Of a stretch of DNA of 64,000 nt, positions 1 through 64,000 are shown piece by piece (the first letter of the stretch is position 1; each line of letters starts with the position of its first letter). Both the position numbers and the translations under genes were made by a program. The stretch lies in assembly GCA_963575745.1 (NCBI GenBank), contig CAUYUJ010000093.1:1-64000 (forward strand), written 5' to 3'. The DNA comes from Prorocentrum cordatum (taxonomy: Eukaryota). Under the pieces are notes generated by a model. It was not told the DNA's origin. It did not search any database and worked only from the letters and a program-made list of their open reading frames with translations.

Positions 1-1939
1 TGGGGCAGGAACGACGAGAACCCTTGAAATTGTAATACGGGAAGGCTCTGGTAGGGTCGGTGTGGCCCATCATCTCGCCCGTCGTCGGCCTGGGGGTGAC
101 CTGGCCATCGTTCTCGCTGATCTGTAGAGCTCCCTGGATCGCCCTAAAATGCAGGGACCGAACGTCCTCTGGCTGGTAGAGCGAGTCCACAGCATCGAGG
201 TGGTATCTCTTCTTGTGCTCGCGAGCGCGTCGGCAGCGCCCTCGCCCAGAATGACGCGCGAGATGCCCTGCTTCAGGAGGCACCAAGAGAAACAAGCTCG
301 CTCTCCGACGGCGCCCTCGCGACGCCCGCGGCTGGGAAAGCTGCGGCAAAACGGGGGGGGCGCCCCCGCGCGCGACGGCCTCGGCGCCAAAGATGAGCAT
401 TCCAGGCCTTGCCGACTGGACAGAAGAGGTGGATCCAACGTTGGCTCTGGGGAACAAAAGTGCCACTGCGTCTGCACAACCCAAGACAGTTCGAGGCGTC
501 GCGAATGAGCGGCGCGGTCCTCGCGCGCCGGAAGCACGCGATAATGTCCAAAAACCGTTCAGGGAAGGCCTGGCACGTAGACGACAACGCCTCCAGCCCC
601 ACCCCGCCCCTCCTCGCCGTCGTCGTCGCATGTTCTGTCGAAGCGGGTCGCAAGCTCCGCCTGCAGGTCGCACTGGACGGCGCCCAAGCCGCCCTCTCAC
701 GCAGGTCGTTGTAGGCAAGACGATATTTCCAGAGACTCGCAGTCCTGAGTAGCGGCGATGTCGGGGGCCTGATACTTTCTGCTCAGCCGACGCATAAAAT
801 GCTGCGGAAGGTGGGCATTGCGTCGACAGCCAGTCGTCCGGAGAAGGTGTTCCCACATTGAACCAGTCAACGTACTTTGGTGGCGCTGCGGACAGATACG
901 AGGCACCGAAAGGGGATATATTTGCAGGCCCAGCGCAATCCCTGCGAATGTTGCTGAAGCAGCTGGGGGCACTCTGCTGGGGCGGGGTTCTCTCCCCCAC
1001 GTGGCCAGAGATGTGGTTTCCTCTGGGGCGGGGCCAGCAGCCTTGTCGAGAGCCCCGTCGCCCAAGAGACTCCAGCATCCTGGGGACCCTGGCGGGCGAT
1101 GGGGGGCGACGACGGGCGAGGCTTCAACGGGCCCAGTGGCCCAAAAACCTGAGCAACGAAGAGTGCGCCAACTTTTTACGTCGCAGCGCGGAAGGGGCAA
1201 TCCGCACCCGCGTCCGGGCAAGACCAGGGCACGGAAGCGCGAATTACCCGCATGCAGGAGGGGGGAGGCGAGGGAGGCGGCCGCGAGAGGGGGGGGGGAC
1301 AGCGCGGGGGACACTCACGCAGCGAGGCTGCGGCGAGCGGGCAGGGGCGGCCCGGCTGAAAGGCAGCCCCTGGCGGCCGTCGCGGGGCGGCATCACGATG
1401 CACCCGGGGGGCCCAGGGGCGAGCCAGCAGCCGCAGTGCGGGCAAAGCCCAGCAAGCGGGGAGGGGGAGCAACGGGCGGCAGGAGAACCGGGGCGCCAGG
1501 CAGGGGGGAAGCAGCAGCGCGAGGGCCGGCGGTGGACCAGGAGCGCGGAGCGACCAGCGTAGCAGCTGCTGCGAGGGCGGCCCCAGGCGGAGAGCAGCGG
1601 GCCAGCCAGTGGCATGGCCGCCGGGCGGCCGACAGCAAGCCGCGGGGGCGGGTGCTCGGGCAGGGTGCAACTGGTGAAGAAAACGAACGCCACCCCGAAG
1701 CCGGTGCACGGCATCACAGCTTGGGCGTAGGCGGTGCGCAGTGCAAGTGACGCACAGGCGGGGCTCCCACGAGGGGGAGGAGAGGGACAGGCCCCTCAGG
1801 GGCCGCCCGAGGGGCCGAGGAAGGCGGCCACAGGGGGGCGGGGAAGAAGGTGGCACCCCGCACGCCCGAAGAGGCAGTACCGCGCGCAAGGTAGCACAAG
1901 ATTGTGCCAACAGGAGATGACAAGAGGGATAGTACTGTT

Positions 1940-3830
1940 ACCACTTCGCCAACATCGCATCCTGGAGTCAGAAGGCCTGGGACTTCCTGAATCAGGAGGC
2001 TGGAGATTTCGCCAAGGCAGACACCATCCTCATTGCCAAGCACCACCTGCAGGGGCCCATACACATCCAGGCCATCAAGCGGTTGGACAAATGTGGCTGG
2101 TCGGTTACCTCGCAACCGGCAGTTGGCACATCCCGTGGTGGCTATCCAAAAAAAGTGCAGAGGGAGAACACCACCGTCTTAGCGGAAGTGGCTGGATACG
2201 GGCGCGGACAGGGTAAGCCTTGCATCATCTCGGCAGATTGGAACATGGAGATGAAGTCCAGGAAATCCTACTGGTTGGGACCAAGCTGCAGGACTGGCTC
2301 AGAGACATGTCTAACTGATCCACTTGGTCAGCTCTCCACACGCGGCTCAGCTCTTGGGTGGGCCTCCCAGGCAGTCCTTGATCGTGTGAAGGGGCTCCCT
2401 AGGCTTCTGGAAGGTCAGAAAGAAATGCAGGTCCTAGGCTTGCTCAGAGGCCTGAGTGAGCAAGCTGCAACAGGTGCTCTGGAGGCCGCCCTGAAGAAGC
2501 TGTCCATGCTCCTCCACTCCTTCGCTCTCTCGTCTCTCCTCCAAGGGCTTCCACGAGTAGTTGAGGCAGTCCCAAGCCAAGGGAAGCGGAGCCCTCCACA
2601 TGCACGCCAAGACGTGGGGGCTGGAATCCTCGACACTCAGTGCAGAGCGTGACGTGGAAGGAGAGGCAATCCCAGATCCATACGGGGCCCTAGCGGCTAA
2701 ACCTGAACACTGGAGACGCCTCTGGCTCTCGGGACCTCTGGAAATCATACCTGCATGGTGGGCCGAGTTTCGGGCCAGGGCGTCTAGTGATGCCCAGAGT
2801 CGGGACCAGCTCGCGGGACACCAGTTGGAGGACGTCCTGAACTGTTTCAGGCCAGTCGTAGGTAAAGGAGCTGATTTTCAGAATCCGTTCCAAGGAGAAG
2901 CCCTCCAGGAGTTACTAGAAGTGCTGCGCCAGGGTGAGAGAACCCTCACTTGGCCCCCCAAGAGTCGGCTAATCATTACCCAGCTGATGCTTACGATCAT
3001 CACAGCAGATCGGCCGATCGCCCTGACTCAAAGTCTGTACAGACTCTGGGGACGAGCGCGAAGACAGGACATCTCTGATTGGACGGTGGAGTGTGCTCAG
3101 TTTGGGATCAGCCCGCCGGGCAACCCATCCTCCGCCAGACCCAGTGTGAGATCGCCTCGGCCCTGGGCTTCAGCTGGGCGCGGGGCCTCCAAGACCTACA
3201 GAAGTTTCACGGTGATGCTTGCTTGCAGCCTATGGTATACCGTAGACATGACAGAGAGCGTAGACTGCCCACTCCTGCCGCCTTTCCTGGCCCTGGATGT
3301 GCGCAGGGCCCCACGCCGCCTCAGGGCCTCGGGAGCCGTCTCGCAGGCCCTCTCTTTGCCCTGGCATGGGCCTGCTCGCTGGCTGCTCCCAGAGCGAGGG
3401 CGGTGCCTGAGTACCCCTGTGGAACATATCCTCGGGGATGCCCACACCCGTGCTTACCCTCCAGCTCTGGAGACGTGGGCAGGCGACCTGAACCAGAGGC
3501 ACGCAGGGAGATCGGAAGCGAGAGTTGAGCAAGCAGCCGCAGCGAGTCGCGGTCTGGGCCGGTTGCTTCAACAGGGTGGGTGTTTTAGATCTCGGCCCAG
3601 CGTCGGTTCCTTTCGAGCCACCCCAGACCTGCAAAGCAGGTCCTCGCGCATCTGGCGCGGTCTGGCCTCCGCCTCCCAGGAGGGAGCCTCGAGGAAGGAC
3701 CCAGGCATGGGTACGGTACGTGGGCTCCTCCCGGCGGCTGCTCCCGAGCAGAGCTTCCAGTCGGCCAGCTGCCGAGCGAGCAGGAGAGAGCGAGCGGTGA
3801 CATCAGACCTCGGCGCAGGCGCCCTGTGGG
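1940..3830 (+). pseudogene. Decayed non-LTR (LINE) retrotransposon ORF2 remnant (EEP endonuclease + reverse transcriptase)
   Basis: Translated pieces in changing frames: FANIASWSQKAWDFL...TILIAKHHL (EEP N-terminus, catalytic E lost), KPCIISADWNME (GDxN motif), then RT-like GKGADF...LRQGERTLTWP...DRPIALTQSLYRLWGRARR, DLQKF, TWAGDLN. Frameshifts and internal deletions. Confidence 0.75.
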
Positions 3831-3925
3831 GGCTCGGGGCCCCAGGAGCAAGCGGGGCAGGTCCGACCCACGGCCTCGAAGGCCGGGGCGGTCGTGGCGG
3901 GCACGGTGGGCGGGAGAGAACTGGC

Positions 3926-4049
3926 CATCGCTCGGACGTCCTTTCCCTGTGCTTTTTTCCGGTTCTGTGCGTGGCTTCTTCGCCAAATGATCAAGGATGC
4001 TCCTCGATGGTGCTCGCCGAGGGAGAAAAAAACACACGTCCGAGCGATG
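3926..4049. mobile_element. MITE-like element, family A
   Basis: 14-bp terminal inverted repeat CATCGCTCGGACGT/ACGTCCGAGCGATG; related copies at 8168-8289 and ~20980-21091. Confidence 0.65.
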
Positions 4050-4159
4050 CCAAGAGAAGGGGGTCTGTGCTGCTACGGATCTTCGTTGTGCGTTTCGGGA
4101 TCCCCACCACGACCCCATGATTGCCACCCGTCTGCGACTTTTGATGGGCGGCGCGCCTG

Positions 4160-4330
4160 GGGGAGAAAAGGAGGAGGGGCGGGCCTTCTCAGAGGACTCG
4201 GAAGTCCCCCGGCCTCCTGTGAACTCTTCGAAGCCTTCCCCGAAGAAACCGAAAACCTCCCAAAGGCGCGAGGGCTTCTGAGAAGTCCCGCCGCCTTTTG
4301 AGAAGGCCTTCTCCTTCTCATTTTCACCCC
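4160..4330. mobile_element. MITE-like element, family B (TTCTCAGAA/TTCTGAGAA-rich)
   Basis: Related copies at ~16640-16965 and 21516-21671; the last has the TIR AGTGAGAAGG/CCTTCTCACT. Confidence 0.55.
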
Positions 4331-5744
4331 TCGCTCGCCACCGATAGGAATACAGTTGACGCCCTCCGACCTGGGACAGAAGAACACCCCTCAAGAACAT
4401 GACCCTCCGATGGCCAAAACACACGGAACATCCAAGGGTACCCTCCCCCAGGATGCACAGGAACATCCCACAAACACGAAGAACATCAGGATACCCTCCC
4501 CGACCCGACCTGTACAGTTGACGCCCTGACACTAGCCGCCGATTTTAAAGAGTCACTGCACCGACCTTACAGACGTGCTGAAATGGCGAGCGAAAAACGA
4601 CGTGAATTTCACGTGGATGTGTTGTTTAGCCTTGATTCCTGGCGCAGAAAATCCGCACCAAATGAACTTCGAAATCCAGAGCAACACTCTCCAGGACAAC
4701 TCGGGCCGCGTCTACTGCTCTTCGACCGAAATCCGCTCTGCGATGTCGGCGCCATGACATTCACCCGTTTTCTGTCCCTGCGGCAGGCATGCGAGCGTGG
4801 CCTCCGCGCTGCGTGGGCGGAAGGCGCTCGAGCGACGGCAGGAGGCAGCACACGGCTTCGCTGCGGCCACTGTTGCCTGTCTCGGCTACACGTAAGAGCG
4901 ACCCTAGGCAAGAGTAGCCTTTGGTGCGCGGCCAAGGGCCTTTGGGGACACCACTAGGCGCGCAAGCCTCTGCTATCGCCTCGCATTCGGCGGTCCGGGG
5001 GCCCATTGGGCCCGCACCAAAGGTCAGTCCGGCGAAAGATCACTCTCACGTGTAGAGGGCTGTCTTTCGGAAACGAGATGGATACCACAGAGGCCAGCCA
5101 CTGGGAGAACACCAGATGGCGAGGTGCTCCACGCTCTCTCCCGTGACCCAGAGCGTCTTACTCTTGAACTCGACTGACATGACGAAAAGAAAAAAAACAC
5201 TGAACTCTTGAACTCTACTGACATGACTGCGTTTTTGTGTGTGTGTTTGTGTTTTTGTGTGTGTGTGTGTTGTGTTGTTTGTTTATGTTTTTGTGTTTTT
5301 GGTGCGTTTCCCCCCCCCCCCCCGAGTGAGCACTGCAACAGCGGGGCAGGCTGAGCTGACATGCGTGGAAAGGGCGGAACGAGATGCGAGCAGCGGGAGC
5401 GCATGCCCAGGCCGCTCTGCTTGAAATGGTTATCTCGGGGGCATGGCTCGGAGACCTGTCCCCAGGCCAACGGAGGCCATGGGAGACCCAGGGGCCAACC
5501 CCTCCAAACCTCCTGCTGCTCCTCCTCTTCTTATTCGTATTCGTATTACTATTGGTATTATTCTTATTATGAATAGTATGTTTAACACTCGTATTACTAG
5601 TATTCGTAGTACTCTTCTTCCGAATATTTGTATTAGTGTGAATATTATTAGTAGTATGATTGCTCGTTTTACTCTTTGTAATAATGTTAATAGTGTGTGT
5701 CTTAGTATGTGTGTTTGGATGCTTCTGCTTATACTTATTAGTAG

Positions 5745-5930
5745 TATCTCCTCTTCTCCCTCCTCGTCCTCCTCGTCCTCCTCCTCCTCCTCCTCCTCCT
5801 CCTCCTCCTCCTCCTCCTCCTCCTCCTGCTCATCCTGCTCCTGCTCCTGCTCCTGCTCCTCCTCCTCCTCCTCCTCCTCCTCCTCCTCCTCCTCCTCCTC
5901 CTCCTCCTCCTCTCCTCCTCCTCCTCCTCC
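5745..5930. repeat. (TCC)n microsatellite
   Basis: Read directly; the poly-S/P/E ORFs here are artefacts. Confidence 0.95.
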
Positions 5931-6161
5931 GCCGCGTCTCAGCTTGGATGAGGGTGAATTTGACCTTTCGACACGATGCTCGATGAGGCTACGCGCGGCA
6001 GAGAAGCCCAGGAGGCAGGGAAAGCTCGAGTGTGTGGCCTGCATTGAGTAACCCACTTCGGGGCCCCAATCCTCATCCGCTTGGACCTCGCCCAGCTGCC
6101 CTGAATGTGAGCCCCTCAGAAACCCCTCTTCCTCAGGTTCTGCTCATGTTTGCGGCCGCGA

Positions 6162-6432
6162 GAGGGGGGTTAGGGGGAGGGGGAAGGCTTAGAAGGAGGC
6201 CGTTCCTTAGAAACCGCGGGCCTCACATCTACAGACAAGGCCCACGCCTTCTAAAAAGCAGGGGGTGCTTCGAAGGAGCCTTCCCCCTTCGCCCTAAGGT
6301 GGGGGGAGGGGGAAGGCTTAGAAGGAGGCCGTTCCTTAGAAACCGCGGGCCTCACATCTACAGACAAGGCCCACGCCTTCTAAAAAGCAGGGGGTGCTTC
6401 GAAGGAGCCTTCCCCCCTCGCCCTACCCCCCT
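6162..6432. mobile_element. MITE-like element, family C, with internal ~125-bp tandem duplication
   Basis: Two near-identical units (GGAAGGCTTAGAAGGAGGCCG...GAAGGAGCCTTCCCCC) with G-rich/C-rich inverted ends; single-unit relative at ~21355-21495. Confidence 0.6.
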
Positions 6433-6483
6433 CGCAGTCCATGCGTCGACCCCAACCCCATGCGGGCCTGCACTCGGCTGGTT

Positions 6484-7216
6484 CTAGTGCTCAAAACCGC
6501 CCACCATGCCTTCAGCACATAGTGGAGCACCCCAAGGCTTATGCAGCCTTGCAGCCCTGCGAGGCAGAGCGCTGGTAAGGTGGTCCGAGGGCCCGGACCC
6601 CCAATTTCTCGGCCGCTCCCGGGATTTCTGGGGATTCCAAGACAGTTTCAAAACGGCCCATTGTGGCCCCAAGACGGCCCAAGGGGCTCGCAAGACGCCT
6701 TAAGAGGGCCCCGAGAGCACCCTGAAGGCACAGGTCGCCCCGTTCCCAATGGAAAGCGTGGATTCTCATTATATTGCAAGACGGCCCAGGAAGCTCCCAA
6801 AACGGCACCAAAGGGCCCCAAGACGGCACAAGAGGCGCCCAAGACGGCACAATAGGCGCCCAAGACATCCCAAGAGGGCCCCAAGAGGGCCCCAAGATGG
6901 GCCCCAAGCTGTGGAACTCGAGCTGAGATTTCGAGCCCTCCGCCCCAAGGGGGCGCCCGCGATCGCCAGCAAGCCCCCAAGAAGCCCCCAAGAGGCCCCC
7001 AAGAGGCCCAGAAGAAGCCCCAAGAGGCCCCCAAACAAAACGGGCCCTCATGAGGCCCCAAGAGGCTTCAAAACTGCATCCAAGAGACTCCCCAGAGGCT
7101 TCCCAAGAGACCCCAACAAGCATCCAAAAGTCCACTTACCCACTCACCCAAAAGGGACTTCGGCCCATCCCTCCACCAACCCAGGCTTGGTGGAGGGATG
7201 GGCCGAAGTCCCCTAG
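6484..7216 (+). mobile_element. Non-autonomous element with CCCAAGA-type low-complexity body and 26-bp terminal hairpin, bounded by CTAG
   Basis: CTAG at 6484-6487 and 7213-7216; perfect inverted repeat 7154-7179/7187-7212; related element ~20090-20900 also ends in GATGGGCCGAAG. Confidence 0.5.
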
Positions 7217-7971
7217 ATGGTCACAATGCGGTAGCACGCTCCTGGCACTCGAAACCGTTCGTCGGTCCTATGGCGAACCACGCCCGCTGCGGGCCTAGGA
7301 CAAACATAAGACGGCTGGTTCGAGCAAGAGAAATTTGTCACAAGTCGGTGGCGCGCGCCCCTCGCACTCGAAAACTTCGTCGCCAGCCCGAATGCGTCTC
7401 CGCCCGCTGCCGGCCTGGACAGAGTCACAAAAACGTAGATCTCGGCCATAGAATGAGTCGAGTTCGGTCCTGCGCACCTCTCGGACCCGAGTGCCATGTC
7501 TGAACTCTTGCACCAGCTCTCCTGGGAATCGTGCGCAAGTTCTGCTGCGACATGTGATGTCACTTTGTTCCTGTAGCTCTCATACAGCCCTTTCACCTTC
7601 GGGGCCATTGCTCATCTTGAGGGAATTCGTAATTGAATTGTCGGGGGCGCGCAGATATGGATCGGGGGAGGTGCCCTCCCCAAAATGCGGCTGGTGCCGC
7701 CTCGCTCGGCGGCGGAAATCCGCGATCTCCCATGGAAACGGGACCGGTCGCAAATCCACGCCACCTTCATCCATGTCTGCGATCGCCCGAAATTGGCATG
7801 CCGAAGTCTCGTCTCGTAAGCGCCCCGTGCGCCGGCTGGGCCTGCTCTAAACTTTCACCTGGTGTGGTGGGCTCGTGTTCCACCGCCACCACCATAAGTG
7901 GGAGGGGGAGGGGGCCCTCCTCCTCATCTTCTTCCTCTCCACCCCCCTCCAACTCATTCGGAAGCCGGGCA

Positions 7972-8132
7972 AGGGCTGCTAAATCCGTGGCTGCTAAAAT
8001 CGACCTCCGGGCAGTTGTCTTCGTCCTTCCGGGAAGAAGCCCGCTGCCTGTTTCGCGCGCCGCGCCTCCTTCCGGGAAGTTGCTTTTTCCTTCCGGGAGG
8101 GCCGTTTTAGCAGCCACGGTTTTAACAGCCCT
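7972..8132. mobile_element. MITE-like element, family D
   Basis: ~28-bp imperfect TIR AGGGCTGCTAAATCCGTGGCTGCTAAAA / TTTTAGCAGCCACGGTTTTAACAGCCCT. Confidence 0.55.
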
Positions 8133-8779
8133 CGCCCAGCTTCCAACTCATGATGGCGGTGGCTCGCCATCGCTCGGACGTCCATTCCGTGTGCTTTTGT
8201 TCGGTTTCGTGCGCGGCTTTCTCGCCAAGTGATCAAGGATGCTCCTCGATGGTCCTCGCCGAAGGAAAAATGCACACGTCCGAGCGATGCCGAGGTGGTG
8301 GACAACACAACACGCCCAGCACGGTGGGCGACCGCCGGGGAGTCGTGAGCGCCCCGTGCACGGGCAGGGTCTGCCCCGGGGCGTCGCGCGGGGGGCGGTC
8401 GTGGGCAGCTCGCGGGCCCCTCGCGCTGCCTGCACTGCTTGCGTGACATGCAGTCATATACATAGTATACACATCAATGTGTATATATCTATATATAAAG
8501 AAAAGCGCGTGTATATATATAAGCATACATATATACACAGGCATATAAGTATTTGCTGACATATATAAATGTGAATATATCTATATATACACACACGCAT
8601 GCACACATATAGTAGATCGCATAAATACATATACGTACTCATACATATAGTTATACGTATATACACACATCTTTCTATACATATATATAGATTCGGCATA
8701 TATTCCTATTCATACATTTTTATGGGACCGGGGAGCCCAGTCCCCCGCGCCCCCCCACCCCACCCGCAAACGAATTTCG

Positions 8780-9830
8780 AATCGTCGGGCCTGTGTTGCG
8801 CCTGTCTGCGGCCATCCTGGGGTCATCTTGACGCCCCCCAAGCCGAAAGCATTGTTTTTTTCGTAGGGCTTTCTCTGATGTTCGACTTTCCGGGCCCTGT
8901 TGCGCCAGCCTTGGGCCTCTTTGGGGATCGTCTGGGAACTCATTTGGAGCCCTCCTGAAGTTATCTCGACGTCTCAAGAGCTGATCGTAAGCGACAAAGC
9001 GAGAAGGCCAAAAACGTTGTTTTCTCATGCATTGATTTTCAATGCCTTATCGAATAGCCTTAAATCTCTTTAGGGCTCGTCCGGGGACTCGTTTGGAGCC
9101 GTCATGGGGCAATCTTGGCGCCTCAAGAGCGGATAGTAAGCGAAAAGGCGAGAAGGCCAAAAACATTGATTTCCCAATGGGTTCTCCTCGATTGTCAATT
9201 ATTTTTGCCTTTTTCGGCCAGCCTTTGGCTTCTGTGGGCCTCGGCTTGCGCCTCTCTAGAGCCAGCCTGGGGCTATCTTGACGCCTCCCGAGCCAACCAG
9301 AAGCGAAAAGGCGAGAAGGGCGAAAACATTGCTTTGCCCATGGGTTTTCATTGATGTTCGAACCTCCGGGCCCTCTAGGGCCAGTCTGCGCCCTCCTGGC
9401 TCCTCTGGGGACTCACTTGGAGCCGTCATGGGCTTATCTTGATGCCTCGAGAGATGTCAAGAGCCAATCGGAAGCGACAAAGCGAGAAGACCGAAAACAT
9501 CGATTGTCCCATGGTTTTGTTTTGAGTATTATCAATTATGTGGGCCCTTTTCGGCCAGCCTTGGGCCTGTGGGCCTCGGCTTGCGCCCCTCTGAAGCAAT
9601 CCCGAGGTCATCTTGACGCCTGTCGAGTCATCCAGAAGCGAAAAAGAGAGAGGGTCGAAAACATTGTTTTTCCAAATATTGTTTTCTAATGTCCGACTCT
9701 GCGGGCCCTGTTGGATTGTGGCCTTCCCAGGCCCTGATGGGCCAGCCTTGGGCCTCTCTGGCGCCTGTTTTGAAACCCTCTGGGGCCCTCCTGAGGCCGC
9801 AGGAGCCGATTGGAAACGAAAGCGCGCGAC
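8780..9830. repeat. Degenerate tandem repeat (~180-200-bp units)
   Basis: Recurring ATCTTGACGCCTC...AAGCGAAAAGGCGAGAAGG...AAAACATTG and GCCAGCCTTGGGCCT blocks. Confidence 0.7.
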
Positions 9831-10779
9831 ACATTGGGAAGAAGGAGGGGGGAAGGAAGAGGAGGAGGAGGAGGAGGAGGAGGAGGAGGAGGATGAAGAG
9901 GACGACGAGGACGGAGAGAAGGACCAGAATAATGGAGAAGATGCAGACAGAGGAGAAGCAGGAAGAAGAAGACGAGTAGGAAGTGGAGGAAGAGGAAGAG
10001 GAGGAGGAGGAGAAGGAGAAATTAGAGGAAGAGGGAGAGAGAGGAGAAAGAGGATGAGGATGAGGAGGAGAGAGGAGAGGAGGAAAAGGGGGAGGAGGAG
10101 ACAGAGGAGGATGCCTTGCTTCATGCTAGACCAGCCACAGGCCTGAGACGTATTCGTGCCTCTGGGCCCCGAGACGCCCTGAGCTGGCCTCAGCTGGTGT
10201 TGTCCGGCTGCTCCCGCCTCGGAATTCCTCGCCCATTCCGATTTGGCGGTGGCCCGCCCCATGTCCACTCGCACGCGCGCCGCCTGCATCCGAAACTACA
10301 AGGAACAAGGTGCATGGTGCCAAGCGCCACTGCAGTCTTGTATACATGCATACATTTGCATATATATATAGAGAGAGAGATATGGAACTATAATGTGATA
10401 TACAGATGAATGTGTATTTGTGTATATATATATGTATTTGTTTATATACAAATGGTGTATATGTGTATATATATGTATACGTATATGCAGGATGTGTAAA
10501 TACATATATATATATATATACATACATACATACATACATACATACATACATACATACACAAATCAGCCACCGTGCCCCTCTGGCACGCTGAGGCGTGGAA
10601 GCATGCTAAGGTCTGTCTGGTGGGGAATTTTGCCATCTGATAAAGGGACCCCCCCCCTCCTCCTGCTCCTCCGCCTCCCCCATCTCCTCCTCCTCCTCCT
10701 CCTCTTCCTCCTCCTCCTCCTCCTCCTCCTCCTCCTCCTCCTCCTCCTCCTGACGCTGCCCGCGGACTGCTGCATGCCT

Positions 10780-11100
10780 CGCCCCTCCTTTCCGAGGCCA
10801 CCTCCCTCGCGCGTGCCCGCTCGAGGCTGGTGCGCTTCCAGCATGGCAGCGAGTGCCACAGCCCCCGTTCCGCGCGTGCCCGCTCGAGGATGGGTGCACC
10901 TCCTGCGTGGCAGCGGATGCCCTGAATCCCCCCCTCCACGCGTGCACGCTCGAGGATGGTGCACTTCCCACAGGGCAGCTGATGCCCGAACCCTCCTTCC
11001 ATGCGCGCCAGCTCGGGGATTGTGCACTTCCCGCATGGCTGCTTACTCCTGGACCCCTCATCCCGCAGGCACCCGATCAAGGATCGTGCACCTCCCGCAT
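10780..11100. repeat. ~60-bp degenerate tandem repeat
   Basis: Repeated CGCGTGCCCGCTCGAGGATGGTGCACTTCC. Confidence 0.7.
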
Positions 11101-12736
11101 TCCCAAGCGCTGCTCCCAAGCGCTCCAGGGCCTCCCAAGCCACGAGCCCTCTGTCAAAACCATCCCGAGCTTTCAAGGCGGCCCGCGCGGGCAACCAAAG
11201 ACACCAAGGTGGCCCAAGATGCACTGAAAACGGCCCAGGATGGCCCCAAGGCGGCCGAGTATTGACTCAAGGCGGCCCAAGGAACCTCCAAGAGGGCCCA
11301 GAGGGCCACAGGAAGACCTCCAACAGGGTCCGAAGAAGCCAAAATCATTGATATTCACTGGGTTCGTGCATGATGTTGGCATTCTCGCCTCTCTGGCTGC
11401 CGTCAGCTCAAGACGGCACAAAAGGACTCCGCGACGGCCCAGGAGGCATCCAAGACGGCCCCGGGACGACCCAAGAAAGGGGCCTCCCGTGGGGCCAGAG
11501 ACGGCCTGAGACCAGAAGCTCAGGAGGGCACAACAACGGCCCAAGAGAGCCCCAAGCGGGCTTAAGCGGGCCCTGAGACGGCCCAACATGGCCCCGAGAG
11601 ACCCCTTCAAGACTTCAAGACTGCCTCACAGGAGGCCAAGACAGCCCCAAGACGGCCCAAACGAGTTGCATCCTCCTCCTCCTCCTCCTCCTCCTCCTCC
11701 TCCTCCTCCTCCTCCTCCTCCTCCTCCTCCTCCTTCCCCCCTCATCACCATCATCATCAGCAGCATCCTCCTCATCATCATCAGCATCATCAGCATCATC
11801 GTCGTCGTCATCGTCGTCATCATCATCATCCTCATACTCCTCAACATCCTCGCCACGGCTCTCCCAAACCTGGAGGCGCGAAACGTCACACGTGACGCCC
11901 TCCCGTGCCCCCTCGAACAGTCACCACAAAGAATGTTGGGCTGACACGATGGCGGGACGTGCCGCTGGCAGCTGGATATATGTACGCAGATTATATATAT
12001 GTGCGTGTGTGTAATACACCACCCTGCGTACATCTCACAATTTACGCCGCACAGCTTGCACCACATCGCTATGATCGCATTGCGGTCACCACATGCAACA
12101 AAGCTCACACCAAGCGTAGCTTGCTTCACACTGCCGACACACCAAGAGTGCAAGATCTCCTTGTTTGGGTGGGGGGCACGCCGGAAGGGAAGGCTTTCCC
12201 TGCTGGAAAAAGTGCTGCCACACCGCACAGACGAGAACAACGTGTACGCGCTCTGCCGCCAGCTGGCCAGTGCGAGAGTGGCCCGCTGCTCGAGCACCAC
12301 CACCCTCGGCCACACGACGAGAATAGAGGAGCGAAGGCACGCGAGACGCGTGCGGGAGGGGGGGGCGCAGGACCAGGGAGGTCAAGCCAACGAAAGGAGG
12401 AGAGGCGGCTGTGCAGGGACATCGAGAACACAACCCACGGCTGGCGAGACATGCCGCGGGGCGGGGGGGGGCTCGACGTTGTGGCCGTACCTGGACGCAT
12501 GCTCGGGGCCGCGGTGCTACACTGGGTTGCCAGGGGAGAATCAGAATGGAGGATCGCGGCGATAGAAGGAACCTGCTTCACATGACTCCCGCTACCCCGA
12601 CTGAGATGCGGTGGCCTAAAAGGGTCGCCCAGCACGCCATCGCCTTCCGCCGTCGGCTGCTCAGCTTCCACTCCTGCAGGGGTGGATTCTCGCACCACGC
12701 TGTTCTACGTTCGCGGTGTGACGATATTCTAGAGAC

Positions 12737-12978
12737 CTCCTAGATGGGGTCGGAGTAGATGGGGTCGGAGGATCGCGCCGCATCGCCGATACACCGGCGA
12801 TGAATCAGTGATGCATCGGCGATGCATCGGCGATGCACCAGCGATGCATCGTCGACGGGGGCGATGCATCGGCGACGTCGACGTTAAGCAAATCGGGATC
12901 CACATCGAGCCGCATTGGCTATGCATCGGCGATGTGGAGCGATCCTCCGACCCCATCTACCCCGACCCCATCTAGGAG
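12737..12978. mobile_element. MITE-like element, family E
   Basis: Long TIR CTCCTAGATGGGGTCGG(A/G)GTAGATGGGGTCGGAGGATCG and its reverse complement; internal GCATCGGCGAT repeats. Confidence 0.7.
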
Positions 12979-13255
12979 CCCTAGATATTCGGCATGTTGG
13001 AGAAGCACAGGCGTGCCAACGATCAAATCGAGGACACGGCACTGGCATCGTGACCAAAGCGCTCGGTGCAGTGTGCGGCCGACAGCGGCAGTGCAGGACA
13101 GCAGCAAGGCAGGGGGCGGGACAGCGAGAGAGAAGCACGGGGAGAGGGAGAAGGCAGCCAGGGCAAAGACAGGCGACGAAGGGGGACCAGTGGGAAGAGG
13201 CAGACGCAGAGCCGAGGAAACCAGGAAATAAGGATGTGCACGTCCGAACGGCAGC

Positions 13256-13376
13256 CTCTTCACACTTCCGCAATTGGGATCGTCTGGGGTGGGCAGCATC
13301 AACCCAGAATTGCTGAATGGATCCTCGCGCGGTCAATTCTTCTCGGAATGGCAACCATGAAATATGGCTGAGTGTC
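13256..13376 (-). CDS. Putative internal exon of an unidentified host gene
   Basis: Unique sequence between repeats; AG|G acceptor and AG|GC donor; open frame TLSHISWLPFREELTARGSIQQFWVDAAHPRRSQLRKCEE. No homology recognised. Confidence 0.35.
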
Positions 13377-14112
13377 CTCATCTGCTCACATGGTCTTCTG
13401 TCCCCCCTTCCGTGCCCTCAGGGAGGCGGGGGGAGAGCCGAAAAGGAGGAGGAGAGAGGACAAGGAAGAGCACGAGGGGAAAGGAGGTTGCAGTGGAGAA
13501 GGAGTTAAAGGAGGAAACGAAGAGAAGGATGAGGGGGTGAAGGAGGAGGGGGAGGATACGAAGGAGAAAGGGGTGGAGGATGGCGGCGACGGAATTGGGT
13601 GGATGAAGAGTAACAAGTGTGGGTCTAGAGGAGGAGAGGAGGAGGAAAAGAAGAGGAGGAGGAGCAGAGAGGGGGAGAGGGGGGGCGCAGAGGGAGGGAA
13701 GAAGAGGGAGGTGAGGGGGAGAACCGAGGACGACAATAAGGCGAGGAGTAGGGACAGGGGGAGGAGGAGGTGGAGGAGCAGCAGCAACATGATGCAGCGG
13801 AGGATCAACACCGAAGCGTCGCAATCCCACCAGCCCTCTGGGCACAAGTGGTCTAACGAAATTCCTCTTCCCTATTCCAAAAAAAAACTCTCTCCCCCTA
13901 CGAGGAGGGGTTCATCATTGTTCCCTATTAATATACACCCCCTCCCCCGGGCGACTGGGAGCCAACCCGAGACCACGCGCCACCCCCCCACCACCACCAC
14001 CCCTTGCAAAAAAACAATGTGCAACACACTCTGCCTCCAAATTCGGAGCATGCGCAGCGAACCCGATGCGGCCTCCACCCATCATCCCTGCCAACAAAAT
14101 ACAAAATACACT

Positions 14113-14376
14113 TGGCGGCGGCGGCGGCTGCGGCGGCTGCGGCGGGGGCAGCGGCTGCGGCGGCTGCGGCGGCGGTGGCGGCGGTGGCGGCGGCGGCGGC
14201 GGCGGCGACGGCGGGGCGGCGGCGGCGGCTGCGGCGGCGGCGATTCGGCAGCGGGGCGGCGGCCGCGGCGGCGGCGGCGGCGGCGGCAGGCGGCGCGTCG
14301 GCGGCGGACAGCGGCGGCGGCGGCGGCGGCGGGCGGCGGCGGCAGCGGCGGAGGCGGCGGCGGCGGCGGCGGCGGA
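14113..14376. repeat. (GCG)n microsatellite
   Basis: Read directly. Confidence 0.95.
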
Positions 14377-15516
14377 GTCGCCCCCAGTAGCTGCCCATCC
14401 AAAGACGACTGCTGGATATGCTGCGGCTCCGGCCAGGCTCGGGTGCTACGTATGTGTTGGGAGGGCGGGAGGGAATGAGCGAGACGGCTTGCGGGCGGGG
14501 AGGGCGTCTTGACCCCTCCCCCATACCCCTCCCCTGGACTTTTGTGAGGGGGTTCCGCGAGGTGTCAGGGCGTACGGCCTCGGCGAAGAAGCCCAAATCA
14601 CTGGTTTTACTAAGGTGTTGGCCCCATGTTGGCCTCTATGGGGGGGGACCGAACGTTACACCATCTCCTCCTTTGATCGATGGCCTTCAGGATGGCCCCA
14701 AGAGGCCTTCCAGGGCTCCCAAGAGGGCCCCAAGAGAGCCCCAAGAGGGCCCCAAGAGGGCCCCAAGACCTCTAAAACAGCCCCAAGAGAGCTCCAATAA
14801 CCTCCCAAAGAGCCCCAGGAGAGCTCCAAGAGGCGATGTTGAGGGCTCCTGAGAAGGGGCCGAAATCGAAGACCCCCCATCTTTTGATCGATGCTCTCCT
14901 GGATGGCCCCAACAGGCCTTCCAGGGCACCAGCCGCAGCACCAGCAGAGGCAGCAACAACCTCAGCAGCACCACCAGCAGCAGCACCAGCTGATGGCTGA
15001 GAAATCCCACCAGCCCCTTGGGCGACAGGTGGTCTGAGGTAGAATGAGGAAAACATAAAGCGGAAGCACTCCTCCTCCTCTTCCTCCTCCTCCTCTTCCC
15101 CTCGCCCCCTAGCGGCCCCCAGGGATGGCCCGAGGAGGCCTTCCAAGGCCACCCCCTTGCTCCCAAAGATCTCTCGGTTCATCCTGGTTGCTCGCTTTGT
15201 TTCCCTAGATGTGTCCCTTCGTTCCTTTTCCCGTCAGCTCTCGTGGGCAGGGTTTCTGAATGGGCTGGTGGGGATACGCGAAGCGTGAAGAATTGCGGAG
15301 ATGGGTGTATTGTGAAGCGCCGCTCCGCCGAGGCAACTGACCAGCTGAGGGACAAGCCGAACAGGAAGAGGCGTCGCTGTCGTTGCACAAATGCACGAAG
15401 CATTCCACATGGAAACCAAAAAAACTATAACGCTGGTACGCTGAGTCTTGCGACAGCAGCAATTCCAAACGGAGGGCTCAAGCTTGACTGGAGACAGACC
15501 CCCCAGGAGTCGCAGC

Positions 15517-15629
15517 CTGTCCTTCTTGACGTTGTGAACCGGGACAGTCGCACGACAGGTCGGAAAGTCGACAACGATCTTCGTGTCGTCCTTCTTGCTG
15601 TACCCTCTCACCTTGCCCATGGTGCCGAC
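15517..15629 (-). CDS. Putative host exon (small beta-barrel, SH3/KOW-like fragment)
   Basis: CAG|G acceptor, AG|GC donor; VGTMGKVRGYSKKDDTKIVVDFPTCRATVPVHNVKKD has protein-like composition. Confidence 0.35.
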
Positions 15630-15823
15630 CTGGTTCGGCGCAAAGCAGGAGGAAAAAGCAAGAGCTAGAACAGGCTCAGGGGGTAGCGACATGCATGGGA
15701 GCCACAAGATGTCTGCGCACGACTGTGTCCGACTCGTCCTACCGATACGTGAAGCGGACCCCTCCCCCCTCATTCCTCCCCAACCCCTGCTTACCCCTGT
15801 CCTCCTCCTCCTCCTCCTCCTCC

Positions 15824-15882
<59 letters not shown>

Positions 15883-16206
15883 AGCATCATCATCATCAGC
15901 ATCATCATCGCCAGCACCACCACCATCATCGTCATCAGCAGCAGCATCAGCATCAGCATCATCATCGTCATCAGCATCAGGGTGTTTTGGCCGGCGAGGT
16001 CCAGGGAGCAGCGGCATCGGTGCCTTGTCTTGTGGATGCCATGACTTTCAAATGTGTAGAGCATGCCCTAAAAACGTCTCGAACATGTTTTTACAGCTTC
16101 AGAACATGCTTGAAACATGTCCTAGACATCTGGAAATTATTTGGCAGCATGCTTCGTCTCCGTTAATCGACTTCCACAAGCCTTGTCCTCCTCCGCCTAG
16201 CGTTAC

Positions 16207-16543
16207 GTCGGGCCTGTCCCCCGACAGGGGGATTTTCGACGAAAAATAAAAAATATCCAAAAAAAAAAAAATAACAAAAAAATAGCCCAAAAATAGTCTG
16301 GGGACTATTCTTTGAGTATGTCATGACCTTTTTGGGGCATTTTGGGGGTATTTTTTATTCTTCGTCGATAATCTTGGGGGTATTTTGGTGGCATTTTGGG
16401 GGCATTTGGGGGGTGTTTTGGGAGTATTTTGGGGGGCATCTGGGGTTTTGTAAGGTTTTTTTTGGGGGGGGGCCATGTTGAGGGTATTTTGAAAATATTT
16501 GTGATTCTTCGTCGACAATCCCCCTGTAGGGCACACGCCCGAC
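16207..16543. mobile_element. MITE-like element, family F
   Basis: ~35-40-bp TIR GTCGGGC(C/G)TGTCCCC..ACAGGGGGATTTTC.ACGAA with AT-rich interior; second copy in opposite orientation at 22149-22340. Confidence 0.7.
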
Positions 16544-17329
16544 AGAAGCCTCGCGGGCCCTGGAGGCGCCCGGGCCCCCGGGCAACGCCTTCGCCCCTCC
16601 GCGGGCCCATCCGGGCGCTCCTCCGCGGGCCCCTCCGGGGGGGGCCTTCTCAGACTCTAGGTTTTCTGAGCCTTCCCCGGAGACACAGAAAACGGGCGGA
16701 GGGGAAGTGAAAAGGGGCGGGCCTTCTCAGAAGGCTTGGAAGTCCCCCGGTCTTCTGAGAGAGTTGCTGAGCCTTTCCCAGAGACACACAAAACGGGCGG
16801 TGGGGAGATAAGAAGGGGCGGCCCTTCTCAAAGGCTCGGAAGTCCCCCGCCTGGCCTTCTGAGAGGTTTTCTGAGCCATCCCCGGAATACCTTTCAGCAG
16901 GCAGCGGGGCTTCTGAGAAGCCCTGCCGCCTTCTGAGAAGGCCTTCTTATTCTTCTCACTTCCCCCCCTCGCTCGCTGCCGATGTTTGGAGGAAAGAAGA
17001 TCGGGCATCCCAACGACATGATGTCCCGAATGATGAAACGATGGCGCTGGGAGATGGTATCCCACGTCTTGGCGCAAATAATGAAATCACGGTGATCATC
17101 CCGAGGCACTGGACACCCTGGTTGGCGCAAGGATGCCCCGATCGGTGGGCGGTTGCCCTGTTTTCACGATCAAGCGCCGGGGATGAGAACTGCCAGCTTC
17201 CCAGCTGATGGAAGGGGGCTTCACCGTGCCAGATCATGCCGAACATCAACAAAGACAGGAAAACAATGTATGTGTGGGTGTGAGAGAGAGTGGTAGTCGC
17301 AGAGATGTGCTCTCCTGGTGTTTCTCCTC

Positions 17330-18940
<1,611 letters not shown>

Positions 18941-21900
18941 TTCCACCTCGGTGACTCGATAATGCGGACAGTGTCGAGCAATCGCCCCGATGCCTTCGAT
19001 GGCCTCCCCCAGCCGGTGCTTGGGGGAGGGCAGAAGAAAATCAAGAGGCAAAGAGAGAGACGCAAGAAAGACGGATGGTCACGGTTGGAGGAGCGGGAGA
19101 GGAGGCGGGGAAAGGCCAGGGGCGCCTGTCCGCCGGCTCCCTCCAACTCGTCACCCTCCTCCTCCTCCTCCTCTTCCTCCTCCTCCTCCTGAATCCTCCT
19201 GCATCGTACTCCCTCCCCCTGCTAATCCTCTGCCTCCTCCTAGATGGCAAGGCCATGCACGGCTTCAGGGCCTCCACGGTCCCTGTGCGCAGCGTCAAAG
19301 CGGTCTTGGCGCCAGGCTCTCCGACTCCCATGAACTCCACCGTGTCGCCACGAAGAAGTGTCACCGACTTCGCAGGGCAAGCGGATGGAGAGGAGGGGCA
19401 GGAGATAGGAGAAGCAGCAGCAGCAGGAGGAACACGAATACGAAGATGAAGGACACTGGGAGAGGTACGCATCCATCTGACCCCTCCACCTCCTCCACGA
19501 ACCCGCCGACAGACCAGCCAGCCATCCAATCCGCCAGCCAGCCATCATGCCAATTACACAGCCAACATACCAACCACCCATCCATCTGAATTGCCAACCT
19601 GTCCAGCAATCAGCCAATTAACCTGCCAGCGCAGCCCTTCAGGCAATCAAGAGGCAGGCAGCAGCGAGGGGCGTTACCATTCAGCTACTCCGCATTCGGC
19701 CTCGATAATCCATCGAACGGTTTTGCTGAGGGAGAAGGTGGCAGCAGACAGCAAGAATCACCTGAGGGGAGGACATGCAGGCGTGTATGAACGCTGCACG
19801 GTAACAACAACACCATAGCGTCCATTAGGAAATAGAGAGAGAAGGGGGCAGGAGGAGGAAGAGGAAGAAGGAAGAGGAGGAGACGAGGAGTGGGGAGAAC
19901 TGACCAAGTCCCTGTGGGTCATCGCGAACCGACTCTGGTGCACCTGGGCGCCCCCTGACCATAACCAGCTGTGCTCCAGGGCGTCGCGCTTTTTGGCGAT
20001 GCAGTACAATCATAGGAAAAACGGTGACCAATCAAAAGTGAACGTAGTGCATGCACAGCACTGGTGGCAGCGATGATCCTGTGAAAGGCCGATTAGGCTC
20101 CCTGCCCTCTGCGTAAGCTGAAGCCCCTCCCAGCCCTTTGGGAGTAGGTGGTTTAAGACGCTTCCTCTTCCAACCTCCTTCCCCTTCGGGGAGAGGTTTA
20201 CCTTGCCCTCATCGCGAGGGATTGGAGTGTCCAAGATGACCCAAGATGGCCTCAAGAGGGTCTCATATAGCCCCAGGCGGCCTCCAAGATCGCACAATAC
20301 TGCCCCAGATGGCTCGAGATAACTCCTGATATGCCTACATGAAGCGCCGTGACAGCCCCAAGACGGCTCCAAGTGGCCACGGAGCCCATTATTTGATTCT
20401 CGCCGTTTCGCTTCCAACTGGGGTTTCAGGATGGCTCCAAAATGGCCCAAGAGAGCCCCAATACCCCAATAGGGGCCCAGGACTGCCCCAAGAGCGCCCA
20501 AGAACGCCGCAAGAGCGCCCCAAGAGGGCCCCGAGGAGCCATGTTTGGGCCCCTGGCGGGGGGGGGTGACATTAAGAACACCCCTTTCTTCCATCAATGG
20601 CGCAAGCGGACCACGAGGGCCCCAGGAGGGGCCAGGGGGATGACGAACTGGTACTGTGAGCCCGGCACCCCTTCGTAAGATGACCCCCGAGACCGCCAGC
20701 AGGCCCCCAAGAGGCCCCGACGAGGCCCCGAGCACCCCCCACGAGGCCCAAAAGAGGCCCCAAAGAAGCACCCAAGAAGCCCTAAGATGTTGAAGCTGCA
20801 TCCAAGAGGCAACCGAGAAGCATCCCACGAGACCCTTAACATGCATCCAGGAGGCCTCCGACGGACAACCTGGACAATGTGGCGAGATGGGCCGAAGACC
20901 ACCAGACATGTGGGCCCTGCCGGGGGGGGCGAGTACATCCAGATCTACCGCGTCCTATACGGCGCATAGATTTGCCCTTGCTTGGACATCCATTCCCCGA
21001 GCATTTCGGTTTCGTGGGTGATTTGTTGCCAGATGATCCAGGATGTTCCTCGATGGTCCCCTCCGAGAAAAAATGCACACGTCCGAGCGATACCAAGTAT
21101 ATGGATAAACCCCAGCATCGGAGCAAGGGGTTCCCTGCACGCCATGAAAAGCCGCCGCCCGCGACGGGAGAACGCACGTCGGAGCTGCATCGGGACCTCG
21201 GAGCAGTGCCGTGGTCGCCCTGCTGCCCTCCGCTAGAGGTCAGTTTAAGCGCGCTGCGTCGTGCTCAGCTGACTCGGCGCGCGACCTTCGCGCTGCGGGA
21301 AATGCCTGGATACGGCGGCGGAGAGGGGGGGAGAAGTGTTGGCGGCACGCAGAAAGGGGGTAGGGGGAGGGGGCATGCTTCTTAGTAGAAGGGGCCCGCT
21401 GCTTACAAGGCGCGGGCCTTGTATCTACAGACAAGGCCCGCGCCTTCTAAGAAGCAGCGGTGTTTCTAAGAAGCCCGCCCCCTTCCCCCTGCCCCACTCT
21501 CTGCGCGTAGCCGACAGTGAGAAGGAGAAGGCCTTCTCAGAAATCGGCCAGACTTCTCAGAAGCCCTCGCGCCTGCTGAGAAGCGTTCTGCATCTTCGAA
21601 GATAACTTACGAAACTTCTGAGAAAGCCTGGGGACGTCCGAGCCTTCTAAGAAAGCCTGCCCCTTCTCACTTCCCCTGGGCTCGCCGCCGACGTGAACCA
21701 AGGATACCGAACGAGAGCTGTAACATATGCCGTCGGCGAGATGAGTGCACTAATTAGCTCCCTACAGGAGCTGGCTGGAGGACGAGGGGAGGAAGGGAAG
21801 AAGGATGCGGAAGAAACGAGCAACTGGCCTGCAACAGCGCGCCGGCCAACCTGCATGGGCGAGCCGATACACGACAAGGCCTCACCTTTCTGCAAGCGGT

Positions 21901-21946
21901 CGGCTGTCAGGTAGTGCCGGCATTGGTTACCGTGCTATATATATAC

Positions 21947-22001
<55 letters not shown>

Positions 22002-22444
22002 CAGCGAACCCGTGAAAGAATGACGCACGATGAGGGTGCGAGGGCCTTGGAAGGCCACGCCGGCACTTCGCGAGCGGGGCGAGGCCAGCGGAAGCGGCCA
22101 AGGACGGGCCGACGGGGAGGAGGCGAAGGAGGCAGGGGCAACCTTTATGTCGGGCGTGTCCCCCTACAGGGGGATTTTCTACGAAAAATCAAAAAAAAAA
22201 AAATACTCAAAAAATACCCCAAGAAGGCAAACAAAAAAAAAAAAAATAGTCCCCAGACTACTTTTGGACTATTGTTTGGATATCTTTGGGGTATGTTTTA
22301 TGTTTCGTCGAAAATCCCCCTGTAGGGGGACAGGCCCGACTTAGGGCAACCTTGGAAGACCGCTCCGCCTTACCACTGCGCGGGCTGACGGGAGGTCGCC
22401 CGCCTACGCGCGCACACCGCGCCCCCATCAGTCCATGTCCGTCT

Positions 22445-23060
22445 CCACCTCCTCCTCCTCCTCCTCCTCCTCCTCCTCCTCCTCCTCCTCCTCCTCCTCC
22501 TCCTCCTCCTCCTCTCCTCCTCCTCCTCCTCTCCTCCTCCTCCTCCTCCTCCTCCTCCCTCCTCCTCCTCCTCCTCGCCTCCTCCTCCTCCTCCCCCTCC
22601 TCCTCCTCCTCCTCCTCCTCCTCCTCCGCCTCCTCCTCCTCCTCCTCCTCCTCCTCCTCCCCATTGCGCGGGCCGACGGGAGGTCGCCGGCTAGCGCGCG
22701 CGCACGATCGCGCCCCCCTCGATGCGCGCCGCGCGGCCCTCCCCCTCGCGCCCCCCGTCGGGCCCTGCCTCGAGCCCCCGATGCCGCCCCCCGGGAGCCC
22801 ACCAGGGACGTGCGCGCCCAACCGCGCACATGCACACGGAGGAGGAGGAGGAGAAGGAGGAGGAGGAGGAGGGGGAGGATGAGGATGAGAGGGGAGGAGG
22901 AGGAGGAGGAGGAGGAGGAGGAGGAGGAGGAGGAGGAGGAGGAGGAGGAGGAGGAGGGAGGAGGAGGAGATGGAGGAGGATGGGGAGGAGAAGGAGGAGG
23001 AGGAGGAGGGGGAGGATGAGGATGAGGATGAGCATGAGGAAGAAGATGAGGAGGAGGAGG
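22445..23060. repeat. (TCC)n tract followed by complementary (GGA)n tract
   Basis: TCC repeats 22445-22660, GGA repeats 22838-23060. Confidence 0.9.
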
Positions 23061-25265
23061 AGACCCCGCAGGCCGCGAGATCAGCCTCGTGAGGCGAACG
23101 TTCGCACCGATGCGTGCTCTCGAGACCGACGTGGACTCGTGCACGCGAGCGTCCTCCTTTCGCTGCTTGAGTGGGGGCCCTGGGTCGTGCGAGGGTGCGG
23201 CGTGCGTGGGCGTGGCCCGCTCACTCGCCTCGGGCTGGCTGGCGGCTCGGCTCCTGCTCCCGCTGCGGCCCTCACAGCCCCACCGATCGTCGCTCTCCAC
23301 ACGGCGCCCTGGCACGACAGGGCAGAGCCAGCTGGGCGACGAAGCCCATGGGTCAGACGCGAGACGACACAGCGACCTCAAGCGGCGGCTCACGCGGGCC
23401 GCCAGCGCGGCACGCGACACCGGAAGCGAGGGCGCGCACGCGCGACCTTGCGCGGACAAGGGTACGCGCCAGCGTCGGTGCAGACGACCCTGTTTGTCTG
23501 CGTCTCAGTGGTCCATGTCCGCCTCCTCCTCCTCTTCCTCCTCCTCCTCCTCCTCTTCCTCCTCCTCCTCCTCCTCCTCCTCCTCCTCCTCCTCCTCTAT
23601 AGACCTCTGCTCATCGCATCCGTAGAGCAACCACCGCCACCATCGTCATCACCATTACCGCCAGGCTGACTGTGAATCTTACACTGGCATCGCGATGCGC
23701 TACGAACAGCTTCTGAGCCTGCCTGTGATTCCCGAGCTTCCTGGCGTCCTCCCAGGGTCGCCTCCGTGTTCAGACCAGGGATCCACTCGTCAACGGCGCC
23801 GGACAGGGTGGCCAGGAGGATTTGCAGCCCCATAAACCGAAGAAAGGGGGAGGAGGACCACGAAAAATACGAGCACGTCAAAAGAACTATTGACTCAACG
23901 GGTCATGCTGATTACCTTCCGCGCCATGACTGGACAGCGTTGGCATGCATGATTTTGCGACGCACGTCAATCATGTGAACAAGCTGGCATCACCTGCAAG
24001 CGCACCTGCGCTAAGATGCAATATTTCCTCCGACGCTGCCAACTGTTGCCTGCTTCTCCTCCTGCTCCACTTCCGCAACTGTATCCGCCTCCCCTTGCTC
24101 CTCAAAACCGTGATACCTATCCCTGTCCACAGGGACCCAAGGCTCTTTCACGCCACCAGCCTACCGGCTCCAGGTGGGGACAAGTGCCAAAGAACCCAAC
24201 GGCAACGGCACCTAGCCCACCCAGGGGGCCAGGTCGGCTGGCGGGCAAAACGTGTACCCACTGGGGACCGGGATTGGACTGTCGATGCTGACCTCTGTTC
24301 CGACCCTGAGGGAAACGAGAGGGGGGACAGGTCATGGAGGAACGCAAGGAACTTGAATCGGCAAAACATCGCCGATAGAGCTACAACCGACTCCTGAAGG
24401 CAAAACTGTACGGTCCTAGTCAAGAAATGACGTCGAGCCCGCATCGGCGATAAAATGGCGATCGGGGGGTCGATGCGGACGCGGTGGATATCGGTCGTAG
24501 ATTCTGCCCAACAGAATCTAGCTGGTCAAAGCGCCTGAGCAAACAGATTTACAGAAAGAACGGTAAGGAACTAGCAGGTGCAGCAGCAGGGCGATCCAAC
24601 CATATATGTCAATTTGCTTACGCAAGCTCCTCCACGCGTGCGCTGTACAGTTCTACGAATAAGCCCAAGAAGAGCAGCAAGTCGAACCGAGGACCTCGGG
24701 GGGAACACACAAAACCACATGGCCGATATGCCGAGCTCAAACACAGCCGAACAAACCACATGGCAGTGAAACTCTTCGAACATAAACAAATACCTTGCAG
24801 CGCGCCTACCCATAAGAACGGAAGAGGAAGAAGAGGAAGGTATCTTGCCTGGCTGCCAAAAGCGGGCAGCACAATACAACACATTGAGCCTGGCCGGGCT
24901 CCTGGCAGAGGCTGCGAGGCCTCGGGCGGTTAGGGCCGTCTCGCCCCGCACACGGAAGGCGGCCAAGGCGGCCGCTCAAAAAAAAAACTCGGACGGGGCC
25001 GTCGGTGGCCCAGGAGGCGAATGGAGGCCCACTTGCCTCTCGCATGAGAGAGAGGCTCGCTAAATGAACCTCTCAAATTGGCGGGCCTCTGCCCTCTGAA
25101 CACGATGACCTCTCCGGCCTCTCTCCGTCGGGACGTCCGGGCAGCGCGCGAAGCAGCTGCGCAACGACTCGTGGGCTGCGTGCTTACCACAGGTCGGCAG
25201 TACGTCCTGGCGTAGGCGGCCTCGCCCAAGTAATGATTCACGGGGTTGTGACGAAGTTTTTGCAC

Positions 25266-28200
25266 TCAGGTCGCATGGTTCACCGTCACCACGTCGCAGG
25301 CGCGCACTATCTTGAGCTCGGGAATCTGCTCGTCGGGGGCCTCGCCGTCGGATTCGGTCCTCGAGATCGTCTCGGTGGTCTCCATCAGCGGCAGCTGCTT
25401 GACACACGCAAGCATGCACGAACCCTTTTGGGCAGATGAGCCACTCCACGGCGCAAGGCTCCATGCGCAGGAGCTCGGCTCGTCGAGCGGGCACCCCAGC
25501 TCCTGCGAGCGCCGCAGTGGCCACGCCATGCCGCGGGTGGCCAGCGAGGCGAGCGTCAATATCAAGATGACAGTTTTGCCCTTGAGTTTCACGAACTTCG
25601 TCAAGAGCGCCACGAGCACGACCTTCGTCAACGCGTCTGCCACCATGGCGCGGGCTCGTCACCGATGCCACAAGTGCGCACGTCTCCCTGAGCATGCTCG
25701 CGACGACCCTGAGCCTCCTGTCCTGGACGACGCCGGCGTCCTTCTCGACGGTCACCTGCAGGCTCTCGCTGTCAGCTCGTCATCTTGAATTTCCCGGAGT
25801 AGGGCCGCGCCCTGGAGCTCGGGTGATTTGCCCATCATGGCCGCCAAGATGAACTCCGCAAGCACCTGCCTGCACCAATCGGCGCGCTCGAATGCCTCGC
25901 TGATCGCGCGGGCCTCGGCACCGAGGATGCTGCGCACGACCCGCTCGACTCGCCCCGAGCACCGCGCGAGCAGAACCACCGCGAGGGACTTTCCCCGGAC
26001 GACCTCCTGAAGCTCGCGGGCGAGGCCCCCTGCCAGGACGCATTGGCACTTCTCGCCCCCCCCCCCGGGCGATCGCGGAGGCCGAGTCTCCGTAGAATGC
26101 AACCTACGCTCGCAGCACCTGCGCGCGGCCTCGCACCACTCGAGCCAATAACGTAGAGCTCTGCTTACTCGAGAACCAACTTGTCGAGGCCTACCACGCC
26201 CGAGATCTCGCGCTTGCCGATCCCCGGGCCTCGATCGAGTAGCCACCCGTTGGACATGCCCGTCGGTGGCCCTGAAGCTGCCGATCTCCTCTGGCGTGCC
26301 CAGAAAGCTTACGTCGCCAACCTCCACGTCGATGATTTGCCCCACGCTGCGAACATGTCATCCACATGGGAGTAGACCACGAGAACGGTCTCCCCCTGCG
26401 CACCATGCAGTACCAACCCCATTTTCCAGCTTGCTCTCGTAGATCTGGGACTCCTGGAACACGGAACGCACGCAGAGGTGACAGGCCTGGCCAGCGCCCT
26501 GGCCCCGTAGATGCCCCCCTGGGCGAGGAAGAACCGACCTGGGCAAGCGCCTGGAGGCAGATTCTCCAGCGGCACATTGGCCATCGGGAACCCGTCGATG
26601 CCCTCGGCCAGGAGGCCCATCGTAGAAGACACATGCCCAGCCTGTTTGGGCGGCGAATCCTGTCTTGACCCAGGATGCGCCATGGCCCCCAGCGGGAGGG
26701 CCGTCGGGGATTTCGACGTCGCGCCCCCAGCAGTCTCGGATTACCTATCTTGCCTTGAATTCGTCAGCACCCTTGTCGGCGCGCGCCCACCTCGTGCAAA
26801 ATTCCTCGGGCTTGAGCCTCTGGCGCAGTAGCTACCGCATTCCTCCTGGTTAGCACATACCACTCGCCCCATTATGAAGCCATGGCGTTTCTCATCCTGA
26901 TTTGCCATGCGCCAGCCAGGCCCTCGCAGGCGACCTCCTTCACTTCCCCGCGACGTCGACGCGCCTGAAGTGAGTCAGGCAGCAAGTAAAGTACTCGAAA
27001 TCGACAGACTCCTTGAGCGCCAACTCCACGATGAGGCGCTCGTCGACGCGCTGCTTCTTGCTCGTCTGCTGGCTCGCGAGAATCGCCTGGACGCTGCGAG
27101 GCAAGTCGTCGACGCGATCGCGCCGTCGCCGGCGCCGCGGCGGCGTCGCCTCGGCCACGGACTTGGCGGGGCCAGGCATTGCCTCGTCCAAGACAGGGTC
27201 GCGCCCGAAGCCAGGCGAGCCCGAGGTCGAAGTCGCGGTTGCGGCCTGGTCAATCTTGCTGGCCCCACGGCGTCTCAGGCCCTCCCGGGGGTGCTCCTCC
27301 TTGGAGTCTGTTATGGGGGCGGCAACCTCCTCGGTCTCGTCGCAATCGGTGCTCGGCGCTGCCGTCGGCGACGACGGCGGCACGGACGCCTCAGCCTCCG
27401 CGCGAGGTCAGCGAGGTCTGGGCGGCGCGGGGACCTGCTGCTCCTCGGCGTAGATGCCAGCGCCAGCGTCAGCGTCGGCGTTCTGGACGTCCGTCGCCCG
27501 CGAGTTGGCCGACTCGCCCTCGGGCTCGGCGGGGGCCGGGGCAGGCCCCTCCTCGGCCAAGACGACGCGGGATCTAGGACGGGCTGGACGCTCGCCTGCG
27601 AATCGTCGCCCAAAGGTCGGACGGGCCCGCGGCGGATCCGGGATCTCCACTCCGCCGACGGCCACGTCGAAGTAGTCGTTCTCGGCGATAAACGCCGGGT
27701 CGCGTTCCAATGAACGCATTATTCTGGCAGCGCGCGTCGCAAATCTTTCGGCGAGCACTCCAGCATAGCATCGCGGTGGGAGACCCACGCGCCGCTGCGT
27801 TCGCAGCCGATGGCGACGCCCCGGGCCGTGCCTTTTCAAATCTCATATAAGCTTGGCCTCGTTGGCTCCGCCAGGAGATAACCTGCCCCCGATGTTGAAG
27901 TTGGGGCTGGAGGCCCGAGCAGCTCGGCCTCGGCCACTGGCTAGCACGGCGGCCGAGAGCCCCCCGTCGCACTCGACGGCATGGGCCGGGCCGGTCAGCC
28001 GACAGCGCGCCCGCGCGCTGCTGCAAGGTCGCACATTCTCGAGCTCGCCCAATAGAGGCGCGCATGGTTGGACTGGATGCCGCGCGGCGAGCAGCGCCCA
28101 GTTCGCGACGGCGCAGAGCCGCCCCACTACGCCAAGCACTGCGAAGTCAAGCTGGAATCCGTCAACGATGGCCTTCGCGATGTACCTCCACTCGCCGCCG

Positions 28201-31200
28201 CGCCTCTCGCAGACGCCGTTCCGGGCGGGGGCCTGCTCGGCGGCGGCGATCAGCTCCGCGCGCGCGCCGCCGTGCTCGCCCCGGAACTCCCGCTCGAACT
28301 CGCCACCCAAGTCGACCATGCTTGCGCGGGCCTGCCCGGCCCAGCTCACACACATCGCGGGGAACATAGCGCGCGAAGTCGCACGACGCGAGGCGCCAGC
28401 CGATGGAATTGGGCGGCCATGTCTACGTTTTTTCCGTCGCTGGGCCTGCCCGCCATTGACGTCGGCAAGAACCGCGAGGTCGATGGCTACACAACCCCCA
28501 AAGTCACGGGAATTCGAGCGAAGCGACGCTGGCGTCGAGATGCGGGGGGGCATGCGCCTCTCGCAGTCCAGGCACTTGTAAGCCCCAGTTGCAGCGATGG
28601 CCTCAGCTGAGCCTGCTTTGGGGCGCATGGCCCCGGCCAGGGTAGCGCTGGTCGGGAGGCCCACGACGGCGCGCGATCGCCTCGACCAGCGGCGCGGCGC
28701 AGCGGCCCGTCGCGGCGAGCCCCCTGCCTGAGCGCACCCTCGGACGCCGGCGAGTGCCGCCGCGCTTCTTGTAGAGATTGCCCACCAATAGCTGGCGGCT
28801 GGTCGGGGCGCGAAATCGCTTCCTGATGGGCTCGCCCTCGTTGGTCTCGATACCGCAATGGCAGCCGTCGAGGGCGGCCTGCAGACCCAGGATCTCCTGG
28901 ATCTGGGCGAACCCCTTCGGCATGCACTTCGAGTTCCAGCTGTCGCTCGCGAAACGCTGCTAAAAGCCCGTCGGGGTCGACTCCAGACGTAGTCTTCGCA
29001 GGCGCCAGGACGTCTCACATGACCCCCCTGCCCCCCTGCCTCACAAGATGAAATCGCGAGCGTTGGGCCAGGCGCCCCGGAGTTCCAAGTAGCGCTGGCG
29101 CGCGCGCCACGGAGCGCACGGGATGCCGACCCAGGTCGCCGGGGCGTAGACATGCTTCTCCTTGCGTCGCACCTCGACTAGCACACCTTCCACCGACGCC
29201 CGCTTTCCCAGGTCGCACTTCGGCGGGTAGATGCCAGGAGCCTCGCCGGACCTTGGCGCACCTTAGCTGCCTGCCTAGTGGGCCGTTGGCTTCGCGCGCC
29301 TGCTCGAGCAGGCGAACGCTCCCGGGCGCCCGACGCATGGCTGCGACAGCCTGCCCATGGACTTGACGTGCTCGATCGAGCCGGACAAGTCGCTCGACTC
29401 GAATGGGGCCACGTTGTGATTATGAAGCGAATTTGCCCTTGTGGCCCCTGCAAAATCCTTCAGCTTGCCGCCTTCTATGCACCGCCGAAATGCCGCCCTG
29501 CACGAGGCTCGAGCACTTGCCCCAGGGCGAAGCCGACCATGTCGCCACTGCACTTGCATCCTGGGCAACTCCCATCTCGTCTGCACCTCGAGTGGGCGTT
29601 CAATCCACACGAGCAAATGGATCTCATCTTGCCTGCACAAACGCAGCAATGCTGGTCACGCGAGGGTCCAGGATGGAACTCGCCGGCGCCATCGAGCCCC
29701 TCGAAGTCGGCGCCCAGCGAGCCCTCAGGCGGCGCGGCGGACGTCGACACCAAATCAGGGATAGGATAATTGACGCAAGCTTCTCCCTGGCGGCCCTGGG
29801 ACGCCGCCGACGACGCAGCTCGCCCTTGCCAGTTTTGCCTGGGGCATGGCTGCCCAGCACACGGCACGGGAGGGGCCCCGGGCCCAGCGCGCAGTGCCCC
29901 GCGGCCACGTCTACCAACAGGGGCGCCTTCAGGCTGCCAGTCGCAAGCCTCCTTGGCGGCGTAGTCTTGACCTCTAAATTGGCCAACTCGAGGTAGTCGC
30001 GCCCAAAAAGCGGCACGAGGCCGCGGATATCCAGCACGTAGGCCTTGACGCAGTGCGGCACCTTAGCCGCTGCGACTGGAAACGCGACGAGGGCGGCGGA
30101 TCTGGCTCCGCCGCCGTCGCCGCCATTAAACGTCTCGATCATCGACCGTCTCAAATGTCACTTCCACGTCAATGCCCAAGGCCTCTTGATACTTTAGTCG
30201 CTCCAACGCGGTAGACCCTCTGCGGACGCATGCTGAGTCGCCCACGCCCCCCAGGCACGCGGGAGACTGGCCGGGCGCGAACACACGCTGGAGGACGCAG
30301 AACTGGATGGCCAGCTTCACTGCGAGATCTCCACAACTACTCCCCGCACTCCCCGTCGAAGGAAGTGACGACCGCATCCTGACAGGGCCCTCGGCACTCT
30401 GGGTCTCCAACCTCGCCACATACTCGGCACTTGGAACACTTCACTCGCTTGTCGAAGATGCCCTCGATGCCTTAGCGCCTGGCACGTCGTCCTCCTGACC
30501 GGCCACCTTGGCACCCGCGCACACCTCAGCGCCCGCGCCTGTCTATGGGAACGCCACCGCTGGACCTCCCGATCCAGCAGACCCCCCACGCCATAGATTG
30601 TCAAGTAGGTGGCGGACGGTGGCGAGCGCCTCTGGGAGCTCCGAAAGTCTTACCGCTGCCTCCCCCACGGCGCCAGCCCGCTCCTGGTCGAGGTCCTCCT
30701 CGTCGACGTCGTCGAACTCGGTGGCCAACGCCTCGAGCTCTCACTGGACGAGCTCTTCGACTCCGACGTCGTATTGATCAATTCTTTCTTCGGAATCGCC
30801 CGCCTCGTAGTCGTGCCCGAAGGCATTGACTTGCTTGTGTGGTGGCCTCCCTGCGCGACCTCCTCTGTGATTCTTCCTGGGCTTGAGTGGCAGCCGACTG
30901 CGTTGCTAAAATGTCCATCCTGAAATATCCGCATGGATGCCGTCCGAATCTCTCGAGCGTTGGAACTCTACTGTCGTCTGATAGGGCCGCGATGAGGCGA
31001 TCGCGCTGATCCATGCTGATGTTTAGCCTCCGCGTGGGAAAGTAGCCATGCACATCGGAATCCTCGGTGATGTGGACCTCGTCCTCGACGAAGCGGGTAA
31101 ATCCCTGGCCGAACACTGTAATGTAGTCCGAAATCCGCGTCCCGGCCTTCTGTAGTGCTTCGTCGTCGCGCATACATCGGCCATCGTCTCGCCCTTTCCG

Positions 31201-31500
31201 GCTGTCCTTGGCGTCCACAGGGTCTCGAGGCAGTCGGTGTGAGCTGTTTCCTCAAGAACTGTTTGATGGCCGCCCCGGCCACCCTCGTCTAGCACTCCCG
31301 CTTTCGGGCGGATGGGCTGCAGGTCTTCGCTCTTGAACGCGAATGCTTTGCGGCTTGCCGCTCCTTCGAACTTCCTGATCATACGGGCTGCAATTGAACA
31401 CTGCACGTCGAAGCTGAAGCCTCACCTCTAAATTCACACTTCTTCTTTGGATTGAATCCACGACCTTGGATTCCATGCGCAATTTTGAAATGAAGCTCCC
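25266..31500 (-). mobile_element. Heavily decayed Ty1/Copia-like retrotransposon (gag-protease-insert-integrase-RT-RNase H)
   Basis: Copia domain order on the minus strand: gag-like (RISDYITVF...GYF..RRLNISMDQR, ~30950-31400); protease (VGDSAC ~30240; PLFGRDYL ~30000); integrase (CLDC..., VAIDL, VDLGGEF, RNGVCERRGG, 28080-28620); RT (GIYG, VYSHVDDM ~26360); RNase H (RVVRSILGAEARAI ~25930; MVADALTK 25646). Many frameshifts and stops; no LTR pair found. Confidence 0.85.
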
Positions 31501-32859
31501 CTCCCTGTCGCCGGGTCCATCCATCTGCTGATGTCGAGGGACGGACTGGCGAAACACAAGCGCGCGACCGCGCAAATGAGGAGCTCAACGATCATGAATC
31601 TCTGCGTTGCAGGAGGAACTCGCGCTGCGAGAGAGGCCAGTTGGCCTGAGTTGGCGCTGCCAAGATGAAGCGGTTCCAAGGGATCGGCGAGCCGCTCCCC
31701 TACCACTGACATGAGGTGATGTCGCCAGCATACGTGGCCCAACTCAATCTAGCTGACGGGGCAAAACCCCTGAGCCAGCATGAGCAAGACAGAGGAACGG
31801 CGCCAGCAGCGGGTCGAGGGCGCACCTCTTCTGGTCGAAGCTAAGCGGGCCGCGCGAAGCTTGGATTAGGCAGAGAAGAGGAGGGAGGCAGCGGCGGAGC
31901 CTCAGAGCGAGGCCGAGAGGAGGCATAGCCTCGGATACAGGCGCTGCCGAAGCCGAAGTTCTTGATTTGCTTGCGCACAGACGCGTTCCCCCTGAGCCCG
32001 TTCCCCCCCCCCCCGAACGTCGCAGCCGACCTTCCGCTCACCGTCTGGTGGGCCACAACTCGAGACTCCAGCGGCCGTTCGGAAGGATCGGGGCGTTCCC
32101 CGAAGAATGCCTTCGGCGGGGCACGGCTGCTGCAGCGCATCCCGAAGCTGAAAAAAACGTCGAGGACCAGCGAGAGCGCCCCAAAAAGCTCAAACCTGAG
32201 ACCGAGACCTCCTCTCCTCTCGGGAGACTCTTCATGGGGGGGATCCCCTCCTGCCCCCCCCATGGGATCCCCCCCATGGAGAGTCTCCCGATCCTCCCTG
32301 CCCCTCCCCTCCGAGGCCTCCCGGCGCCCCCCCCCCAGGCAGCAGGCGGGACCACAGCAGCATCTGCACGCAGTTCAGCACGATGACGTGCCCGCCTTGG
32401 GGCAGGAGCGCCCAGGAGTCGAATCGACAAGTCGGATCGGCGATCGAAATTAGATCGGATCGGAAGACATCGGCAGCCGAGTCGGGAGAAGTCGAATCGG
32501 CGGAAATCGGCAGGCTAGCAGGCCTCCAGTGAGAAATCGGAGGCCAAATCGGAATCCGAAGCCGAATCGAATCGGAATCGGAAGCCATCGACATCAAATC
32601 GACTCGAACCAGAGGAATCGAAACGAGCCCTGTGGGGGGAACCAACGAGCGACTCACCTGTGCCAAAAAGTTACGCGGGGCAGAGGTGGAGCAAGAGGAG
32701 GGCGCTCCTTTGTACCTAGTCGTAGTCCTTAGGGGGGCGGGGGGGGGCTGCACCCCGTGGCTCGCGACGGCGGCAGCTGCGACACGGCCAGGCGGCCTTT
32801 CGTCCTCAGCGGGAGGGGAGGGGGGAAGGGAGGGAGGGAGGACATGTTGTATCCTCCTC

Positions 32860-32966
32860 ATTATCCCCATCATCCTCCTCGCCGTCCCCGTCGTTACCAC
32901 AATTACCATCGTCATCAACAGCCTCGTCATTACCATCACCATCACAGTCATCATCGTCATGATCAG

Positions 32967-33031
<65 letters not shown>

Positions 33032-33110
33032 GCGTCATCATCAGCATCATTTCCATCATCAGCATCATCAGCATCATCAGCATCATCATCATGAGCATCA
33101 TCATCATCAG

Positions 33111-33145
<35 letters not shown>

Positions 33146-33231
33146 GCAACATCATCATGATCATCATCATCATCATCGTCATCATCATCATCATCATCAT
33201 CATCAGCATCATCATCATCATCATCATCATC

Positions 33232-33284
<53 letters not shown>

Positions 33285-33789
33285 GCAGCATCACCATCAT
33301 CATCGTCATCATCATCATCAGCATCATCATTATCAGCATCATCATTGTCATCATCATCCTCATCAGCATCATCATGATCATCATCAGCATCATCAGCATT
33401 AGCATCATCATCATCAACATCATCGTCATCATCATCATCATAATCATCATCATCCGCAGCATCATCAGCATCAGCATCTGCATCAGCATCATCATCATAA
33501 ACAGCATCATCATTATCATCATTATCATCATCAGCAGCGTCATCATCAGCATCATTTCCATCATCAGCATCATCAGCATCATCAGCATCATCAGCATCTG
33601 CATCGTAAGCATCGTCATCATCATCACCATCATCATCAGCGTCATTTCCATCATCAGCATCATTATAAGCAGCATCAGCATCAGTATTAGCAACAGCATC
33701 TGCATCTGCATCATCATCAGCATCAGCGCCATCATCAGCATCATTTCCATCATCAGCATCATCAGCATCATCAGCATCATCATCGTCAG

Positions 33790-33823
<34 letters not shown>

Positions 33824-34112
33824 GTCATCATCACCATCATCATCATCAGCGTCATTTCCATCATCAGCATCATAAGCAGCATCAGCATCAGCATTAGCAT
33901 CAGCATCGTCATCGTCATTGCCATCGTCATCATCATCAGCATCATCATCAGCAATATCAGCAACATCAGCAGCAGCAGCAGCGGTATCAGCATCATCATC
34001 AGCATCATCATCATCACCACCACCATCATCCTCGTCAGCAACAGCATCATTATCATAAACATCAACACAGACAGCAGCAGCAGCAGCAGCATCATCATCA
34101 CCGTCATCTTCA

Positions 34113-34180
<68 letters not shown>

Positions 34181-34587
34181 AATCATCATCATCATGAGCA
34201 TCGTCGTCGCCATCATGATCACCATCAGCAGCAGCATCGTCCTCATCATCAGCGTCATCATCATCAGCAGCATCATAAGCAGCATCAGCATCAGCATCAG
34301 CAGCAGCAGCGGTATCGGCATCGGCATCAGTCTCATCCTCCTCCTCAGCCTCATCGGCAGCAGTCAGCATCATCAAGCATCATCAGCAGCATCATGAGCA
34401 GCATCAGCATCAGCATCATCATTATCATCATCAGCATCAGCATCAGCATCATCATTATCAGCATCAGCATCATCATCCATATCAACATCAGCAGGATCAT
34501 CCTCGTCCACATCGTCATCGGCATCGTCATCCTCATCCTCATCATCTGCAGCAGCATCATGAACATCATCATCATCATCAGCATCAG

Positions 34588-34661
<74 letters not shown>

Positions 34662-34664
34662 GCG

Positions 34665-34704
<40 letters not shown>

Positions 34705-34850
34705 TATCAGCATCATCATCATCATCGTCGGCAGCATCATCGACATCAGCATCATCATCATAACCAGCATCATCAGCATCAGTGTCAGCATCAGTAGCAG
34801 CATCAGCATCAGCAACAGCATCAGCATCAGCATCGGCATCAGCATCATCC
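32860..34850. repeat. ~2-kb degenerate (CAT/CAG)n microsatellite
   Basis: Read directly. Confidence 0.95.
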
Positions 34851-35966
34851 TCCTCCTGCGCTTCTCTTTTTGGTAAGATCGATCTGCCATCGAGGAAGCC
34901 TGGGCCGAGAAGGACGGCGGCCGACCAGGGACGTCCCCCGCCCATTCCAGTGCCCGCTCAACACGCCGCCCCCCCCCCCGCGGGCCAGGGCCCTGGAAAG
35001 ACTGGGCTTCGGAGCGAGGCTCTGGATCCCAAGGCGCCAGGGCCTGGGAGGAAGGGGAGGCTGCGAGTGGGCCCTGGAAGGACCAAATACGTTGAACCCG
35101 CACCCCTGCTCACGCTCCTCCTCCTCCTCCTCCTCCTCCTCCTCCTCCTCCTCCTCCTCCTCCTCCTCCTCCTCATCCTCCTCCTCCTCCTCCTCCTCCT
35201 CCTCCTCTTCCTCCTCTCCGTCTCCTCCTTCGAGGAGCCGAGGCAGAAGCATCGAGAAAAGTCGGGCCCCTGGAGACCGAGCCTCCACCCTTCACCAGGT
35301 GCCCCGTCGCCCCTTTCACACGCCTCTTTGGACGCCCGAAATACAACAACTGTTGCCCCAAGCCAACAGCGGCCGCTGTCGGGCAGGCGGCATTCTGTCT
35401 CGAATGGACACAGGCCGCGGCGGCGTGGACAGCGAGCCCTGTTCAAAATGATCATGAGCTGCTGTTGGGCATTGTACCCATTCTTTCCGTACCCATTTCG
35501 GGCGTCCAGAGCCTCACTGTCAACTCCGAAATCAGCATCTTGCAGCCTTGTTGGGGCGTCTTGGGAGCCTCTTGGGCCGTCTGGAGGCCATCTTGAGCGT
35601 CTTGGAGCGATCTTTCGCCGACCTTGGGAAGGCTTGGGCCGTTCGGGATGCCTCTTGGGGCCTCCTGGCTCGTCTTCGACCCTTTCTGTTTTTTCCCCAT
35701 ATCCTAAGGATTGGGGTTTTTGTTATTACTCTGACGCCTCCCACTCCTCCTCCTTCCTCCCGCCTCCCGCCTCCCTCCTCCCACTGATAATCACCAGATA
35801 AGATAAGACATGATATAAGATAAGCTAAGACAAGATAAGAGATTTCAAGATAATATAAGATAGAGGGTAATAAAGGTAAGATAAGATAGGACTCGATAAG
35901 ATAAGATGAGACTCGCTCTCACTCAGACTCACTCACAGTCACATTCACTCACACTCACACTCTCTC

Positions 35967-36890
35967 ATGATCACAAAACGCTGCCAGGGGCATCATTTGG
36001 GAGCCCCAAGGGGGAGCCACCCTGGCTGATCTCACGAGCCCGTTCGCGCCGATTTTGGTGGGACGTCTCAGCTAGAATTGCCGTTTGGCGTCCCCAACAT
36101 GTATCTCTTGAGAGCCTCATGGTCACAAAACGCTGCCAGGGGCATCATTTGGGAGCCCCAAGGGGGAGCCACCCTGGCTGATCTCACGAGCCCGTTCGCG
36201 CCGATTTTGGTGGGACGCCTCAGCTAGAATTGCCGTTTGGCCTCCCCAACATGTATCTCTTGAGAGCCTCATGGTCACAAAACGCTGCCAGGGGCATCAT
36301 TTGGGAGCCCCAAGGGGGAGCCACCCTGGCTGATCTCACGAGCCCGTTCGCGCCGATTTTGGTGGGACGTCTCAGCTAGAATTGCCGTTTGGCGCCCCCA
36401 ACATGTATCTCTTGAGAGCCTCATGGTCACAAAACGCTGCCAGGGGCATCATTTGGGAGCCCCAAGGGGGAGCCACCCTGGCTGATCTCACGAGCCCGTT
36501 CGCGCCGATTTTGGTGGGACGTCTCAGCTAGAATTGCCGTTTGGCCTCCCCAACATGTATCTCTTGAGAGCCTCATGGTCACAAAACGCTGCCAGGGGCA
36601 TCATTTGGGAGCCCCAAGGGGGAGCCACCCTGGCTGATCTCACGAGCCCGTTCGCGCCGATTTTGGTGGGACGCCTCAGCTAGAATTGCCGTTTGGCGTC
36701 CCCAACATGTATCTCTTGAGAGCCTCATGGTCACAAAACGCTGCCAGGGGCATCATTTGGGAGCCCCAGGGGGGGTCCACCAGGGGCTTCATAGTCACCA
36801 AACGCTGCCAGGGGCAGCATTTTGGCTTCCCAAAGAGGAGTCGACCCGGGCCTCCTAGTCGCCAGACACTGCCAGGGGCACCATTGGGAT
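35967..36890. repeat. 152-bp satellite, 5 full units plus degenerate partial units
   Basis: TCACAAAACGCTGCCAGGGG recurs at 35971, 36123, 36275, 36427, 36579, 36731; units are nearly identical. Confidence 0.95.
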
Positions 36891-37039
36891 TCAGACTCGC
36901 ACCCAGACTCACTCATACACAAGCTCACTCACACTCAGATTCATTTCTTCAGAGTCAGGCACACACAGACGTACCCATACTCAGACTCACCCACACTCAG
37001 GCTCACCTAACCCAGACTCCGTCAGAAGCCAGTAGCGAA

Positions 37040-37756
<717 letters not shown>

Positions 37757-38118
37757 ACAAGTAGGCGGACCAGGGTCCGTCCGCGAGGCGCACTGCGGTG
37801 CGACAACCCGCCAAACACTATTTGCGGCGGTGCAGCCTTGAGATACGAGGGCGGGCAACAAACCCCCTCCCCCGGCGCAATGCGACTGACGCTACAGACG
37901 GCGGACAGACAGTGAAGATCTCACGTGTCAGACCGCGTGACGAAGAAGGCCCCAACAAGAAAGGCGACGTGCTGACACGTGGCTAGGCGGCTTGGCAGAC
38001 CGCCAGTTGGGCGCTTGGCCGCAACGCGGCGCGCAGGGACGGGGCACCCCCCGCCCCCACGCCCTGACACCGTGGACGCGGGGCCACGCGTGCACACGGG
38101 CAGGCAGAATGGCGGAGA

Positions 38119-41100
38119 TTAGCGCGGGGCTCCAGGCGGAGCGCCGCGGAGCGATGACAGCATAGCATGGAGGGTGAGTGGCGGCGCAGCACCATCGGGC
38201 GAGGGTGTAAGCAGCTCGGCGAAGGCACGACCGGCGCGGTGGAGGCGCTGGAGCAGAGGGCCTTGACGGGCTTGAGCAGCGGCAAGGTCGGCGGCGAGAG
38301 CAGCACACCTCTGCTGAAGAGCGGCCATAGACTGGGACAGCTCGGCTTCGCGGTCGGTGAGGGGCGGCTGCTCTGTGCCTGCGGCCGCGGGCCTCGTGGC
38401 GGGGACGAGGTCATCGGTGCGCCTGGCCAGGTGGTGGACCAGCGCGGTGCGGCGATCCGTGCGCTGGCGGCCGTCGCCCTTGCGAGGCGACTGGAGGGCA
38501 ACGCGCGGCCCCAGGGCTGAAGCCGCTAGGGCCACGCCCCGTGAGGACGGAGGAGCCGCAGCCTCGCACCCAGCAACAGTAAAAGCGTGGACGGGGTGCG
38601 ACGGCCTGACTGGCTCAGTGCCCTGCGGGGGGGCTGGAGCCGCCCCCGCGGGCTGGCGCTGGTGGGGGGACGGGGTGGGTGGCACGGGGGGACCAATCAT
38701 GATGCCGTGCGAGGGCTCGGAGGTCGGCCGCGTGGTCGGGTGGCGTCTCGATGAAGCGGCATCGTCGGCAGCGTGGGGTGTCGGCGGGGCGTCGTCTATG
38801 CTGCCACTCAATCCGAGGGGATCATAAAGGTCCTCGTCGGCGTCTTGACGGTGAGCGACGTCATCATGTGGGTGCGATGTCGCTCTCGGTGGCGGAGTCG
38901 AGGTGGGCGTCGAGAGGCTGCCCGACGGGGCAGGGTTGGCGCTGGCTGGCCCGTCGTCCAGGAAGTCTAATCCCCCGCCGAAGCCGAACGGGTCGTCCTC
39001 CTGTTCGTCGTGCATCGCCCGTTGGGCCTCGGCCCAGAGCTCATCCGGGTTCTGCGGGATGTATGGTCCAGCCGCGGGTGGTGCCTGGTCCGACAGCAGG
39101 GGGTTCGGTTCCATTTTGCTGAGTTCCGCTGCTGTAAACCCAGCCCTGCGGTGTGGGAGCGGCAGAGTACGGTGTCTGCGCTCGTAGATAGCGACAGCGA
39201 CCCCATGAAGCACGGTCGCTTGGCGATGTCGTGTTTTGGCAGCTTCAACAATGTCGTCGGGGAGGTTGTGCGTGCGTGCCGCCGCTGTGGCAAGGGCGTC
39301 GGCCTGACGGTTGAACTCCTCCGCGATGGGCCCGATGAGCCCAAGGTCGATGCCCAGGTCTCCCAGGTGGCTGGCGATTTTTTCGACGCGAAACATGTTG
39401 GGCTTGGCCATAACACATCGGTGGATCTTTTCCCAGAGCTCCGCGTGCGTGCCCTGCGGCGCTGGATGTCCGTCGATGATGCTTTGGAACCCATCGACCA
39501 CCGCCTGGTTGTCCACGAAAACGTGCACGGGCCGTTCGGCACATGCCGTAAGGTGGACAATGGCGAGGGTCTCCGCAACCTGGGCGTTCTGCGTTAGGCC
39601 GTGAACGCGTGCACTGTAGTTCATGCGGTGATCGATGCCGTAGTAGACGCCGTAACCCGCTCGTGCTAGCAATGGGATGGCTTGGTTGGTGCACGCACCG
39701 TCCGTGGCAGCATAGACCCATGTCCAACCAGTGTCGTAGTCAAGGTAGGTGGTGTAGGTGTCCTGGGCTGAAGCCGCAGGATCACCATCAGGGGAGGGCC
39801 GCGGAATGGGCTGTGGCAGCGGGTCCCTCGCGAGGTCGGCCTGCAGGTCGAGGAGGGCTGGGTCTTCGTCGAAGAGCCCGCAGTGTCTTGTGTGCGGCGG
39901 AAGACGGGCCCACTGGTCGTCACTGATGAGGGTGGTGAGAGGGAGTCTTTCTCGGGCCCAGCACTTACAGTCGCGGACAGTGTGCTCCTGAGTTTCCTCT
40001 TCCTCGTCACAGTAGCGGCACATGGGGCTGGGGTCTGCCGACGTGTTTGATCGGGATCGTCGCTGTTGGGTGTGGTCCCCGCCCGACAGGTAGTTCAGGA
40101 GGAGCGCCAGCTGCCAGGCAGTGCATTTGGCTGCTCCTTTAGTTCGCGCGAGCCACGTGCTGGCGAAGAGGTCAAGGCCCTGTCTGACAGAGGCGAGGTA
40201 GCCAAGGTCGTGTCGCCGTGGCTTGATCCTCCGCAGAAATGCCCTGCGTTGTGAGGCCCGCAGCATGTGCAGGAAGGCGTTTTGGGGTAAATTCAGCCAG
40301 CTGATCGGGCAGCCCCAGTCGTCGTACATGATGCCAAATGTGGGCCAGGTCCATCGGAGCTGCTGGAGCGACTGGACGAGTCGTCCGACGGGTCCTCCAC
40401 CAAACAGGGTCTGGACGTGGTGTTGGAGGTCTCTGGCGAGCCCGCAGAGTGTAACGTCGCGGTTAACCTGTCGCCGCAGGCACAGGAATGCTTCACGCTG
40501 CGTGATGGCGTCGATCTCAAGGGCGTGTCCCGGCACGCACACGGCCATGAGAGTCCAGAACTCGACCCACTTGTTCCCCTTGGGGCGGATAGCCGCCTTG
40601 AGGGCGTGGTTGTAGGCAGTCTTGGCTGGGCCTGATGGTGCTTGAATGTCGGTGCCCGTGGTGCAGACGCTGGCAGCCAGGGATCGGGCGTGCCGCGCCT
40701 TGATAAGCATCGGCGACGGGAGCTTGCCAATGCGCGGCAGGCGGATAGTCGCCCTCCGTACACGGGCGTCTGCGGTGGCCGTGAGGTTAAGCGCGGCTGG
40801 AGCCGGCGCTGCCTCTGCGTTGATGTAACTCCCGACGAGCTTGAAGGAATCGACCACACGTAGGGGGCGATCCGCCAGTGTGAGCTGGGTAACGGCGGCG
40901 TGAAGCTCGTCGGTGAGCGCCCACCCTGCCACTTTACCAGGGTGAATGCGTTGACCTGAGAATCGATCAAACTTGGCGGTTTCGTCGAGAGATTTCTGCA
41001 GCTCAGAAGCGGTGTGGGTAGTGGAGTTGCTGTCGTCAACGAAGGTAGTGCTGAGTGATCGAGGAACGTATCGGTGCTGCCTCTTTGTCCACACGCACAT

Positions 41101-42732
41101 GAGCAGCTTGATGTCATCCAGGGACCACGAGCTGCCCTGGAGGTGACCGTTTGTCCTGGCCAGGTCCCTGGAGTACGCTCCGTTCATGCGGATGTAGCGT
41201 TTGTGGTGTCTGTAGAAATTTCGGCGGACAGTAACGATGTCTTGTGGACACCCCGCGTGCAGCGCAAGGTTTAGACAGATGTCCGTGATGAGGTAGTCGA
41301 AGCACTTCTGTCGGTCAAGGGCAGCTCCAGCTAAGGGGAGGAGTAAAGTCCTGGCGTGTTCGATGCGCAGGGCGAGAGAGGTGCTGACATCCCCAATGGT
41401 GGCTTTGGGAACAGCGCCGAAGCTCGTGGCATGGGTCCATCCTTGCCGCCAGGTCGTGAGGCTACGGTAGGCCGGCGCTTCCCACGCATACATCCACACG
41501 GAAAGAACCGAGAGAAGTCGTTGGTCCGTCGGGAGTTCCCCTCGGCCTTTTCGGAGGCACGGGTTTGGCACGTGCAGGAGGGGCTCGGGGATGGTGCCAG
41601 TGCGTTGCATAGCACGTAAGACGCTGGCGAAGAGGCGAAGGATGTCGTCGGGTAACTCCTTAGCCTCCTTAGTTGTCCAGCCGTCGAGTCCCCCCGCGCG
41701 GCGCGGTGAACGGGTGCGAATGAAGTGGATGAGTTGGTCGTCGGTGAGGTGGAAGGGGGCTGCTGGTGATGGCGTAGGCAGCTCTTGGCGGTATTCGTCG
41801 TAGAAGTCCGCCCACGTCGGCATAGCTTCGGCGTCATGGCCCGCGCGAGCGCGGTACCTGCCCAAGATGGGCTCCCAGGTGTCGACCATGAGCTTAAGCA
41901 TGTCTTTGGTGTTGGCAACAATAGCGTTGGCGGGGAGGGCGTCGGGAACCTGGGCAGGTGGTGGGCCACGAGTGTGGCCGTCGTCGTTGTCCGTGTCGAG
42001 CGAACTACCGTCGCTGGGGCTGAAGCCGCCGGCGTCGGTGTCGGCGTCACTATCGTCCGTGCTAGCTTGGTCAGGGTTGAAGGCGGTGGTGTCGCAGTGG
42101 AGCTGTGCATCGTCGGGAGTGGTAGGCGTGCGGAGATACGCCGTGGGCGAGCAGTCGGCAGCCCGTGCGTATATGGCCGCCTTTCGCCCGCTTGGCTCGC
42201 GGACACCCTCAGCCCAGATCTTGATGCGTTCAGCTTTGGCTCGGTTTGCACGTCGCGCCAGCTCCGAGTCTAGGTTTTGGATCAGACGATCTAGGTGCTC
42301 TCCGCGTGGTGCTGGCACGTCGGGGGCCCAGGCATCAGGAAAGGCCAGGAGGGCCGTGGGGCGCAGCTTGTGGCAGAGAAGGCGGGCCGCGGTCCACGTG
42401 CAGTCGATGCGTTGCGCCAGGTGCGGCGGGATAGCACGGCAGTCCATATGATGGTGCTGTCCGATGAAGCGAAGCTCGCAAAGTTGCCGATGGAGCTTGC
42501 GAAGGCGGTTCATGTGAATCGTGGAAGCTCCGTAGGTGGGAAAGGCGCGGGGGACGGCGGGTCGCTCCTCGAACGTGGGTGTGAGCCCGTGCATGGTAGG
42601 GGCCTTCTTTTTTGGGTGGTCTGGCGGTGGGGGCGGCAGGTCCCGCAGCCGGGTGAGATGGTACTCATGGCTGGCCTCGTTTGCCAGGGCGAACATGCGT
42701 TCCACATCGTCGCGTGTGTCAGCCTGCTCCAT
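38119..42732 (-). CDS. LINE reverse transcriptase + CCHC zinc finger + RNase H
   Basis: RT motifs AGGLDGW, LRKG...DQRLLSVL, ALDRQKCFD, GHLQGSSWS, TFVDD, FKLVG; zinc finger CRYCDEEEETQEHTVRDC; RNase HI TDGAC...AETLA...VDNQ...SH...NRQADALA with all four acidic residues. The frame is open upstream to ~42855 and overlaps the endonuclease ORF. Confidence 0.95.
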   Translation of the reverse strand: MEQADTRDDVERMFALANEASHEYHLTRLRDLPPPPPDHPKKKAPTMHGLTPTFEERPAVPRAFPTYGASTIHMNRLRKLHRQLCELRFIGQHHHMDCRAIPPHLAQRIDCTWTAARLLCHKLRPTALLAFPDAWAPDVPAPRGEHLDRLIQNLDSELARRANRAKAERIKIWAEGVREPSGRKAAIYARAADCSPTAYLRTPTTPDDAQLHCDTTAFNPDQASTDDSDADTDAGGFSPSDGSSLDTDNDDGHTRGPPPAQVPDALPANAIVANTKDMLKLMVDTWEPILGRYRARAGHDAEAMPTWADFYDEYRQELPTPSPAAPFHLTDDQLIHFIRTRSPRRAGGLDGWTTKEAKELPDDILRLFASVLRAMQRTGTIPEPLLHVPNPCLRKGRGELPTDQRLLSVLSVWMYAWEAPAYRSLTTWRQGWTHATSFGAVPKATIGDVSTSLALRIEHARTLLLPLAGAALDRQKCFDYLITDICLNLALHAGCPQDIVTVRRNFYRHHKRYIRMNGAYSRDLARTNGHLQGSSWSLDDIKLLMCVWTKRQHRYVPRSLSTTFVDDSNSTTHTASELQKSLDETAKFDRFSGQRIHPGKVAGWALTDELHAAVTQLTLADRPLRVVDSFKLVGSYINAEAAPAPAALNLTATADARVRRATIRLPRIGKLPSPMLIKARHARSLAASVCTTGTDIQAPSGPAKTAYNHALKAAIRPKGNKWVEFWTLMAVCVPGHALEIDAITQREAFLCLRRQVNRDVTLCGLARDLQHHVQTLFGGGPVGRLVQSLQQLRWTWPTFGIMYDDWGCPISWLNLPQNAFLHMLRASQRRAFLRRIKPRRHDLGYLASVRQGLDLFASTWLARTKGAAKCTAWQLALLLNYLSGGDHTQQRRSRSNTSADPSPMCRYCDEEEETQEHTVRDCKCWARERLPLTTLISDDQWARLPPHTRHCGLFDEDPALLDLQADLARDPLPQPIPRPSPDGDPAASAQDTYTTYLDYDTGWTWVYAATDGACTNQAIPLLARAGYGVYYGIDHRMNYSARVHGLTQNAQVAETLAIVHLTACAERPVHVFVDNQAVVDGFQSIIDGHPAPQGTHAELWEKIHRCVMAKPNMFRVEKIASHLGDLGIDLGLIGPIAEEFNRQADALATAAARTHNLPDDIVEAAKTRHRQATVLHGVAVAIYERRHRTLPLPHRRAGFTAAELSKMEPNPLLSDQAPPAAGPYIPQNPDELWAEAQRAMHDEQEDDPFGFGGGLDFLDDGPASANPAPSGSLSTPTSTPPPRATSHPHDDVAHRQDADEDLYDPLGLSGSIDDAPPTPHAADDAASSRRHPTTRPTSEPSHGIMIGPPVPPTPSPHQRQPAGAAPAPPQGTEPVRPSHPVHAFTVAGCEAAAPPSSRGVALAASALGPRVALQSPRKGDGRQRTDRRTALVHHLARRTDDLVPATRPAAAGTEQPPLTDREAELSQSMAALQQRCAALAADLAAAQARQGPLLQRLHRAGRAFAELLTPSPDGAAPPLTLHAMLSSLRGAPPGAPR

Positions 42733-42764
42733 GCGGTCGTGGTATCGTCCTGCGATGAGGGTCC

Positions 42765-43892
42765 CTAATGCCTGAAGTTCGTGGTCCTCATGAGCTCCGT
42801 CGTTGGAGGGTAAGGCGTGGGGGCCAGAAGGCGTGGGGCCGTGTGATCGAGGCGGCTAAGGTCGAGTGTGACCTGCAGGCCAACATGGGACTTCGCTGGC
42901 AAGTCACGCAGATAGCAGAAGTCGGTGACAAGGGATCGCGCAGCTTGGTTGGCGATGATATAATCGATGCGCGAAGTGCGGGGGCACTTGGTGACGCGGT
43001 CCCAGTCAGGGATATTGCCATATGTGTGCATGGTGTGGTCTGGTGTGCCTTCAGCGACGTTAAACCATCCGTGCTGCATCATGTGCAGCAGATGTGGATT
43101 GTCGTCGATGTTCGTGTTGGCGTCCATGCAAATGAAATACGGGGCTGAGCCGACCCTCGCGGCGGCGCAATCAGCAAGCCGAAACAAATCGGTGCTGTCC
43201 CCTCCAGCGACCCCGTAGAGGCTCGCAATGTAGATCCCAGCGGGACCGTGGTTGTTTCGTCGCCGCCTGCGGCGGTGCTGGGTGCAGAGCGGGAGGAAGG
43301 CCTCGTGCCATCGTTTCTTGGCCTTGAGGGTGGCGATACAGGTCGCAATGTCGTCGACGGTGGAGTCGACGATGGCGTCCTTAGAGAGGATGGCGACCCC
43401 ACCCGAGGCGCCGGTGTTGCCCTCGACCGTGTGGTCCGTGCCACCGTGAGCAGCTTTGCGCTGAGCACGCGCCAGATCCAGGTCAGGTCCCAGACTGGCC
43501 TGGTATCCTCCGTGGTGTGGATTGGCGGCGTTGGTAGCGATGGCTTGCCTGGTAGGCTTGGCATGTCGGGTCTCCTGCAGTGCTATGACTGCGGCGTTGT
43601 GGTCGACACCTAGAGCGGTGATGGTTGGCCAGTTCGCTGGGAGACTCGTGATGTTGAGGCTGACGAGGTGGATGGAGCGACCTGGCCCATCTCCGTCGGT
43701 GGAGCTGGGGTTAGCACGCCCCGCACGGTGGAGGGCAGCCTGGCCGTCACCCAGGTAGAAGGCTTGGCCACAGTAGGAGCTCATGGCGTCGCGGCAGATT
43801 GGCTTGGACGGGGCTGAAGCCGCCGTCGGGCCAAAAGTATAGGCAAGGCATGGTCGACGCTGCGCCGGGGGGGGGGTCATAAACATCGGCAA
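42765..43892 (-). CDS. LINE EEP/APE-type endonuclease
   Basis: SLNITSL, IALQETRH, SGGVAILSK, IASLYG, CMDANT, SRIDYII, SHVGL match EEP motifs in order. Probably part of a polyprotein with the RT via a 1-nt shift. Confidence 0.9.
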   Translation of the reverse strand: MPMFMTPPPAQRRPCLAYTFGPTAASAPSKPICRDAMSSYCGQAFYLGDGQAALHRAGRANPSSTDGDGPGRSIHLVSLNITSLPANWPTITALGVDHNAAVIALQETRHAKPTRQAIATNAANPHHGGYQASLGPDLDLARAQRKAAHGGTDHTVEGNTGASGGVAILSKDAIVDSTVDDIATCIATLKAKKRWHEAFLPLCTQHRRRRRRNNHGPAGIYIASLYGVAGGDSTDLFRLADCAAARVGSAPYFICMDANTNIDDNPHLLHMMQHGWFNVAEGTPDHTMHTYGNIPDWDRVTKCPRTSRIDYIIANQAARSLVTDFCYLRDLPAKSHVGLQVTLDLSRLDHTAPRLLAPTPYPPTTELMRTTNFRH

Positions 43893-46800
43893 AACTGCCT
43901 CGAAAAATCCTCCTCACTCCTGTACCGTGGGGGACGGAGGGAGGAGAGGTGAGACGGCAGCAGGGGGAGAGGGAGGCGACTCCTCGATCCGTCCTGCCGA
44001 GCTCAAGAGCAAAAGCAAACCAGCGGCGGCAGCTCGGCGCGGCAGCGGCGCAGCGCGCGCGCAAATACTGCGCACGCGACACCGCTGGTCCGTCCTGCGG
44101 CGGCGCGCCCGCCCCGTCAGTACCGTGATGAGCAGCATCAGCTGGAACAGCTGGTTCGGGTGCACCCTCCGCGCTCGCCTCGGGCGGTGGGCCCTGTGGC
44201 TGCGGCGGCGCACGCCCTGCCAGCGCGTCAGCCACTAGCTGGGCGTAGCGAGCGGCGCGGTCGGTGGCCTGGCGCTGAGCCTCGTCCATGCCCGCTGCCG
44301 CGAGGCACGCGTTGCGGACAGGGCTGACTCCACGCGGGGCCGCCGCTGCCGCGGCAGCGGCTGAGGTGGCGGGGCCGCCGCCGTGGCTCAGAGGGGGCAG
44401 CGGTGAGCCGCCGCCGAAGCCCGCCGCGAGGCCCTTGACGGAGTACTTGTGCTTGAAGGGGTCGAAGGTCGGCGCCTCGTCGAAGGCGACGACAACGCGG
44501 GTGGGCGGTGGCAGCTCCTGGTCCGTGGACGGCGTCGGCTCGAGGTCGACCTCGCCAGGTTCGATGGCGCTGGCACCGAAACGTGGCACCACCTCGGAGG
44601 CTTGGCCGTCAGCCTGAGTCTCGCGAGGCGGCGAGCTCGTGGAGCTCCCAGGGGGCTTGCGCGAGCTGTGGCGGCTGTAGGACCGGCTGCGCGGGACGCG
44701 CCCGCCCGTGTGGCGGTCACGTGGCGAGGCCACCTGGGCGTTAGCGCGCGCAGAGTCCGCCCTGCTCGGGGAGCGGATCGGCGCTGCGCAGGGTGTTGGG
44801 CTGGGCGGGCGGGAGCCGCCTGTGCCGCCCGCCGCCGAGGCTGCAGCCTGGTCAGGGTCGACGGCGTCGGGCCGGGGGCTGACGTGGTGGGCACTACCCT
44901 CGCTGTGCCGCGGGGAGGCGCTGTGGTGCGCCTGGGTGTGCGTGAGGACGAGCGGGACGAGCGGCTGCCGCTCGCGCTCAGGGGGGGCAGGTTTTGCCTG
45001 GGCAGGGCGCAGCGCTGCGGCCACGTTTGGCGGGGGCGTGTGTTGGCGCGGTTGCCAGGCACGCACGTTCGCCTCGCGCCATCCTTCGGGGCGCCCTGTC
45101 CTGCCACGGCTTGGTGCAGCCCCCTGGGCTGAAGCCGCAGGGGGTGCCACTGCGGGCTGGTTGCTGGCGGTGCTGTCGTGGCGGCCTGGGTAATGGCCCC
45201 AGGCACGCGTGGACCCTGGCACGGGCGAGGTGGCCCGTGGGGGAGCCTGCCCGAGTGCACGCGGGTAGCCGACGACCGCTGGGTGCACCCTGGCGTGGGG
45301 GGCGTGGCCGTAGCTGGAGGCGGCTGCTCCTGCCGCCGCGGGCCTGGCACCAATGGGGCCACGGTGATAGGCGGCGCCCCCGCCGTACACCGCGCTGTCG
45401 CCTGTCGGGACGCGCGCGGGAGAGCGGTTGCGTGGCGTGCTCGGCTGACCTGCGTCGCGTTGGTCGCGCTGCTGGGTGCGCTGCTGGTGCTGTTGGTAGC
45501 GCTGCTGGTCGGCTCTCGAGAGCGGGCGGGTGTCGGGGAGGATGGGCGGCACGTCGGGCCGCCGCCAGCCCTGATAGACGTGCTCGAAGGCATGGTCTGG
45601 GTAAGTCTCCCCGACGGGTGAGTAGCGCCGTACATGCTCCACGAAGTCAATGTTCTGCGGCTCGGGGAGCACCGTGATGTTCACAGCCCGCTGGTGCGCT
45701 GGTCCATAGAGACAGAAGCTACCACGGTTGCTGCGGTCGTGGTTCAACTCGGCTTCGGTCGTGGCACGACTCACCATGGCGTCACAGAGGCGCATGTCGT
45801 AGTCGAGAGCTTGAGGCCCAGGGCCGCCCTCGGCATCCCAGTACAGTACCACATCTCGCCAGCGCGTGCGGGTAGTGTGGATGCGCTCGGCGATAGACTC
45901 GCAGACGGTCCTGACTGTGACACGATCCCTGTGCATGTTGGTGATGGCTAGGGAGTAAGGTCGGCGGACCGCTTTGTTGAAGATGAAATCCTCCTTGAGG
46001 GCCTGGTGAGGGCCGAAGAGCACGTAGCCTTCCTTCCACAGCGGTTGGTCGGGAGACGGGTCTTCAGGCATCCCCGTTCCTGTGAACCCTGGTGGCCGCC
46101 TCGTGCCGTCGGGCAATCCCTGCTTGAGGACGCGACGCGGCCTCGGTGGTAGATACCATTGACCCTGGTATCCTGCTTGGCCTGGTTGCGGAGGCTCCCC
46201 CCCGGGGCCTGAAGGCGCTCGGGGGGGTTCCTTGAGGTCGTGCTGGGCTGGCGCGTTGCCGTATTGGCGGGCGAGGATGTGCGGAGGCATCCCTGTGGCA
46301 CGGACGTCGAACAGGCTGTGCGGACGAGGCGGATGCGGGCATCTGCTGGAGAGGCAGCATGTGTCGGAGTCCCTGTTGTCGGTGCTGTACGCACACGTCC
46401 AGCTGTTGCAAGAGTAGTCCGTGGACCAGTCCATAGGTGCACGTAGTCCGCTGAGGGAGCAGTCCGGGCACGTTGGTTGGCCCGAGGTGCCGAGCTGCGT
46501 GTTGCGGCGGGCAGCACAATACTGACAGCATTGGAATCGGCACTGTAGGCAAGTCCAGCGTCCTGGTAGGGGCGGGAACGCTTGCTCGTCGGTGACTGCG
46601 TCGTCTGGGTGGGGTCGGGGTCGATCCCACAAGGGCCAGACGTCGGCGAACCAGGACTGGCCTGTAGTGCGGACCACCTCCGCGGGGAGGCGAGCGTCGT
46701 CAGCATGGCGCTCGATCCACTGGGGCCCCAGGTCCGCTGCGATCATGACCGTGCGCCAAGTGTCGTCCGCCTTGACGTGGACTTGGGTCGGTGCCCAGAG

Positions 46801-49800
46801 CCTGGTAGTGGTATCGCCATGGTCGTGGTGAAGGATGACCCAGCCATCGCGACCCGCAACCGCAGGGTCGATAACGCGGTGGCCCACAACGGTCGCCCCC
46901 CACGGTAGGTAGGCGCCATCGTGATGCTCGCCCGGGTCAAGCCAGACCTCGACGCCAGGGGCGTTCACACGGGCCCGCACATCGCGGACGTGGAAGGCGA
47001 GGACGTGGTAGGCGGTCGGCTCCTCTTCCGTCTCGATGTGCTCCCACGTCTCGATGTCGCTGCTGTGAGAGGTGGAGTTTCCGCCGCTCTGCCGTGACGA
47101 ACGCGAGGCGGATCGCCGTGAGCGGGCATGGCCTCGGGCGAGGGCGGCGGCCGCGCTGATGAGGGACGGCGTACGGCGGTCGTCGGCTCCCGATGTCGTC
47201 GATGAGCGGTCTGGACTGTGTCCCAGGGCGGCACCTGGCTGATAGGTGTGCGATGGGCCAGACGCGGCCCCAGGGCTGGAGCCGCTGGGGCGCGGCGCTC
47301 GTACGTCGGACTGCCCCCGCACGGGAACGGCCTGCAAACCAGTGTACACCAGGTCGATCAGTGGCTGCGGGTCCAGCTGGAGCTTGCGAAGCGAGGCGCG
47401 CGGACGGGGCTGGTTGGGGTCGGCCCTGGTGGCTGCTTCGGTGTCGTAGTGCTGTGTAGCCCATGCTCGCGCTGCCTCTGGCGAGTATAGTGCCTGCGGC
47501 GGTGGCCACGCTGCCGCGGTGTCCAGCCGGCGCCAGGTGTTTGCTTCCTGGTCGCGGGCTTCAGCCGCCTCGCGGAGGTCTGGGTGATCGAAGCCGGCAA
47601 TGTGGAGGGCGTGCGCACAGTCGCCCATGCCATAGGTGTGTGGGAGGGCACGGCACCTGGAGGCAGCTTCGGTGGGGGCACACCAGTCCATGCGGATGAG
47701 GAGGCCCAGGACCCGTGGGTAGATGAGGCGCGCTCCGTGAGCCTCCCCTTTCACGAAGTTGTGCCAGTTCTCACCGCGCGGCGGTTTGGTAGCCTCGCAC
47801 ATCCAGAGCGCGATGGGTCCCCAGGCGAGGGTGTCGTCTTCGAGGCTGCAGGGCGGGTGAGGCGGCACCGCGTACCACGCGGCCAGCGACGGGTGCACAC
47901 TCACGTACGTGCGGCCGACATTTGTGGCGGTTCGACCCTTCGCTTCACGGCGGGGGCCCGGCAGGAGGTGACCTCCGTTGAAAGCGAGACGAGCCGCAAG
48001 GTCGCCGCGGGTCCCGTGCCAGAAGACCGTGGGCGTGTCAGTGGTGGGTTCACGGAGGTCCCACGTGAGGTAGGGGAAGATCGTCTCGCCTGAGTTCCCA
48101 CCCGAGTCTTCCAGCACCCAAGTGAGTCGGTTCGGGGGCCTCTGCATGATGTCAGTCCACGGCGCCAACGCTTGGAGCGTTGGGTCATGGGTGAATCGAG
48201 GATGGTCGTAGAGTCGCAGGGCGTCTTTGATGTCCTCTGTAGTCACGCCACTGTTACCAAGCGCAAAGCCGTTCTGGTACAGGGAGGTGAGGATGCTCGT
48301 CGGCGGCACGGGGACCGCTGGGTCGCGCTGGATGGTGCTGCGTAAGTTGCGCGTCGGTGGCCTGAGGGCTGGGTGGGGCGTACCAGGGCCTGGAGGCGCC
48401 TGGGGCCTGGCGGGTGATGCGTAGCGTGCTCGCCGTCGTGGTGGTTGGGTGTCCATGTCGGAAGAGGAACCACGAGCATCTGCATGTCGGAAGATGGACC
48501 ACGGGCTGTCGAGGGTGCGCTCACGTGTTTCACTTGCCTCGGCGTCGGTGGCCTGAGCTGTGGCGTCTTCGTGAGTCGGCGGGTTGCCATAGGCCGCGCC
48601 GCTTGTGGGGCCGTCTCGCGGGGACGGGCTGGTCGACCGTGGTGTGACAGACGAGGCTCGCGATACCGCGGCAGTGACTTCAACAATGGCGGCGGTGGTG
48701 GCGGTGGTGACATCGGCGACTGCGGCGGCAACTGCAGCAGCATAGTGTTCCTGTAGCAGCGGGTGTCGAAGAGAGTGCACGTGCTGGCTCTCGGGGTCGT
48801 CGGGATGCGTGCGCGGCATTGTGTGTGTGGCCTCATCGCGCGGCCTCCTGATCGGTTGGCAACAGCGGAGGCACCACTGGGCCGTGGGTGAGTCCAGGGC
48901 GCGCGCACAGATGCGGGCTCCTACGTGTCCGACGGCTCCTTGAGCGAGAAGTTTGGCGCCGACCAGGAGAAGACCGCAAACCACTCCGCCTGTGGCAATA
49001 GCTCCGAGTTTGCCGCTGGCCCATTTCAGGGCACCCCAGAGGCCAGACCCGACTGCGCTGGCTCCGCCCGAGACGATGTCTCTGAGTTTGGCACTGGTCC
49101 ACTTGAGAATACCCCACAAGGCGGGCGCGGCGTCGTATGCCGTTGTGCGTCGGGGCGTAGTGGACACGGATGGGCCTGGTGCCGCAGCTTCACGGCGTCG
49201 TCGCTGCCGGTAGCTGGGGTCTCGGCTCGGTGTCGGCAGGTACCCGTCGATCTGGTCCTTGTACGGCATGGCTACCACGATGGCATACGTGGCCACGAAG
49301 AGGCAGATGAGACAGCCGCAGCGTCGGGAGGCCGCTGCGCTGTGCGGGGCCTCGTAGGAGCCGCTGGCGTCGGGGCTCGCGTCCTCGATGGGATCATTGT
49401 CGATGCCAGCCTGCCAGTGGTCGACGGCGCTGGAGTTGGAGTCAGTCGCGTTAGCTCGGCAGACAAGGGTGCGGGGCGGGGTCCTGCCACCTGAGGTCTG
49501 AAGACGCCCAGATCCAGCCAATGCTGCAGCGGGGCTGAAGCCGCCACTGCGCGGGCTGGTGAGAGCTGGCAGTGCAGTGGAATGGCTTGTCTCGTCGGCG
49601 GCGGTGGCGCCTTCGGCGTCGCTGAGCTGTGCGCTGGGGTCGGCCTGGGCCGAGTTGATGGGCGCACTGCTGTGCGACAGGGGGCGCCCTGTGTAGGGTT
49701 CGCTGTCACGGTCGCGCTGGGCCGTGTCACCTGGCGGTGTCGTGCCGTCGAGGTCCTGGGTTTCCGTGTCGTGGATGGAGTCGTTCTGGCTATCGTCCGA

Positions 49801-50394
49801 CACGTGGAACGAGTCCAGGGATATGTTGCTGATATCGCTGGCAGCGGTGTGCTGGAGCAGAAGCGGTTCGGCGTCGGCCGCGGGCTGGTCACACGTGGCG
49901 TTCTGGGCGAGGGGGCCAGCTGGCGGTGGTAGGTTTAGCGGTTCCATCGGTGCCGCGGCGAGCTCCGCCTCGACAAGCGGCTGCAGGTCTGGCGGGTGGT
50001 GCAGGATCGCATCCGCGAGATACGCCAGGGCGTCTTGGTCGGGCGGAGGGAGGCCTCTTGGCAGCAAGGCGTGGGCCCGTGAGAGGCATGGCGGCAGTGG
50101 TGCCGCGAAAGCCTCAGGGCCGACGAGCTGGGCACGAGCGCCCTGGTATTCCAGAAGAAACCAAAGTAGCGGGTGGGGCACTCGTGGCTGCCCTGGATAC
50201 GAGTGAGGTTGCGGTTGGTGCGCTGTCTGTCGGGGCCCGCTCTGTGCCAGATATCTTCGCACATGTCGAACGCGGTGCGGTGGCGCAGGGCATCGTTTTT
50301 CTCCGCGGAGTCCTCCTGGAAAAAGTGGTCGTACTGTGGCAGATGGAGCGTCGCCAGGACGTGCGGGACGCAGTCCTCGAGCCATGCCCAGCAC
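43747..50394 (-). CDS. 2215-aa cargo ORF: hydrophobic segments, ART/PARP-like domain, SH3-like, Cys-rich and ubiquitin-like modules in P/A/R/S-rich linkers
   Basis: 6.6-kb uninterrupted frame co-oriented with RT; VFWHGTR...TYVS.HP..A.WYA...LGLLIRM (47690-48040); Cys cluster 46320-46560. True start uncertain; probably continues from the upstream ORF near 50180. Confidence 0.75.
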   Translation of the reverse strand: MLGMARGLRPARPGDAPSATVRPLFPGGLRGEKRCPAPPHRVRHVRRYLAQSGPRQTAHQPQPHSYPGQPRVPHPLLWFLLEYQGARAQLVGPEAFAAPLPPCLSRAHALLPRGLPPPDQDALAYLADAILHHPPDLQPLVEAELAAAPMEPLNLPPPAGPLAQNATCDQPAADAEPLLLQHTAASDISNISLDSFHVSDDSQNDSIHDTETQDLDGTTPPGDTAQRDRDSEPYTGRPLSHSSAPINSAQADPSAQLSDAEGATAADETSHSTALPALTSPRSGGFSPAAALAGSGRLQTSGGRTPPRTLVCRANATDSNSSAVDHWQAGIDNDPIEDASPDASGSYEAPHSAAASRRCGCLICLFVATYAIVVAMPYKDQIDGYLPTPSRDPSYRQRRRREAAAPGPSVSTTPRRTTAYDAAPALWGILKWTSAKLRDIVSGGASAVGSGLWGALKWASGKLGAIATGGVVCGLLLVGAKLLAQGAVGHVGARICARALDSPTAQWCLRCCQPIRRPRDEATHTMPRTHPDDPESQHVHSLRHPLLQEHYAAAVAAAVADVTTATTAAIVEVTAAVSRASSVTPRSTSPSPRDGPTSGAAYGNPPTHEDATAQATDAEASETRERTLDSPWSIFRHADARGSSSDMDTQPPRRRARYASPARPQAPPGPGTPHPALRPPTRNLRSTIQRDPAVPVPPTSILTSLYQNGFALGNSGVTTEDIKDALRLYDHPRFTHDPTLQALAPWTDIMQRPPNRLTWVLEDSGGNSGETIFPYLTWDLREPTTDTPTVFWHGTRGDLAARLAFNGGHLLPGPRREAKGRTATNVGRTYVSVHPSLAAWYAVPPHPPCSLEDDTLAWGPIALWMCEATKPPRGENWHNFVKGEAHGARLIYPRVLGLLIRMDWCAPTEAASRCRALPHTYGMGDCAHALHIAGFDHPDLREAAEARDQEANTWRRLDTAAAWPPPQALYSPEAARAWATQHYDTEAATRADPNQPRPRASLRKLQLDPQPLIDLVYTGLQAVPVRGQSDVRAPRPSGSSPGAASGPSHTYQPGAALGHSPDRSSTTSGADDRRTPSLISAAAALARGHARSRRSASRSSRQSGGNSTSHSSDIETWEHIETEEEPTAYHVLAFHVRDVRARVNAPGVEVWLDPGEHHDGAYLPWGATVVGHRVIDPAVAGRDGWVILHHDHGDTTTRLWAPTQVHVKADDTWRTVMIAADLGPQWIERHADDARLPAEVVRTTGQSWFADVWPLWDRPRPHPDDAVTDEQAFPPLPGRWTCLQCRFQCCQYCAARRNTQLGTSGQPTCPDCSLSGLRAPMDWSTDYSCNSWTCAYSTDNRDSDTCCLSSRCPHPPRPHSLFDVRATGMPPHILARQYGNAPAQHDLKEPPRAPSGPGGEPPQPGQAGYQGQWYLPPRPRRVLKQGLPDGTRRPPGFTGTGMPEDPSPDQPLWKEGYVLFGPHQALKEDFIFNKAVRRPYSLAITNMHRDRVTVRTVCESIAERIHTTRTRWRDVVLYWDAEGGPGPQALDYDMRLCDAMVSRATTEAELNHDRSNRGSFCLYGPAHQRAVNITVLPEPQNIDFVEHVRRYSPVGETYPDHAFEHVYQGWRRPDVPPILPDTRPLSRADQQRYQQHQQRTQQRDQRDAGQPSTPRNRSPARVPTGDSAVYGGGAAYHRGPIGARPAAAGAAASSYGHAPHARVHPAVVGYPRALGQAPPRATSPVPGSTRAWGHYPGRHDSTASNQPAVAPPAASAQGAAPSRGRTGRPEGWREANVRAWQPRQHTPPPNVAAALRPAQAKPAPPERERQPLVPLVLTHTQAHHSASPRHSEGSAHHVSPRPDAVDPDQAAASAAGGTGGSRPPSPTPCAAPIRSPSRADSARANAQVASPRDRHTGGRVPRSRSYSRHSSRKPPGSSTSSPPRETQADGQASEVVPRFGASAIEPGEVDLEPTPSTDQELPPPTRVVVAFDEAPTFDPFKHKYSVKGLAAGFGGGSPLPPLSHGGGPATSAAAAAAAAPRGVSPVRNACLAAAGMDEAQRQATDRAARYAQLVADALAGRAPPQPQGPPPEASAEGAPEPAVPADAAHHGTDGAGAPPQDGPAVSRAQYLRARCAAAAPSCRRWFAFALELGRTDRGVASLSPCCRLTSPPSVPHGTGVRRIFRGSFADVYDPPPGAASTMPCLYFWPDGGFSPVQANLPRRHELLLWPSLLPG

Positions 50395-51266
50395 ACGTCC
50401 TGATGGTCCTCACCTGGTGCCCACGCCGCGGCGCACGGTATGAGCCGTGCTCGGATGTTCATCAGGTGCCAGAAAGCGGGGTCCTCCTCGGGTTCACCCC
50501 TGGCGCACAGAGGGGTAGTGGGACTCGTGGGGCTGAAGCGGGGCACGACAGCGGGGCTGAAGCCGCCACTGCGTGCCTGGGCCTTGCTAGCGGCCCTGTC
50601 GAGGATATGCTGCACGACGGTCGAGGACAAGCTGAGGACAGGGTACCATCGAGGATATGCTGCACGACAGTCGACCGCGAGCGTCATGTTGAGTGATGGT
50701 AGCCCTCGTAGCTGAACTTGCATGCGGTGCGAGGCGTGGCCGGAGGACGCAGGAGTCATCTCAGCTGCGGCAACATCGGTGGTCGACTGCGATGCATGTG
50801 TCGTAGTTGACGAGGGCGTGCTCGTAGGAGACATGCTGGTACTCGTCGTAGACGTCGTAGTAGCCGTCGAAGTCCCAGGGGGGCAGCGCGTGGGGCGGGG
50901 CCCCTGGTGCTGCTCAGGCCAGGCGCTCGCGGGGGCGCCCAGCGGCCCGGTGCCGCACGGACCAGCGGCGGCGGTGCTGTTCACGATCGGGTCCAAAATG
51001 GCGCTGTGATCGTATTTGTAGATGCTGTCATCGTAAAGGTAGAAGAGCGTCCCACGCTCCGCATGTCGCAGGAAAGCCTCTCCTCCGTGCTGGGGCGCAC
51101 CGCCTGAAGACGGGTGTGCTCCAGCCAGCGAGGGGAGGGCCAGGCCGCAGGCAAGGCGCCACATGATGGCGAGGCCTGGCGGGCGGCGCGAGCGATGAGC
51201 CGAAAGCTGCGTGGCAGCACACGTCCTCAAATACCCCTGAATGCTCATGTACATTGCTACAATCAC
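49935..51266 (-). CDS. 443-aa ORF with signal-peptide-like and S/T-rich segments; probable N-terminal part of the cargo polyprotein
   Basis: MWRLACGLALPSLAGA, a TSTATTTSTTSTSMSPTST tract, then a W/C/H-rich globular region; overlaps the 2215-aa ORF by 460 nt. Confidence 0.55.
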   Translation of the reverse strand: MIVAMYMSIQGYLRTCAATQLSAHRSRRPPGLAIMWRLACGLALPSLAGAHPSSGGAPQHGGEAFLRHAERGTLFYLYDDSIYKYDHSAILDPIVNSTAAAGPCGTGPLGAPASAWPEQHQGPRPTRCPPGTSTATTTSTTSTSMSPTSTPSSTTTHASQSTTDVAAAEMTPASSGHASHRMQVQLRGLPSLNMTLAVDCRAAYPRWYPVLSLSSTVVQHILDRAASKAQARSGGFSPAVVPRFSPTSPTTPLCARGEPEEDPAFWHLMNIRARLIPCAAAWAPGEDHQDVCWAWLEDCVPHVLATLHLPQYDHFFQEDSAEKNDALRHRTAFDMCEDIWHRAGPDRQRTNRNLTRIQGSHECPTRYFGFFWNTRALVPSSSALRLSRHHCRHASHGPTPCCQEASLRPTKTPWRISRMRSCTTRQTCSRLSRRSSPRHRWNR

Positions 51267-51425
51267 GCCCCCTGCAAGACTACGGGTGTCCCTACACCAG
51301 ATAGCTTGCGCGTGCTGCTGCCAAAACAGACATGAGGTAACAAGAAAGAGATACGACGCGAAGAGGGGAGCGATGCCTCTGAAGGCGCTTCCTCGGAGGG
51401 CTGAGGCGGGCTCTCTGAGGCACCT

Positions 51426-53999
51426 TCAATAGGGTTCCTGGGTGGCCCGACCCTTGTCCTTGCCTTTGTCGGCCCCTGGGGGCCCCGTCCCTGGGGTGGC
51501 CTGGCCTGGCTGGTCGGTCAAACTGCAGGCTGCCGCGGGCTCGGCGGCCGCTGCGGCTTCCTCCTTCTTAGTTTCCAGAGTGGCCGCTTGTGGCAGGTGG
51601 ATGGTGCCTCCCGTGAGGTGCCCGAGGAGGGTCTGGATGTCGCCGCGCAGTGCAGCGGCGTCGGCGGTTGCCGTCTGTTGCTGGGTGACGACGGTGGCAA
51701 GCCCCCGTTCCAGCCCTGAAACGTGCTCCGTGAGTGTGGCCTGGGAGGAGAGAACGCCCGCAAGCTGCACCTGCATGTTATCCACCGTGTTGGCTAGCAG
51801 CTCGTGCTGCTGTTCCATGTGCTGGATGCGGGTCGTGGCAGCATCGGGCGGTTTAGAGGCCGATGCGAAGCGCTCGCCGAAGGTGTTGAGTTCGTGGGAG
51901 GCCACGCTGTATTCATCACCTGATGAGAGGATCTCGACGTCGACGACGTCACCTGGTACTTCGGCGGCTGTGGCAGCGTCGCCTTCGGTGTGGCCCCCAC
52001 CTTCTGCCGCCGCCGTGCCAAGCCAGGGGTCGTGGCCACCTGGTCCTGGGGCGGCCGTCGGTTCAGCGGCTCCGTCCGTGCCGTGCGGGGGCGCAGAGGA
52101 GCTGCGGCCTGGGGCGCAGGGTGGCCTTGCGTGCGGCGTGGCGTCACGTTTCCCGCTGGAGGAGCGGTGGCGCTTGGCTGAAGGCTCCTCCTTGGGGGTC
52201 AGGAGCGGTGCGACGCCCTTGCCTTTGGGCGTGGCAGTCATGAGGTCGTGGAGGTAGGGGCTCTGGGCCGCTTTGGTGAGGAGTGTGCCGGTGGCGGGGC
52301 TAAAGCCGCCACCACCGGCTGGCGGCGTCACAGGCTCTGTGATGGTGGTAGGCGTGACGATGGTAACGTTGTCCCGCTTCGGCGCCACCTCAGCCAGCGG
52401 GGCCTCGGTGATGCTCCACGGGATGGGGCACCCCGCGACCTGCACCGTATAGGTGAGTGGGGGCCGATGAGCGCGCACTAAGGCAAACTGGGCCGCAGTG
52501 GCTGGGTCCCAGGCGGTGTGGTAGACCTCACAGTCCCATTTAACGGACGGGCCCGTGAGAGTCTTGGCGAGCTGGGTCAGCGTGGCGTGGCGTGCCGCAA
52601 TGCCAGTGATGCGGTAGCGCGTCTTGGCGAGGGTAGCCTCGCAGCCGCGGATGCTGACAGCAGCGGCCTTGGCGACGTCGGACCCCCGCGGAACACGGAT
52701 CCCCAGCAGGCCTGACTTGCCGTGCCTGACGACTCCCAGGGCCTTGAACTCCACCGACTTCTGGAACGCGTCTGCCATCGTGATGGGCTGGTCCTCAGGG
52801 AACCAAACGGTCTGATACTTGTCGGCGGTGGGCTCGTCTGCACCTACGTTGCTGAGGTCGTAGGTGGCACCGAGTTGCCCTGATCCCGCCAGGACCTTGT
52901 CGACCGCTTGGAGACTGACGCCGAAGGTGGCAGCCAGGGACCTCTTTCCGACGCCCGATCCAAACCTGCCTAGGCTTTTGCAGGGTTCGAGGATGGTGAC
53001 GGCTTTAAAGTTGCCGTGGAAGAGGGCCTTGAAGGTGTCCTGGAGCTGGCTATCGAGCTCCTGGCGGCGAGCGTCTTTCTTGGACTCCTTGTGCTTTTGG
53101 CGCGCCTTGTCCTGTGGAGCGGAGTCGCCTCGAAAAGGGCCCTTGGCGCGTGGACCACCGTTCACGGGGGCACCTCCCGAGAACTGGTCCTCGAAGGCCT
53201 GGTGCATGGAGGGGACTGCGGCAATGGCCTCGGTCTCGTGTATGGTCGCCCGAATCCAGCAGACGTGGTCGGCAGGGTCGATGGTGGCGACGGCTACCTT
53301 TTCCGTGCAGGCGACCTCCTTGGTGCCCAGCTGGTACACGATCACGGGGACGTGCGTGTGGACCACTTTGGGCGCCTTGGGGTGGCGCTTCAGGACGGGG
53401 ACGGCGAGCTCGGTACCGACGTAGTTGTCGTTTTTCGGGCCCATGACAGCAATCGCGAGCTGACCCGTGGCTCGCTTGCCCTGCTCGAGGTGGTGCTGCA
53501 GCAGCCGTTCACCACTCTCGTAGTCGTGGAGGCTGATGCTGGGCTTGTACGTCTTGCCGTCGTCAGGCGAGGTGGGTTCGGCAAGGACAGGGACCTTCCA
53601 AAAGGCAGGGTCCAAGGCGATGAATTGGGTGTCCGCAGCCTGAAGACGTGCGGAGCCCGCTGGTGGATGCGATGTGTCACCGCCAGTGCGCTTAGGCTTG
53701 CTGCGCTGGTGGTGATCGAGCGTGTAGCTAATCTGGTTGGCGGCGCACATGCGGATAAGGGCGCTGCCAAGCTTCTTCGTGTTGGACTTGTGCATGTCGT
53801 ACATTGCCTGGAGCTCGTCCGCGTTCAGTTCGGCTAGCCCGTTGTAGGCGGCCGTGGGGCGGTCAGACCCCGCTTGCCTGAACGCTGCGATGCAGTCCTG
53901 CTTGCGTTGAAGGAGGGACCCTTCAGCAGCAGGGCGCGTGGGACGGGAGCTCGGAGGCTGCTTAGAAGAGCGACGGCGCTCCGGCTTCTTGGGGGCCAT
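51426..53999 (-). CDS. ORF1-like protein of the LINE (~857 aa)
   Basis: First ORF, ~150 nt from the 5' boundary, starting MAPKK at the ATG at 53999; alpha/beta RRM-like central region (LGIRV...RYRITGI...LVRA..PP) and C-terminal heptad coiled coil (RIQHMEQQHELLANTVDNMQVQL...). Position is typical of ORF1. Confidence 0.75.
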   Translation of the reverse strand: MAPKKPERRRSSKQPPSSRPTRPAAEGSLLQRKQDCIAAFRQAGSDRPTAAYNGLAELNADELQAMYDMHKSNTKKLGSALIRMCAANQISYTLDHHQRSKPKRTGGDTSHPPAGSARLQAADTQFIALDPAFWKVPVLAEPTSPDDGKTYKPSISLHDYESGERLLQHHLEQGKRATGQLAIAVMGPKNDNYVGTELAVPVLKRHPKAPKVVHTHVPVIVYQLGTKEVACTEKVAVATIDPADHVCWIRATIHETEAIAAVPSMHQAFEDQFSGGAPVNGGPRAKGPFRGDSAPQDKARQKHKESKKDARRQELDSQLQDTFKALFHGNFKAVTILEPCKSLGRFGSGVGKRSLAATFGVSLQAVDKVLAGSGQLGATYDLSNVGADEPTADKYQTVWFPEDQPITMADAFQKSVEFKALGVVRHGKSGLLGIRVPRGSDVAKAAAVSIRGCEATLAKTRYRITGIAARHATLTQLAKTLTGPSVKWDCEVYHTAWDPATAAQFALVRAHRPPLTYTVQVAGCPIPWSITEAPLAEVAPKRDNVTIVTPTTITEPVTPPAGGGGFSPATGTLLTKAAQSPYLHDLMTATPKGKGVAPLLTPKEEPSAKRHRSSSGKRDATPHARPPCAPGRSSSAPPHGTDGAAEPTAAPGPGGHDPWLGTAAAEGGGHTEGDAATAAEVPGDVVDVEILSSGDEYSVASHELNTFGERFASASKPPDAATTRIQHMEQQHELLANTVDNMQVQLAGVLSSQATLTEHVSGLERGLATVVTQQQTATADAAALRGDIQTLLGHLTGGTIHLPQAATLETKKEEAAAAAEPAAACSLTDQPGQATPGTGPPGADKGKDKGRATQEPY

Positions 54000-54151
54000 T
54001 GCTGCGGGCACTCTGGTGCGGAGAGGTGACGCGAATCAGTAGGGTCCTGCTGGGACCCCTCCGGTCTCGCGAGGCCTGGGAGTCTGACTCCGAGGCGGGG
54101 CGCTTCGCGTCGCGGCTGCGGTCTGAGTGCAGAGCACTCTCGAGCCGAGAC

Positions 54152-54152
<1 letters not shown>

Positions 54153-54224
<72 letters not shown>

Positions 54225-54386
54225 CGGGAGAGAGCGAGAGAGAGAGAGAGAGCAGAGAGAGAGAGAGAGAGCGGGAGAGAGCGAGGGAGAGCGAGAGAGA
54301 GCGAGAGAGAGCGAGTGAGAGCGAGAGAGAGAGAGAGCGAGAGAGAGCGACAGAGAGCGAGAGAGAGCAAGAGAGAGCGAGAGAGC

Positions 54387-54426
<40 letters not shown>

Positions 54427-54494
54427 GAGAAAGAGAGAGAGAGATAGAGAGAGAGAGAAGAGAAGAGAAGAGAAGAGAAGAGAAGAGAGAGAGC

Positions 54495-54527
<33 letters not shown>

Positions 54528-54760
54528 GAGAGAGCAGAGAGAGAATAGAGAGAAGAGAGAGAGGAGAGAGAGAGAGAGAGAGGCAGAGATAGAGGCAGAG
54601 AGAGAGGCACAGAGAGAGAGGCAGAGAGAGAGAGAGAGGCAGAGAGACAGAGGCAGAGAGAGAGGCAGAGAGAGAGAGAGAGGCAGGGAAAGAGAGGCAG
54701 AGACAGAGAGAGGGCAGAGAGAGAGAGAGAGACAGAGAGAGCAGAGAGAGCAGAGAGAGA
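54153..54760. repeat. (GA)n microsatellite abutting the 5' end of the large LINE
   Basis: Read directly. Confidence 0.95.
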
Positions 54761-55199
54761 GGCAGCTCAGTCACACTTAAATCCAGATTCGTCCTCACCG
54801 AGTCCCACCACCAAGGGAGCGCCAGCAAGGAGATGCACATATGGGGATCCCCACGCAGTGAATAATGTTTTATAATGCGCGAGCACTTCCTGGGCACGCG
54901 ACGCGTCCCGGGGGAAATCTCCCGTCGCGGTCCTCCGCGCCCGCCTCGTTCGGTGTCGTCCCGTCGCCATCCTCGCCGTGGCGCCGTGCCACTGCCGTCG
55001 CGGGCAGCACTGCCGCATGCGCCCTCCTTGACGATCCGCCACCGTGCCGCTGAGCACAGAGTGGGCGTGTCCTCAAGTTCTTTGCCAAATCCGCTAAACA
55101 CTCATGAAGAATCTTCAAGGGGCCCTGACCCCAAATTGCCAAATCTTCTTGGATTTGTCGCGTGCCCCCTGGGACTTCTCGCGGTTTCTCACGTGACTT

Positions 55200-58100
55200 G
55201 TTCGGGCTCAAGAGGCGTCCAAGACGGGCCAAGAGGGCCCAACGAGGCCCTCAAGACGGTCAAGAGGGCCCCGAGTCGCCGAACGATCGCCCCAAGACGC
55301 CCAAGATGGCCTCAAGATGGCCTAAGAGGCCTACAAAGACGCCCGAAGAGGGCCCCAAGAGCCTTCCCAAGAGAGCCCCGAGGCCCAAATCTTGAATTTT
55401 GCATCGGTGTTTAAAGATTATGTGGTCCTCGATGTTTCCAGCTCCCGCCGCTCCAAGATGGCCCAAGAGGCCCCCAGAACCGACCCAAGACGACCAAAGA
55501 GGCCCACAGGATGGCAATAACACGGCCCAAGAGGGCCCAAGATGGCCCCAAAGGTACCCAAGACAGCCCCAGAGGGCCCAACTGCCTTCCCACGGCCCGA
55601 GACGGCCCAAGTGCCCCCAAAGATCGCCCAAGAGGCCCAAGACGGCCCCAAGAGGCCCCCAGGATGGCACAAGAGGCATCCAAGACGCTCAAGATGGCCT
55701 CCAAGACGGCCCAAGAGCCCTCCAAGACGGCCCGAAAGGGTCAAAATAGCCTCCAGGCGGCCAAGATGACCTCCAAGATGCCCACGTGTTCCCCGAATGC
55801 TTTCCAAATCGATTCGGGGAACACATGGTCCGGTAGCTTGGCAGGCCTGGCCTCAACTTTCGGCCACATAGGCGCTTCCACGAAGGCAGGGGGCGGCGGT
55901 GACTCGCCGTAGGCGTCTTCGATCCGCCGCACCCTGCCGAGCCGAATTATTACGGTTTGGGTGTTGGTTCTTTTTCCAAAAGAACTCCCCCTGGGGCTTC
56001 GGCCCGTCCCGCCAGGGTGCCCATCTCGTCGGCTTGTTCGCTCAAGATGGCCCGAGATGGCCTCCAAAATGCCTCCAGGACGGCCAAGATGGCCTCCAAG
56101 ACGGCTAAGATGGCCTCTAGACGCCTCCAAGACGGCCCAAGATGCACCCCAGACGGCCTCAGATAGCCTCAAAATGGCCCAAGACGGCCTAAGAGGCCCC
56201 CAGGAGGCCTCCAAGACGGCCCAAGACTGCCCAAGAGGCCTCCAAGAGGTCATCCAGGAGGGCCCGAAGAGGCCAAAATTATTGATTGTCCTTAGGTTGT
56301 TGAAGGATGTTGGCGTTTGCTTCTTCTCGGCATTCCGACTGCTCAAGACGGCCCAAGAGGCCCCCAAGATCGCCCCAAGATCGCCCACGAGGCCTCCAGT
56401 ATGGCCCCATGACGGCCCAAGAGGCCCCCAAGACGGCCCCAAGACGGCCCCAAGAGGCCTCCAAGAGGGCCTCCAGGAAGGCCAGAAAAGGCAAAAACAC
56501 TGCTGTTCGCTTAGGTGTTTAAAGGATTTTGACATTTGCTTCCTTTCGGCCTTCCGACGGCCCGATACAGCCCAAGAGCCCCCAAAGATCGCCCAAAGAT
56601 CGCCCAAGAGGCCTCAAAGATGGCCCCAGAACGGCCCAAGAGGCCCCCAAGACGGCCCAGGAGGCCTCCAATGCGCCAAAGATGGCCTCTAAGACGGCCC
56701 TGGAGCCCCCCAAGAGGGCCCCAAGTCGGCTCAGAGAGGCCCCCCAAACGGCTTCCGACGGCGTCGGACGGGCAAGGGGCCCACCACGACGGCCGAAGTT
56801 GGCTCGAAGCTGGCCCAAGACGGCCCAAGAGGCCTCCAAAAGGGCCTCCAGGAAGGTCCGAAAAGGCCAAAATCAGTGTTTTCCCAAAGTTTTTGAAGGA
56901 TTGTGGCATTTGTTTTTTTTCTGCCTTCCCACGGCCCGAGACGGCCCAAGTGCCCCCAAAGATCACCCAAGAGGCCCAAGACGGCCCCAAGAGGCCCCCA
57001 AGACGGCCGAAGAGGCCTCCAAGACGCTCAAGATGGCCTCCAAGACGGCCCAAGAGCCCTCAAAGACGTCCTCCAAGAAGGCCCGAAAGGGTCAAAATGG
57101 CCTCCAGGCGGCCAAGATGACCTCCAAGATGCCCACGTGTTCCCCGAAGGCTTTCCAAACCGATTCGGGGAACACATGGTCCGATAGCTTGGCAGCTCTG
57201 GCCTCAACATTCGGCCACATAGGCGCTTCCAAAAAGGCAGGGGGCGGCGGTGATTCGCCGTAGGCGTCTTCGATCCGCCGCCCCCTGTCGATTCATCGCA
57301 GGGGTTCCTGGCGTGCTAGACGATTTCGGTTTTGGTTTTTGTTCTTTTTCCAAAAGAACTCCCCCTGGGGTTTCGGCCCGTCCCGACGGGGTCCCGGGAG
57401 GCCCTTCCAAGACCGCAAACGACCTCAACGTCCGGAAAAAATTCTCCAAGACGGCTCAAGATGGCCTCCAAGATGGCCATGTTGGCCCAAGATGACCTCC
57501 AAGATGGTCCACGATGGCCTCCAAGTTCGCCCAAGATGGTCCAAGACGGCCTCCAAGACGGCCCAAGAGAATCCAATACGGCCCAAGATGGCCTAAGAGG
57601 CCCCCAGGAGGCCTCCAAGACGGCCCCAAAGGCCTCCAAGAGGTCCTCCAGGAGGGCCCGAAGAGGCCAACATCATGCATTTTCCATCGGTGTTTGAAGG
57701 ATGTTGGCATTCGCTTCTTCTCGGCATTCCGACGGCCCAAGACGGCCCAAGAGGCCCCCAAGATCGCCCCCACAGTGCCCAAGAGGCCTGCAAGATCTCC
57801 TCAGGTCTGCCCAAGAGGCCCCCAAGACGGCCCCAAGAGCGCACAAAGACGACCCAAGAGGCCTCCAATACGCCAAAGATGGCCTCTAAGACGGCCCTGG
57901 AGCACCCCAAGAGGACCCCAAGTCGGCCCAGGAAGGCCCCCCAAACGGCTTCCGACGGCGTCAGACGGGCCAGGAGCCCACCAAGATGGCCGAAGTTGGC
58001 TTGAAGCTGGCCCAAGACGGCCCAAGAGGCCCCCAAGAGGGCCTCCAGGAAGGCCAGAAAAGGCAAAAACACTGATTTTCGCTTAGGTGTTTGAAGGATT

Positions 58101-59040
58101 TTGACATTTGCTTCCTTTCGGCCTTCAAACGGCCCGATACAGCCCAAGAGCCCCCAAAGATCGCCCAAAGATCGCCCAAGAGGCCTCAAAGATGGCCCCA
58201 GAACGGCCCAAGAGGCCCCCAAGACGGCCCCAGGAGGGCCCCAAGACGGCCCAGGAGGCCTCCAAGACGCCCAAGATGGCCTTCAAGACGGCCCTGGAGC
58301 AATCCAAGAGGGACCCAAGTCGGCTCAGAGAGGCACCCCAAACGACTTCCGACGGCGTCAGACGGGCCAGGGGCCCACCAAGACGGCCGAAGATGGCACT
58401 AGGATGGCCCAAGACGGCCCAAGAGGCCTCCAAGACGCTCAAGATGGCCTCCAAGACGGCCCAAGAGCCCTCAAAGACGTCCTCCAAGAAGGCCCGAAAG
58501 GACAAAATGGCCTCCAGGCGGCCAAGATGACCTCCAAGATGCCCACGTGTTCCCCGAAGGCTTTCCAAACCGATTCGGGGAACACATGGTCCGATAGCTT
58601 GGCAGGCCTGGCCTCAACGTTCGGCCACATAGGCACTTCCACAAAGGCAGGGGGCGGCGGTGATTCGCCGTAGGCGTCTTCGATCCGCCGCCCCCTGTTG
58701 ATTCATCACAGGGGTGCCTGGCGTGCTAGATAATTTCGGTTTTGGTTTTGGTTCTTTTCCAAAAGAACTCCCCCTGGGGCTCCGGCGCGTCCCGCCGGCC
58801 ACCCGAAGACCCGGTTGCAAACGGTTTTCCTACCCCAGGACGGCCCCAAGATGGCCCAAGATGGCCCAAGATGGCTTCCAAGACGGCTAAGATGGTCCCA
58901 ATATGCCTCCAAGATGGCCCAAGATGCACACAAGACGGCCTAAAATAGCCTCAAGATGGCCTAAGACGGCCCAAGAGGCCCCCAAGAGGCCTTCCAGACG
59001 CTCCAAGAGCTCCTCCAGGAGGGCCCGAAGAGGCCAAAAT
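55200..59040. repeat. CCAAGA(C/T/G)GGC ~11-mer low-complexity array with ~1.35-1.41-kb higher-order repeat
   Basis: A conserved non-repetitive module starts at 55781, 57131 and 58541. Confidence 0.9.
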
Positions 59041-59109
59041 CATTCCCCACATCCAAAGTGGGGTTCTTGTTTTCTCTGGACACCCCGCGCAGAAACAGGA
59101 ACCCACCAC

Positions 59110-59171
<62 letters not shown>

Positions 59172-59285
59172 CTCACTCATTCCTCACTCACTCACTCATC
59201 ATCCCTCACACACTCACTCACTCACTCACTCACTCACTCACTCACTCACTCACTCACTCACTCACTGACTCATCAGCGCGCACAT

Positions 59286-59319
<34 letters not shown>

Positions 59320-59435
59320 GGATGATGAGGATGATGATGATGATGAGTGTGCGCGTGAGAGAGTGTGATGATCATCATCATCACCAGTCAGTCAGTCAGT
59401 CACTCACTTACTCACTCACTCGCCTTGGGTCTCGT

Positions 59436-61250
59436 CTGTGAGTGAATTGCGAGGAAGTCTCAAGCGGGAGCCCCCTCCCTATGGGGCCCGCGGATCATGT
59501 TACTAATCCGAGCGGGTCATCCAATTCCTGTAACTGTCGCATTTGGGGGTGCCAGAAGCCATTCCCAGGCCACATCTGTGAGTGAATTGCGAGGAAGTCT
59601 CAAGCGGGAGCCCCTCCCTATGGGGCCCGCGGATCATGTTACTAATCCGAACGGGTCATCCAATTCCTGTAGCTGTCGCCACTTTTGGGCTCTCGCGCTG
59701 CCAGAAAGCCATTCCCAGGCCACATCTGTGAGTGAATTGCGAGGAAGTCTCAAGCGGGAGCCCCCTCCCTATGGGGCCCGCGGATCATGTTACTAATCCG
59801 AGCGGGTCATCCAATTCCTGTAACTGTCGCCACTTTTGGGCTCTCGCGCTGCCAGAACGCCATTCCCAGGCCACATCTGTGAGTGAATTGCGAGGAAGTC
59901 TCAAGCGGGAGCCCCCTCCCTATGGGGCCCGCGGATCATGTTACTAATCCAAGCGGGTCATCCAATTCCTGTAACTGTCGCCACTTTTGTTCTCTCGCGC
60001 TGCCAGAACGCCACTCCCAGGCCACATCTGTAAGTGAATTGCGACGAAGTCTCAAGCGGGAGCCCCCTTCTTATGGGGCCCGCGGATCATGTTACTAATC
60101 CGAGCGGGCCATCCGATTCCTGTAACTGTCGCCACTTTTGGGCTCTCGCGCTGCCAGAACGCCACTTCCAGGCCACATTTGTAAGTGAATTGTGATGAAG
60201 TCTCAAGCGGGAGCCCCCTTCTTATGGGGCCCGCGGATCATGTTACTAATCCGAGCGGGTCATCTTATTCCTGTAACTGTCGCCACTTTTGGGCTCTCGC
60301 GCTGCCAGAACGCCATTCCCAGGCCACATCTGTGAGTGAATTGCGAGGAAGTCTCAAGCGGGAGCCCCCTCCCTCTGGGGCCCGCGGATCATGTTACTAA
60401 TCCGAGCGGGTTATCCAATTCCTGTAACTGTCGCCACTTTTGGGCTCTCGCGCTGCCAGAAAGCCATTCCCAGGCCACATCTGTGAGTGAATTGCGAGGA
60501 AGTCTCAAGCGGGAGCCCCCTCCCTATGGGGCCCGCGGATCATGTTACTAATCCGAGCGGGTCATCCAATTCCTGTAACTGTCGCCACTTTGGGCTCTCG
60601 CGCTGCCATAACGCCATTCCCAGGCCACATTTGTGAGTGAATTGCGAGGACGTCTCAAGCGGGAGCCCCCTCCCTCTGGGGCCCGCGGATCATGTTACTA
60701 ATCCGAGCGGGCCATCCAAGTCCTGTAACCGTCGCCACTTTTGGGCTCTCGCGCTGCCAGAGCGCCATTCCCAGGCCACATTTGTGAGTGAATTGCGAGG
60801 AAGTCTCAAGCGGCAGCCCCCTCCCTATGGGGCCCGCGGATCATGTTACTAATCCGAGCGGGCCATCCAATTCCTGTAACCGTCGCCACTTTTGGGCTCT
60901 CGCGCTGCCAGAACGCCATTCCCAGGCCACATCTGTGAGTGAATTGCGAGGAAATCTTAAGCGGGAGCCCCCTCCCTATGGGGCCCGCGGATCATGTTAC
61001 TAATCCGAGCGGGTCATCCAATTCCTGTGACTGTCGCCACTTTTGGGCTCTCGCGCTGGCAGAACGCCATTCCCAGGCCACATTTTGAATGCCCGGAGCC
61101 AACTGTAGGCAACTTCGTGTTCTTCGTGCTCCCAGAACACCACTCCCGGGACACATTTTGAATGCCCGGAGCCAACTGTAGGCCACTTCGTGTTCTTCGT
61201 GTTCCCAGAACGCCACTCCCGGGCCACTTTCTGAATGTCCGGAGCCAAAA
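59436..61250. repeat. 151-bp satellite, ~11 units, ending in ~73-bp variant units
   Basis: GTGAGTGAATTGCGAGGAAGTCTCAAGCGGGAG recurs about every 151 bp from 59438 to 60935. Confidence 0.95.
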
Positions 61251-61696
61251 CTGGAGGGCGAGGTCGGGGGCAACGTAGGGAGCGGGGGGAGGGCCCGCGC
61301 CAGGGCGAGAAGAATTTTACGCAGAAGAGACAACCAGGACGCCTCACCAACCACGAGGACGACGGTGAGGGCTTTTTCCAGATTCGCCCAGAGGATTCTC
61401 ATGCGGGGTCCTTCCGTCGGAGTAATTCGTGATCTTTTCTTGAATTACGAGGAGGGTTCACGCAATAGTGCGATTCTTAAGCATATTGTGAGGGAGTCAT
61501 TGGCAAGAGCATGATTTCATCGCGGCGAGAGCGCGAACCCAGAATACATGGTGAAACAATTTCGGGCAAGAGTGCGGTTTCTCATTAAGCTGCATGGACG
61601 TCTAGAGTAAGAGCGCGATTCCTGAAAATACATTGTGAGCAAGCCTCGGGCATCATCCATTGCCTCTGCCCTCCGCATGCCTGATTTCAGCACGCC

Positions 61697-63790
61697 CAAC
61701 ACAGGTTTCGTGGTCCCATAGGGAGCTCCTCCGAAAGCCCCAATGGCAAGGTTCGTATGCGTCCCCCCGCACCATACCGTCACAACTCTCACACGTTTCG
61801 TGCCCCCCCATAAAACGGGCTAGTCCGAAGGCCCCAGTGGTAGGGTCCGCATGCGTCCCTCCGCTCCATGTCGGCAAATCTCTACCACGTTTCGTGGCCC
61901 CATAGGGAGCTCCTCCGAATGCCTCAGTAGCAAAAGTCGCATGCGTCCCTCCGCACCATTTCGGCACACCCGTCACACGTTTCGTGGCCCCAGAGGGGGC
62001 CCCTCCAAAGGCCCTAGTGGCAAAGTTCGCACGCGTCCCTCCGCACCATGTTGGCACACCCCTCGCACGTTCCGTGGCCCCGTAGGGAGCTCCTGCGAAG
62101 GCCCCAATTCCATAGTTCACTTGCGTCCCTCCGTCCCATGTCGGCAAACACCTCACACATTCCGTGGTCCCCCCCCCCCACAAGGGAGCTCCTCCGAAGG
62201 CCCCAGTGGCAGGCTTCGCGTGCGGTCCCCCGTGCCATTTTGGCACGCCCTTCACACGGTTCGTTGCCCCATAGGGAGCCCCTCCGAAGGCTGCAATGGC
62301 AGGGTTCACATGGTCCTCCCCGTATCTTGTCGGCACACCCCACACACACACACGTTTCGTGGTCCCATAAGGGGCTCGTCCGAAGGCCACACTGGCAGGG
62401 CTCGCATGCGTCTCCCGCATCTTTTCGGCACACCCGTCACACGTTTTGTGGCCCCATGAGGAGCTCCTCCGGATGCCCCAGTGGCAGGGTTGACGTGCGT
62501 CGGCTCGCCCGATTTCGGCACATTCCTCCCACGCTTCGTGGCCCCATAGGGAGCTCCTCCGACGCACAAGTGGCAGGGCTCGCATGCACCACCCCGTCCC
62601 GCGCTGGTTGGTGGCACGCCCTGACTCTGGAGCGGTCGCACAACATAAAGTGGCTACTCGGCAGACGTGTACGTGTGCGGTGCCGCGTGTAAGTTTACCG
62701 CATCGAGCGGCAGCGTTGGAAACCGACCCGTAGCAACCCCAATGGCGCTCGATGGGCAACGCGGTGCCCCCGCGCCCCCGCTGTCAAGCCTCCTCCGGGC
62801 GACGATCGGCAGAGACCCCGCCACGGCCCAGGCTCCGCAGCTGCGGGCACCCACGGAGACCGTCCGGCAGCCACGCAGCGAGAGGACTCCTGCGACGTGT
62901 CCGCTCGTCACCGAGTCGCCGTCTCGATCCAAACGCGGTGAGGTCGCGGTGGGGAGGTCCAGGCGATGATTTTTGGCAGGGTGGGGAGCCGCTGAAAGCC
63001 TGTGCCCAGAGGCCTCGGGAGGCTGGGAAGGTTGGGCGCGGTGGGGGCGCGGTGGAGGGGCCCCCGCGAAGAGTTTGCAGGGTGGGGGGGTCCCTTTCCA
63101 ACTCCTCCTCCTCCTCCTCCTCCTCCTCCTCCTCCTCCATATCCTTCCTTGTCATTAGTGCCGCAGGGGCGATCCTGGGGGCGACCGCCGCGACCGTGGA
63201 CCTTTGCGGACCGTGCCGCTGGCCGCTCCAAGGAGCCCGGCGGCGGCAGCGGGCGGCGGTGCGAGACCCTGCTCCCGCCGCCGAGGTCGAGGGGGCACTC
63301 TTGCGGTGCTGCCTTTGGTGAGGTCGTTCGTTGGCGACGGCCCACTCGTATGAGTCATCGAACATCGACGCACGGTGCCGCGTGGTGCCTACGCCCCTTA
63401 CACGCTTCGTGCTCCTGTAGGGAGCTCCTGCGAAGACTCCAGTGGCAAGGTTCACGTGCGAGCCCCTGCACCATGTCGGCACACCCCTCACACGCTTCGT
63501 GGCTCCATGGGGAGTCCCCCCCCCGAAGGCCTCAGAGGGATGGTCCACATGCGCCCCCCCGCACTTTTTTGGCACACCCGTCGCGCGTTCGTGTCCCAAT
63601 CACAGTGAGCTCCACCAAAGGCCTCAGTGACAGGGTTCGCATATGCCCCCCAGCCCCATGTCGGCACACCCCTGGCACGCTTCGCGGCCTCAGAAGGAGC
63701 TCCACCGAAGGCCCCAGTGGGAGGGTCCATAATCGTCGTCCCGCCCCATTCTGGCACACTCCTCACACGTTTCGTGGCGCCTTAGGGAGC
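61697..63790. repeat. ~90-bp degenerate tandem repeat, interrupted at ~62600-63390
   Basis: CACACGTTTCGTGGCCCCATAGGGAGCTCCTCCGAAGGCCCCAGTGGCA recurs about every 90 bp. Confidence 0.9.
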
Positions 63791-64000
63791 GCTACTGGGG
63801 ACGACCTTCACACCTGTGTAACTCACAAATGCACATGGTTGGGTCTTTCGTCGGGAAAACTTACATCGGTGCGAGAGCCGAGACTTCCACTGGAGTCGTG
63901 CAACGGACCCTGGAAGGGGAGGATAACAAGGTACACCCGTATCCTGCGACCCCACTACCGCCTGTCCGGGGAAGGAGGGAGGAAGACGCGAACGGAGCTG

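What the first reader, a model, noticed from the sequence alone, without database searches (positions are those of the whole stretch)
38507..53654. At least 12 copies of one bulged-C, UUYA-loop RNA hairpin hidden in the LINE coding sequence
Seen: on the + strand, arm-GNC-TGAA(once TAAA)-GN'C-G-arm' occurs at 38507-38533, 39757-39786, 42007-42039, 43807-43827, 45120-45144, 46197-46227, 49491-49511, 49526-49550, 50542-50577, 51095-51119, 52287-52319 and 53632-53654. On the transcript each is lower stem / bulged C / 3-bp stem / UUYA loop (e.g. GCCGGUGGUGG-C-GGC-UUUA-GCC-CCGCCACCGGC; UCCGCA-C-GUC-UUCA-GGC-UGCGGA). The lower stems (5-12 bp) mostly differ in sequence yet always pair. The middle upper pair covaries (G-C, C-G, U-A, U-G). 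By hand count, 7 of 10 purine-pyrimidine mismatches are G-U on the sense strand. Copies lie in all five ORFs and all three frames (read as GGFSP, AASA or RLQ), so protein constraint does not explain them. I saw no full match outside the element. Established: bulge-plus-short-loop hairpins are protein operators in MS2 coat binding and iron-responsive elements. Inference: a distributed recognition/packaging code for the element's own protein (ORF1 or RT cis-preference), which I do not know to be described for LINEs.
Basis: partly seen in the sequence, partly recalled or inferred. Interest (0 to 1): 0.9.

Follow-up and report, generated by a model that had tools for sequence, protein, structure and literature searches.

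The report
Evenly spaced hairpin array inside a LINE
A 16.4-kb jumping gene carries 16 evenly spaced copies of one small RNA hairpin written through its protein-coding sequence, which looks like a set of docking sites for a protein that handles the element's own RNA.

Summary
All 12 listed sites exist. Allowing a UYYA loop adds four more, giving 16, all on the element's sense (minus) strand. Each has a lower stem, an unpaired C, a 3-bp stem and a 4-nt loop. Synonymous-codon shuffles that keep the protein give 0.09 such hairpins against 14 observed. The arms differ in sequence but pair. A covariance model finds nothing similar elsewhere in the window. New here: the hairpins are spaced about 1.1 kb apart, far more regularly than chance. 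Several coincide with short insertions relative to hairpin-less relatives. Two pairs share arms. Three of four copies from another source keep them. The first ORF encodes an RRM-like fold plus a predicted long helix. Not reproduced: the claimed G-U bias towards the sense strand. Folding energies do not pick a strand either. The 'five ORFs' are probably fewer, broken by frameshifts in this copy. Best reading (about 0.4): cis-acting operator hairpins for ribonucleoprotein assembly on the element's RNA. Main rival: hairpin cassettes spread by template switching, with no function.

The parts
37753..54152 (-). Full-length LINE-like retroelement, about 16.4 kb. The 5' end starts AGTCTCGGCTCGAGAG; the 3' end is ...CCTACTTGTCCGGTC followed by (TC)n.
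   Evidence: Sequence read. An independent copy has the same two termini, separated by about 88 nt of (CT)n (L007). (AG)n arrays flank it.
51426..53999 (-). ORFa, an ORF1-like protein of 857 aa. It has an N-terminal helical part, two consecutive RRM-like units (about aa 390-540) and a predicted long C-terminal helix (aa 721-798). The stop codon is conserved in homologues.
   Evidence: Five homologues at 41-96% identity (96% for the partial one), all four full-length ones ending ...PY. AlphaFold models. All 50 best VIA rows are RRM domains, Z 6.3-8.0. Foldseek's best rows are tandem RRMs, E 0.004-0.1.
49935..51425 (-). ORFb (496 codons stop to stop), in the same frame as ORFa directly after its stop. 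No known domain.
   Evidence: A +G at 50160 in other copies would fuse it to ORFc.
43747..50409 (-). ORFc (2220 codons). No known domain; has a Cys-rich stretch. Carries 7 hairpins.
42765..43913 (-). AP-endonuclease ORF.
   Evidence: Pfam Exo_endo_phos, 31.7 bits against a cut-off of 24.5. It is fused to the RT in relatives P0001 and P0040.
38119..42855 (-). RT - CCHC zinc knuckle - RNase H ORF with a long, variable C-terminal tail.
   Evidence: Weak RVT_1, zf-RVT and RNase H1 matches. 1721 homologues at E<=0.001.
53626..53660 (-). Hairpin h53648: UCCGCA-C-GUC-UUCA-GGC-UGCGGA. Codon phase 1 (SARLQ).
   Evidence: 32.0 bits. The copy in L007 has a 9-bp perfect stem, 33.6 bits. SARLQ is kept in homologues down to 59% identity.
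52286..52320 (-). Hairpin h52308: 11-bp lower stem, C, GGC-UUUA-GCC. Phase 3 (GGGFSP).
   Evidence: 34.9 bits. GGGFSP or GGGSSP is kept in homologues down to 59% identity.
51090..51124 (-). Hairpin h51112: C-GUC-UUCA-GGC. Phase 2.
   Evidence: 31.3 bits.
50543..50577 (-). Hairpin h50565: C-GGC-UUCA-GCC. Phase 3 (SGGFSP). 25 nt are identical to h49543.
   Evidence: 33.8 bits. Contig joints to h52308.
49521..49555 (-). Hairpin h49543: C-GGC-UUCA-GCC. Phase 3 (SGGFSP).
   Evidence: 40.3 bits.
49484..49518 (-). Hairpin h49506: C-GUC-UUCA-GAC. Phase 1 (GRLQT).
   Evidence: 31.3 bits.
48376..48410 (-). Hairpin h48398 (new here): C-GCC-UCCA-GGC. Phase 2.
   Evidence: 34.7 bits. The copy in L008 has a UUCA loop, 33.1 bits.
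47262..47296 (-). Hairpin h47284 (new here): C-GGC-UCCA-GCC. Phase 3. 29 nt are 93% identical to h38525.
   Evidence: 37.9 bits.
46195..46229 (-). Hairpin h46217: C-GCC-UUCA-GGC. Phase 2. One A-C mismatch next to the closing pair.
   Evidence: 35.3 bits.
45115..45149 (-). Hairpin h45137: CCCCCUG-C-GGC-UUCA-GCC-CAGGGGG. Phase 2 (PAASAQ).
   Evidence: 35.9 bits. The region is an 11-aa insertion relative to P0157.
43800..43834 (-). Hairpin h43822: GACGG-C-GGC-UUCA-GCC-CCGUC. It lies in the ORFc/APE overlap.
   Evidence: 35.4 bits.
42006..42040 (-). Hairpin h42028: C-GGC-UUCA-GCC. Phase 3 (AGGFSP). This copy has a C-A mismatch.
   Evidence: 35.7 bits. Copy L005 has the pair intact, 38.7 bits; copy L009 has decayed, 14.6 bits. 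It coincides with a 9-aa insertion relative to L002 and L001.
40783..40817 (-). Hairpin h40805 (new here): AGCGC-C-GGC-UCCA-GCC-GCGCU. Phase 2 (APAPA), inside the RT ORF.
   Evidence: 29.5 bits. It lies in a 6-aa insertion relative to P0001, P0002, P0003, P0026 and P0037. P0011 reads PASA there, which fits a UUCA loop.
39754..39788 (-). Hairpin h39776: UCCUG-C-GGC-UUCA-GCC-CAGGA. Phase 2 (PAASAQ), just upstream of RNase H.
   Evidence: 32.8 bits. It lies at a 2-5-aa insertion relative to P0015, P0036, P0020, P0002 and P0001.
38620..38654 (-). Hairpin h38642 (new here): GCGGGGG-C-GGC-UCCA-GCC-CCCCCGC. Phase 2.
   Evidence: 34.6 bits.
38503..38537 (-). Hairpin h38525: 12-bp lower stem (2 G-U), C-GGC-UUCA-GCC. 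Phase 2 (LAASAL).
   Evidence: 40.1 bits.
37039..37752 (.). (AG)n/(CT)n microsatellite next to the 3' end: target site and/or tail.
54153..54761 (.). (AG)n/(CT)n microsatellite next to the 5' end.

Best explanation
The 16 hairpins are cis-acting operator sites on the element's full-length sense RNA. Each shows the same apical module, an unpaired C, a 3-bp helix and a U-Y-Y-A tetraloop, on top of a stem of arbitrary sequence. A trans-acting factor reads this module. The most likely factor is the element's own ORF1-like protein, which has RRM-like units and a predicted long helix.

One site about every 1.1 kb would let the protein nucleate along the whole 16.4-kb RNA as it is translated. That could mark this RNA for ribonucleoprotein assembly, protection and reverse transcription (cis-preference).

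New sites arise as short in-frame insertions, or as copies of existing hairpins, in disordered linkers. They are kept where they fill a gap.

Shown: the hairpin family, its strand specificity, its independence from coding, the pairing with different arm sequences, the regular spacing, its persistence in other copies, and an RRM-like fold in ORFa. Inferred: that the structure acts as RNA, that a protein reads it, that the protein is ORFa, and what binding achieves.
For: The family is discrete. The 16 copies score 29.5-40.3 bits; the next best hit in 74.6 kb scores 18.4 bits.

All 16 are in the sense orientation and none in the antisense. The reverse complement of the core gives a stop codon in only one of three frames, so coding does not force this (my inference).

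Protein-preserving synonymous shuffles give 0.91 cores (maximum 5) and 0.09 cores with a stem of 4 bp or more, against 16 and 14 observed. All three codon phases are used: 2, 8 and 6 copies.

76.7% of cells pair against 53.1% in shuffles. The covariation score is 0.582 against 0.162, reached by 0 of 500 shuffles. Slid controls give 35-52%. The five innermost lower-stem pairs form in 15-16 of 16 copies, each with 3-5 pair types.

All 16 minimum-free-energy folds show the architecture. 14 of 16 lie in the most stable 7% of windows of the element.

Spacing: 10 of 15 gaps lie within 20% of the median (P=4e-5). The coefficient of variation after merging the two close pairs is 0.23 (P=1e-5). This is not caused by repeated 1.1-kb modules.

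Independent copies keep the hairpin at 3 of 4 homologous places: 38.7, 33.6 and 33.1 bits. One of them has a longer, perfect stem.

The peptides SARLQ and GGGFSP/GGGSSP persist inside otherwise variable linkers in ORFa homologues down to 59% identity. The one F-to-S change corresponds to the UUCA-to-UCCA loop variant also seen in the window.

ORFa residues about 457-540 match RRM domains in all 50 best rows, Z 6.3-8.0. A second beta-alpha-beta unit lies upstream.
Against: No binding, structure-probing or expression data exist. No RNA run was usable.

Neither wobble pairs nor energies favour the sense strand. The acting molecule could therefore be the first-strand cDNA.

The RT-ORF hairpins are absent from relatives at 65% or less (42028 in L002 and L001; 40805 and 39776 in L001). 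P0157, at 61% identity, lacks h45137. The array is therefore young or dispensable.

Across the four copy comparisons, hairpins carry about as many differences as their flanks: about 12 seen against about 11 expected by my count. None is clearly compensatory, as expected for dead copies, so this gives no support.

Two hairpin pairs share 25-29 nt. Copying, rather than selection, may therefore explain part of the uniformity.

The RRM assignment rests on Z of 8 or less and Foldseek E of 0.004 or more. The spacing test was devised after seeing the data.
Confidence: 0.4

Rival explanations
1. Self-propagating hairpin cassettes with no function. A short palindromic module is copied to new places in the element by reverse-transcriptase template switching, or by gene conversion between hairpins. 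It survives wherever a disordered linker tolerates the extra residues. The uniform core reflects common descent and homogenisation. The uniform orientation reflects copying between sense RNAs.
For: Hairpins coincide with insertions relative to hairpin-less relatives at 42028 (9 aa), 39776 (2-5 aa, depending on the relative) and 45137 (11 aa). 40805 lies in a 6-aa insertion.

h50565 and h49543 share 25 identical nt. h47284 and h38525 share 29 nt at 93%, in different codon phases.

Contigs join h50565 to h52308 in both the deletion and the duplication sense. Deletions start right beside h50565. The hairpins are therefore recombination or switch points.

The array is lineage-restricted.

Template switching is known to create hairpin stems (PMC8794818, abstract seen in the listing).
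Against: Random insertion does not predict gaps of 1022-1340 nt in 11 of 15 intervals.

Template switching explains complementary arms. It does not explain an invariant unpaired C plus an 11-nt core at 16 sites.

Arms mostly differ, so most copies are not recent duplicates.

The two ORFa hairpins appear to persist down to 59% protein identity.
Confidence: 0.27
2. The structure acts on DNA, not RNA. The hairpins form in the antisense first-strand cDNA (arm-GGC-TGAA-GCC-G-arm'), or as cruciforms. There they organise second-strand synthesis, RNase H processing or strand transfer at regular intervals along a very long cDNA.
For: The antisense fold is as stable as the sense fold: -23.7 against -23.0 kcal/mol with RNA parameters, and the sense is better in only 7 of 16. 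A-C mismatches, which are G-T on the antisense strand, are as common as G-U. The element carries its own RNase H and is unusually long. Regular spacing suits a processive synthesis task.
Against: An internal hairpin has no free 3' end to prime from. No purine-tract-like feature is seen. No precedent was found in the searches. Nothing here tests it directly.
Confidence: 0.12
3. A host factor, or translation itself, reads the hairpins. Examples are a host RNA-binding or RNA-modifying enzyme, an export or silencing-evasion factor, or stable stems in the linkers that pause ribosomes between the domains of a giant polyprotein.
For: The hairpins sit in variable or low-confidence linkers wherever this could be checked: ORFa at pLDDT below 50, the RT-ORF indel sites and the C-terminal tail. 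The stems are strong, -14 to -33 kcal/mol.
Against: Pausing needs neither a conserved loop nor a conserved bulge. No host data exist. No such hairpin occurs in the other 48 kb of the window.
Confidence: 0.15
4. It is chance, or a by-product of a repeated peptide or of GC-rich codon usage.
For: G-, A-, P- and S-rich linkers use codons that are complementary to one another (GGN against NCC). This raises the background level of pairing.
Against: Dinucleotide shuffles give 1.29 against 13 observed. Synonymous shuffles give 0.09 against 14, and codon-order shuffles give 0.002. There are three codon phases with three different peptides. None lies on the antisense strand.
Confidence: 0.01

Closest known systems
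Multiple dispersed packaging signals of single-stranded RNA viruses (MS2, STNV, parechovirus, enterovirus, HBV pregenome)
   Same: Both have many stem-loops scattered through the coding genome. They share a short loop or bulge motif on stems of differing sequence, and each is thought to contact one copy of the cognate protein. Sources: PMC6281560, PMC4751978, PMC5431903 and PMC7612645, abstracts seen in the listing.
   Different: This is a non-LTR retrotransposon, and no capsid-like protein was detected. The motif is far more uniform (11 nt nearly invariant) and the spacing far more regular than the degenerate viral signals. Binding is untested.
3' stem-loop of stringent-type LINEs, recognised by their own ORF2 protein (zebrafish ZfL2 and relatives); conserved 3' UTR stem-loop of L1 and Alu
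   Same: Both are an element-specific RNA hairpin read by the element's own protein to choose its template. Sources: PMC4176376 and PMC5135761, abstracts seen in the listing.
   Different: Those are single sites in the 3' UTR or tail. Here there are 16 sites, all inside coding sequence. The model finds only a 10.1-bit, E=10 match on the other strand in the 3' UTR, 37753-38118.
Phage coat-protein operators (MS2, Q-beta, PP7) and the iron-responsive element (recalled, not from a call)
   Same: The architecture matches: a lower stem, one unpaired base on the 5' side, a short upper helix and a small loop.
   Different: The unpaired base is C rather than A (phage operators). The upper helix is 3 bp and the loop 4 nt, against 5 bp and 6 nt in the IRE. 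No Rfam family reaches its threshold on the element.
Palindromic elements inserted in frame into genes (Rickettsia palindromic elements, mitochondrial GC clusters; recalled, not from a call)
   Same: Both are short palindromes found as in-frame insertions in tolerant parts of proteins, relative to homologues that lack them.
   Different: Here the host is itself a transposon. The units are only 21-36 nt. Only the core is conserved, all 16 share one orientation, and they are evenly spaced.
Hairpins created by short template switches during replication
   Same: Arms that are inverted copies of neighbouring sequence can arise in one event and without a change in length. Source: PMC8794818, abstract seen in the listing. 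Compare the RYR...TGT hairpin of L001 and L003.
   Different: Template switching does not predict a shared core, a shared unpaired base, one orientation or even spacing.

Membership tests
Non-LTR (LINE) retrotransposon, AP-endonuclease type with RNase H | AP-endonuclease domain | tested here: met
   Pfam Exo_endo_phos, 31.7 bits against a cut-off of 24.5, E=1.7e-7.
Non-LTR (LINE) retrotransposon, AP-endonuclease type with RNase H | Reverse transcriptase domain downstream of the endonuclease | tested here: inconclusive
   RVT_1 scores only 13.1 bits against a cut-off of 29.6, and zf-RVT 14.5 bits. However, there are 1721 homologues at E<=0.001, a conserved FVDD motif, and relatives that fuse the endonuclease to this domain.
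Non-LTR (LINE) retrotransposon, AP-endonuclease type with RNase H | No LTRs; defined termini with a simple-repeat tail or target | tested here: met
   Two independent copies have the same 5' and 3' termini, flanked by (CT)n. One pair of copies is head to tail.
LINE ORF1 protein with RRM and coiled coil | RRM fold and a coiled coil in the first ORF | tested here: inconclusive
   All 50 best VIA rows are RRMs, Z 6.3-8.0, rmsd 2.1-4.8 Å over 64-82 residues for the single-RRM rows; five tandem-RRM rows align 131-138 residues at rmsd 6.2-12.2 Å. Foldseek gives tandem RRMs at E of 0.004 or more. A long helix is predicted at 721-798, at pLDDT 46-64. No sequence-profile hit.
Dispersed packaging signals (ssRNA-virus type) | Several stem-loops across the genome sharing a recognition motif on variable stems | tested here: met
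   16 copies over 15.1 kb. The core is invariant at 7 of 11 positions, and the arms vary and pair.
Dispersed packaging signals (ssRNA-virus type) | Sequence-specific binding by the cognate coat or nucleocapsid protein, and a role in assembly | not testable with these tools
   No RNA-protein prediction or assay is available. No capsid-like domain was found in ORFb or ORFc.
Stringent-type LINE 3' stem-loop | Located in the 3' UTR or tail, next to the site where reverse transcription starts | tested here: not met
   All 16 lie in coding sequence. The last one is about 770 nt from the 3' end. In the 3' UTR the model finds only a 10.1-bit, E=10 match on the other strand.
Iron-responsive element | Unpaired C, 5-bp upper helix, 6-nt loop (recalled) | tested here: not met
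   The upper helix is 3 bp and the loop 4 nt in 16 of 16 copies. No Rfam hit at the gathering score.
Mobile in-frame palindromes (RPE or GC-cluster type) | Present as an insertion relative to homologues, with the whole unit conserved in sequence and found in either orientation | tested here: not met
   The insertion criterion is met at 3-4 sites. However, the arms are not conserved and the orientation is 16 to 0.

The most novel reading that the evidence does not exclude
A LINE has evolved a virus-like, multi-site assembly code. It consists of evenly spaced operator hairpins, one about every 1.1 kb of a 16.4-kb RNA, each read by its RRM-bearing ORF1 protein. The code is lineage-specific: the UUCA-loop hairpins occur only in this subfamily, while a relative seems to carry CCAA-loop hairpins instead. 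The code grows by copy-paste of operators into protein linkers. This would make cis-preference a readable, mutable sequence code rather than a by-product of translation in cis.
Probability: 0.25. Interest if true: 0.85.

Novelty: new variant of a known kind. Interest (0 to 1): 0.72.

Why it matters
How LINE proteins pick their own RNA (cis-preference) is a long-standing question. The known RNA signals are single 3' stem-loops. An array of identical, evenly spaced operator hairpins inside coding sequence would be a different solution, closer to the dispersed packaging signals of RNA viruses.

It is directly testable. Sixteen natural variants of one small hairpin and one candidate RRM protein are available for binding assays.

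It also shows how strongly RNA-level constraints can shape protein linkers: the same 11 nt are read as GGFSP, AASA or RLQ.

If the rival is right, it is a clear case of hairpin cassettes spreading inside a retroelement by template switching. That would be of interest for how structured RNA arises.

Tried and rejected

No RNA holder was listed among the sequencing runs, so nothing can be said about expression or RNA ends.

The scan of viral contigs found nothing. Earlier findings of this scan returned nothing.

Rfam gave only a sub-threshold mir-598 match: 30.9 bits against a cut-off of 69, on the other strand. I take it as chance.

Pfam, NCBIfam and PDB sequence searches gave nothing for ORFb or ORFc.

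A full-text search for the core sequence found only primers and unrelated uses. Searches for LINE coding-region stem-loops and for dispersed packaging signals in retrotransposons found no description of such an array. These cover open-access papers and bioRxiv only.

A strand call from wobble pairs or energies showed no difference.

Internal 1.1-kb protein repeats as the cause of the spacing: none found.

Lower divergence in hairpins than in flanks among copies: not seen. By hand I counted about 12 differences in four 35-nt windows, against about 11 expected. None of the 40 differences listed by read laying falls in a hairpin, against about 1 expected. Both tests are underpowered.

The compensatory changes that their peptides allow therefore remain unverified.

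A peptide-level (protease-site) reading was rejected, because the three phases give unrelated peptides.
Full report
WHAT IS THERE

The region is one full-length retroelement on the minus strand, 54152 to 37753, about 16.4 kb. Its 5' end (AGTCTCGGCTCGAGAG...) and 3' end (...CCTACTTGTCCGGTC) both abut long (CT)n/(AG)n arrays. An independent copy from another source has exactly the same termini. There the 3' end of one copy is followed by about 88 nt of (CT)n and then the 5' end of the next (L007).

The coding content is as follows:
- ORFa, 857 aa.
- ORFb, directly after ORFa's stop and in the same frame.
- ORFc, 2220 codons.
- An AP-endonuclease ORF (Pfam Exo_endo_phos above the cut-off).
- An RT-zinc knuckle-RNase H ORF, with only weak profile matches but 1721 homologues.

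In other copies of the family, single-base indels occur inside each of the three ORF overlaps: +G at 50160, -1 at 43867, and +1 at 42802 or 42804. By my frame arithmetic each would join the neighbouring frames. Relatives have the endonuclease and the RT in one protein. The stop after ORFa is kept in all four full-length homologues. The 'five ORFs' are therefore most likely ORF1 plus one giant ORF2, or possibly two, broken in this copy.

The family is very abundant in the runs that hold it, and marine and freshwater metagenomes also hold it.

CHECK OF THE OBSERVATION

The core GNCTRAAGNCG occurs 13 times in 64 kb against 1.29 expected from dinucleotide shuffles. Twelve of these lie on the + strand within the element. 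Allowing U-Y-Y-A loops adds four sites with UCCA, at 48398, 47284, 40805 and 38642. That gives 16 sites, each with C as the unpaired base. The seven other core-like strings in the window have flanking stems of 0-2 bp.

Lower stems of 4 or more contiguous pairs occur in 14 of 16 copies. The null frequency at random positions of the element is 1.9%.

Shuffling synonymous codons while keeping every protein gives 0.91 cores (maximum 5) and 0.09 cores with a stem, against 16 and 14 observed. Shuffling codon order gives 0.20 and 0.002. The antisense strand has none.

The unpaired C falls on codon position 1 in 2 copies, position 2 in 8 and position 3 in 6. The same nucleotides are thus read as RLQ, AASA/APAP or GGFSP/GSSP.

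On the 35-column alignment of the 16 copies, 76.7% of cells pair against 53.1% in shuffles. The covariation score is 0.582 against 0.162, reached by 0 of 500 shuffles. Sliding the partners gives 35-52%. The middle upper pair is G-C in 11 copies, C-G in 2, U-G in 2 and U-A in 1.

A covariance model built from the 16 copies scores them at 29.5-40.3 bits, which is expected by construction. The next best hit in the window and five loci scores 18.4 bits, apart from an independent copy of one hairpin at 38.7 bits.

All 16 local minimum-free-energy folds contain the proposed architecture. Their mean is -23.0 kcal/mol, against -10.7 +/- 4.5 for 794 background windows.

WHAT DID NOT HOLD

Over the 16 copies, G-U pairs on the sense strand number 12. 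A-C oppositions, which would be G-U on the other strand, number 18. The count is 9 against 11 in the inner pairs, and 7 against 7 within the lower stems. The antisense fold is as stable as the sense fold: -23.7 against -23.0, with the sense better in 7 of 16.

Differences from the window among family copies are also strand-asymmetric in kind: on the + strand G>A outnumbers C>T and A>G outnumbers T>C, each by about two to three times. This would confound such a count in any case.

What does remain strand-specific is the orientation, 16 to 0. The reverse complement of the core would be a stop codon in only one frame of three, so coding does not explain it (inference).

NEW OBSERVATIONS

(1) Spacing. 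The gaps between successive hairpins are 1340, 1196, 547, 1022, 37, 1108, 1114, 1067, 1080, 1315, 1794, 1223, 1029, 1134 and 117 nt. Ten of the 15 lie within 20% of the median (P=4e-5 against random placement). After merging the two close pairs, the coefficient of variation is 0.23 (P=1e-5). I devised this test after seeing the numbers. The segments between hairpins are not repeats of one another.

(2) Origin. Where hairpin-less relatives can be aligned, the hairpin sits at an insertion. It is 9 aa at 42028 relative to L002 and L001, 2-5 aa at 39776 relative to five relatives and 11 aa at 45137 relative to P0157. 40805 lies in a 6-aa insertion that relatives at 54-68% share without the exact core. 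h50565 and h49543 share 25 identical nt. h47284 and h38525 share 29 nt at 93%, although they are in different codon phases. Some contigs join h50565 to h52308 in the deletion sense and some in the duplication sense. Deletions begin right beside h50565. Hairpins are thus copied and recombined.

(3) Persistence. A bacterial bin contaminated with this eukaryotic element gave four contigs at 89-97% nucleotide identity.
- The h42028 homologue in L005 has the C-G pair where the window has C-A (38.7 bits).
- The h53648 homologue in L007 has a perfect 9-bp stem where the window has 6 bp (33.6 bits).
- The h48398 homologue in L008 has UUCA where the window has UCCA (33.1 bits).
- The h42028 homologue in L009 has decayed: its loop is GUCA, it has three arm mismatches, and it scores 14.6 bits.

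In ORFa homologues, SARLQ and GGGFSP stay put in otherwise variable linkers down to 59% identity. The one substitution, GGGSSP in P0153, corresponds to the UCCA variant. At 41% identity both are gone. The peptides flanking GGGFSP in P0155 (TGGG...PTPG) can encode an 11-bp stem.

Relatives of the RT ORF at 57-65% identity lack the hairpins at the homologous places, and have no core anywhere.

(4) A candidate reader. ORFa is conserved (41-96% identity to the five homologues). Its residues about 390-540 fold, at pLDDT 79.5 when predicted alone, into two beta-alpha-beta-beta-alpha-beta units. All 50 best structure matches are RRM domains, Z 6.3-8.0 (the same picture appears). Foldseek's best rows are tandem RRMs at E 0.004-0.1. 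A long helix follows at 721-798. RRM plus coiled coil is a known ORF1 make-up in LINEs (PMC4120745 and PMC3905857, titles and abstracts in the listing). Both ORFa hairpins lie in segments with pLDDT below 50.

INTERPRETATION

The family is real, discrete, orientation-specific and independent of coding. A conserved apical module on arbitrary stems is the signature of a site read by a trans-acting factor. Even spacing argues that the distribution itself is selected. The element encodes a plausible RNA-binding protein.

I therefore favour, at about 0.4, operator hairpins on the sense RNA that nucleate the element's ribonucleoprotein.

The main rival, at about 0.27, is that the cassettes spread by template switching or conversion and are merely tolerated. 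This explains the insertions, the shared arms, the joints and the single orientation. It does not explain the spacing or the invariant bulge and core.

A role on the first-strand cDNA (about 0.12) cannot be separated from the RNA reading with these data. Nor can a host-factor or translational role (about 0.15).

Copies in the genome are mostly dead. Equal divergence in hairpins and flanks is therefore expected under every reading and decides nothing.

COMPARISON WITH WHAT IS KNOWN

The nearest concept is the set of dispersed packaging signals of ssRNA viruses (abstracts). The nearest LINE precedent is the single 3' stem-loop of stringent-type LINEs (abstracts).

The architecture recalls phage coat operators and the IRE (recalled from memory). 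The dimensions and the unpaired base differ, and Rfam has no match.

In two full-text searches and one search for the motif string I found no description of an array of identical hairpins inside LINE coding sequence. Subscription journals were not searched.

I rate it a new variant of a known kind.

Noticed in passing
L001:698-1530 and 3642; L003:277 and 604: A relative lineage (57% aa identity in the RT ORF) lacks the UUCA hairpins. It has 5 perfect 5-8-bp hairpins whose loops contain CCAA, against 0.94 expected; the highest count among 200 shuffles was 5. Two of them are shared with L003. This may be a lineage-specific counterpart of the array. The motif was chosen after seeing the data.
   Followed up: partly
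window 41880-41700 and the homologous parts of L001-L004: At two homologous places upstream of the RT domain (after the conserved ILxRYR, and at RRAGG), the three lineages each carry a different small palindrome. GC-rich Arg, Pro, Ala and Gly codons make this partly expected by chance.
   Followed up: partly
window 50160, 43867, 42802-42804: Other copies of the family carry single-base indels at these places. Each lies inside an ORF overlap and would join the two frames. The window copy therefore looks frameshifted, and the intact element probably has fewer, larger ORFs.
   Followed up: partly
window 50551-50580 and 52285-52321: Rare contigs join hairpin h50565 to hairpin h52308. Some skip the 1.75 kb between them; others go back, giving a duplication or circle junction. 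Several deletions of 209-374 nt start at 50580, right beside the hairpin.
   Followed up: no
window 37039-37752 and 54153-54761; L007:136-222: The element sits inside an (AG)n/(CT)n array. Another locus has two copies head to tail, separated by about 88 nt of (CT)n. This suggests a microsatellite-specific target or a (CT)n tail.
   Followed up: partly
window 38000-54100: Differences between this copy and other copies are mostly transitions and are strand-asymmetric. On the + strand G>A is 313-422 against C>T 150-204, and A>G is 261-304 against T>C 85-107.
   Followed up: no
L005-L010 (handle G001): A bacterial metagenome bin holds at least four short contigs of this eukaryotic retroelement at 89-97% identity, so the bin is contaminated.
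   Followed up: no
window 18263-18934, 32907-34849, 35964-36781, 59550-61083, 61700-62587: The surroundings are rich in tandem repeats: (TCATCA)n and (CATCAT)n arrays up to 1.9 kb, satellites of 151-152 nt at two places, and a 90-nt repeat.
   Followed up: no
window about 46300-46500 (ORFc): There is a Cys-rich stretch in ORFc (WTCLQCRFQCCQYC...CPDC...) with no profile match. P0158 aligns to it.
   Followed up: no

What the first reader, a model, noticed from the sequence alone, without database searches (positions are those of the whole stretch)
47690..48040. ADP-ribosyltransferase (PARP/NEURL4-like) domain inside a retrotransposon
Seen: TVFWHGTRGDLAARLAFNGGHLLPG...VGRTYVSVHPSLAAWYAVP...IALWMCEA...IYPRVLGLLIRMD. 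Established: HYE-clade ART domains have an aromatic-H-G-T/S strand, a G-x-Y-x-S strand, a following A-x-x-Y and a final hydrophobic strand; NEURL4-like ARTs end in a GLLI-type strand. Inference: the element encodes an NAD+-binding enzyme that could modify protein or DNA at the nick, counter host silencing, or act as a toxin. The third catalytic residue cannot be assigned by eye.
Basis: partly seen in the sequence, partly recalled or inferred. Interest (0 to 1): 0.78.

Follow-up and report, generated by a model that had tools for sequence, protein, structure and literature searches.

The report
PARP-like domain inside a giant LINE
A 16-kb jumping gene (a LINE retrotransposon) of a GC-rich alga-like eukaryote carries a conserved domain with the fold and NAD-pocket residues of PARP enzymes, an unreported combination that recalls the use of host PARPs by human LINE-1.

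Summary
They lie on the minus strand at 48030..47686, residues 789-903 of a 2215-codon ORF.

This ORF is the N-terminal extension of a ~16.4-kb non-LTR retrotransposon, ordered endonuclease, reverse transcriptase, RNase H-like region. The element has many variant copies and (CT)n arrays on both sides.

Sequence searches alone do not name the domain: Pfam and PDB gave no hit. Four other lines point to a PARP-type ADP-ribosyltransferase fold:
- 21 real relatives (27-66% identical fragments) keep the motifs.
- One relative gives a sub-threshold Pfam PARP hit over exactly those motifs.
- Two AlphaFold models match only PARP domains in Foldseek.
- An all-against-all structural scan ranks PARP-family chains first (Z up to 7.3).

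The NAD-pocket residues are conserved: H793 in 13 of 15 sequences, Y830 in 12 of 13, Y841 in 14 of 15. No conserved glutamate sits where the catalytic Glu should be; the motif there is H-x-A-[R/K].

So this is either a mono-ART-type enzyme or a pseudo-PARP. Activity is untested. The NEURL4 comparison could not be tested. I found no report of an ART domain in a retrotransposon.

The parts
47680..48180 (-). Core of the PARP-like ART-fold domain (P0001 aa 739-905)
   Evidence: The AF2 model of aa 739-920 has pLDDT 77 and pTM 0.77. In Foldseek all 38 listed rows are PARP1/2/3/4/10. In the VIA scan ranks 1-16 are PARP-family chains, Z 5.8-7.3.
47365..48312 (-). Whole module conserved in relatives (P0002, aa 695-1010): N-terminal helix/strand part, ART core, C-terminal helical part with SRxR and GDC motifs
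   Evidence: The representative search found 21 real relatives. See also alignments A1/A2 and the pairwise comparisons.
48007..48018 (-). H793-G794-T795-R796 at the end of strand 1 (PARP 'HGS/HGT' position)
   Evidence: Among sequences with a residue in the column: H in 13 of 15 (Q in 2), G in 14 of 15, R in 14 of 14. Codons were checked.
47905..47907 (-). Y830 (PARP 'YFA/YLS' position)
   Evidence: Y in 12 of 13, C in 1. It lies in strand 91-94 of the trimmed model.
47872..47874 (-). Y841, the second pocket tyrosine, 11 residues after Y830
   Evidence: Y in 14 of 15, H in 1. It ends helix 97-103 of the trimmed model.
47728..47739 (-). H886-G-A888-R889 at the start of the penultimate strand, where the catalytic Glu of H-Y-E ARTs would sit
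   Evidence: H in 15 of 18, A in 14 of 18, R/K in 14 of 18 with E in only 1. The strand begins at A888 (DSSP 150-153). The position is assigned from secondary structure, not from a superposition.
43750..50409 (-). Stop-free frame of 2220 codons that holds the domain; N-terminal extension of the endonuclease/RT polyprotein
   Evidence: Pfam finds nothing in it.
42768..43913 (-). Apurinic-type endonuclease (APE) frame
   Evidence: Pfam Exo_endo_phos, E=1.7e-7, 31.7 bits against a cut-off of 24.5. Frame.
38122..42855 (-). Reverse transcriptase (FVDD motif), Cys-rich motif, RNase H-like region, low-complexity C-terminus
   Evidence: RVT_1 E=0.0076 and RNase_H E=0.0098, both below the Pfam cut-offs. 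PDB RNase H1 chains match at E 0.02-0.05. The FVDD motif was seen.
49938..54035 (-). Upstream frame of 869 + 496 codons split by one in-frame TGA (51428..51426); no known domain
37039..37752 (-). (CT)n array directly after the 3' UTR (reads AG on the + strand); tail or target
54153..54761 (-). (CT)n array directly upstream of the element

Best explanation
Window 48180..47680 (minus strand) encodes a ~165-residue PARP-like ADP-ribosyltransferase-fold domain. It is a built-in, conserved part of the polyprotein of a ~16.4-kb non-LTR retrotransposon with many variant copies, ordered ART-like domain ... APE - RT - RNase H-like. The domain keeps the NAD+-pocket signature: H-G-T at the end of strand 1, then Y830 and Y841 eleven residues apart. 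It has no glutamate at the third catalytic position, where the conserved motif is H-x-A-[R/K]. My committed reading is that it binds NAD+ and acts as a mono-ADP-ribosyltransferase of the 'H-Y-non-Glu' kind, as in PARP10 or PARP16. It would work in cis within the element's ribonucleoprotein at the nicked target, marking itself, a host factor or a nucleic-acid end. The element would thereby supply for itself the PARP signal that human LINE-1 obtains from host PARP1/PARP2. Shown here: the fold, the conservation, and the position inside the element. Inferred: NAD+ binding, catalysis, the substrate and the role in integration. My odds are about 0.85-0.9 for the ART fold, 0.95 for being part of the retrotransposon, 0.45 for an active transferase, and 0.15 for the integration-site role specifically.
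For: Location. The peptides lie in the 2215-aa ORF. APE follows with Exo_endo_phos at 31.7 bits, above the 24.5 cut-off. RT (RVT_1 E=0.0076) and RNase_H (E=0.0098) come next in order, with an FVDD motif.

Repeat status. 79,616 contig pieces of run X1 lie on 38000-55000 at >=90% identity, 30,828 of them at >=99%. All 30 bins are covered in all 4 runs, and dozens of distinct variant contigs are seen per site.

One frame in other copies. One-base indels at 43867, 42804 and 50156/50160 put the ART-bearing frame in one frame with APE and RT.

Family. 22 hits at E<=1e-3, of which 21 are real, plus P0025-P0027. Conservation: H793 13/15, G794 14/15, R796 14/14, Y830 12/13, Y841 14/15, E867 16/20, H886 15/18.

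Sequence link to PARP. Relative P0008 aa 81-139, which is exactly the HGT..Y..Y stretch, matches Pfam PARP positions 47-102 at E=0.0047.

Fold. For model 1, all 39 listed Foldseek rows are PARPs, best 8swy_A at E=2.7e-5 and prob 1.00. A VIA scan of 48,161 chains puts PARP-family chains at ranks 1-14, Z 5.4-6.2. For the trimmed model, all 38 Foldseek rows are PARPs, best E=1.6e-4 and TMq 0.43. In its VIA scan ranks 1-16 are PARP family, headed by PARP10 3hkv_A at Z 7.3, rmsd 3.7, 129 aligned. At least 38 of 50 rows are PARPs, ADP-ribosylating toxins, Tpt1 or Arr by their titles.

Language-model features. PARP, Exotox-A_cataly, DUF3990 and ART-PolyVal clusters score 0.85-0.90.

Motif comparison. 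The table in PMC7955679 gives HGS/HGT and YFA/YLS/YLT for PARPs and lists H-Y-I and H-Y-Y mono-ARTs (passages).

Host PARP and LINE-1. The review PMC8535693 states that PARP1/PARP2 act at L1 integration sites and that their loss lowers retrotransposition (passages).
Against: The window's own protein has no Pfam hit even at E<=10. Neither the protein, nor the family profile, nor P0008 gives a PDB sequence hit. The PARP hit of P0008 scores 16.9 bits, below the 26.7 cut-off.

The structural scores are middling. Z stays at or below 7.3, and the tool warns that Z under 8 can reflect only a common arrangement. TM-scores are 0.2-0.43 and rmsd values are large. The Atlas recognition value is 1908, below 2300, and scores of 0.9 or less count only as leads.

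No conserved Glu is present at aa 884-889. E occurs in 2 of 18 sequences at position 884 and in 1 of 18 at position 889. Inactive pseudo-PARPs score about as well as active ones: PARP13 Z 7.1, TASOR 5.8, SRO1 6.1, RCD1 5.8.

Two relatives have Q in place of H793. A basic residue next to the third position has no precedent that I know of among active PARPs (recalled).

I had no model coordinates, so the third position rests on secondary structure only. The window's copy is itself broken, with three frame changes and one in-frame stop. No full-length relative is available to show the same domain order elsewhere.
Confidence: 0.45

Rival explanations
1. Pseudo-PARP. The domain has the ART fold but no transferase activity. 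It serves as a scaffold or a binding module for protein, nucleic acid or ADP-ribose/NAD+ within the element's ribonucleoprotein, as the PARP-like domains of TASOR, PARP13 and plant RCD1/SRO do.
For: There is no conserved Glu at the third position; the motif is H-x-A-[R/K]. Pseudo-PARPs are among the best structural matches: PARP13 Z 7.1, SRO1 6.1, RCD1 5.8, TASOR 5.8. Many conserved arginines suit the binding of a phosphate-rich partner: R796, R815, R816, R828, R901.
Against: The three NAD+-pocket residues H793, Y830 and Y841 and G794 are kept in 12-14 of 13-15 sequences down to about 30% identity. From recall, pseudo-PARPs have usually lost them. Mono-ARTs without Glu (H-Y-I, H-Y-Y) are listed as active in the table of PMC7955679.
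Confidence: 0.35
2. Nucleic-acid-directed ART. The domain transfers ADP-ribose to a phosphate or base at a DNA or RNA end, in the manner of Tpt1/KptA, DarT or PARP3 on DNA ends. An example target would be the 5' phosphate at the endonuclease nick or the element's RNA. This is a special case of the enzyme reading and is counted within it.
For: Tpt1-type chains are the best non-PARP matches: 9ld3_A Z 5.6, 7yw2_A 4.0, 7kw9_A 3.9. Conserved basic residues cluster around the pocket motifs, with R/K beside the third position. The domain is fused to nucleic-acid enzymes.
Against: PARP-family chains score higher and align over more residues: 129-147 against 74-83. No equivalent of the N-terminal lobe of Tpt1 was tested.
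Confidence: 0.12
3. Not a functional ART domain of the element. Either the resemblance is a chance or over-fitted model of a different fold, or it is a decaying piece of a host PARP gene carried along by this family.
For: All sequence-only tests on the window's own protein are blank. Z values are under 8. The alignment is shallow, 24-25 rows and mostly fragments.
Against: Four partly independent lines agree on PARP/ART. The motifs are the best-conserved columns across relatives down to 27% identity. In a 92% identical copy the ART core differs at 13 of 167 residues against 31 of 213 just upstream, and no motif residue differs. The region is covered in all 4 runs, like the rest of the element.
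Confidence: 0.08

Closest known systems
PARP catalytic (ART) domains, Pfam PF00644, especially mono-ARTs without the catalytic Glu (PARP10, PARP16 and similar)
   Same: These are the best structural matches. The H-G-T, Y-x-S and A-A-x-Y motifs appear in the same order, and the Y..Y spacing of 11 equals that of PARP1 and diphtheria toxin (their numbering is recalled). One relative gives a sub-threshold PF00644 hit over these motifs. The third position is not Glu, as in the H-Y-I/H-Y-Y PARPs listed in PMC7955679.
   Different: The sequence is below the Pfam threshold. The motif at the third position is H-x-A-[R/K], with a basic neighbour. The domain has its own conserved PGPRRE loop and a C-terminal SRxR/GDC helical extension. 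It is fused to a LINE polyprotein rather than to WWE, macro, zinc-finger or BRCT modules.
Pseudo-PARP domains (TASOR, PARP13/ZAP, plant RCD1/SRO)
   Same: ART fold without a catalytic Glu, with Z 5.8-7.1. TASOR and ZAP act in transposon or virus control (title cited in PMC7955679; otherwise recalled).
   Different: Here the H and both Y pocket residues are conserved, and the domain belongs to the transposon, not to the host defence.
NEURL4-type ART
   Same: An H-G-S/T first motif. PMC7955679 lists NEURL4 as HGS / LLS / ELE, undetected by Pfam.
   Different: The second motif here has Y where NEURL4 has L, and the third here lacks the E that NEURL4 has. No NEURL4 ART structure or profile was at hand, so kinship was not tested. 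The 'GLLI-type strand' claim could not be checked.
APE-type non-LTR retrotransposons with extra domains (RNase H, Cys-rich motif), and human LINE-1 with its use of host PARP1/PARP2
   Same: APE - RT - RNase H-like order, many variant copies, a simple-repeat 3' end. L1 uses PARP activity at integration sites (PMC8535693).
   Different: The element is about 16.4 kb with more than 5,000 codons, has a 2,200-codon extension in front of APE, and encodes the PARP-like domain itself. The RT and RNase H are too divergent to pass Pfam cut-offs, and the clade was not determined.

Membership tests
ADP-ribosyltransferase (ART) fold superfamily | Split beta-sheet ART fold | tested here: met
   Two AF2 models. 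All Foldseek rows are PARPs. In the VIA all-chain scans the top ranks are PARPs and at least 38 of 50 rows are ART-type by title, with Z up to 7.3. The Z values are middling.
ADP-ribosyltransferase (ART) fold superfamily | H (or R) at the end of strand 1 that binds NAD+ | tested here: met
   H793 lies in strand 53-58 of the model. H in 13 of 15, Q in 2.
ADP-ribosyltransferase (ART) fold superfamily | Y (or S) in strand 2/3 plus a second aromatic residue that stacks on nicotinamide | tested here: met
   Y830 in 12 of 13 and Y841 in 14 of 15, 11 residues apart.
H-Y-E clade (poly-ART-competent PARPs, diphtheria-toxin type) | Conserved catalytic Glu at the start of the penultimate strand | tested here: not met
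   No conserved acidic residue at aa 884-889. E occurs in 2 of 18 at position 884 and 1 of 18 at position 889; the motif is H-x-A-[R/K]. The exact equivalent residue was not fixed by superposition.
ADP-ribosyltransferase (ART) fold superfamily | NAD+ binding and ADP-ribose transfer | not testable with these tools
   This needs a biochemical assay.
Pfam PARP (PF00644) | Score at or above the gathering cut-off (26.7 bits) | tested here: not met
   The window's protein gives no hit at E<=10. Of 25 family members, 2 hit below the cut-off: P0008 at 16.9 bits (E=0.0047) and P0014 at 10.6 bits.
NEURL4-like ART | Kinship with the NEURL4 ART domain (no Pfam model; motifs HGS/LLS/ELE per PMC7955679) | tested here: inconclusive
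   Only the motifs could be compared. The first agrees; the second (Y against L) and third (no E) differ. No structure or profile of NEURL4 was available.
Tpt1/KptA RNA 2'-phosphotransferase | Two-lobed fold with an N-terminal lobe carrying the catalytic Arg/His residues | tested here: inconclusive
   Only the ART lobe aligns: Z 3.6-5.6 over 74-83 residues. The N-terminal lobe was not examined.
APE-type non-LTR retrotransposon | Apurinic-type endonuclease domain upstream of RT | tested here: met
   Exo_endo_phos at 31.7 bits, above the 24.5 cut-off; the order is shown.
APE-type non-LTR retrotransposon | Reverse transcriptase domain | tested here: inconclusive
   RVT_1 at 16.4 bits (E=0.0076), below the 29.6 cut-off. 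An FVDD motif is present. There is no PDB sequence hit to an RT.
APE-type non-LTR retrotransposon | Dispersed multi-copy sequence with a simple-repeat or poly(A) 3' end | tested here: met
   laid 79,616 pieces in X1, with many variants per site and all 30 bins covered in 4 runs. One search found parts in 20 rows from 16 studies. The (CT)n tail is shown. Target-site duplications were not looked for.

The most novel reading that the evidence does not exclude
A family of giant LINEs has taken a PARP-type enzyme into its own polyprotein. It ADP-ribosylates a protein or the nicked DNA end during target-primed reverse transcription, using a non-Glu, H-x-A-[R/K] catalytic arrangement not described for any ART. 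The element thus no longer depends on the host PARP signal that human LINE-1 needs.
Probability: 0.2. Interest if true: 0.85.

Novelty: new variant of a known kind. Interest (0 to 1): 0.66.

Why it matters
ART/PARP domains are known from host repair and defence proteins, toxins and viruses. My four full-text searches (and the passages read) found no retrotransposon that encodes one. The domain family itself has no Pfam model and no named member.

Human LINE-1 relies on host PARP1/PARP2 at its integration sites (PMC8535693). A LINE that carries its own PARP-like module would be a natural experiment on what ADP-ribosylation does during target-primed reverse transcription. If the domain is active without a Glu and with a basic residue at that site, it would widen the known catalytic repertoire of ARTs. 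If it is inactive, it is a transposon-borne pseudo-PARP, of interest because host pseudo-PARPs such as TASOR and ZAP act against transposons and viruses.

The element is also unusual for a LINE in its size, about 16.4 kb and more than 5,000 codons.

Tried and rejected
- **Sequence searches on the window's own domain.** Pfam at E<=10 gave 0 families. PDB searches with phmmer, with the family profile and with P0008 each gave 0 hits.
- **Rest of the giant ORF and the upstream ORFs.** Pfam found nothing credible.
- **Other copies in the window.** tblastn found only the ORF itself.
- **Whole genome.** None is held.
- **Full-length relatives.** A word-indexed search among proteins of 1218-3877 aa found none, and one among 736-2100 aa found none. 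The tool calls this weak evidence. The domain order in other families is therefore unknown.
- **DNA context of relatives.** With a closer alignment, 175 pattern matches in JGI metagenomes gave no confirmed relative.
- **Viral structure library.** No match at E<=1e-3, although several PARP- or ART-named viral proteins are among the weak rows.
- **Expression.** No RNA holder was listed among the sequencing runs.
- **Earlier scan findings.** None by place, by sequence or by words.
- **Third catalytic residue.** No coordinates or residue-level structural alignments were available, so I could not assign it by superposition. Arithmetic on alignment ranges proved ambiguous and I dropped it.
- **P0020.** I suspected by eye that it continues into the next downstream domain, but BLASTP did not support this, so I dropped the idea.
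- **P0024.** This 1574-aa repeat protein (E=4e-4) was left out of all alignments as spurious.
- **P0018.** It was left out of A4 only.
Full report
**1. The observation**

The window is GC-rich (0.51-0.72 in 2-kb bins). No genome is held for it. The region of the finding lies in a 2215-codon ORF on the minus strand, 50394..43747 (protein P0001).
- TVFWHGTRG, aa 789-797
- VGRTYVSVHP, aa 826-835
- IALWMCEA, aa 861-868
- IYPRVLGLLIRMD, aa 891-903

Together they span 48030..47686. The strand is minus, and the domain reaches beyond the stated coordinates.

**2. The setting: a giant non-LTR retrotransposon**

A stop-to-stop map of the minus strand shows five long frames in a row:

| Frame (window coordinates) | Codons | Content |
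|---|---|---|
| 54035..51429 | 869 | no known domain |
| 51425..49938 | 496 | same frame as the first, after one TGA |
| 50409..43750 | 2220 | holds the domain |
| 43913..42768 | 382 | endonuclease |
| 42855..38122 | 1578 | RT and RNase H-like region |

Pfam places Exo_endo_phos in the fourth frame at E=1.7e-7, 31.7 bits against a cut-off of 24.5. In the fifth frame RVT_1 scores E=0.0076 and RNase_H scores E=0.0098, both below their cut-offs. There is an FVDD motif, and PDB RNase H1 chains match weakly at E 0.02-0.05. No PDB sequence hit to an RT or an APE was found.

The 3' UTR runs into a 714-bp (CT)n array, 37752..37039 as read on the minus strand. A second (CT)n array lies directly upstream at 54761..54153. 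The unit is therefore about 54152..37753, roughly 16.4 kb.

Parts of a 2.5-kb stretch around the domain (window 46500-49000) occur in 20 listed sequencing runs from 16 studies. These are marine, estuary and freshwater metagenomes plus three coded organisms; 9 runs hold half or more of the sampled words.

I laid four runs on 38000-55000. This gave 79,616 contig pieces in X1 (30,828 at >=99%, 31,662 at 95-99%, 17,126 at 90-95% identity), 6,299 in X3, 961 in X7 and 657 in X4. All 30 bins were covered in all four runs, and there were dozens of distinct variant contigs per site. The tool warns that depth is not a copy number, so I claim only that this is a repeated, many-variant sequence with many near-identical pieces.

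One-base indels occur in other copies exactly inside the three frame overlaps:
- At 43867, one base of a G run is left out (sequence context): X7 12.9 of 12.9, X4 5.36 of 5.36, X1 202 of 2656.8, X3 614.5 of 2693.5.
- At 42804, an A is put in: X7 29.7 of 29.7, X3 573.5 of 4349.2, X1 138 of 1213, X4 0 of 7.23.
- At 50160, a G is put in: X3 1285.7 of 1285.7, X7 32.7 of 41.2, X1 36.3 of 199.7, X4 4.29 of 19.1. There is a similar row at 50156.

By the frame arithmetic, each indel joins the neighbouring frames. In some copies the ART-bearing frame, APE and RT/RNase H are therefore one ORF. The window's copy is a slightly broken one, although most of the depth in X1 and X3 shares its state at 43867 and 42804. 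I cannot explain that last point.

**3. The domain has a family**

Word-indexed searches restricted to long proteins found nothing. The exhaustive HMMER search of 1.84 billion representatives, run with aa 695-1010 (P0002), found 22 hits at E<=1e-3: 11 at E<=1e-10 and 7 at E<=1e-30. One hit (P0024) is a spurious repeat protein.

The 21 real hits are short fragments of 51-353 aa, 27-66% identical to the query. A profile search added three more:
- P0025.
- P0026, 92% identical, labelled as a partial protein of a Myxococcales metagenome bin.
- P0027, 94% identical over 70 aa, from a Pyramimonas sp. protein set.

P0027 is the only clue to the kind of host. I read the bacterial label of P0026 as a mis-binned eukaryotic contig; that is inference.

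Counts are over sequences with a residue in the column:

| Position | Conservation |
|---|---|
| W/F792 | part of the first motif |
| H793 | 13 of 15 (Q in 2) |
| G794 | 14 of 15 |
| T795 | 11 of 14 |
| R796 | 14 of 14 |
| PGPRRE loop | R816 16 of 16 |
| Y830 | 12 of 13 |
| A838 | 15 of 15 |
| Y841 | 14 of 15 |
| C-E867 | E in 16 of 20 |
| V881 | 16 of 19 |
| H886 | 15 of 18 |
| A888 | 14 of 18 |
| R/K889 | 14 of 18 |
| L-I-Y-P | follows R/K889 |
| R901 | 17 of 17 |
| D903 | 16 of 17 |

Homology continues into a helical C-terminal part with SRxR and GDC motifs, up to about aa 1010. Against the 92%-identical P0026, the ART core differs at 13 of 167 positions and the stretch upstream at 31 of 213. 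No motif residue differs.

**4. What fold it is**

Sequence-only tests of the window's protein are blank: Pfam at E<=10, PDB phmmer and the PDB profile search. Four other lines agree on PARP/ART.

(a) Of 25 family members scanned, 2 give sub-threshold Pfam PARP hits. P0008 aa 81-139 matches profile positions 47-102 at E=0.0047, 16.9 bits against a cut-off of 26.7. P0014 matches at E=0.39. The P0008 stretch is exactly the WHGTR...PGPRR...KTYC...LAAQY segment.

(b) Language-model features place P0002 nearest to clusters carrying PARP, Exotox-A_cataly, DUF3990 and ART-PolyVal, at scores 0.85-0.90. Recognition is low at 1908, so this is only a lead.

(c) The AF2 model of P0002 has pLDDT 75 and pTM 0.64. 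In Foldseek against the PDB there are 6 matches at E<=1e-3, and all 39 listed rows are PARP4/2/10/1/16/3 ART domains. The best is 8swy_A at E=2.7e-5 and prob 1.00, but TM is only 0.2-0.33. The trimmed model (aa 739-920) has pLDDT 77 and pTM 0.77. All 38 of its listed rows are PARP1/2/3/4/10, best E=1.6e-4 and TMq 0.43.

(d) VIA-align, which does not depend on Foldseek, was run against 48,161 chains.
- For model 1, ranks 1-14 are PARP-family chains at Z 5.4-6.2.
- For the trimmed model, ranks 1-16 are PARP-family chains: PARP10 3hkv_A at Z 7.3, rmsd 3.7, 129 aligned; PARP13 at 7.1; PARP2, PARP1, PARP4 and PARP3 at 6.8; SRO1 at 6.1; RCD1 and TASOR at 5.8.
- Next come a Tpt1-type chain (5.6), an Rhs toxin (5.2), and then pertussis, exotoxin-A, diphtheria-like, heat-labile and scabin toxins, Arr and Tpt1.
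- By their titles, at least 38 of 50 rows are PARPs, ADP-ribosylating toxins, Tpt1 or Arr.

The tool warns that Z under 8 alone may be a common arrangement. The weight lies in the uniformity of the ranking, not in the score. The viral library gave no match at E<=1e-3, though PARP-named virus proteins are among the weak rows.

I put the ART fold at 0.85-0.9, and within that superfamily the PARP type is the nearest.

**5. Catalytic residues**

In the trimmed model the motifs sit as follows:
- F791-R796 form strand 1.
- T829-S832 form the Y-strand.
- The helix ends at Y841.
- G-P-I-A-L-W-M-C-E-A is the long fourth strand.
- A888-I891 and P893-C905 are the last two strands.

H-G-T, Y-V-S and the second Y fit the PARP motifs HGS/HGT and YFA/YLS/YLT, as tabulated in PMC7955679 (passages of its table). 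The Y830-Y841 spacing of 11 equals that of PARP1 and diphtheria toxin; those residue numbers are recalled, not tested.

In ARTs the catalytic Glu stands at the start of the penultimate strand (established knowledge). Here that place is A888, give or take one or two residues. The segment 884-889 has no conserved acidic residue: E in 2 of 18 at position 884 and 1 of 18 at position 889. The conserved motif there is H-x-A-[R/K].

I had no coordinates, so the exact equivalent residue is inferred from secondary structure only. The triad is therefore H-Y-(non-Glu). This excludes membership of the Glu-bearing, poly-ART-competent group. It fits either the mono-ART PARPs (H-Y-I and H-Y-Y are listed as mono-ARTs in PMC7955679) or a pseudo-PARP.

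**6. How it most likely works**

Shown: a conserved PARP-like fold, with pocket residues kept, built into the polyprotein of a LINE upstream of APE.

Inferred: it binds NAD+ and transfers a single ADP-ribose. Because it is fused to the endonuclease and RT, it would act in cis at the nicked target. The review PMC8535693 (passages) states that PARP1/PARP2 assemble at L1 integration sites, that PARP2 activation recruits RPA, and that loss of the PARPs lowers retrotransposition. A self-encoded PARP-like module could supply that signal.

The many conserved arginines, and the Tpt1-type matches, keep a nucleic-acid-end substrate possible. The main rival is a non-catalytic pseudo-PARP.

**7. Known or new**

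Four full-text searches gave no paper describing an ART or PARP domain encoded by a retrotransposon. These were:
- 'ADP-ribosyltransferase' + 'non-LTR retrotransposon' + 'domain', 4 papers, none relevant by title or abstract.
- 'PARP catalytic domain', 'retrotransposon', 'LINE' and 'ORF2', any three of the four terms; I saw only the 12 top-ranked of 1,587 matching papers, by listing, and none of those 12 holds 'PARP catalytic domain'.
- ART + transposable element/retroelement/ART domain, 13 papers matched, of which I saw the listing of 12.
- The passages of PMC3417536.

The library lacks most subscription journals and Repbase reports, so this is not proof of absence. The domain family has no Pfam model. 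I rate it a new variant of a known kind: a known fold and a known element class in a new combination, with an unusual third-position motif.

**8. Verdict**

Catalysis is open. Interest 0.66.

Noticed in passing
window 37039-37752 and 54153-54761: The element is bracketed by two long (CT)n arrays as read on the minus strand (periods of 2, 360 and 307 copies). Either the family ends in a (CT)n tail and two copies lie in tandem, or it inserts into (CT)n microsatellites.
   Followed up: partly
window 43867, 42804, 50156-50160, 51426-51428: The window's copy changes frame three times and has one in-frame TGA. Other copies carry one-base indels at exactly these overlaps that make one long frame. Yet most depth in runs X1 and X3 shares the window's state at 43867 (a G homopolymer) and 42804. 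Whether this is a dead subfamily or slippage or frameshifting is open.
   Followed up: partly
window 46360-47022 (minus; P0001 aa 1125-1345): A beta-rich stretch followed by a Cys-rich cluster, downstream of the ART-like module. Language-model features point weakly to SH3-like domains (best score 0.88, a lead only). Pfam finds nothing.
   Followed up: partly
window 38986-39618 (minus): An RNase H-like region downstream of the RT (Pfam RNase_H E=0.0098; PDB RNase H1 E 0.02-0.05), preceded by a Cys-rich motif. The RT itself is so divergent that RVT_1 scores only 16.4 bits.
   Followed up: partly
window 48900-49400 (minus; P0001 aa ~355-500): By eye, the giant ORF has hydrophobic, membrane-helix-like stretches (around aa 360-380 and 460-490) and repeated 'LWG.LKW.S.KL' motifs. 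This is odd for a LINE protein. No tool was run on it.
   Followed up: no
protein P0026: A 420-aa fragment 92% identical to this eukaryotic retrotransposon ORF is filed in NCBI as a protein of a Myxococcales metagenome bin. It is probably a eukaryotic contig mis-binned into a bacterial MAG.
   Followed up: no
window 35964-36781 and 55229-57912: A 152-bp tandem repeat (5.4 copies, 98% matches) lies just beyond the (CT)n tail. On the other side of the element there are extensive 10/11/21-bp 'CCAAGACGGC'-type arrays.
   Followed up: no
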